The notes under the pieces are model-generated. The model had not been told where the DNA came from. It was given only the letters and a program-made list of their open reading frames with translations, and made no database searches. The position numbers and the translations under genes were made by a program. From Calditrichia bacterium (GTDB lineage: Bacteria; Calditrichota; Calditrichia; RBG-13-44-9), in NCBI GenBank assembly GCA_037381445.1, contig JARRQT010000094.1, positions 1 through 38,142 of the forward strand: a stretch of DNA of 38,142 nucleotides, in the 5' to 3' direction. This document shows, in pieces, positions 1-38,142 of the stretch; position 1 is the first letter of the stretch; each line of letters opens with the position of its first letter.

Positions 1-2
1 AT

Positions 3-152
3 AAGTCAATCTCGGCGCAGGAAGTGCGAGACAAGGTTTTCAGAATCCTATCGGACGAATCTTTCGCCGTGAATGCTAAAAGACTGAGCGAAAGGATGCG
101 GTCTTACGGGGGCGCGCCCCAAGCAGCGAGCCTGATTGAGCGCCTTGTCTGA
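3..152 (+). CDS. 3' end of a GT1/MGT-type (UDP-)glycosyltransferase, cut by the window edge
   Basis: Manual frame-3 translation gives KSISAQEVRDKVFRILSDESFAVNAKRLSERMRSYGGAPQAASLIERLV*, matching the typical GT1 C-terminus (L.D.SF..NA..L.......GG...AA.LIE). Confidence 0.7.
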   Translation, partial: KSISAQEVRDKVFRILSDESFAVNAKRLSERMRSYGGAPQAASLIERLV

Positions 153-181
153 GCATCAATTGAAATAATGGGTAACCTTTG

Positions 182-610
182 TTTGTCCTATTAAATCAGG
201 CAAAGAACACGGCCAGTCCGTCAGACATTTATCATTCTTCAATGGCCCTTGAGCAACCCATATCGGTGATCCAGGTTGTGCCTTTCCCGGTAGCATCGGC
301 TCCTCCAATTATCCGCGCTTAATATATATTGAAGATTACAGCGGAACCATGCGGACCCTGGTTGCCGGTTTTGTAATACCCTTTCCGCGAATATTCTACG
401 GTTGACTGACAACTTCATTTCAACATCGCTTGGGCGATTAGCGGCTGGAAATGACGCACTTCCCTATCTGCCTGATTAAGCGGCCGCAAATTTAAAATAA
501 GGTACCACTGACCGATTCCAAGAGCCTGCCATCAATTTCTATGGTTTCATCAGTTTTACTCGATTGTGGCAAGGCTGAGGGGCCTTAAATACCGCGCTCT
601 ATCTTCAAAC
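182..610 (+). repeat. Long degenerate repeat, copy A (~230-nt upstream module plus hairpin core at 494-588)
   Basis: Aligns by eye with 2054-2447 through the blocks tttgtccta, atcattcttca, ttgagcaa, atatattgaagatt, gcggac, cctttccg-gaatat, ttgactga, aaaataaggt and tggcaaggctgag. Confidence 0.85.
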
Positions 611-764
611 CGTTGATAGCCGGACGATCCGGTGGTTATGCCATCAAATCCCGCATGGGCATGTTCAGTCAATGTCACAGGCCGTCCAACTGCAAGTGGT
701 CTCCGGGAGTTCAACTAATACAATAAAGAAATTACATTATATTTAGAAAAATATTAGTCATGTG

Positions 765-795
765 TATTGAATATTCAATATAAATTTATTATACT
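765..795 (+). promoter_or_regulatory. Sigma-70-type promoter with a palindromic operator overlapping the -35 box
   Basis: TTGAAT (767-772), 17 nt, TATACT (790-795). Perfect 16-bp palindrome TATTGAATATTCAATA at 765-780. Confidence 0.55.
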
Positions 796-1147
796 ACACA
801 CATTATCATATTATTTGCCAGCGGTACGGGAAATAGGCTCGCTCAATTCTGCCAGGAAATTCGATACAGGTTTTATTGATTTAATGCTAAGATCGGTGTA
901 ATAGCTATTCTTCTGCAAAAAGAATTCTTTTTCGGAGGTTTTCACATAATCGTGCAAAAAAAGAGGATATGCAGCGCAGGCATGGTGTCAGGCTGTCGGA
1001 ACTAAAGATAATATGCCTGGAAGAGCATATTGTGGACATTCACGAAAATATGCGGGTTGATGGAAACAAAACGGATGTATTAAAGAACATTTAAAATATA
1101 GCAGGAGGAGCTAATTTGCAGGTCAGCCCTAAGAAGGAGGTTTATAT

Positions 1148-2035
1148 ATGAACATTAAAAATGCCGGAACAACGATCATTGTCATCACAATTCTTCATTT
1201 GTATTTTGGTTTTTCAAAGGACATATTGTCCGTTCAAGCACGGAATCAACCTCAAGATTTTATTGATGCCATCATAGTGGTTGATTCGCTAACCATATCG
1301 ATTTTAGCAAACAATGATATTGTCGCTCAGCTGCATGCAGATTCAGGCGCCTATTTTTGCCCTGGAGTCAATTATGATAATTCTACAAAACTAATCTCGG
1401 CAATCCAATTTACTCCCCACAGTGAATTTTCCGATAGCTTCAAAAGCCTCGTTTGGGACCATTTATCAAATAAAAAATGGATTATTTTGGAAGGAACCAG
1501 CAATGATGGCGAAGGATATCATGCGCCGATCGCCCATAACTTTTCTCCGGCAAATAATACGGCCATAGTTCAACATTGGGGATATGAATGGTCCGGGATA
1601 ACCTATTTTAGAGATGGCATTCAGGATGGAATCCAAGCATTAGCTCATATGCAGGGCGTAGGATTTCTTGCAGAACTTCCTAACGAGCAAATCATAGTTT
1701 ATGCATATACTGACATCGGAGCCCCCATTCAGTATTTCATCTATTCGTGGAGAACAAAAGTGGCAAATGAGATTTCGCAGGAGCAATTATTGGAATATAA
1801 GCACTTAATATTATCTGAAACAGGATATAATGCGCTTTTCGAATTATCAAAGCCCAAAATAGAGGGAAGATACTTTAATAATATTTATTGGAATCCAGAT
1901 GGTAATGCATTTGTCTACACTACACTCTCCATAGAAACGCGAAAGAAGATATTACATCTTTTCAATTATGAAACGATGGAAGATTATATACTTGAAGAGA
2001 ACCATAATGGTTACATGGTAATTTGGCGAAAATAA
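1148..2035 (+). CDS. Hypothetical exported protein with a TolB/PD40-like C-terminal motif
   Basis: 295-aa ORF with strong RBS (aaggagg), hydrophobic N-terminus and YWNPDGNAFVY propeller-like motif. AT-rich relative to the core locus. Confidence 0.7.
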   Translation: MNIKNAGTTIIVITILHLYFGFSKDILSVQARNQPQDFIDAIIVVDSLTISILANNDIVAQLHADSGAYFCPGVNYDNSTKLISAIQFTPHSEFSDSFKSLVWDHLSNKKWIILEGTSNDGEGYHAPIAHNFSPANNTAIVQHWGYEWSGITYFRDGIQDGIQALAHMQGVGFLAELPNEQIIVYAYTDIGAPIQYFIYSWRTKVANEISQEQLLEYKHLILSETGYNALFELSKPKIEGRYFNNIYWNPDGNAFVYTTLSIETRKKILHLFNYETMEDYILEENHNGYMVIWRK

Positions 2036-2053
2036 GCCAAAGGCCGATAATCA

Positions 2054-2447
2054 TTTGTCCTAAATGGTAAGACAAAAAAGAGGCCCTGCCAGAAGAACAT
2101 TAATCATTCTTCAGTTAACGTTGAGCAATAAATACTATCGGCCTGACCGGCGATTTTTTCAAGCTCGCAAGCCTCTTCAATGATCCCAGCCAAACATATA
2201 TTGAAGATTGCAGCCGAACCAGGCGGACATTGGCTACCAGTTTTGTTAAAACCTTTCCGTGAATATCATGGATTGACTGATGATGCCCCCCCTCTCCCCT
2301 TGGGCCTTATGAAGCGGCTCAAAACCAAAATAAGGTGCCTCAGATCGATTTTAAACGCCTGCCCGAAAATCCGATATATTTAACTTCTTCGTTTCCAACC
2401 GATCCTGGCAAGGCTGAGCGGCACATATGGCGGCTTTCTCCAAACCG
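2054..2447 (+). repeat. Long degenerate repeat, copy B (hairpin core at 2326-2425)
   Basis: Direct repeat of 182-610. Starts about 18 nt after the stop of the 1148-2035 ORF. Confidence 0.85.
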
Positions 2448-2453
2448 CAAATG

Positions 2454-2545
2454 CAAAAGAAGCTAACTCAGATCGATGCCAAAAGCCTAATCAAATATCC
2501 GTCCATTTTATTGTTGCTTCAGTTCCAGCGATTTTGAGGAGGGAA
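2454..2545 (+). repeat. Degenerate tandem copy of the hairpin core
   Basis: caaaagaagctaactcagatcgatgccaaaagcct...cttcagttccagcgat resembles caaaataaggtgcctcagatcgattttaaacgcct...cttcgtttccaaccgat. Confidence 0.6.
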
Positions 2546-2979
2546 GCCGTTTCCAAAGGGCCTGAATCAATCCGGTCCGCAAAATTCCTGCGTCTTTCAT
2601 AATCTGCCAAGACAACGGTTTATCAGACATTACCAATAATCCAACCTAATCTGCGATCATACACTCAATCACACTTGGGCTTGGCATAGAACCATCATGT
2701 GCCCCCGGAAGCCTATCATTTTTCCTCACTTTGTCTGGCACGTCCTTTCCAATTTCTTTAAAATTAAACATCCAGGCACAATATCGGTGGCGTCGGCCCT
2801 CGCGCCCCGGAACGAAAAATGATATAATCAAACCATTTTATAGCCATTCGACGATCGATGAACTTAAAGTGAAAATTTTTGTTTTATATATCACCCGTTC
2901 GCGGAGATGGAACATATTGTTCATGAAGGTCTTGCATAATGTATTTATTTTTAATCCAATTTGAGGAGGTACTGGCGCA

Positions 2980-4371
2980 ATGCAAAAATTTGATACTATT
3001 ATTATCGGTGGCGGACCGGGAGGAACTCCCGCTGCAATTCAACTGGCTTCAAAAGGCCAAAAAGTACTATTGGTCGAAAAGTCGGGCAAACTTGGCGGCG
3101 CATGTTTGTTTGTTGGTTGTATTCCTTCAAAGATTATAAAACACTCGGCAGATCAATATGCGCAGCTTAAAACTACAGCCCTCCTCACTCAGGAAAAACT
3201 TGAAGATATGAGAGATCTCTGGGATGATATAAAGAAGAGAATGGATAGTATCCTCACCTTACGTTCCCAGGCAGCCAGGCAGCATATCGAACAATTATCC
3301 GGTTTAACTTTCAGTTCCGGCACCGGCAGGTTTATTTCAGATCGGGAAATGGAAATTGAAGAAGTGGGCGGGGCGAAAAATCGTTATGGTTTTAACAATG
3401 CAATCATCGCCACCGGATCGATTCCATTTATGCCTGAATTCCGCGGGGATGCAGTGCGGGAAGTCCTGAAGAGCGAAATGCTTTTTCAGGAAAGAGTCCT
3501 GCCCAAATCAATGGTCATCATTGGAGGCGGCCCAATTGGTATTGAATTGGCGCAAATGCTGACGAAACTTGATGTGAAATGCACAATTATTGAAATGATG
3601 GACGACCTTTTATCAGGCATCGTTGAACCGGAATTTGTGCAGGCGCTCACTCAAAAACTGGTCGCTTCCGGCATCGATGTTTTTACTTCATCAAAAGTGG
3701 TGGAAATAAATAAATCGGGCGGAAACTTCAATATAATAATCGTTGATAAATCCGGCATAAAAAAAGTTGTTTTGGCCGAACAGGTAATGGCTGCGGCGGG
3801 CAGGGTACCGAATATCGAGGCGCTTCACCTGGAAGCGGCTGGCATTGGGTTCAACCGGCATGGCATCTCTGTAAATGATTACCTTGAGACAACTGTGAAG
3901 GGGATTTACGCCACCGGCGATGTTATTGAAGGACCGAAATTTGCGCATACGGCAACCTATGAGGCTCATATCGCCGCAGCAAACATCCTGATGGGAAACA
4001 TCCATAAAAAAGAATTTGGCAAAAATTCTTGGGTACTCTTCTCCGATCCGGAAATTGCTTCCGCCGGGTATACCGAGGCAGAAGCAATAAGAAATGGTTT
4101 CGACGTTGTAACCGGCTCGTATGATTACAATATCGATGCAGCTGCACAGATTACCGGAGATCCCTGCGGATATCTTAAATTTGTAGTGAACAGGAAAAAC
4201 AGCGAATTCCTGGGTATCCATATCTTTACGAAGGGAGCTGCTTCAATCATCGGGGAGGCAGCCCTGATGGTGTCGAAAAAAATGACCCTGCAAGATGTGG
4301 CACAGGCAATCCATCCGCATCCGACATTAACCGAGGCCTTTGGTTTCCTGGCATCAAATATGGTTGGTTGA
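2980..4371 (+). CDS. Dihydrolipoyl dehydrogenase-family pyridine nucleotide-disulfide oxidoreductase
   Basis: GGGPGG FAD motif, redox CxxxxC (GGACLFVGCIPSK), GGGPIG NAD motif, C-terminal HPTLTEA, RBS gaggagg. Confidence 0.92.
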   Translation: MQKFDTIIIGGGPGGTPAAIQLASKGQKVLLVEKSGKLGGACLFVGCIPSKIIKHSADQYAQLKTTALLTQEKLEDMRDLWDDIKKRMDSILTLRSQAARQHIEQLSGLTFSSGTGRFISDREMEIEEVGGAKNRYGFNNAIIATGSIPFMPEFRGDAVREVLKSEMLFQERVLPKSMVIIGGGPIGIELAQMLTKLDVKCTIIEMMDDLLSGIVEPEFVQALTQKLVASGIDVFTSSKVVEINKSGGNFNIIIVDKSGIKKVVLAEQVMAAAGRVPNIEALHLEAAGIGFNRHGISVNDYLETTVKGIYATGDVIEGPKFAHTATYEAHIAAANILMGNIHKKEFGKNSWVLFSDPEIASAGYTEAEAIRNGFDVVTGSYDYNIDAAAQITGDPCGYLKFVVNRKNSEFLGIHIFTKGAASIIGEAALMVSKKMTLQDVAQAIHPHPTLTEAFGFLASNMVG

Positions 4372-4452
4372 ATCGATTTTGAAATAATTTTTAATGAAAT
4401 TTGTAGGAGAAAAGGAAGGGCAGGTTATGGCAACCTGCCCGCTTTGTCTTAC

Positions 4453-4755
4453 TCATTTTTTGGCGCAATCCATACAGACTTTGCTGTCGCCCTTGAGACG
4501 TCCGTATTCGGTCACGGTCATTTCCCCGCATTCCTCGCAGACAAAGCTGTTGAAGCTGTGGGCCGGGTCCCGGTGGTCGGTATCGAAAACATCCGAGCGG
4601 TTAATGATCATTTCTTCCGGTGCTGACATTACTTTCTCCCCCAAAGGATCGGCAACTCCCGCCGGCACCTGGGTGGGCGGCACGCCCTCTTCGCGGTAGT
4701 CCTTGAAAAATGCGGTATGTTTATTGGCCTGCATCGCTTCAGCTTTAGGTGTCAC
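4453..4755 (-). pseudogene. C-terminal fragment of an FmdE-family protein with a TraR/DksA-type Zn finger
   Basis: SFVCEECGEMTVTEYGRLKGDSKVCMDC (CxxC...CxxC) is typical of FmdE C-termini. The N-terminal FmdE domain (FHGH.CP) is absent. Confidence 0.65.
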
Positions 4756-4810
4756 CTGCTCCGCTTACCACTAATGCCTTCGGTGAACAAAACAAAAAGG
4801 ATTTATAAAA

Positions 4811-5182
4811 ATGGACAATAAGACTATTGCAGTCCTGGAAAATCAACTTAAAGCAGCGATGCTAAATTCTGACGCATCGGTTCTCGATGAGTTTTTAGCT
4901 GACAGGCTTATCTTTACCAATCATCTTGGTCAAGTCGTGTCAAAGGAGAATGATATCGAAGCTTATCGTTCAGGCACTGCCAAAATCAAGTCAATTAACC
5001 AGTCTGAACAGCGAATTAGGGTGGAGGGTGATACTGCAATTGTCTCGGTTCTTTCACCTATTTCCGGAGAATTCGGAGGTGCGCAATATACTGCAATTCT
5101 GCGTTTTACTCGCGTCTGGCAAAAAGGAGGAAACAACAAATGGCAGGTCATCGCCGCTCATTCATCATTAATGACGGGGTAA
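4811..5182 (+). CDS. NTF2-like / DUF4440 family protein
   Basis: Pattern LE..L..AM...D...LD..LAD.LIFTNH.G....K..D and C-terminal RFTRVWQK....WQVIAAHSS. Confidence 0.88.
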   Translation: MDNKTIAVLENQLKAAMLNSDASVLDEFLADRLIFTNHLGQVVSKENDIEAYRSGTAKIKSINQSEQRIRVEGDTAIVSVLSPISGEFGGAQYTAILRFTRVWQKGGNNKWQVIAAHSSLMTG

Positions 5183-5263
5183 ATCCTGCGGTCACTCATA
5201 TCTTTGTCCCCCAAAAGAGGATGTGCCAAGGCTGTGGTAGAAGTATGGGATATACTGCAAAAT

Positions 5264-5366
5264 CAAAATAATGTACACCACATCGATTTTAAGAGCCTGC
5301 CATCGAATTCAACCATTCTATGGTTTCATGGGTTTCATTCGATTGTGGCAAGGCTAAGAGCCTTAT
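5264..5366 (+). repeat. Hairpin-core repeat copy (closest to the copy at 494-588)
   Basis: caaaataatgtac..atcgattttaagagcctgccatc...ttctatggtttcat...cgattgtggcaaggctaagagcctta. Confidence 0.85.
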
Positions 5367-5607
5367 ACAGGCTTCTTGCGAAACATAGATATCAAATGCT
5401 TCCATTACCCGCAATAACCCGAATTGGCGACATACAATCCGATCTTCACCGTGGGCGAAGTTATGCCGGACAGGATAGAGTGAATACCGGATTTCCTGGA
5501 TTTGGTCAGGAACCCATGCAGGCAGTCCCTCACCTGAAACGACCATATTATATTGCCGCAGGTAGCACCTCCTAATTCATTCATCTGGCGTCATGAGCCG
5601 CAAAACC

Positions 5608-5697
5608 CAAATAAGGCCCCTTAGATTGGATCTAAAAATCCAACCCATTTGTGGTTTTGCCAATTCCATCGGATTCTGACGAGGCTGGAGAGCATTA
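5608..5697 (+). repeat. Degenerate hairpin-core repeat copy
   Basis: caaataaggccccttagat...ccat...gattctgacgaggctggagagcatta. Confidence 0.55.
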
Positions 5698-6074
5698 TGG
5701 ATTTTTAAATATTGCAAATGGCAATTACTCCCATCTGCCCGGCAATACAAATAAAGAATAACATAGTAACATGTCCGAGAACATTCACTGCTGAGGTCGA
5801 TGAGTTTCAACGGATGGCTTGATCAATATATATCTCTCAAATTATGATAAAAAATGATATATATGATTCTATGAAATATTAATTATTTTGTCCGAGCCGG
5901 AAATCGTCATTTTGAATTTTGAAGTAGCCTTATTTTCCATCCAAAACTCTCTGACTTTTTAAGAGATAGCTAAAGTAATCTCCTCTTGCCTCTTACCTTT
6001 TTTAATTATAGCTTAATCTTTAGCGCAGTTGCCAAAATGCGAATCAGAATCTTATAGCAAGCCGGAGATTTGTT

Positions 6075-7436
6075 ATGAAAGATTCAGGTAGCCATTCTCA
6101 GCACTCAAAATTGAATTCCGGTTCATTTGCAGCACGTTATAATCTTGCTATCGTGATGTTCATGGTGGCAATTTTTCTTTCCCTCATTTTCTATCTTCTT
6201 CCTTTCAGCATTACCGGTTCAAAACGGGAAATCAGAAAAATTTATTTTGCTGACAACATCACACCGGCCCATAAGGAGATAATCGAGCATTTCAATCAAA
6301 AATATCGCGGAAAGATAGAAGTGGTGGCGGTCGATCTTCCCTTCAGCAAATTCACTACCAATGAACGGAAGGAATTGATCGCCCGTGCGCTGCGGAACAG
6401 CAACAGCCGGATTGACATTTTTACCGTTGATCAGATCTGGGTACCGCGCTTCGCAAAATGGGCAGAACCCCTTTCCCGCTATTTTGCTCGACGGGAGATT
6501 GGGCGTATCCTTCCTGCAGCTTTGTCCACCTGCTACCAGGAAGATATTCTTGTGGGAGTCCCGCTGCACATCGATATTGGCGTTCTCTATTATCGGAAAG
6601 ACCTTCTTCAAAATCTGCCAAATCCGGCAGCGCTGGAGCGCCGGTTAAAATCTTCCATGACCTGGGACGATTTTATCGGGCTTAAAAAATCAGCGCCTTC
6701 CGATTATCCGTTTTATGTATTTCAGGCCGAGAATTATGAAGGGCTGACTCTGCACTTAATGGAAGTGTGCGGTGAATCCCTTTCCGATTTTATTAGCGGG
6801 AATAAAATTCATTTGAACAATCCCAGCCTGATTCGAGCCTGCCAGCTGCTGGTGAATCTGGTGAATGAGGCATCCTGCTCGCCGGCTGGAGTTCTTGGTT
6901 TCAATGAAAGTGCAAGCTATTCCTATGCGCTGGCCCAAGACGCTCTGTTTTTGCGCGGATGGCCGGGATTACTGCGCGAGGCCGCAGATTATCCTTATGG
7001 AAAAGAAAAGGCGGACTTGCTGGGGATCGCCGCGCTTCCTCACCTCACAGGGAGAGAACCTGCATCTGCATTCGGCGGATGGAACCTGATGGTCTCCCGA
7101 CATTCCCACAATAAAGAGGAAGCTGTTTTATTCCTCAAATATGTTCTCTCCGATGAAGCACAAAAAACTTTGTACGAAACCGCCGGATTTCTTCCCATTC
7201 TGAAGAGTATCTATGCCGACTCCTCATATATAGCAGCCCATTCCCATCTTTCCGATTTCGGGAGCCTGTTGGAAAGAGGCATTTTTCGTCCTGCACATCC
7301 GGAATACACCAAAATATCCAATGTGCTTTCATATTATATTCACAGGGCCCTGGAAAGGCAGATTTCGCCAGAAGAAGCACTCTCCCTCTCCGAAAAAGAA
7401 ATAAACGGCAAAATACTGGCTGGTCATTCAGATTAA
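6075..7436 (+). CDS. Membrane-anchored extracellular sugar-binding protein (SBP family 1), probably sensory
   Basis: N-terminal TM helix and SBP motifs (IDIFTVDQIWVPRFA, LYYRKDLL, GGWNLMVS, RPAHPEY). Directly upstream of the kinase, with no ABC permease or ATPase nearby. Confidence 0.88.
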   Translation: MKDSGSHSQHSKLNSGSFAARYNLAIVMFMVAIFLSLIFYLLPFSITGSKREIRKIYFADNITPAHKEIIEHFNQKYRGKIEVVAVDLPFSKFTTNERKELIARALRNSNSRIDIFTVDQIWVPRFAKWAEPLSRYFARREIGRILPAALSTCYQEDILVGVPLHIDIGVLYYRKDLLQNLPNPAALERRLKSSMTWDDFIGLKKSAPSDYPFYVFQAENYEGLTLHLMEVCGESLSDFISGNKIHLNNPSLIRACQLLVNLVNEASCSPAGVLGFNESASYSYALAQDALFLRGWPGLLREAADYPYGKEKADLLGIAALPHLTGREPASAFGGWNLMVSRHSHNKEEAVLFLKYVLSDEAQKTLYETAGFLPILKSIYADSSYIAAHSHLSDFGSLLERGIFRPAHPEYTKISNVLSYYIHRALERQISPEEALSLSEKEINGKILAGHSD

Positions 7437-7459
7437 AAAGAGCAATAGGATGAATTTCC

Positions 7460-8947
7460 ATGAGACATTTTTTTGAAAAAATGAAAAATTACCGGTTCCA
7501 GATTCAGCATCTTATTATCCTGTTCGCTATTCTGTTATTATTTCAAACGCTTTTGTCATATATCAACACAGCTTCCACTGATAACCTGCTGAGCAAAACG
7601 ATGGAGCTGTATCGCAAGGATTCAGCAGAAAACTTCGCCGATCTGACCGCCACCTCGCTCGAGCTCTTATTGGAGCATGAGCTCAGTGTTACCCGCACCG
7701 CAGAAAGCCATAAGGTAGCAGTCAGGGAATTCAATATCATCCTGAGTCAGCAATCGCTCCGGCAAAATGTGAGCAATCTGTGCGTTATTGTTAATTCGGG
7801 CGATCGTATTTTTACTATTGATGACGGCAATGAACTTTATGATTTTTTCCTTAACAAGGAAACACCTGTCGATGCGATGGATACCCGCTATGCCGGAGCA
7901 GTCAGGTATTATGTCAGCAGCAAAAATGAACTCTTTAAGAACGAGCAAATAACCAGCTTTATGGATGAATCCCGGACTTTCAACGTGCTGGTTCCGTTTG
8001 GACCCATGGGCGAAATTGCGGGGGCGGTTTATATGAAAATATCACCGGATTTCACCAATATCGCCAACGAGATCAGTTCGGTCTCCGGTGAAACCGGTGC
8101 GATTTTCTCTGCGCTGATACTGCTGGCATTATTGGCAAATTTTTACATGGGTTCTTATATGATCAAAGAACGGGATATGGCGCAGTCCGAACTTTTTGAT
8201 GAAAGACAGTTGCAGATAAAGCAGCAGGTCGAACATGAAAAGGAATCGCTGTTCACTAAACGTATTTATCACGCCCATCATAAAGCCGAAAAAATTATGG
8301 GATTCATCAAAACGGATGTGCGGTCGCTTACTCCGCAGAATATCGATTCTCTCAGGAACAAGATTATCAAGTATGCGAATTTCGTGTCCCGGGTAATTTA
8401 TGATATGAAAACATATGAGCCGCCGCTGAATGTTGTCCGCGACCCTGTCTTTCAAACCAATATAAATGAAGTAATCCGCTTCATCGTTGGCAATATTTTT
8501 AACCGGAATTACCAGCGGAGCTCGGGCACGCATTTTAATCTGGCGCTGGATAACAATCTTCCGCCTGTCCCGGTCAATGAATATGTGGTGTGGGAGATAA
8601 TTGAGCCGCTCATCCAAAACAGCCTGGATCATAATGCAGATCTGGACATCACCGTAACCATCCGGACATTATTTGACTCACGACGAAAGCAGCTTCAGAT
8701 CATGATATCAGATGACGGCCGCGGAATAGATGCTTCACTGCTGGAATTTGATGAAGACGGGATCAGACATATTTTTCATGAAAATACTACTACAAAGAAG
8801 TCCGGTCAAAATGCCGGGTATGGCTGTTACCTTGCCTTCGAAATCAGCCGGAAATGGTGCAGGTGGTCGCTGGATGCGGCGAATGGAAATGCAGGCGGCG
8901 CGCAGTTTACCATTACCATACCGCAAGGAGAGAGCAAAGAATTATGA
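7460..8947 (+). CDS. Two-TM sensor histidine kinase with an atypical H box
   Basis: Two TM segments around a periplasmic domain. HATPase N box (PLIQNSLDH), G1 (DDGRGID) and G2 (GYG). His-rich IYHAHHKAE region. Confidence 0.85.
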   Translation: MRHFFEKMKNYRFQIQHLIILFAILLLFQTLLSYINTASTDNLLSKTMELYRKDSAENFADLTATSLELLLEHELSVTRTAESHKVAVREFNIILSQQSLRQNVSNLCVIVNSGDRIFTIDDGNELYDFFLNKETPVDAMDTRYAGAVRYYVSSKNELFKNEQITSFMDESRTFNVLVPFGPMGEIAGAVYMKISPDFTNIANEISSVSGETGAIFSALILLALLANFYMGSYMIKERDMAQSELFDERQLQIKQQVEHEKESLFTKRIYHAHHKAEKIMGFIKTDVRSLTPQNIDSLRNKIIKYANFVSRVIYDMKTYEPPLNVVRDPVFQTNINEVIRFIVGNIFNRNYQRSSGTHFNLALDNNLPPVPVNEYVVWEIIEPLIQNSLDHNADLDITVTIRTLFDSRRKQLQIMISDDGRGIDASLLEFDEDGIRHIFHENTTTKKSGQNAGYGCYLAFEISRKWCRWSLDAANGNAGGAQFTITIPQGESKEL

Positions 8948-10228
8948 ATGAAGAGAAAATCAGGCTGCTGGTAATTGAAGATGAAGAATTCGATGTGCAG
9001 CGCATCAGCAATACACTTGCTCCTTATCGGGAAAGGATTGATATCAGCGAGGTGGTTTCCAGCGGCAAAGAAGCCCTGAATGCATTACGCAACAATCCGG
9101 GAGGGTTTGATGTATCGGTCATGGATTACCAGATATCAGGCGGTCTTTACGGAGAGGAACTCATCCGGGACCTTAAGAAGCTGCAGCCGACCCTGCAGAT
9201 CCTGGTGATTACTAAGATGACCATAAATCAGACCAATATTCATTTCGCCAACCAGTTGCTGAACAGCGGGGCATTCTGGTATGGAACGAAATATCCCGGC
9301 GACATCGAAGACTATATTTACCAGCCCACCGATTTTGTATTAAGCATCCTTAACGCCTATGACAAGAAACAACTGGAGATGGAACGCATTCGGTCACATG
9401 ATAAGCTTGACAAGAACATCAATATGCTGATTGCAAAAACTGCTATAATTGGAGAATCGCCCGCGATACAGGATCTCAGGCAGCAGATTCAAAAGTATGC
9501 CCTGCCGAATGCCAGTATCCTGATCCTGGGGGAATCCGGAACCGGCAAAGAACTGGTGGCCCGCAATCTTCATTATTTCAGCAAACGCAAATATGAAAAT
9601 TTTGTGACCGTAAATTGCGCATCCATTCCAAAAGAATTGATGGAAAGTGAACTCTTCGGGTTTGAGAAGGGGGCGTTCACCGGTGCCAGGGAACCGCGGC
9701 AAGGTTTGTTTGAACAGGCCAACCACGGGACTATTTTTCTGGATGAAATTACAGAATTACCCCCCGAAGCTCAGGGCAAACTGCTGCGCGTATTGCAGGA
9801 GGGAGAAATTGACCATTCCGCTGCTGACAAAGCATTTTCTCAACATTTTCAGCAGAGACATGGGAGTGTCCGAGCCCGGACTCTCCAAAGAGGCAATGGA
9901 AACGCTCTCAACTTACCGCTGGCCGGGAAATGTCCGGCAGCTTAAAAATGTAATTAACCGGATAGTCATCCTTGGCTCGGGCGAAATCGATAAATCCACT
10001 GTGCAGCATGCCATCGATATGGATAAACGCGGACGCACCGGCCTGATGTCACTGCCGGTCTTTCAGGACAACCGCTTCATGCCCCTTAAGCAGATGGAGA
10101 CGGAGTTCAGAAAACAATACGTCCAGTTTGTCAGGAATAATTGCCGCACGGATGCCGAGGCCGCTGAAAAATTAGGATATCTGCCGCCGAATTTCCACCG
10201 CCTGTGCAAGGAGCTGGGGCTAAAATAG
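8944..10228 (+). pseudogene. NtrC-family sigma-54 response regulator broken by an internal frameshifting deletion near 9813
   Basis: REC domain, Walker A GESGTGKE, GAFTGA and Walker B FLDEI. After LQEGEID the protein continues in another frame as IPLL...YRWPGNVRQLKN plus HTH. The VRVIAATN...FR.DL.YRL block is missing. ATGA-coupled to the kinase stop. Confidence 0.88.
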
Positions 10229-10644
10229 TGTGCCTGAAATAATTTTGGATTGTTGTTTCCGGATACTGAACCGAACATCCGGGATGGTTGATTCCGGATT
10301 ATTGATCTGCCTTTGCATATGGTTCACGCATACTCGCTTTCATAAACCGTCATTGATTCAATAATTGTATGTTCAAGCAGCCCGGTGTGTCATACAGCCC
10401 TTCTTTTTCTTGATTTCCCTCAAAAATAGTTATCATTTTCGATAATAGTATCTTATCTATTTTGATAACCTGAGATTCTGCTGAATAATTCCGCGCATCG
10501 TCCATTTCACAATTCTTTTCATGCCACCCCAAAAGGTTTTTATTAGATAGTACCTTATTTTATTGATCTTTTTCAGTCGCACATATAGCATCTCTGCTCT
10601 CCGGCAGCAAAGATAAATGGTCCGGAGAAGGCTCGAGGATGCAG

Positions 10645-10660
10645 TGGCACAACATTTGTC
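10645..10660 (+). promoter_or_regulatory. Probable sigma-54 -24/-12 promoter
   Basis: TGGCAC-AACAT-TTGT versus consensus TGGCAC-N5-TTGC. About 55 nt upstream of the symporter ATG and just downstream of a sigma-54 activator gene. Confidence 0.55.
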
Positions 10661-10713
10661 CAAATAGACTTGGTTTGGGGAGGGGCTTATCGGCCACCGG
10701 ACACAGGAAAGAT

Positions 10714-12339
10714 ATGTCGCTTTCGATTTCAATTTATGACACGCTGATCATTTTTGGATATTTTGCCCTCATTCTGACGATTGGCGCCTATTTCGCCAGG
10801 AAAGGAAAAAACAGTACCGAATATTTCCTGGCCGGACGCAATGTGGGCTGGATGGCCGTTGGTGCCTCTTTATTTGCCTCCAATATCTCGGGTGAGCATT
10901 TTATCGGTTTGGCAGGGTCAGGCGCCAGCAGCGGCCTGGCAGTCGGCCATTTCGAATGGCTGGCTTCAATCATCGTGCTCTTTCTTGGCTGGATTTTTGT
11001 CCCGTTTTATCTGAAATCCGGTGTTTTCACCATGCCCGAATTTCTGGAGAAACGGTTTAACCGGGCAAGCCGCATGTATTTGACCTCTGTCTCGCTGGTA
11101 GCTTACATCCTGACCAAGATCTCTGTTACGCTGTTTGCCGGAGGCTTGCTATTAAACAAGATTCTGGGGCTGGATATGGTAACCTCGGCCGTGATGCTGG
11201 TCATTATCACCGGTCTCTATACCATCGCTGGCGGTCTTGGGGCGGTGATTTACACCGAACTGGTTCAGGCGGTTGTGCTGATTGGCGGGTCCGCGCTGTT
11301 GACCTTCTTGGGTTTGAAGGAGGTGGGCGGTTTTTCGGGGCTGGAGGCAAAACTGCCGCATGAATTTTTCTCCATGTTCAAGCCGATGTCAGATCCTGAT
11401 TTCCCATGGACCGGTATTCTGTTTGGCGCTCCGATCCTGGGAATCTGGTATTGGTGCACCGATCAGTTTATTGTCCAGCGGGTGCTCAGCGCTAAGAATA
11501 TCCATCATGCCCGTAGCGGGGCCATCTTCGCCGGTTTTCTTAAAGTGCTGCCCGTTTTTATCCTCGTTCTCCCTGGCCTGATTGCCATTGTCTTATTTCC
11601 CGAAATCTCTGGCGACGAAGCCTTTCCAACTCTGGTCACCAGTCATCTTTTGCCGGTGGGGATCAAAGGTATTGTAATAGCCGGTCTCCTGGCGGCCGTG
11701 ATGTCTTCCCTGGCGAGCTGCTTTAACAGCAGTTCCACCTTGTTCACCATGGATTTCTACCGCCATTTCAGGCCCCTGGCCAATGAACGGGAACTGGTAT
11801 TGGTAGGGCGTTTGGCCACGGCCGTTATGGTCATGTTGGGGATAATGTGGGTCCCGCTTATCCATAGCATCAGCTCCCAATTATTCATCTATCTGCAAAG
11901 CGTTCAGGCCTATATCAGCCCCCCGATTGCCGCTGTTTTTATCCTGGGGGTTTTATGGAAGCGGGTGAACGGGCGCGGCGCCATTTATGCATTGATCACC
12001 GGAGCTATAATCGGCGGACTTCGCCTGGCACTGGAGATCATGTTCAAGAAGAGCGGATTTTCCCTGCCCGGCATGGATTGGTTCGTGCAGATGAATTTCC
12101 TGCATTTTGCACTTTTTCTTTTCATCATTTCTGTCGCTGTCCTGACCTTGCTCAGTCTGCAGGATGAACAGCCGCCGGCTGAAAAAATCGCCGGATTAAC
12201 AATCTCCGGCAGCAGACTGCAGCAATCCGCACTGAACATGGCCGTTGGGACGGAGAATCCCTGGTGGATGCGAATTAATATTGCATTATCTGTCGCGCTC
12301 GTATCCCTTATCATTCTCATTTGTATTATTTTCTTTTAA
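10714..12339 (+). CDS. Sodium:solute symporter (SGLT-like sugar cotransporter)
   Basis: EYFLAGR, GASLFASNI..EHFIGLAG, WYWCTDQFIVQRVL and many TM helices. Start chosen at ATG 10714 after the aggaaag RBS. Confidence 0.93.
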   Translation: MSLSISIYDTLIIFGYFALILTIGAYFARKGKNSTEYFLAGRNVGWMAVGASLFASNISGEHFIGLAGSGASSGLAVGHFEWLASIIVLFLGWIFVPFYLKSGVFTMPEFLEKRFNRASRMYLTSVSLVAYILTKISVTLFAGGLLLNKILGLDMVTSAVMLVIITGLYTIAGGLGAVIYTELVQAVVLIGGSALLTFLGLKEVGGFSGLEAKLPHEFFSMFKPMSDPDFPWTGILFGAPILGIWYWCTDQFIVQRVLSAKNIHHARSGAIFAGFLKVLPVFILVLPGLIAIVLFPEISGDEAFPTLVTSHLLPVGIKGIVIAGLLAAVMSSLASCFNSSSTLFTMDFYRHFRPLANERELVLVGRLATAVMVMLGIMWVPLIHSISSQLFIYLQSVQAYISPPIAAVFILGVLWKRVNGRGAIYALITGAIIGGLRLALEIMFKKSGFSLPGMDWFVQMNFLHFALFLFIISVAVLTLLSLQDEQPPAEKIAGLTISGSRLQQSALNMAVGTENPWWMRINIALSVALVSLIILICIIFF

Positions 12340-12420
12340 GCTTGCTGGTTAAACGGATAAACGGATATTACTATTTAATTTTGATGTGGAAATAAATTCC
12401 CGGAATGTTTAACCAGTTTC

Positions 12421-13779
12421 ATGGACGAAATCGGGTTGAGCGGCGACTGGTTCCCGTCAGAAGGGGCTATCTGGATGGAGGACATGGACCACGATACCAT
12501 TTTTACCAAAACCGTTAAAATTCCCGATTCTTATGTGGGGACCCTGTTCGAATTCAAGTATCAGATCAATGATGCTATCTGGGAGGGCGATCCGAACCGG
12601 AATTTTACGCTGGATGCCTCATCACCTCAGGTTTTGCAGCTTGTTTATTTCGATCGCGACACCGTTGTAAACCTTTCCGTGATCAACACTCTCAATTTTA
12701 CGCTTGATATGACTGATATATACGGATCGGGTCTGGGATTTTTCGATCCTGCCACAGACAGCGTAATGCTGATGGGCCTGGATTGGAGCGGTGCAGTGGT
12801 AATCGACAGCCTGAGTGACCGGACATTCCGGGAAGACCCGTTCAATCCCGGAGTCTTCCATGCCACGATGACCATTAAAGGAGTGGAAGGCGACTCCACG
12901 AGGTATAAATGCAAGGCAGAGCCGGAAGCCGATTTTTTTAACTGGGGATGGGAAATTACACCGGATAAATGGCATTTCATTCAGGGCGAAGATGCCGTGA
13001 TAGATGTGCCCGCATTTAAGCCGGATATCTTTCCGATAAAGCCGCCATTAACAGACGCAGTCACCATCCTTTTTCAGGTTGATATGACTCATGCAACCAA
13101 TTTCTATACCGATGATCCCATAAATCCGGCTGATTTGATATTTGTCGGTCTAAAAGGGCAGAATTCCGTATTGGGCAGTTGGGGAGGCGATTGGGCGCCG
13201 TCCGATACATCCGGCGGAACGCTTCAGGTGCTGAATGATTCCGGCGAAAACGGAGACAAATCAGCGGGCGATAACATCTGGTCAGCCAATATCACCTTTC
13301 CGCTTGGAAATGACGGCGGTCCGGGACTCTACAAATATGGTGCGATGTACTCCGGCGCCGATACCATTAACGGCGGATATCACCCGCTGGACAATGAAAT
13401 GCAGGACAGGGATCACTGGGTAAATGTTATGGTAGGCGGGCCGACCGAGGTAATGGATTATTTCGGTTCTCTGAGTGCCCCCACGGCTATCGAGCCGGCA
13501 AAGGACGTGATGGCTCAGTCGTTTGTGCTGGAACAGAATTATCCCAATCCTTTCAACCCGGTTACGACCATTCGCTATACGCTTCCGGCGAGCTCTGAAA
13601 TTCAGCTTAATGTCTATAACATACTGGGACAAAGAGTATCAACGCTTTTCAATGGGAAGCAGAACGCCGGAATCCACCAGGTCCGATTTGATGCCTCCTT
13701 CCTCGGCAGCGGTGTCTATTTCTATGAATTGAGCTCGGGAAAAACAAGAATTACCCGGAAAATGCTCCTCATGAAGTAA
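12421..13779 (+). CDS. Putative glycan-binding (CBM20/Ig-like repeat) protein with T9SS type-A C-terminal domain, 5' truncated
   Basis: Repeated F..DM / W / FEFKY-YKY beta-sandwich units and C-terminal LEQNYPNPFNP...SGVYFY...KMLLMK. No signal peptide, and an in-frame stop at 12382. Confidence 0.7.
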   Translation: MDEIGLSGDWFPSEGAIWMEDMDHDTIFTKTVKIPDSYVGTLFEFKYQINDAIWEGDPNRNFTLDASSPQVLQLVYFDRDTVVNLSVINTLNFTLDMTDIYGSGLGFFDPATDSVMLMGLDWSGAVVIDSLSDRTFREDPFNPGVFHATMTIKGVEGDSTRYKCKAEPEADFFNWGWEITPDKWHFIQGEDAVIDVPAFKPDIFPIKPPLTDAVTILFQVDMTHATNFYTDDPINPADLIFVGLKGQNSVLGSWGGDWAPSDTSGGTLQVLNDSGENGDKSAGDNIWSANITFPLGNDGGPGLYKYGAMYSGADTINGGYHPLDNEMQDRDHWVNVMVGGPTEVMDYFGSLSAPTAIEPAKDVMAQSFVLEQNYPNPFNPVTTIRYTLPASSEIQLNVYNILGQRVSTLFNGKQNAGIHQVRFDASFLGSGVYFYELSSGKTRITRKMLLMK

Positions 13780-13805
13780 GCCGGGACATATACGCTGTGC
13801 ATATG

Positions 13806-13850
13806 ATTCCGCCGGCGGCTAAGCACCCTGCCAGTTCGCCGGCGGGATTT
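13806..13850 (+). terminator. GC-rich stem-loop (weak terminator or mRNA stabiliser)
   Basis: attccgccggcgg ... tcgccggcgggat inverted repeat with only a short T tail. Confidence 0.4.
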
Positions 13851-13880
13851 GATCCTAAGATGAAATCATACAGGTGGATA

Positions 13881-16658
13881 ATGATTTTCTCAACACGCAG
13901 TCGCATTAATTTTTTTCCGGTTGTCTCAATCTTATTATTTTTATGCGCTGTCGTACCGGCAGTTGCAGGAATAACTGGGAAAATAATGGGCAGGATTACC
14001 GATGGCAAAAACGGTGATCCCCTGCCCTATGTAAATGTTTATCTGGAAAATACCGCTTTAGGCGCGGCAACAGACGAGGACGGATTTTACATGATTCTGA
14101 ACGTGCCCCCGGGAAATTATACCGTTACCGCATCGGTTATCGGCTACCGGACAATGTCCTTCCGGGACGTGGAAGTCTCCATAGACCTGACTACCCGCAT
14201 CGATTTCGACCTGAATGAAACCGCGCTGGATCTGGGTGAGACCATTGTCGTGGAAGCCCGGAAGCCAATTATCACCAAAGACCTGACTGCTTCCACGGCA
14301 GTGGTCAGCTCGGAGGACATAAAGGCCCTGCCAGTCACCGAATTCAGGGAAATCCTTGAGCTGCAGGCCGGTTTTATATCCGGTCATGTACGGGGCGGGC
14401 GCACTGGAGAAATCGTTTATGCCATCGACGGAGTGCCGATCACCGATGCCTTTGACGGCTCTACTGTAATCGATGTAAATGCCAATGCCATCCAGGAATT
14501 CCAGTTTATCAGCGGAGCCTTCAATGCCGAGTACGGAAAAGCATTATCAGGATATGTAAATATAGCCACCAAGGAGCCTGACAATCATTTCAATGCCAGT
14601 CTTTCCGGCTATATGGGAGATCATGTTTCCACGCATACCGATGTATTTCGGGCCATCGATCAGGTTGATCCTTCGTCGATTCGCAATTTTGAGGGATTTG
14701 TCTCGGGGCCGATTGTTCCGAACAAGCTCAGCTTTTATATCAATTCAAGGTATACCCATTTTGGCGGCTGGATCAACGGGCGGCGGGTATTCAATCCGTG
14801 GGACATTACCATAAATAACGGTCCCAATGTGCCGGTCGAATATCGTTATCAAATTGGCCGGACCGGTGACGGAGCGTTCGTTCCCATGAACGGAAATGAC
14901 AGGATCTACCTGCAGGGCAAGCTGGTTTTCAAACCCGTTTCCACTCTCAAATTCAGCTACAATTTTTTGGCAGATCTGATGCAGTACCGGGAGTACGACC
15001 ACAACTACGCTTACAATCCGGATGGCGATTTTAAACGGTTCAGCAACGGATACACTCATATCTTCACGATAAACCATGTGCTGAATGCCTCCAATTATTA
15101 CCAGCTCAGCGCTTCATATTTTTCCAACGAATACAAACATTATGTCTATCAAAATCTGGCCGACAGCCGCTATACCCATTATAAATTAACGAACCAGCAG
15201 CCGCAGGAGACTCCCAGTTTTCTCACCGGCGGCACCAAACCTCAGCATCTCAACCGCACCACTGACACATGGACGGCCAAGTTCGACTACACTTCCCAGA
15301 TCACCAAAATACACCAGGTAAAATTAGGTCTCGATTTCAGCCGCTACAGACTGGATTATCGTAATCTGACCCTGATTCAGGAAGCCGGACTGCAAGATCC
15401 TTCCATTTCGGGGAATCCATTTGTCAAGGTGCATATCCCCAATCCAGATGATCTGTATGAATATACCTCCATAGACCTTTACACCCGCAAACCCGCAGAA
15501 TTTTCTTTCTACTTGCAGGACAAAATTGAACTCAGCCAGATGATCATAAATGCCGGCCTGCGGTTCGATTCATTTTTCCCGGACGGGCAGATCCTGAATG
15601 ATCCGTCGGATCCAGACATCCATCGCCCTCGCCGCCCTGAGAACCTGGCCCGTACCCTGGCAGAAAGGAGAACCTACTGGTATAAGGACGCCACCGCCAA
15701 GTACCAGTTCAGCCCGCGCCTGGGAGTCTCATTCCCCATCAGCGACCGGGGCGTATTCCATTTTTCATACGGCCACTTTTTCCAGATCCCTAATTTCGAA
15801 TTGCTCTATCAAAATCCGGAATACAAATTTGGCGTAGGTACGGGCAACCTCGGCGTGGCGGGAAATCCGGATCTTAATCCTGAGCAGACAATTAACGGGG
15901 AAGTTGGCGTCAGCCAGGCGCTCACCAGTGACATTTCTGTTGACATCACCGGCTATTTCCGCGATATCCGCAACCTGGCGGGGACCCGCGCCGACGAGAT
16001 CGATCTCTTTGGCGGGTCCGGCACCTACAGCCAACTGGTGAACAGCGACTTTGGTTTTGTGCGCGGTGTTGTGCTGACTGTTGAAAAACGGCTTTCCGGG
16101 AATTGGTCGGCCAAACTGGATTATACCCTGCAGACCGCCAAAGGAAATGCTTCGGATCCCGCTGCTACCCGTAATCACCGCATCAGCGGCGAGGAACCGG
16201 AGGTTCAGCTTATTAAACTTGACTTCGACCAGACTCACACTGTTAACGCCACCTTCAGCTATGTCTCAAAAGACGACTGGGGATTCAGCATTATCGGCCG
16301 GTACGGCAGCGGCATGCCTTACACGCCGAGACAATCTATTAATATATCCAAACTTCTGACTAATTCGGAAATCCGGCCCGCTAATATCAACGTTGACCTG
16401 AAAGCACAAAAAGATTTTTTGTTTGGCCGGCAGCGGATCATGATCTTTGCGCGCATCCTGAATCTGTTTGATTTCAAAAACCAGCTGCAGGTCTATGACG
16501 ACAGCGGCTCTGCCGATTTTACTATTGATGAATACACCTTTCAGCACCAGAATGTACCGGTTCTCGTAAATTCCCTGGATGAATTTTACCGTAATCCGCT
16601 TTTTTATTCCGAACCGCGGCGGATTGAAGTCGGCATGAGCTTCTATCTGAATCCGTGA
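13881..16658 (+). CDS. TonB-dependent receptor with N-terminal CarboxypepD_reg-like domain
   Basis: Signal peptide, GKI.G.ITD...G.PL..VNV, plug motifs HVRGGR and GAFNAEYG, barrel motifs SPRLG.SFPI and GNPDL.PE, C-terminal PRRIEVG. Start may instead be 13860. Confidence 0.93.
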   Translation: MIFSTRSRINFFPVVSILLFLCAVVPAVAGITGKIMGRITDGKNGDPLPYVNVYLENTALGAATDEDGFYMILNVPPGNYTVTASVIGYRTMSFRDVEVSIDLTTRIDFDLNETALDLGETIVVEARKPIITKDLTASTAVVSSEDIKALPVTEFREILELQAGFISGHVRGGRTGEIVYAIDGVPITDAFDGSTVIDVNANAIQEFQFISGAFNAEYGKALSGYVNIATKEPDNHFNASLSGYMGDHVSTHTDVFRAIDQVDPSSIRNFEGFVSGPIVPNKLSFYINSRYTHFGGWINGRRVFNPWDITINNGPNVPVEYRYQIGRTGDGAFVPMNGNDRIYLQGKLVFKPVSTLKFSYNFLADLMQYREYDHNYAYNPDGDFKRFSNGYTHIFTINHVLNASNYYQLSASYFSNEYKHYVYQNLADSRYTHYKLTNQQPQETPSFLTGGTKPQHLNRTTDTWTAKFDYTSQITKIHQVKLGLDFSRYRLDYRNLTLIQEAGLQDPSISGNPFVKVHIPNPDDLYEYTSIDLYTRKPAEFSFYLQDKIELSQMIINAGLRFDSFFPDGQILNDPSDPDIHRPRRPENLARTLAERRTYWYKDATAKYQFSPRLGVSFPISDRGVFHFSYGHFFQIPNFELLYQNPEYKFGVGTGNLGVAGNPDLNPEQTINGEVGVSQALTSDISVDITGYFRDIRNLAGTRADEIDLFGGSGTYSQLVNSDFGFVRGVVLTVEKRLSGNWSAKLDYTLQTAKGNASDPAATRNHRISGEEPEVQLIKLDFDQTHTVNATFSYVSKDDWGFSIIGRYGSGMPYTPRQSINISKLLTNSEIRPANINVDLKAQKDFLFGRQRIMIFARILNLFDFKNQLQVYDDSGSADFTIDEYTFQHQNVPVLVNSLDEFYRNPLFYSEPRRIEVGMSFYLNP

Positions 16659-16725
16659 CCAGGCGGACCGCATGGTTTGACGAGACAAAAATGTTTTATT
16701 GAGATTTTTTAAAAAGGACGTCCCG

Positions 16726-19700
16726 ATGAAGCGCATCACACAAAACTCTTTCATTCTCATTGTATTAAGCATCCTGTTAGCCAGCCAGGCCCCGGCCCAG
16801 ATTGGGAGAGGGACTTCTTCCGCCCGGAAGGTAGGTAACCACAACGGAAACGAGGTCCGGACCACCTTCAGCAATTGGGGAGTCATCGGTCAGCCGGGCA
16901 GCCAAGGAACCAACGTGGCCTGGAAATATGATGCCAACGGTTACGCGACAGACATCCAGCCGCTGGTGGGAGTCCGGCTGCCGATCCGCGATTACCGGGT
17001 GGGAGGGGCCTATGATGGAGTACCGGATACCCTTCACTCGGTCATAGGCTGCAATGCGGACCGTTCCGGGATCGCCGATTATGATCCGAGCGGCAGCACT
17101 TTTTGGGGATTCGAGCCCATTCCCGGATTCTTCAATCCTGATATCGATGAAATCGGGGTGGGTGTGGCCATGAGCAACCAGCCCCGAACCTGGCCATCCT
17201 CCTGGCCCGATCATCCTGATTGGGTGGATGAGAATGGAAAGGCGGAATGGAACGGCTATTTCGGACGCGGCCAGATGAATGCCGATCAGGAAAGCTTTTT
17301 TATGATGGACGATAATGTGGATCAAAAGATGTTCAGGCAATACGCCTTTTTGCCGGACAGCACCGATCCTACCCGCAAAGGACAGGGATTGCGGGTCACT
17401 GTGCGAGGTCTGCAGTGGCGCAATATACTGGCGCAGGATGTCATTTTCTGGTTATACGAGGTGGAAAATGTTGGGACTTCTTTTTATGATCAGGTTTCTT
17501 TCGGGACCCTGGTAGGAACGTATGTGGGCGTGGGCCCCATGGGCGGCACGGAATACATCGATGATGCTTCCTTTTTCAATATCCGTGAATCGATCCTTTA
17601 TACCTGGGATTATGATCACTACATCAACCCGTCCGCCAATCCCAATTGGGAACCCACTTTTGATGATGTAGGATATATCGGCTATGCGTTCCTGGAGTCT
17701 CCCGGGAATGACTATGACGGCATAGACAACGACGGCGATAATGCCCGCTACGGAGGGACCGCCCCGGTATTCACCGGTGCCGACTTCACGCCCCGCAAGG
17801 TTCACGCCGGCGACAAGTTGATACTGATTAACCGAAACAAAAATTACGAGCGTATTCCTTTCATCATGCCGGATACAGCGGTCACTGTGCATTCCATGGG
17901 GCAGGAATTTCATCTTATTCCCGACACCACTGTTTTGCAGGAAGGGAATATGGTGCTGGGAGGACCTTCCGGCCTTCATCTGAATGAGAATGCCTATGAC
18001 GGCGTGGATAATGATCTGGACGGATTAATCGATGAAAACTACCAGGTGCATTATCGCCAATACAAGGAGACCACGGGCCATGTGGTACTGATCGATACAA
18101 CGGCACCCGTACAGCATTTTGATTATGTGAACAACCTGGGGCTGACCGATCCTATGATAGATGAGGCCCGGGACGACGGCATCGACAATGACGGGGATTG
18201 GGACCCGGATAAAGATGATGTGGGCGCGGACGGCAAGCCGGGGACCCATGATTTCGGCGAAGGCGATGGAATTCCCACTGAGGGCGAACCGAATTTTGAT
18301 TCCAAGGATGTCGATGAATCCGATCAGTTGGGTTTAACCAGCTTCGATTACTTTGTGCCGTCAACCGACATCGACATGAGTAACGAGAATGAAATGTGGC
18401 AGCGGATGACCCCGGGTCGTTTCGATGTGCCGGAATCGGTTGTCAAGAATCGGGCAACCCGCGGGGAGGATGGAGACTTCATCTTCGGCAGTGGATACTT
18501 TTCACTACCGCCGGGCAAAACACAGCGATTCTCATTGGCTCTCGTTTTTGGCGATGACTACGACGCGGTGGTGCGCAGCAAGAACATCGCCCAGTTGATT
18601 TACAACTCCAACTACAATTTCCCCAAGGCCCCCGATAAGCCGACTCTCACCGCCGTGCCCGGTGACAGCCAGGTCACCCTTTACTGGGATAAGGTTGCTG
18701 AACATAGCTACGACAAATCCTTGCAGGAGTATGATTTTGAGGGCTACAAAATTTTCCGCAGCACTGATCCGTATTTTAACGATGTCAAAACCATTACCAA
18801 CGGCTATGGACAAAAAGTTGATTACCGGCCGATAAAACAGTTCGACCTGGCGAACAACATATCGGGTTTTTTTAATTACGATCCCATTCTGAACGACAAA
18901 AACAGTGCTACCCCGTTTTACCTGGGCGAAGATTCCGGCATACAAAATTCCTATGTGGATAAGGGGCTAGTGAACGGCCGCACCTATTATTATGCCGTGT
19001 GCGCTTACGATCACGGCCGGGAATCCGAATCAATCTTTCCGTCTCAGAATCCAATGACCATCACTATAAACGCTGCGGGGCAGATTTTCCCGGACCAGAA
19101 CACTGCGGTAGTCGTTCCCAATGCCCCGGTAGCCGGGTATCAGGAGCCCGCTTCCGGGGTTGATATGACACGGGTGAAAGGCGTTTCCACCTACACGCCA
19201 AGCGTTGAAGTGATTAATCCGTCTCTGCTGAAAAATGCTACCTATACCCTCACCTTCTCCGATACGGTAAGAAAAGGCGTTCCGATGGCCCGCACATTCG
19301 ATATCGTTGATTCCGCATCCGGAGATACTGTTTTAAAAAATAATCCGTATATCCGCCCACATAACGGAGATGTTTTTGACGGGCTGCGTGTATCCTTTAA
19401 CACTGCCTTCCAGAATCCGGACAGCATTCGCCTGGATACCACCCGCAGCGGCTGGAATCATCCCGATACCAGTAACCTGACACCGGTGGTGTCGGTTTTC
19501 AAATGGGGGAATGTTATCAGTACCCGCAGCGCCAAAGATTACATGTTCGTATTTGACAATGAATGGAAGTATGCTTCGTCCCGGCTGACCTCAATTTTCG
19601 GGAATGCATCTCCCCTGCAAATCCGTCAAACCAATTTCGCGATCTATGATATAACCGACAACAAGAATCCGCTGAAAATTGAATACGGATTTGTGGAAAG

Positions 19701-20247
19701 TCCTTCCAGCCCGCGCGACACGCTCTCCCATTTCGACAGCGTCTATCTTTCAAATGAAGACGGAAGCGTGCTTTCCTGGCGGGTTGTTTTTACCGGACAG
19801 GAAGCACGGCCGCCGCTGGCAGGAGACACCCTCTATCTCAGCTTTTTCAAACCGTTCTCGGAAAGAGACGTCTTTACATATCACTCACGGACTGCGCTTT
19901 CCGATCCGGATCTTGCCGAACAGCAGATGGACCGGATTAAGGTAGTGCCAAACCCATATCTGGTGACAAATGTCTTTGAAAGGCCGCTGAGTTCACAGGT
20001 CAGGGGCCGGGGCGAACGGGTGGTTTATTTCACGCATCTGCCCCCTAACAGCACCATAAAAATTTACGCTTCCAATGGTCATCATATAAGGACGCTGGTG
20101 CACGATGAGAGTCTCCTGGACGGCACCTGTCGGTGGGATTTGCGATCCAAAGAGGGCCTGGATGTGGCATTTGGCGTCTATTTCTATGTAATTGAAACGC
20201 AAGGCATCCGGAAGAAAAAAACCGGAAAACTGGCTATCATAAAATAA
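16726..20247 (+). CDS. Large secreted protein with DxDNDGD Ca-binding repeats, FN3 domain and T9SS-like C-terminal domain
   Basis: Signal peptide. DGIDNDGD / DGVDNDLDGLIDE repeats. FN3 (P.LTAVPGD.QVTLYWD...NGRTYYYAV.AYD). C-terminal IKVVPNPY...WDL...GVYFY...GKLAIIK. Confidence 0.85.
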   Translation: MKRITQNSFILIVLSILLASQAPAQIGRGTSSARKVGNHNGNEVRTTFSNWGVIGQPGSQGTNVAWKYDANGYATDIQPLVGVRLPIRDYRVGGAYDGVPDTLHSVIGCNADRSGIADYDPSGSTFWGFEPIPGFFNPDIDEIGVGVAMSNQPRTWPSSWPDHPDWVDENGKAEWNGYFGRGQMNADQESFFMMDDNVDQKMFRQYAFLPDSTDPTRKGQGLRVTVRGLQWRNILAQDVIFWLYEVENVGTSFYDQVSFGTLVGTYVGVGPMGGTEYIDDASFFNIRESILYTWDYDHYINPSANPNWEPTFDDVGYIGYAFLESPGNDYDGIDNDGDNARYGGTAPVFTGADFTPRKVHAGDKLILINRNKNYERIPFIMPDTAVTVHSMGQEFHLIPDTTVLQEGNMVLGGPSGLHLNENAYDGVDNDLDGLIDENYQVHYRQYKETTGHVVLIDTTAPVQHFDYVNNLGLTDPMIDEARDDGIDNDGDWDPDKDDVGADGKPGTHDFGEGDGIPTEGEPNFDSKDVDESDQLGLTSFDYFVPSTDIDMSNENEMWQRMTPGRFDVPESVVKNRATRGEDGDFIFGSGYFSLPPGKTQRFSLALVFGDDYDAVVRSKNIAQLIYNSNYNFPKAPDKPTLTAVPGDSQVTLYWDKVAEHSYDKSLQEYDFEGYKIFRSTDPYFNDVKTITNGYGQKVDYRPIKQFDLANNISGFFNYDPILNDKNSATPFYLGEDSGIQNSYVDKGLVNGRTYYYAVCAYDHGRESESIFPSQNPMTITINAAGQIFPDQNTAVVVPNAPVAGYQEPASGVDMTRVKGVSTYTPSVEVINPSLLKNATYTLTFSDTVRKGVPMARTFDIVDSASGDTVLKNNPYIRPHNGDVFDGLRVSFNTAFQNPDSIRLDTTRSGWNHPDTSNLTPVVSVFKWGNVISTRSAKDYMFVFDNEWKYASSRLTSIFGNASPLQIRQTNFAIYDITDNKNPLKIEYGFVESPSSPRDTLSHFDSVYLSNEDGSVLSWRVVFTGQEARPPLAGDTLYLSFFKPFSERDVFTYHSRTALSDPDLAEQQMDRIKVVPNPYLVTNVFERPLSSQVRGRGERVVYFTHLPPNSTIKIYASNGHHIRTLVHDESLLDGTCRWDLRSKEGLDVAFGVYFYVIETQGIRKKKTGKLAIIK

Positions 20248-20291
20248 CAGATCAGAAAAGATCGGGCATTATAACGAACAGGCATATCAAA

Positions 20292-21296
20292 ATGAAGATT
20301 TTATTCGCCATCATCTTATTGCTCTTTTTTATGGGAAGTTCGGCATTTTGCCAGACAAAGGTGGGTACGACCGCTGCCAATTTTTTGACGATCCCCGTCG
20401 GCGCCCGGGCGGCCTCGATGGGAGGTGCATTTGTGGCAATCGCCAATGACGTTTCGACCATCTTTTGGAATCCCGGCGGATTATCCCGGCTCCCGCAGAG
20501 CGAATTTAACATCACCCACGCCAACTGGCTGGTCGGGACCGATCTGAACTGGCTGGGAATCGCATTTAAGTTTGGCAGTTCCGCACTGGGAGTGAGCATC
20601 AACCAGTTGGATTACGGGAAAGAAGAAATCACCACGGCTCTTAATCCGGAGGGGACCGGCGAAAAATGGAGTGCCCAGGATATTGCCGCCGGGCTCACCT
20701 ATTCCCGCAATCTGACCGACCGTTTCTCCGTGGGGGGATCGGTCAAATATATCCAGCAAAAAATTGCACACGAGAGCGCCAGTGCGGTTGGATTTGATGT
20801 CGGCCTGCTTTTTACTACCGATCTGCGCGGTCTTCGTCTGGGAATGAATATCTGCAACTTCGGAAGCGAACTGAGAATGAACGGAGAAGATCTGCTGCAG
20901 CCGGTGGATATCGATCCGGGAAACAGCGGAAATAATGATAATATTGTGTCCCGCCTTGACACCGATTCATGGCCGCTTCCGCTGTTTTTTACCGTGGGCC
21001 TGGGATTCGATGCCATCCGGAGCGAACAGTGGCGGCTCAGCCTGGGGAGCGATGCGATCCACCCCAACAACCAGACGCTCCACCTGAATACCGGGGGAGA
21101 ATTTGTCTGGAACGATTTCTTCGCCCTGCGGGCCGGCTACAACTCCCTGTTCAAAGAGGCGGCGGAGGAAGGCCTGTCGCTGGGTTTTGGGATCAACTAT
21201 AATTTTCGAACCATAGCATTGAAACTGGATTATGGCTACCTTGATTTCGGCGTATTCGACAGCGTCTCGCGTTATTCATTGAGTATTGGCTTTTAG
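20292..21296 (+). CDS. PorV/PorQ-family outer-membrane beta-barrel (UPF0164)
   Basis: KVGTTAANFLTIPVGARAASMGGA...IFWNPGGL signature and C-terminal Phe. Confidence 0.88.
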   Translation: MKILFAIILLLFFMGSSAFCQTKVGTTAANFLTIPVGARAASMGGAFVAIANDVSTIFWNPGGLSRLPQSEFNITHANWLVGTDLNWLGIAFKFGSSALGVSINQLDYGKEEITTALNPEGTGEKWSAQDIAAGLTYSRNLTDRFSVGGSVKYIQQKIAHESASAVGFDVGLLFTTDLRGLRLGMNICNFGSELRMNGEDLLQPVDIDPGNSGNNDNIVSRLDTDSWPLPLFFTVGLGFDAIRSEQWRLSLGSDAIHPNNQTLHLNTGGEFVWNDFFALRAGYNSLFKEAAEEGLSLGFGINYNFRTIALKLDYGYLDFGVFDSVSRYSLSIGF

Positions 21297-21401
21297 AGAC
21301 CGGCAAACAGGTCCGCGGAAAAAATGTCAATTACGACTTCATATAAATATTGAGTTTATGGAACCGCCATGCAGCAGGCAAGGAATCTGAAATCATAAAA
21401 T

Positions 21402-23174
21402 ATGAAAATTAAAATCAATACCGGATTAGTTCTCCTTTCCCTTTTCTTTGGCTTATTGAGTCTTTATTCCGGATGCGGGAAAGAGAACAACACATCCGAA
21501 TTCCATTTAATCAGGCAAATGGAAACGGATAAGGCATGCTACCAGCCGGGCGACACCGTGAAAATCCGGCTGACTCTGGAATCACCGGCTGGGGACGGGA
21601 AGATCGTGGTCAGTTACCGGCACCTGAATCGGATCATCGGGAAAGACACCATAGACACAGGCTCCGCTGCGCGACTGACCTGGAACTGGTTTCCTCCAGG
21701 TACGGATTTTTGCGGTTATCTTGTTGAGGCCAGCCTGCAGAGAAAACAAGAAATTGCGGACCAAAGAACCATCGCAGTGGACGTTTCCTCCGATTGGAAA
21801 AAATTTCCCCGCTGCGGCTTCCTCTCCCGGTTTTCGCGGCTCTCACCGGAACACGTCGACAGCGTCATTTCAAACCTCAGCCGCTTTCACATTAATGGGC
21901 TCCAATTTTATGACTGGCATTACAAACATCACCATCCGGTGAAGCTTATCGATGGAAAACCGGCGGCTGTCTGGCAGGATATCGGAAAGCGCGAAAATCA
22001 CCTGCGAACAATCCGGAATTACATTACCGGTGCCCACCGTCGCGGGATGATGACCATGGCCTACAACCTGCTTTACGGTTCATGGGAAGACGGACCGGCG
22101 GACGGCGTTTCCGAATCCTGGCGACTCTACCGCGACCAGGGGCATACCCAGCCGGCCAAAATAGATTTCGATCAGAACTGGTCCAGTGATATTTACCTGA
22201 TGAATCCGGCCGATCCCGGCTGGCAGAAATATATTTTGGGTGAGATGAAGAAGGTCTTCGGCACATTGGATTTCGACGGCTGGCACATCGATCAGTTGGG
22301 CGACTGGCGACCAATGTGGACTTCCCGGGGCAATCCGGTGAAAACGGATGAGACATTCGGAGTTTTTTTAAATGCTGCACATACCACCCTGAATCGTCCG
22401 CTGGTAATGAACGCGGTAGGCCAGTACGGGCAGCGGCAAATCGCGTCGTCTCCCGTGGAATTCCTCTACTCCGAGGTGTGGGATCCCGATTCAACCTATG
22501 CCGATCTGGTCAGAATCATCGAAAATAATTATCGGCTGGGTTCCGGCAGATTACAGACCATTTTGGCAGCCTATGTGAACCAGGGATTAGCGGAACATCC
22601 CGGCGAGGCGGACCCGGCGTCAGTGCTTCTGGCTGACGCCGTGATCTTTGCCGCCGGCGGGGCGCACCTCGAATTGGGAGAACATCTGCTGGCACATCCC
22701 TACTTCCCAAATGCAAACCTGAAAATGAAAAACGGGCTGCACGACCGCCTGCTGAAGTATTACGACTTTCTGGTTGCTTATCAGAATCTGCTGCGCGGCG
22801 AGGTGCAGACGGATTCCGCGCTGACACTGCATTCCCGATCTGTGCAGCTATCAGACACCCCCGTTCAGGGAAAAGTATGGTATTATGCCCGCAAAATACC
22901 GTCCCGTCAGATTGTGCATCTGGTAAATTTTATGGGCACAGCAACCTCGAACTGGCGGGATAATGCCGGACAGCAGACCCTGCCGCAGCCTCAGAAAAAT
23001 ACTGTAATATATTTCACTGCCGGGCGGCCGGTAAGGGAGGTCTGGCTGGCCTCGCCGGACCTAGCGAATGGCCTGCCGCAGCCGCTGCAATTCGAGCTGA
23101 GGAACGGACAAACCGAAATAAAAATTCCGGAGCTGCACATCTGGGACATGATTGTTATTGATTACCAGGATTGA
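21402..23174 (+). CDS. GH66 dextranase / cycloisomaltooligosaccharide glucanotransferase, lipoprotein
   Basis: Lipobox-like LYSGC. Motifs IAVDVSSDW..FPR, HINGLQFYDW...HH, FDGWHIDQLG, YSEVW, GGAHLELGE and YFPN. Confidence 0.92.
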   Translation: MKIKINTGLVLLSLFFGLLSLYSGCGKENNTSEFHLIRQMETDKACYQPGDTVKIRLTLESPAGDGKIVVSYRHLNRIIGKDTIDTGSAARLTWNWFPPGTDFCGYLVEASLQRKQEIADQRTIAVDVSSDWKKFPRCGFLSRFSRLSPEHVDSVISNLSRFHINGLQFYDWHYKHHHPVKLIDGKPAAVWQDIGKRENHLRTIRNYITGAHRRGMMTMAYNLLYGSWEDGPADGVSESWRLYRDQGHTQPAKIDFDQNWSSDIYLMNPADPGWQKYILGEMKKVFGTLDFDGWHIDQLGDWRPMWTSRGNPVKTDETFGVFLNAAHTTLNRPLVMNAVGQYGQRQIASSPVEFLYSEVWDPDSTYADLVRIIENNYRLGSGRLQTILAAYVNQGLAEHPGEADPASVLLADAVIFAAGGAHLELGEHLLAHPYFPNANLKMKNGLHDRLLKYYDFLVAYQNLLRGEVQTDSALTLHSRSVQLSDTPVQGKVWYYARKIPSRQIVHLVNFMGTATSNWRDNAGQQTLPQPQKNTVIYFTAGRPVREVWLASPDLANGLPQPLQFELRNGQTEIKIPELHIWDMIVIDYQD

Positions 23175-23189
23175 GAGAGGGGCCATGCA

Positions 23190-25186
23190 ATGGTTTTGAG
23201 GCGCAATATTTTCATTCGCGGTATGCAGATTCTTTACCGAACAAAAACACGGAAATCTGCTGCAGGAGGGCTTTTTCTTCTCACCTTTCTCATAAACTTC
23301 GGTCCGGCATTATGCCAGGACAATTTTATCACTGACATCAGAACCGACTGCGCCCGTTACTCCCCGGGTGACACGGTACATTTCACAATGGCATTTCAAT
23401 CCGCGCCGCAAGGCGATTCACTGCACATCGTCTATCGGCATCTTGACCAGCGCGTTGGTGAGCAAGGGATTGCAGACATCTCAACCGGGGAAATTCAATG
23501 GGACTGGCTGCCGCCCGGAAATGATTACCGGAGCTATCTGGCCGAAGCCGCGCGGATCGGAAGCAATTCCCCAATATTCGTATCTGAATTCTATCCAGAT
23601 TGATCAGGTTTTGGACCGTCTCAATCGCTACCATATCAATGGACTGCAATTCTATGACTGGCATCATAAACACCATAAACCCCTCAAGGGGACTCCGGAT
23701 AATCCCGCATCCACCTGGAATGACATTGCCAACCGGACCAATTATTTTGCCACCGTCCAGGGATACATTCTGGGCGCCCATAAGCGGCATATGAAGGCCA
23801 TGGCCTACAACCTGCTCTACGGCGCCTGGGAAGATGCCCTGCCGGATGGCGTCCTGCCTGAATGGCGTCTGTTTCACGACTCTGCCCACCAGCAGCCCGA
23901 TTTTCATGATCTCCCCTCTTCCTGGGCCAGTGATATCTACTTAATGGACCCCACAAATCAGAAATGGATGGATTATATTTTTTCAACGACCCGGGATGCC
24001 CTGACCGCCCTTCCTTTTGACGGCTGGCATATCGATCAGCTCGGAGATCGCGGCACTCTCTACAATTACCAGGGACAGGCGGTTAACCTGGCCAATTCAT
24101 TTCTTCCTGTCATTCAACAGGCCAAAGATTCGCTGGGCGTTGATCTGGTTATGAATGCGGTTAATCAATTTGGACAAGGCGGAATTTCCCTTGCACCGGT
24201 GGATTTTCTGTATACCGAAGTGTGGGCGCCCAATACCCAATATGCCGATCTCGCTTCCGTTATTGTCTATAATAATTTTCTGGGCCATAACAACCTGAAA
24301 AGCGTATTGGCTGCCTATATCAACCACGATCTCTCCGGAAGTCCGGGGCAGTTTAACTCGCCCGCGGTATTATTGGCTGATGCGGTGATCTTTGCCGCCG
24401 GCGGGGCGCATCTTGAATTGGGCGAACATATGCTGGGAAGCGAGTATTTTCCCAACAGCAACCTGTCCATGAGCCAGGATTTGCAGACGGCGCTTATCCG
24501 CTATTACGACTTTCTGGGCTATTTCCACCCTGCAAACCGCGGGCCCTTATATGCTCTCCGCCTCCCCGCAGCAGGGCAGGATTTGGGTCATCGCCAGGAA
24601 ATCCAGCCGCCATACGCTCTATCACCTGATAAATTTCAGTGACGCTGCCGCCATGGAGTGGGCCGACAACTCCGGAATTCAGACTGAGCCGGATACCATA
24701 TTCTCCCTGCCCCTCTCCTTCCGGAGCGGTGAAAACATTGCGAAGCTGTGGACGGCCTCCCCGGATTTTGATGATTGTTCGCCCCGGGAAATTGGATTCT
24801 CTGCGAACTCGGACACCATATCGTTTGTCCTTCCCAGACTCAAATACTGGACCATGGTTGTCGCGGAAACCGATTCCGCTCTGGACATAAACTCCGGTTC
24901 ACGTAAAGATATGCCCGGAAATTTCCGGTTGACCGGCAATTTCCCCAATCCCTTTAATCCGTCAACCCGTATTGAATTCTACCTGCTCCACCGGGCAAGA
25001 CTGCGAATTGACATTTATAACACCCTTGGCCAGAAAATCATCACCCTTGCAAACAGACTTTTCGGTCCGGGGCGACATTCCGTAAAGTGGCAGCCGGCGG
25101 ATAATCTTGCCTCCGGCATTTATATCTGCCGGCTTTATATTGAAAATCAGATAAAAGAAAGCAAAAAACTGCTTTTCATGAAATGA
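23190..25186 (+). pseudogene. Second GH66 with T9SS C-terminal domain, disrupted by three frameshifting deletions
   Basis: Segments homologous to the upstream GH66 lie in different frames, with junctions near 23553, 23572 and 24517. Ends NFPNPFNP...SGIYICRL...KKLLFMK. Confidence 0.88.
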
Positions 25187-25228
25187 GCCCGTGGTTCAAC
25201 TAATAAAATTTGCAGGAACGGAGGACCA

Positions 25229-27919
25229 ATGAAGCTGTACCCCATCCTGTTTGTTATCGGCAGCATCCTGTCTTTTTATTCATGTTCCGATAAATCTGCC
25301 TACCGTTCGGATGCGTTTCAAATTTACCCGGACAAAGTCATACAGGGATCGTTTGAAGCCGGAGCAAAATCTCCGGTCGAAATGTATTCGACCTATAAAA
25401 GCGATTTCAGAGCGCCTGTGGCTAAAAAAATTGATTTTAAATTTAGCATTAACGGTGGTGACAACGAACGCTATCCCGGTGAGGACCACCATGCAGTCCT
25501 GGTGCCGCGGGACGAAAAAATGATCTCCCTGCTTTATAAATTTGGCGCACCTGATCCGGCAGGCGCGGCCGATGCCCCGGCTGGCGGCAGTCCCTATCTG
25601 GAAAAAGATGTAAATTTTACCGTGCGGGCCGATATGCGGCATGTGCTCTCCGATTTTGAAAAGCAGGGATATTTTGTCACCGCCACCGGCCGGAAAATCA
25701 TGAAAACTGATTTCAAAGGCGTTTTTATTGCCGGGAATACGCCGCCGCTGAGCTGGGAATTCGACGGTTTGGGGCAGCGCAAAGAATCCGAGCTCCACGA
25801 TCCGGACGGCGACGGCATTTACGAAATCATCCTGCATTTTAAACAGTTCCGGGAGGCGGATACACCGCAGGATGACACGCTTCATTGGGAACTGCATGAG
25901 GACATTTCAGCCTATCCTTCCTACAGTTCCCCGCAGGTGCTTGTCGATGCCCTTTACAACAAGGCGCTGGAAGAAATGGTTCAGGATATCCGGGAGGACG
26001 GCGCTTTCATGGCCGGAAAAAAATGGCCGGGAGTCTGGACCCGCGATATCAGTTACAGCATCCTGCTTTCCCTGGCAATGATAAATCCAGGGGCCGCCAG
26101 GAAAAGTCTGATGGCTAAAGTAAAGAATGACCGCATTATTCAGGATACCGGCACCGGCGGCTCCTGGCCGGTATCAACCGACCGCATGACATGGGCAATG
26201 GCGGCCTGGGAAGTTTATAAAGTGACCGGTGATGGCGAGTGGCTGGAATACATCTGGCGCGTCATCGGGAATTCCGCCGCGGATGATCTTGAAACCGCGT
26301 TCAATCCGCAAACCGGCCTCTTTTACGGGGAATCATCTTTCCTGGACTGGCGGGAACAAACCTATCCGGAATGGATGGATCCCAAAGATATTTATCAATC
26401 CCACAGCCTGGGCACCAATGCCGTTCATTATGAGACCTACCGGATTCTGGCCCGGATGGCCGCTATGCTGGGAGAAGACGCCTCAATCTACGAAAAAACC
26501 GCTGCGCTGGTAAAAAACGCCATTAATGAAAAGCTGTGGAGCGGCAAAGATCATTATTATGGACAATATCTTTACGGCAGAAATTATCTTTCCCTTTCTT
26601 CCCGCTCCGAAACGCTGGGCGAGACCCTCTGCACCTTGTTTGAGATCGCCGGTCCCGAACGGCGAGACATGATATTCCGGAATGTGCCGGTCACGGACTA
26701 CGGACCGCCTTGTGTTTATCCTCAAACCCCGGGCATTCCCCCTTATCACAATGATGCGGTGTGGCCATTTGTAGCGGCCTACTGGACCTGGGCCGCGGCA
26801 AGGGCAGGAAATGAAAAAGCGGTGGAATACGGGCTGGCATCCATCTACCGGGCCGCAGCGCTGTTCATGACCAACAAAGAAAATCTGGTGGCTTCCACCG
26901 GCGATTACATGGGGACCGAGATTAATTCCGATCGCCAGTTATGGAGCGTGGCCGGAAATTTGGCAACCGTTTACCGGGTGTTTTTCGGTATGAAATTTAA
27001 GCCCGATTCGCTCCGCTTCGAACCATTCATCCCTGAATCATATGGCGGTAAAAAACACCTTTCCAACTTTTCCTACCGCCAGGCGAAACTGGACATTACA
27101 GTGGAAGGGTTTGGGAGCGGCGTTTCAGAATTTTTATTGGATGGAAAAAGACTGCAGCGTCCTGCCATTCCCGGTGACCTGAGCGGAAAACATACTATTC
27201 GCATCAGAATGAACCGGGAGCACAAAACACAATCGGAGATACGGCTGGTCGAAAACAGGTTTGCGCCGGAAACACCGCGGGTATCCCGGGATGGCTCCGG
27301 ACTTCATTGGCAAAAGTGTAATAATACAACCCACTATTTGATTTTTAAAAACGGCAATTTTCTGAAAGAAACGACGGATACATTATTTACCATATCGGAC
27401 ATTCCGGAATGTGCGGAGTATCAGGTGATGGCAGTCGGCGGAGACGGAGCAGAGTCCTTTTTGAGCGAACCGATCCCATTCACCCCGGAGCGGTCTGTCA
27501 TTCTTCTGGATGCAAGCCAAGGGCAAAAAGCGGTCATGCAGACAGGCGAAAGACCCGGGAAAGATGATTACCTGGAACTGACACGGAGACAAAATACGCG
27601 CATGGAATTTATGGTGGAGATCGATAAGTCCGGAGCGTACAGCCTGGACTGTTATTACGCCAATGGAAGCGGCCCCATCAATACAAACAACCGCTGCGCC
27701 ATACGTACTGTGCTGATTGATGGCAAAAGAATCGGAAAAATTATCATGGCGCAGCGCGGAACGGATAAATGGGACGATTGGGGCTACAGCAACAGCCTGC
27801 ATTGCCGGCTGTCAGCCGGAAAACATACCATCTCCCTTGTTTTCAGCGACAGTGACATCAATATGAACGGAGAAGTCAATACGGCCAGGCTCAAGCACCT
27901 GCGGCTGAGCTGCCTTTAA
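25229..27919 (+). CDS. Lipoprotein (alpha/alpha)6 glycoside hydrolase, amylo-alpha-1,6-glucosidase / debranching-like, with CBM-like domains
   Basis: Lipobox FYSC. Motifs WPGVWTRDISYS, QDTGTGGSWPVSTDR and YHNDAVWPF. CBM35-like C-terminus (YANGSG...L.AG.HTI.L). Confidence 0.82.
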   Translation: MKLYPILFVIGSILSFYSCSDKSAYRSDAFQIYPDKVIQGSFEAGAKSPVEMYSTYKSDFRAPVAKKIDFKFSINGGDNERYPGEDHHAVLVPRDEKMISLLYKFGAPDPAGAADAPAGGSPYLEKDVNFTVRADMRHVLSDFEKQGYFVTATGRKIMKTDFKGVFIAGNTPPLSWEFDGLGQRKESELHDPDGDGIYEIILHFKQFREADTPQDDTLHWELHEDISAYPSYSSPQVLVDALYNKALEEMVQDIREDGAFMAGKKWPGVWTRDISYSILLSLAMINPGAARKSLMAKVKNDRIIQDTGTGGSWPVSTDRMTWAMAAWEVYKVTGDGEWLEYIWRVIGNSAADDLETAFNPQTGLFYGESSFLDWREQTYPEWMDPKDIYQSHSLGTNAVHYETYRILARMAAMLGEDASIYEKTAALVKNAINEKLWSGKDHYYGQYLYGRNYLSLSSRSETLGETLCTLFEIAGPERRDMIFRNVPVTDYGPPCVYPQTPGIPPYHNDAVWPFVAAYWTWAAARAGNEKAVEYGLASIYRAAALFMTNKENLVASTGDYMGTEINSDRQLWSVAGNLATVYRVFFGMKFKPDSLRFEPFIPESYGGKKHLSNFSYRQAKLDITVEGFGSGVSEFLLDGKRLQRPAIPGDLSGKHTIRIRMNREHKTQSEIRLVENRFAPETPRVSRDGSGLHWQKCNNTTHYLIFKNGNFLKETTDTLFTISDIPECAEYQVMAVGGDGAESFLSEPIPFTPERSVILLDASQGQKAVMQTGERPGKDDYLELTRRQNTRMEFMVEIDKSGAYSLDCYYANGSGPINTNNRCAIRTVLIDGKRIGKIIMAQRGTDKWDDWGYSNSLHCRLSAGKHTISLVFSDSDINMNGEVNTARLKHLRLSCL

Positions 27920-28002
27920 TACGCCCCCGGACAAACCATAGAACAACCTCGGGAGTGCGGCAATTCTGCCCCATTGGACCGGAAGCTGAGCCAGCCTTTT
28001 AA

Positions 28003-28038
28003 CTTCATTTGATTACAGCAAGGCTGAGAGTTTTTTAC
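28003..28038 (+). repeat. Partial (right arm) hairpin-core repeat copy
   Basis: cttcatttgattacagcaaggctgagagttttttac retains the gcaaggctgag motif. Lies between convergent genes. Confidence 0.4.
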
Positions 28039-28102
28039 AGTAATCTCTACCTGCAATAAATTGATAGAAAAATGCTCCGGGGGTCAAGCTGTCCAATTCA
28101 GC

Positions 28103-29350
28103 CTATTTTATCAAAATGCCCTTCCTGGTTTCGCTAAAATTGCCCGCCACCATTTTAAAATAATACACGCCGGAACTAAAATTAGCCGAATTCCAGGTTA
28201 TCGAATAATCACCCGGATTTTTATTTTCACTCACTAGGGTGGCGACTTCCTGCCCGACGGTATTGTATACTTTCAATGAAACCGATGAAACCGTGGAGAC
28301 ATGATAGCTGACAGTGGTGCTGGGATTAAATGGATTGGGATAATTTTGGTCCAAATGGAATCCCGAAGGAAGATCGGGATTGGCTGGAGCAATACCTGTC
28401 CAGGGACTCATATCATAGCGCCATAAGCCATCCCAGCGCCCGGCCCACAGGCGGTTCCCGGAGACGAACAGGTCCCAGAGCCATGCAAATTCATGGGCCC
28501 GGATATCCCACGTCTCTCCCATATCATCGCTGGAGAATATCCAATGCTCATTATGATATAAAAGTCCGGCAAATAAACGCGATTCATGGGCTGCCAGGGT
28601 AAAGATGTCCTGATCGGGAAAGACCGAAATGTCCCGCTTTTGCCAGTTTTGAGCATCGGCGCTTCCCCTGTAAATGCCATGATCCGTACCGGCATACATA
28701 TATTGCCCCAGAGAAAGAATATCATACACCTGGTGCTGCGCTATGCTGGAGTCAAGGGTAACAGCTGTCCATTGGGAACTTCCTCGGGGCCGCATGAAAA
28801 GATACTGTCCGATCCCTGCAACCAGAATATCGCCGCTGGCAAGAATGCTGGAAACACCCCACTGGAACAGCCCGGAATTGAAAGCCAGCCAGGAAACCGG
28901 ATTGTTCAGGTTGAGAACATAGACACCGCTGCCATCTGTTCCGGCATAAAGGCTGTCTCCAAAAACGGTAAATGCGGAGATACGGGCCGCAAAGCCGGAC
29001 AGACCGCCACTCAAATCTGTCCAGGTTTGTCCGCCATCGGAGCTGCGATAAACCCCGGCGCCGGATGTGCCAAGATAGATATCCTTTCCATGGGAAAAGA
29101 GTTTTGTAAAATCAGCAGTTGAATTGGGCTGTTCGGGAGTTGCCTGCCAGGTATCGCCCATATCCGTGCTTTTAAAAATCTGCCCGGGGGTTGCCGCATA
29201 GAGGTCGCCATCGTGCACAATGAGCGAAACAACATCCATCGAATCTATCTCGGTAACCCGCTGCCAGTTTTGCGAACTCCCCTCCTGTATCCAGGCGGCG
29301 ATAAACAAAATACTGTATATTACATTATTTATATGAACGCGCTTTAGCAT
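28103..29350 (-). CDS. Beta-propeller (BNR/Asp-box, YCF48-like) protein with T9SS C-terminal domain
   Basis: Signal peptide, Asp-boxes STDMGDTW, SSDGGQTW and SDDMGETW, and LDQNYPNPFNP...SSGVYYF tail. Confidence 0.88.
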   Translation of the reverse strand: MLKRVHINNVIYSILFIAAWIQEGSSQNWQRVTEIDSMDVVSLIVHDGDLYAATPGQIFKSTDMGDTWQATPEQPNSTADFTKLFSHGKDIYLGTSGAGVYRSSDGGQTWTDLSGGLSGFAARISAFTVFGDSLYAGTDGSGVYVLNLNNPVSWLAFNSGLFQWGVSSILASGDILVAGIGQYLFMRPRGSSQWTAVTLDSSIAQHQVYDILSLGQYMYAGTDHGIYRGSADAQNWQKRDISVFPDQDIFTLAAHESRLFAGLLYHNEHWIFSSDDMGETWDIRAHEFAWLWDLFVSGNRLWAGRWDGLWRYDMSPWTGIAPANPDLPSGFHLDQNYPNPFNPSTTVSYHVSTVSSVSLKVYNTVGQEVATLVSENKNPGDYSITWNSANFSSGVYYFKMVAGNFSETRKGILIK

Positions 29351-29797
29351 CGCTATCTCCTTAAATTAAATAACATGGTAAATTGTCAATTCGGGAATCC
29401 GGGAACTTGGCAGGTTTTCCCGATACTTCCCAAAACAAAGTTTGCAACGGCTATATTGCAGCCTTCGCGGGTATATCGAACAGATCTCAAACGGAGGAAT
29501 TTCTGCTGAAACTCCTCCTCCCAATTTGCGCAACAATATACATTATAACGCAACTTTTTCAAACATATTTCAGGTGAGTTCCGCCCATTACCGCAAAATA
29601 ATTCGTAAACAGCCTGAGTCCGGTATCATCGTGTTTAAAATATAGTTAGAGATTGTTGGTCAGGATTAGGAAATACGGAAAGCTTGATAAATAAAATTGC
29701 GGACAGAACCAATAACTTCGGGGGCTCTTTCAAATGAAGAGGCAACGCATACACTTTCTGCGAAAACCTCCATGAGAGAACTTGTGTCCCGGGAAAG

Positions 29798-31303
29798 TCA
29801 CGGATGGAAAGAAGCGCCGGACAGCTTTTCGTCAAAGACGGTCTTTTTTACCGCAAAGTGATATAATCCGTTAATCTTGCTCACGGGAAGCCGGGAACCG
29901 GAAAAAGCACGGACATATTTGGCGATCAGGTTATTGGAAAAGAAATTATAGACCGAAACCTCATTGGAATCGGCAATCACCGCGTATTTCTCGCAATGGT
30001 ATTGGCGATTCGGAAACAGCGTGGCAAACAGTTTACTTTTATACCCGGGAAAGTTCTCCGGGACAGAGATCAGCAGGGGATCCTTTAAACAAAAACCATA
30101 ATACTTGCCCCGATCGGTTATTACCAAACCTTTGCTGCTCATGAACGGCTTCGTATTATCATCGTCATCATAGCCATTCAGAAGAATCAATCTTTCTTCA
30201 GAATAACCAGACAGGTATTTCGCCCATGCCCTGGCCGATGGCAGCTCATTTTCCGGAATGCGCAATCTGCTGACGATATCCTCTCCCCCACTGTATTTGC
30301 GATACAAACTCAGGAACGCGGCGCTGCCCATTTTCTCCAGCAGGAAGCGGGCATAGAGACCGGCCAGGGGGTAGGTCAACGAGGCATTGTTTTCATGAAA
30401 GCCGAGCCAACTGAGCAAGTCCCGGAAATCCAAAAGCCCGCTGTTCTGCAGAAATGCTCCCATGTGAAGAATTACATCGGGATCACGTCCGCCCCTTCCA
30501 CCGCAGGCTACCGCAATGCCCTCCTGCAAGACCGGTAAGGTATAAAGCGGCAGAGTCTGCAGCCTGTAATTCACCAAAAGATGAACCAGTTCATGAAAAT
30601 GACAATTATAGGTGGTAATGATATAGTCATACGGAATATAATACATGCCGCGAGCACGATATCCGGAGAGCTTCTCGATTTCATCCTGGTTGCGGCAGAT
30701 GAAATAATGGATTTTATTTTTGCGCAAGCGATTAAGCTGCTCCGGCGTATATTCCAATGTATCAGCCATGCAGCGGACAAAGCGGTTGAGTCTCTCCATT
30801 ACATAGCTATTAAAGAGCGCCGGATCGCTGAGATGAAAAATGAAGAATCCTTTTTCTATCACCGTCCAGTCCCTGGTGAAATAATCCGGCGCGGATACCA
30901 GCAGGCTGTCCCGGAAATAGTAGGTTCGCTCCATTTGCAGAGCCGGGACTGAAACTTTTAGTCTAAACCAGGATTTCTCCAACAGCTCGATATTGCGGGT
31001 AACCTCCAACTGCTTTGTCACAATCTTACTTCTGGACAGTGAATCAATATCATTGGAAATCAGATATTTCTCCGGATTTCCGGTATACTGAATCCCCAGC
31101 CGTCCGGACAGCTTCAGTTTTGCGGGTGCAACAAAATGCGTAAGATCTTGCCGGTTCCGAATCAAGGCCTGTGTAAAGGCTGAGGCCAGCGAGTCGGGGT
31201 TTCCTGCGGTCAGCGGCAGAAAGGCAAAAATGATGGTGTACATCGCGACTATCAATACAGCCTGCCAGGGCTGCGCCCGACCACGCATCGTGGTATAATT
31301 CAT
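29798..31303 (-). CDS. Exported protein with gluzincin-type metallopeptidase motif
   Basis: HELVH followed about 16 residues later by EGIA. Hydrophobic signal segment after MNYTTMRG. Start uncertain (ORF open to 31408). Confidence 0.7.
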   Translation of the reverse strand: MNYTTMRGRAQPWQAVLIVAMYTIIFAFLPLTAGNPDSLASAFTQALIRNRQDLTHFVAPAKLKLSGRLGIQYTGNPEKYLISNDIDSLSRSKIVTKQLEVTRNIELLEKSWFRLKVSVPALQMERTYYFRDSLLVSAPDYFTRDWTVIEKGFFIFHLSDPALFNSYVMERLNRFVRCMADTLEYTPEQLNRLRKNKIHYFICRNQDEIEKLSGYRARGMYYIPYDYIITTYNCHFHELVHLLVNYRLQTLPLYTLPVLQEGIAVACGGRGGRDPDVILHMGAFLQNSGLLDFRDLLSWLGFHENNASLTYPLAGLYARFLLEKMGSAAFLSLYRKYSGGEDIVSRLRIPENELPSARAWAKYLSGYSEERLILLNGYDDDDNTKPFMSSKGLVITDRGKYYGFCLKDPLLISVPENFPGYKSKLFATLFPNRQYHCEKYAVIADSNEVSVYNFFSNNLIAKYVRAFSGSRLPVSKINGLYHFAVKKTVFDEKLSGASFHP

Positions 31304-31783
31304 ATTATTCACTTTCACGGTCTTTTGGTATTTCTGTCTGCTGTTTTTGATTTTCATACCAACCAATTTTCTCGATCCCTGCCCAATGCGCTTCAATTTG
31401 CCATCCATGTCAGGCCGCTAGTTTGAATCAAAGGCATTTTGCAATTCAATTTGAAAGCAGCTAATGCCCTGTTGGCTAATATCACAAATCAGACTTTCGA
31501 ATATTAGCGAAAAATTCAGAACCTTAATCGGGCGCCGGCTCTTATAAAGAAAGGGAAAGTTTGTCAATCCGTGATACGGTAAAGGAACTCTATAGACCAG
31601 GGCATAATATCGACTGATAACCAACAGCTCCATCGGGTGTCTGCCGGTTTGCTGCCCAGACATACCATGCTGGCCGCCTTAAATGGTTTACGAACCTTGT
31701 CTGGCAAACGATCACAACACCATTCTTTACAACCCATCGTTTCATTTATCCAGATTGACGAACTTGGTTTGTATTCTTCGAGT

Positions 31784-31875
31784 CAAAAGAACTCCTCAGA
31801 CCGATGTTAAAGTCGTGAATAAATCTGCATAGAGGAACGATTGCAGTCGATCATGGCAAGACTGAACGGCCCTGA
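31784..31875 (+). repeat. Degenerate hairpin-core repeat copy
   Basis: caaaagaactcctcagaccgatgttaaagtc...gtcgatcatggcaagactgaacggccct. Confidence 0.65.
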
Positions 31876-32545
31876 AGACATCATTTCGAGGCATAAAACA
31901 GTTTTGGAGACCATGTGCATGAGGTTCGGTCCATTTAAACCGCATCGGATCGCTATTATCATATATTTCGATATAAAATAGTTTGTAAAAATCTTGGAAA
32001 ATAAATTCCCATTTTATACATTATTGAATGATAGTCTTCGTCAATAAGGACGGATTATGACAAGCAATACGCGTCACCGGCCAAAACAATTTCAGAATCG
32101 CAGTCTCCCCTTCATGAAAACATGCCGTATGATCCTGAACATTCCGGACCGCACCACAGAACGCTTCTTTGCTGAAGCCGATTATGGAGGCGTATATACA
32201 AAATATCCTATTACCGGATTAACAATGAAATAGGGTCATCCGGACTCTCTTGAACGATTTGGGACAAGGCGCGTCATTCTATTTTTCACTCTGCTTCACC
32301 ATGCGATGTCTTCTGCTGTTTTTTCAGGAAACAGATAAATCCTGAACCGCAAAATCAGGATCTTTCCATGACGGGGTTTTAATTCGGGTAAGATTGTTTT
32401 AATATACAAGAAGATGCAGCAATTGCCGAGACCTTCACCAACACGGGGGATCAAAATGCCCAGGGAAAATGCAGAACCTGACCAACCGACAACAAAGGAG
32501 AGGGAGGAGAACAAAGGGGGGAATTTAAAAATCGGGAGGATATCG

Positions 32546-35044
32546 ATGGTGTCCTCGATAAGACAGTACCGGGTTGAAGAAGAACGGCAAATCAAAGACA
32601 GCGCCATTGAATCATCCCTGAACGCCATTGCCCTGGCGGATCTACAATGGAATGTCAGCTATGTCAATCCGGCCTTTCTGGAAGCCTGGGGATACGATGC
32701 CCGCGAAGAAGTATTGGGAAGAAACTGCACTGAATTCTGGGCCAGCCCCGAACAGGCGTACGGCGTTATTGAAATCCTGAAAACCCGGGGATACTGGAAA
32801 GGCGAACTCACTGCTAAACGAAAAGACCACACAACATTCGACGCGCTGTCGACGACCAGCGTGGTGAAGGACAAAGCGGGTCATATCATATCCGTGCTGG
32901 GCTCATTTATTGATATTTCCGAGCGTAAAAGAGCTGAGGAAGCCCTGCGCAAGGCCAACCGCGCGCTGCGCACCATTACTGAATTCGACCAGGCACTGGT
33001 GCGCCTCAACGACGAACAGGAATTGCTGGATTATCTGTGCAGGGTTCTCATTGAAATGGGAGGCTACCGGCTGGCCTGGGTGGGTTATGCAGCGCACGAT
33101 GCACAGCGAAGCATTCGGGTGGTGGCACAGAAAGGCTTTGAAAGCGGCTTCCTGGAGGACCTTCGCTTGACCTGGGCCGACAGCAGGCGGGGACGCGGCC
33201 CGGCGGGAACCGCCGTCCGGACCGGAGAGCCGGTGATCAGTCAGAACCTTATCACCGATCCCAATTTTGCACCCTGGCGGGAGGAAGCCGTACAGCGCGG
33301 TTTTGCCTCCTCCATTTCCTTGCCGCTTTTTCTGAATAATAAAATCCTCGGTAATCTGAATATCTGCGCGACAGAGGTCAACGCCTTCGATCGGGAAGAA
33401 ATCGATCTGCTCATCAAACTGGCAGACAATTTGTCCTATGGCATCAACACGCTGCGCACCCGCGCCGAACGTCGCCGGGCAGAGCGGGCCCTGCAGGAGA
33501 GCGAAAGACGCTATCACACCCTTTTTGAAGATTCGCCGGTGCCGCTGGCCGAGGAGGATTTATCGCAGGTCAAAGAATATGTCGACCGGCTGGTCGCCTC
33601 AGGTATAGAAGACCTCGAAGGATATCTTCGGGACAATCCGGGCGTGGTGGATGAATTGATTTCGATCATTAACATTACGGACGTTAACCGGGCATTTCTT
33701 ACATTATTGGAGATTGAAGACAAGCGCTTGGTCCCCCTGGACATAAAAAAATATGTTTCCGAGGAAAAATATTCTTCCTTCATCCGGGGATTCATGGCGC
33801 TGCATCTCCGGAAATCGCATTTTGAAATGGAGCGATCTGTCAGGACCTCCTCCGGAACTCCGCTGAATGTTCTCTTCAATTGGCAGGTTGTCCCCGGTTA
33901 TGAGGCGGATTTTTCGAAGGTACTGATATCCCTGGTAGATATCACTGCCCGCAAAAAGACCGAGAGAGCGCTGCAGCTGAGTGAAGCACGCCATCGCGGG
34001 ATGATGGAATCGGCGCCGGACGGCATCATGGTTTTTAACAGCGAGGGCCGCCTGCTGCTCATGAATGCTCAGGCTGAGAAAATGTTCGGCTATCGCCAGC
34101 AGGAAATGCTGGGAAAGCCGGTCAACAGTTTTATGCCGAAGCATCTGAATCGGCGCCACAACAGGCATCTGGAACACTATTTAAATAACCCGAAGGTGCT
34201 CCATTTGGGCAATGGCAGGGAGCTGGTCAGTTTGCGAAAGGACGGCACTGTTTTTCCGGTGGAGATAAGCCTCAGCCCCTGGCATAGTGAGAACAATCTG
34301 CTGATTATGGCCATCATACGGGATATCTCCAAACGCAAAGAGGCCGAATCAAAACTTAAAAAGTCCGAAGATGATCTGCGTAAGCTTTCCATGAGGCTGT
34401 TGACGGTGCGTGAGGAAGAAAGAAAATTTATCGCCCGGGAAATTCACGATGAACTGGGTCAGCAGCTCACCGGCATGAAAATTGACCTTTACTGGCTGAA
34501 AAGCAGGCTGGAAAAGCCGGATTGCCTGAAAGCCGGGCAAAGCTTGAATAATAAACTGCAGGCCGCACTGGACATGGTAGACACCGCCATTAAAACCGTA
34601 CGGCGTATCGCCACTCAGCTTCGTCCCGCCTTACTAGATGATGCCGGATTGACCAGAGCCATGGAGTGGCATGCCCGGGAATTTTCGAATCGCACCGGCA
34701 TTGAGTGCCGCCTGTCCGCTCCTGAGAAAAATATCGCATTTGACAAAGACCAGTCAATCGCCGTCTTCCGCATTTTTCAGGAATCCCTTACCAATGTGGC
34801 GCGCCATGCCGGCGCCAGCCGGATAGACGTCATTATGAAAAAACTAAAGACACGCTTTATCCTCCGCATTAAGGACAACGGACGGGGAATCACGCCCGGG
34901 GAAATTGATAAGTCCCAATCGCTGGGACTGGTCGGTATCCGGGAGCGGAGCATCGCCCTGGGGGGTAAAGCAGAGATCTGCGGAAAGCCCGGCGAAGGTA
35001 CCACGGTTACTGTGGAAATACCGTTGAGGAAGCGGGGCAAATAG
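32546..35044 (+). CDS. Cytoplasmic PAS-GAF-PAS-PAS sensor histidine kinase (HisKA_3, NarX/UhpB type)
   Basis: PAS/PAC ends DISERK, DITARK and DISKRK, a GAF domain, EERKFIAREIHDELGQ, QESLTNVARHA and DNGRG. ATG 32546 has a GGAGG RBS (ORF open from 32414). Confidence 0.9.
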   Translation: MVSSIRQYRVEEERQIKDSAIESSLNAIALADLQWNVSYVNPAFLEAWGYDAREEVLGRNCTEFWASPEQAYGVIEILKTRGYWKGELTAKRKDHTTFDALSTTSVVKDKAGHIISVLGSFIDISERKRAEEALRKANRALRTITEFDQALVRLNDEQELLDYLCRVLIEMGGYRLAWVGYAAHDAQRSIRVVAQKGFESGFLEDLRLTWADSRRGRGPAGTAVRTGEPVISQNLITDPNFAPWREEAVQRGFASSISLPLFLNNKILGNLNICATEVNAFDREEIDLLIKLADNLSYGINTLRTRAERRRAERALQESERRYHTLFEDSPVPLAEEDLSQVKEYVDRLVASGIEDLEGYLRDNPGVVDELISIINITDVNRAFLTLLEIEDKRLVPLDIKKYVSEEKYSSFIRGFMALHLRKSHFEMERSVRTSSGTPLNVLFNWQVVPGYEADFSKVLISLVDITARKKTERALQLSEARHRGMMESAPDGIMVFNSEGRLLLMNAQAEKMFGYRQQEMLGKPVNSFMPKHLNRRHNRHLEHYLNNPKVLHLGNGRELVSLRKDGTVFPVEISLSPWHSENNLLIMAIIRDISKRKEAESKLKKSEDDLRKLSMRLLTVREEERKFIAREIHDELGQQLTGMKIDLYWLKSRLEKPDCLKAGQSLNNKLQAALDMVDTAIKTVRRIATQLRPALLDDAGLTRAMEWHAREFSNRTGIECRLSAPEKNIAFDKDQSIAVFRIFQESLTNVARHAGASRIDVIMKKLKTRFILRIKDNGRGITPGEIDKSQSLGLVGIRERSIALGGKAEICGKPGEGTTVTVEIPLRKRGK

Positions 35045-35130
35045 GTTGCACTCTGTTTTTTAATCGGACAAGAAGATCGCCCGGTGCTCCCCATTTCATT
35101 GGAGGCCACACGTATATTCCGCCTGCTCTC

Positions 35131-35310
35131 TCCCCCTGCGGCAGGACCAGGCTGCAAGCGCCGACGTTTTTTATCCTGTCATTATTCCATGAATTCAAAA
35201 TAAGGTACTTCATATCGATTATAACGGCCTGACTGAGAATCCATACTTTGTTTCTTCGTTTCCGGTCGATTCTGGTTAGGCTGAGAGGCCTTTACACCCG
35301 CTTCCATCTT
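35131..35310 (+). repeat. Left direct repeat of the TA module (hairpin core at 35196-35294)
   Basis: 35167-35270 matches 37574-37682 apart from one substitution and a 5-nt indel. Confidence 0.92.
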
Positions 35311-35313
35311 CGA

Positions 35314-35790
35314 ATGAGGTTCCAGATCCCCGGTCCCGAGGACATCAAATATTTCATGGACAACTGTAGCCTCTCCCTGCGGGATATGGTGGCTTTAACC
35401 GGGATCGCTTTTAAAACCATCGACCGCTACCGGAAGGGCGCTATTCCCGATCCGTCAAACGCCAAATTTCTGAAAATGATTATGAGGCATCCTTTCCTTG
35501 TGATGGATTTAATGGAGGAAAATGAGCATTTTCAGGCTGCCCGCTTTAAAAAGATGAAAGAAAAATTACGGCGCGAGATTGAACGTCTAAACTCCGAAAT
35601 TTGCCTGGAGTGCCCTGTGAGGGAAGCGTATGGCAGGTATATTATTCCCGACAGACAGCAAAAACCGGAATTTGACAGAGAGTGGGAACCCGGAAGAAAG
35701 GATCCGATTGTCGAAAATATAGCAGGAGAAGCCTATGCCTGTTGTTGCGGAAAGATATCATCAATTTGTAAGCAATCTGGAAATCATTAA
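35314..35790 (+). CDS. MqsA/HigA-like HTH antitoxin with extended C-terminal tail, probably 5' truncated
   Basis: PEDIK......LS.RDM..L.GI..KTI.RY..G..P HTH, followed by a low-structure tail with aromatic residues. No N-terminal Zn finger, and the upstream frame runs into the repeat. Confidence 0.7.
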   Translation: MRFQIPGPEDIKYFMDNCSLSLRDMVALTGIAFKTIDRYRKGAIPDPSNAKFLKMIMRHPFLVMDLMEENEHFQAARFKKMKEKLRREIERLNSEICLECPVREAYGRYIIPDRQQKPEFDREWEPGRKDPIVENIAGEAYACCCGKISSICKQSGNH

Positions 35791-36289
35791 TATTACGGCC
35801 CCGTCCGTTTCATGGGAGCTGTTGAAAGCCCCGCCGAAAAATAGCGAATTATTCCATTCAACTGAAATTAATTTATTGGACCCGATAATTAAAGGCGAGT
35901 CAAACGCAGTGATTGGCGCCAAGCTTGTTGTGACAGGGAAGACAAAAAAGGCCAAAAAACCTTTCATGACCGTTAATATTACGCTTGAGTTGTCAATAAC
36001 CGTCCCTCCCGAATTTTTAACCCGGGAGATTTTAGAGGCATATGCGCAGCGAAATGCATCATTAACTCTGGTTGCTACTTTTAGAGAGCATGTCAAATAT
36101 GCCACTTTTCAAATGGGCCTGCGTCCTTTGGTCCTGCCGGCACTGAAGATACTGCCCCCCGAGCACGCCCAGGCAAGGCAATCAAAAAAACGTAATGCAT
36201 CCGGAACGAGAATTTTATCTTCGGGAGTTATCAAATCGTTTTCAGGTGTCACCCCGACAGATAAGCCTGGAGCTTTCAAATCTTCGTGA
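35735..36289 (+). CDS. SecB-like chaperone
   Basis: LEIINI..beta strands...AYAQRNA.......FREHV...T.QMGLRPLVLP fits the SecB-like N.....P..R......T..MG.PP..LP pattern. RBS aggag. Confidence 0.72.
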   Translation: MPVVAERYHQFVSNLEIINITAPSVSWELLKAPPKNSELFHSTEINLLDPIIKGESNAVIGAKLVVTGKTKKAKKPFMTVNITLELSITVPPEFLTREILEAYAQRNASLTLVATFREHVKYATFQMGLRPLVLPALKILPPEHAQARQSKKRNASGTRILSSGVIKSFSGVTPTDKPGAFKSS

Positions 36290-36758
36290 TATTGAACTCA
36301 TTAAAAAACGCGTATCAGGCAATCATCATTATTATTCTGTAAACCAGCAGCACCCTTTATTTGCCGATCTGCGCAATATCTTTTTGAAGACGATTGGCCT
36401 TACAGAGGTGCTTCGGAAATATTTGCGGCCTTTCGCAGAGGAGATTGATTATGCTTTTGTGTATGGTTCGATGGCTAAAGGCAATGCAACCGTGAAAAGT
36501 GACATCGACCTAATGGTCATCGGAGGCGTGACTTCGAGGAATCTGTCAGGCGCAATATTGGAAGCGGGACAAGAGTTGGAGCGGGAAATTAATTTTTCCG
36601 TTTTTAGCCTGCACGAAATGGAAAGTCGATTGAGAAATAGCGATCACTTTTTTACAACCCTGTTTTACGAACCTAAATTATTTGTTATAGGAAATTCCAG
36701 TGAGTTTGAGCGAATGGGAAAAAAATGGCTGGCTGAAAGCCCACAGGACCAGCAGTAA
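36195..36758 (+). CDS. wHTH-fused minimal nucleotidyltransferase (MNT antitoxin)
   Basis: EFYLRELS...ELSNL wHTH and AFVYGSMAKG...SDIDLMVIG pol-beta NTase motif. Confidence 0.88.
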   Translation: MHPEREFYLRELSNRFQVSPRQISLELSNLRDIELIKKRVSGNHHYYSVNQQHPLFADLRNIFLKTIGLTEVLRKYLRPFAEEIDYAFVYGSMAKGNATVKSDIDLMVIGGVTSRNLSGAILEAGQELEREINFSVFSLHEMESRLRNSDHFFTTLFYEPKLFVIGNSSEFERMGKKWLAESPQDQQ

Positions 36759-37143
36759 GGAGGTTCATAATCTTCTGAAGGTAATCGAAAGGGACCTTCA
36801 GGATTGCCAGGTGCAGCATGTCTCGGCAGATTGGCGGTTTGCAATCGCTTATAATGCAGCGCTTCAATGCTGCACCGTTGCGCTTTACTGTAGCGGTTAT
36901 AAGCCGGCCCGGGGTCAGAGCGAGCATTATCGTGTTATTCAATCACTTTCCCTGACGCTGGGCAATGATTTTGTGGAAATCCGCAATTATCTGAACGCCT
37001 GTCGTGCAAAAAGAAATGTAAGTGACTGCGATGCGGCGGGCACCATTTCTGACAGCGAAGTCGGTGAGCTGATTGAGACCGCCGTAGAATTGCGGGAAAG
37101 CCTGATCCGATGGTTAGAGAAAAATTATTCACAGTATCTGTAG
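36700..37143 (+). CDS. HEPN-domain protein (MNT-HEPN toxin partner)
   Basis: DWRF.IAYNAALQ....L...GY.......H and R.KRN...(Y) HEPN-like motifs. GTG start overlapping the MNT gene. Confidence 0.8.
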   Translation: MSLSEWEKNGWLKAHRTSSKEVHNLLKVIERDLQDCQVQHVSADWRFAIAYNAALQCCTVALYCSGYKPARGQSEHYRVIQSLSLTLGNDFVEIRNYLNACRAKRNVSDCDAAGTISDSEVGELIETAVELRESLIRWLEKNYSQYL

Positions 37144-37155
37144 GTTAAATCTGGG

Positions 37156-37720
37156 AATAGAAAGGCAATCAGATCTTTCCGGGCATGGCAGAAAATCTGA
37201 CCATTTCCTGGCATCTTCGTTCCCGTACGATCCTGACAAGGCTGAGGGCCTTTAGAGCCGCTTCCATTTTAAAATCCGGAATGGAAAGCGCAGTCTCCAG
37301 TTTCTTTTCACTAGTTAGTCCCGATGCTAAAATGCTGACCGAATAAATCCGCCCCCCCTTGCAGAAGGCAACACGGATTATAAGGGCCTGGCGGTCTGAC
37401 CCATTCTATTATAGTTTCTTCGATTCAAGTCGACCCTGGTTAGGCTGGGGGGCCTTTACAACCACTTTCCCCTCCGAAGAGGAATGGTGCCGTTCTTTTC
37501 AAGAGCCGGGGGAGTGCTAACCGAATAAATCCCTGCCATCCCCTTGCGGCAGGCTCAGGCTAAAGGCGCGACATTTTTTATCCTGTCATTATCCCATGAA
37601 TTCAAAATAAGGTACTTCATATCGATTATAACGGCCTGACTGAGAATCTGACCCATACTTTGTTTCTTCGTTTCCGGTCGATCATAGCGAGACTGAGAGG
37701 TCTTTACGTCCGCTTTTATT
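37156..37720 (+). repeat. Tandem array of three hairpin-core units (37156-37254, 37363-37458, 37603-37706)
   Basis: Each unit has cttcg.t.c...cga...a(g/a)(g/a)ctg.g.g.cttta. The linker tgct(g/a)accgaataaatcc...ccccttgc.g.aggc occurs twice (about 37333 and 37515). Confidence 0.85.
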
Positions 37721-38142
37721 TTTAGGGTTAGGATGAAGGCTGCGGTTATTGCTTTTTTCAAAAACCGGCTATGGCAGACCCAAGATTCAGCCTTGGGAGC
37801 TTATCGTTTCGCCGGAGGAATCGCGGACAAGATCGTGCGGGGCAAGCTCGGCGGGCAGACATGATGCTGGCCTTCCTCTTTTTGTCCCTGGCTCAGACCA
37901 GCTACTTCCAGTAGGTCAATTTGAAGGTTAAATCAAATAAGCTTATCCTGAGCCCGAAGCTGACATGCTCGCCGAAAGGATCTGTACGGGTTGGAAATTT
38001 AAGCATTCAGAGTAAAGCAAAGAGAAATTCTGCGTTGCCTAAGTCGTCCCTGAAAAAGTCTGTTTTCTGCCTGAAGATTTATGATACTCTAAATCAGAGC
38101 AGCTTTTTGCTCATAATTTGAGAGCAGCAGGCAGAATTTTTT

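Follow-up and report, generated by a model that had tools for sequence, protein, structure and literature searches.

What are the repeats of about 100 nt that punctuate the accessory genes of this Calditrichia contig, and how did they come to lie there? The window, meaning the whole 38,142-nt stretch that was analyzed, contains 11 copies at the coordinates given in a preliminary description, all on the + strand, with ten near-full copies and one partial copy. Four lie at 2326..2425, 5264..5366, 35196..35294, and 37603..37706, and a fifth, at 31784..31875, sits between divergent genes. The others are altered in various ways. The middle is shortened in the copy at 5608..5697, and that of the copy at 494..588 is 8 nt shorter than in run X1 from a conspecific population. 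The right arm has decayed in the copy at 2454..2545, 29 nt behind its neighbor, and the left arm has decayed in the copy at 37156..37254. The copy at 37363..37458 is truncated on the left and apparently has a longer left flank in X1, while the partial copy at 28003..28038 consists of the right arm only. Stretches between copies range from 29 nt to 22 kb. As had been described, the glycan locus is free of copies, with none between 5.7 and 28.0 kb; this 22-kb interval is a dextran-type uptake locus, which under the reading favored below would be an acquired island delimited by repeats.

The copies were said to lie outside credible genes. This holds for long ORFs, although the right arm of the copy at 35196 overlaps the TTG-start end of a 180-aa ORF (35248-35790). 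The neighboring genes are indeed unrelated to one another, and include the tail of an MGT-type glycosyltransferase, a DUF4440 gene, and a PAS/GAF kinase, as well as genes for an MntA-like nucleotidyltransferase and an MqsA-like HTH protein. A “HEPN” label for 36700-37143 has no Pfam or NCBIfam match and came only from the position of this ORF behind the MntA-like gene. The idea that copies follow stop codons does not describe the family well: six of the 11 lie ≤350 nt from the stop codon of a + strand gene (343, 291, 82, 84, 152, and 13 nt, the last being the copy at 37156), and only one lies at <20 nt. The window was also said to lack an integrase or transposase. There is no mobile-type integrase, but the last 100 nt match an insertion sequence remnant on contig C36 (87%). 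By eye, that remnant looks IS5-like.

The 100-nt unit is real, but it belongs to longer paralogous segments (180–460 nt), of which it is just the best-preserved core; in the window all are on the + strand. For example, the extended left segment of the unit at 494 (181..493) is 62% alike, over the whole unit, to that of the unit at 2326 (2053..2325), which has a further paralog at the end of contig C51. Contig C70 carries duplicates of the DUF4440 gene with its left flank (4781..5237; 82%), located before copy C70b, and of a two-copy segment (37413..37810; 81%). To its right, the partial copy has a flank reaching 28238 that resembles (76%) the corresponding flank of the C51 copy. The left flank of the copy at 35196 (35128..35195) is common to the copy at 37603 and to copy C70a. 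By eye, a short right flank is common to the copy at 5264 and copy C118b.

Left and right flanks exchange partners across the repeat, with discordant partners at C51, C70b, and C93, and neighboring DNA appears to have been reshuffled at the copies. Relative to the anchor, the switch points lie at about −40, 0, and +20 to +40 instead of at a single base; such variation is more in line with homologous recombination among relics than with a dedicated site-specific system. The idea of a cassette boundary is borne out in part, since flanks are reassorted between copies. Neighbors are the same at the six of 11 copies that are bridged in X1, in a comparison with the assembled contigs of one study.

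How widespread is the family? The proposed whole-genome scan, with a profile HMM built from the ten full copies, recovered two extra copies, C70a and C70b, which were outside the training set (E 4e-21 and 4e-11; best reversed-genome decoy E 1.5). Pairwise identity of repeat copies is 52–88%, with a median of 60% over 45 pairs. Genome-wide, there are ~26 copies on 11 contigs with a common right part of ~50 nt. For a model built from ten distant copies only, the next ten matches were nine window-type copies and one further distant copy, with a best E of 4e-5 and then 0.007 to 4 (best decoy 0.98); homology between window and distant copies covers only ~50 nt and is individually weak. As for orientation relative to genes, the repeat follows the majority gene direction on ten of 11 contigs, contig C118 being mixed (3/4). 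Skew is confounded with gene strand in the replichore comparison.

Next to the distant copies, on the opposite strand, lie broken PD-(D/E)XK or XRE-HTH/DUF2726 genes. Each of these gene types has six matches in the genome, mostly broken, and they occur in two and none of 85 relatives, respectively. In relative G022, a PD-(D/E)XK homolog is followed by pieces of a tyrosine integrase. None of the 11 window copies adjoins a PD-(D/E)XK or DUF2726 remnant. Moreover, the motif is absent around three PD-(D/E)XK homolog loci of other genomes, so the link to those backbones comes from this genome alone. Searches for the PD-(D/E)XK locus found none in viral or metagenome contigs and two in genome contigs, both lacking the motif.

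Taken at a little better than even, our preferred reading is that the repeats are decaying relics of the ends or junction of an integrative mobile element, specific to this lineage, that inserted repeatedly, has lost its own enzymes, and has since been shuffled by homologous recombination. It builds on direct observations of the copies and the direction in which they lie, of the longer paralogous units around them, of swapped flanks, and of broken mobile-type genes beside distant copies. Over the history of the lineage, such an element would have been inserted many times, frequently next to an earlier copy and with the same orientation. These insertions would have left direct repeats standing between items of cargo, such as sugar-uptake loci, regulators, and pieces of toxin-antitoxin systems. 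Homologous recombination and gene conversion by the host, acting on these repeats, would then have duplicated, deleted, and reassorted neighboring DNA. The copies show random decay, with middle spacings of 63–75 nt, no covariation, and extra deletions in the window relative to X1. No intact parent element was found anywhere searched. No repeat contig carries a mobile-type integrase or remnant, or a tRNA or tmRNA target, and no intact gene matches the repeat as a target gene end giving attL/attR, in a search limited by the fragmented assembly (401 contigs, 92% complete). Because of this fragmentation, a linked enzyme could be missing.

There are partial parallels among known systems. Among CIMEs, and where islands derived from ICEs or IMEs accrete in tandem (PMC5704250), decayed elements have lost their integration genes but keep their ends, and they are stacked one after another so that cargo comes to lie between direct repeats. 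The present genome has direct repeats with cargo, as well as broken genes of mobile type, but no parent element was found; unlike in CIMEs, no target gene end, attL/attR pair, or related integrase was identified around the repeat, and the repeats are ~100 nt long, heavily diverged, and spread over at least 11 contigs. In iOriT islands, according to bioRxiv 10.64898/2026.01.13.699239, a short non-coding stretch is the shared mobility feature and transfer genes of their own are absent. The likeness to our repeat, which has no stable hairpin, would lie in the short non-coding stretch.

The family appears to be confined to this lineage. The repeat was found by blastn in none of 40 relatives and by model R2 in none of 85 phylum relatives; weak matches to model R1 in two of 85 relatives (E 0.002 and 0.004) were judged chance on inspection. 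It was not found near a Marinimicrobia locus (0/2 and 0/101 genomes). The large RNA-model searches scored only 37–44 candidates per genome, and weak copies may therefore have escaped them. Scans for exact patterns gave no match in viral contigs, genome contigs, or metagenomes and no phage match, and a single plasmid match was irrelevant.

Could the repeats instead be a working, non-attC cassette recombination site, with a recombinase encoded elsewhere or brought by a helper element? We consider this unlikely, though it comes first among the alternatives. It accords with 11 strictly co-oriented copies, reassorted flanks, duplicated gene-plus-repeat units (e.g., DUF4440), cassette-like cargo, and two ambiguous back-joints in X1 (37371 to 35148 and 2290 to 545), which we read as paralog or longer-allele mapping. 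Against it, the switch points vary, only six columns are invariant in 12 copies, segment sizes span the full range given above, neighbors are unchanged at the bridged copies, and no candidate enzyme was found on the repeat contigs except a broken Y1 gene on C293. The more specific analogy to integron attC sites breaks down, since core, geometry, hairpin, and cassette size all differ. In attC sites there is a conserved GTT crossover, a palindrome, and single-ORF cassettes, as outlined in bioRxiv 10.64898/2026.03.17.712381. Like attC arrays and CALINs so described, our repeats are co-oriented and non-coding, lie between unrelated accessory genes, and share a genome with an integron integrase; unlike them, they have none of those three features. 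A GTT core with a complementary AAC box, ordered on one strand, occurs in none of ten window copies and in one of 12 once C70 is included. There are no consensus pairs from which to form a palindromic fold with extrahelical bases, and the segments are not single-ORF cassettes ending at the site. The integrase (TIGR02249, E 1e-145, contig C251) is unlinked to the repeat, and its attC-like sites on C251 and C101 are another sequence family. The best sites in a dif-like scan had at least three mismatches, and none was on a repeat contig among the 40 of 317 matches listed. A literature search for integrons and repeats in Calditrichota found nothing.

That the repeats are copied pieces of a protein-coding gene in decay is also unlikely, a touch more so. 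In two units, one antisense frame extends, with stops, across the repeat and its left segment, and third codon positions are slightly more variable (p 0.02–0.09, post hoc), a weak excess that a coding origin would also give and that counts against the relic-end reading. For one 53-aa piece, the nearest ESM Atlas clusters were one unnamed (0.90) and two RVT_1-bearing (0.86–0.87). However, in the best frame the synonymous fraction does not exceed that of column shuffles (p 0.36 and 0.93), middle indels are mostly frame-breaking, and there is no match in Pfam or the 85 relatives, nor any intact gene that matches the repeat. Among 1.84 billion representatives, no homolog turned up besides the C51 piece and translations of five CRISPR-like arrays, the latter judged to be chance matches. 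The reverse transcriptase lead failed against a 26-sequence profile: hmmsearch gave no window match, and hhalign scores of 9–12 were below the top shuffled controls (14–20).

It is quite improbable that a gene-capture system, undescribed so far and not an integron, uses the ~50-nt motif as its working junction. By analogy, the motif would stand head-to-head with the PD-(D/E)XK-fold nuclease gene as attI does with intI, before co-oriented cargo, and would allow multi-gene nutrient-uptake islands to be stacked and shuffled without a tyrosine or serine recombinase.

Marginally less probable still is a repeated promoter/operator block or ncRNA carried with mobile modules. By eye, and judged by a consensus from general knowledge, the left part of the distant copies reads as a promoter (−35, 17 nt, −10) toward the divergent gene, but a promoter scan of 1-6100 listed none in the five copies there. 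The repeats had been called structured, which they are not, and possibly a repeated ncRNA, which is not supported. RNAalifold gave zero consensus pairs, there is no covariation, and there is no conservation in relatives. Rfam returned only two chance matches in the window, away from the repeats, and none at five other loci. Mean RNA fold z scores for 12 copies are −0.70 (top strand) and 0.01 (bottom strand), and DNA fold z is < −2 for one of 12 top strands and two of 12 bottom strands.

Trans-mobilization of a MITE or REP-like element by Y1/RAYT or another transposase is very unlikely. REP/RAYT elements and insertion sequence-derived MITEs are, like our repeat, intergenic, about 100 nt long, and specific to a lineage; unlike them, our repeat is polar and clustered and has neither a stable hairpin nor sharp ends, and no transposase is linked to it. 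Its imperfect inverted arms (75.5% paired vs 20–44% when slid) lack covariation, are no more symmetric than control stretches (mean z 0.90 vs 0.44), and are missing in distant copies. The ends fade gradually into shared flanks with no terminal inverted repeats, and copies are co-oriented rather than scattered. Seven Y1 transposase matches occur elsewhere in the genome, but linkage to a tyrosine recombinase or transposase was not found: Y1 genes are on other contigs, the broken one on C293 being 3 kb from a left-part-only match, IS110 is absent, and no IS66 match passed the cut-off. Finally, these are not CRISPR repeats, as neither a short-spacer array nor cas1 was found in the assembly.

What would these repeats mean for the lineage? 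Were the gene-capture reading true, there would be a capture route outside integrons, for which the present evidence includes neither an enzyme nor a fixed crossover. If, on the other hand, the repeats are relic ends of a mobile element, the family would be an ordinary but useful marker delimiting acquired islands in an uncultured lineage, and it would show relic ends reshuffling cargo.

The repeat is real and unannotated, and is without a fold, an enzyme, a fixed crossover point or conservation outside one genome. The preliminary description had placed eleven co-oriented copies of this ~100-nt segment in the window, and all of them were recovered at the positions given, all on the + strand. 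Ten of the 11 are near full length, with pairwise identities of 52%–88% (median 60%, 45 pairs), and the partial copy (28003–28038, +) holds the right arm only. An HMM built from the ten retrieves two copies absent from the model on contig C70 (E = 4e-21 and 4e-11), and also detects one copy on C51, which is split, and one on C118, which is weak. The best match in the reversed genome, used as a decoy, has E = 1.5, so the family lies far beyond chance. On 10 of the 11 contigs that carry it, the repeat runs in the direction of most genes; on C118 the directions are mixed. The 85 other genomes of the phylum (the relatives) and 101 genomes from a different phylum yielded no copy, nor did exact-pattern scans of viral, genome and metagenome collections; these searches may overlook diverged copies, and the searched set has no second genome of the same genus.

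What could have produced such a family? We lean towards an integrative element specific to this lineage: the copies would be its relic ends, left by repeated insertion and since reshuffled by host recombination. The copies are embedded in paralogous segments of 180–460 nt: 181–582 matches 2053–2421 (62%) and C51, DUF4440 with its flank matches C70 (82%), 37413–37810 matches C70 (81%), and 28001–28238 matches C51 (76%). The left and right flank partners of a copy are discordant. For example, the C51 copy has w2326 (window copies are named by start coordinate) as its left partner and w28003 as its right partner; the corresponding pairs are w5264 and w37363 for C70b, and C81 and C271/C118a for the C93 copy. 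Similarity of C70a passes from w37603 to w37363 and back to w37603, and w35196 diverges from w37603 at the anchor, the alignment reference point. Switches lie near −40, 0 and +20 to +40 relative to the anchor, counting only clear cases in an alignment with high background, so there is no one crossover base. Other window segments with counterparts elsewhere in the genome are a dksA/traR-like zinc-finger gene piece (4534–4755, 90% identical to C133:5188–5409) and a promoter-like segment with a gene-remnant start (31971–32223), common to C93 and C335, where by eye it precedes a Fur-like gene. The 295-aa secreted-looking protein encoded at 1148–2035 has no Pfam or NCBIfam match.

The ~50-nt right part occurs in about 26 copies on 11 contigs, including those at distant loci. 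A model built solely from 10 distant copies returns, as its next ten matches, nine window-type copies and one further distant copy (E = 4e-5 to 4; best decoy 0.98); these matches are weak one by one, but not in their ranking. A PD-(D/E)XK gene or an XRE-HTH + DUF2726 pair is found in head-to-head orientation with several of the distant copies. The former has six matches in the genome, mostly broken, compared with 2 of 85 relatives; DUF2726 has six copies (C81, C296, C118, C230, C93, C224; 69%–100%), mostly broken, compared with 0 of 85, and XRE-HTH adjoins it on C81 and C118. In one relative, tyrosine-integrase pieces come after a PD-(D/E)XK homolog, and at two Marinimicrobia loci a homolog lies amid genes judged by eye as mobile-element backbone. 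Two observations count against the link: no repeat motif was seen at these three loci, and no window copy adjoins a PD-(D/E)XK or DUF2726-type gene. Within the window, the second GH66 gene (23190–25186) is in three frame-shifted pieces, and a sigma-54 regulator (8854–10228) also appears split.

Run X1, one study's sample of a conspecific population, contains 93% of sampled words and may not be independent of the assembly. Its contigs span 6 of the 11 copies, with the neighbours that these have in the window. At least the following differences occur, and differences cluster outside repeats as well, so we claim no rate: three substitutions and 8 extra bases at w494, one substitution at w5264, and 185 extra bases at 36192, the start of an ArsR-HTH/MntA-like gene, where the window allele looks deleted relative to X1. 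For an X1 joint from 37371 to 35148, our reading is that the left flank of w37363 is longer in X1; it may alternatively be a tandem or circular 2.2-kb form. The joint from 35283 to 37702 corresponds to the C70 paralog, and that from 2290 to 545 probably to the C51 paralog. The contig probably breaks where it does because of an IS remnant whose end lies at 38042–38141; it looks IS5-like by eye, is 87% identical to C36 and is present in multiple copies in X1. In X3, a run of the same study, several short high-depth contigs match the AT-rich 40 nt at 717–756 (~82%), some twice, resembling spaced repeats; they probably derive from another organism.

An active cassette site of a non-attC kind is unlikely. 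The attC analogy first proposed fails: 0 of 10 window copies have both core boxes in order, inter-copy segments range from 29 nt to 22 kb, and only one copy starts ≤20 nt from a stop codon. The tyrosine recombinases of the genome number three, which we interpret as XerC, XerD and IntI; the integron integrase is at C251:833–1798. Long-type sites of attC-like form, on the definition in bioRxiv 10.64898/2026.03.17.712381, are present at the C251 end and at C101:12640, and their sequence family is not that of the window repeat; a degenerate one is on C261. A second repeat family (~175 nt; window 732–912) occurs upstream of genes, and its copies have promoter-like boxes and a leader that is conserved. 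Its 14 copies genome-wide (E < 1e-15) include one beside the C251 integrase and one before the C101 site; the family is a candidate shared promoter or leader RNA and has no Rfam match.

A decayed gene is likewise doubtful. In its favor, a single antisense frame, interrupted by stops, extends in two units across both the repeat and the left segment, and third codon positions are slightly more variable (p = 0.02–0.09, post hoc). Against it, best-frame coding tests were not significant, and protein homologs are lacking in the 85 relatives and among 1.84 billion representatives, besides the C51 piece and five translated CRISPR-like arrays. A reverse transcriptase identity, an ESM Atlas lead, failed when compared with a profile built from the RTs of relatives (26 sequences).

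That the repeat is a promoter or RNA block is improbable. The arms are loosely complementary, with 75.5% pairing in a 14-pair structure, chosen by the analyst from the consensus, compared with 20%–44% when slid. Covariation is absent from that structure (0.110 vs 0.127 after shuffling), and arm symmetry is no higher than in control stretches (mean z 0.90 vs 0.44, sd 1.35). RNAalifold predicted no pairs on 12 copies, mean fold z-scores were −0.70 on one RNA strand, 0.01 on the other and about −0.3 for DNA (below −2 in 1 to 3 of 12 copies), and Rfam gave no match; together these results refute the description of the repeat as structured. A MITE or REP is very improbable. As for enzymes other than the tyrosine recombinases, seven Y1 matches lie on other contigs, one rve is on C207, and IS110, resolvase, RT and cas1 searches of the assembly found none; with 401 contigs and a completeness of 92%, the assembly does not prove that an enzyme is absent.

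Relic ends of an integrative element are our preferred reading. The family is not assignable to the CIME class, since searches revealed neither a target gene nor an att pair; the proposed mechanism otherwise resembles tandem accretion with CIMEs as outlined in PMC5704250. A lineage-specific element would have inserted repeatedly and lost its enzymes, leaving cargo between direct repeats, and host recombination would then have shuffled these cargo/repeat regions.
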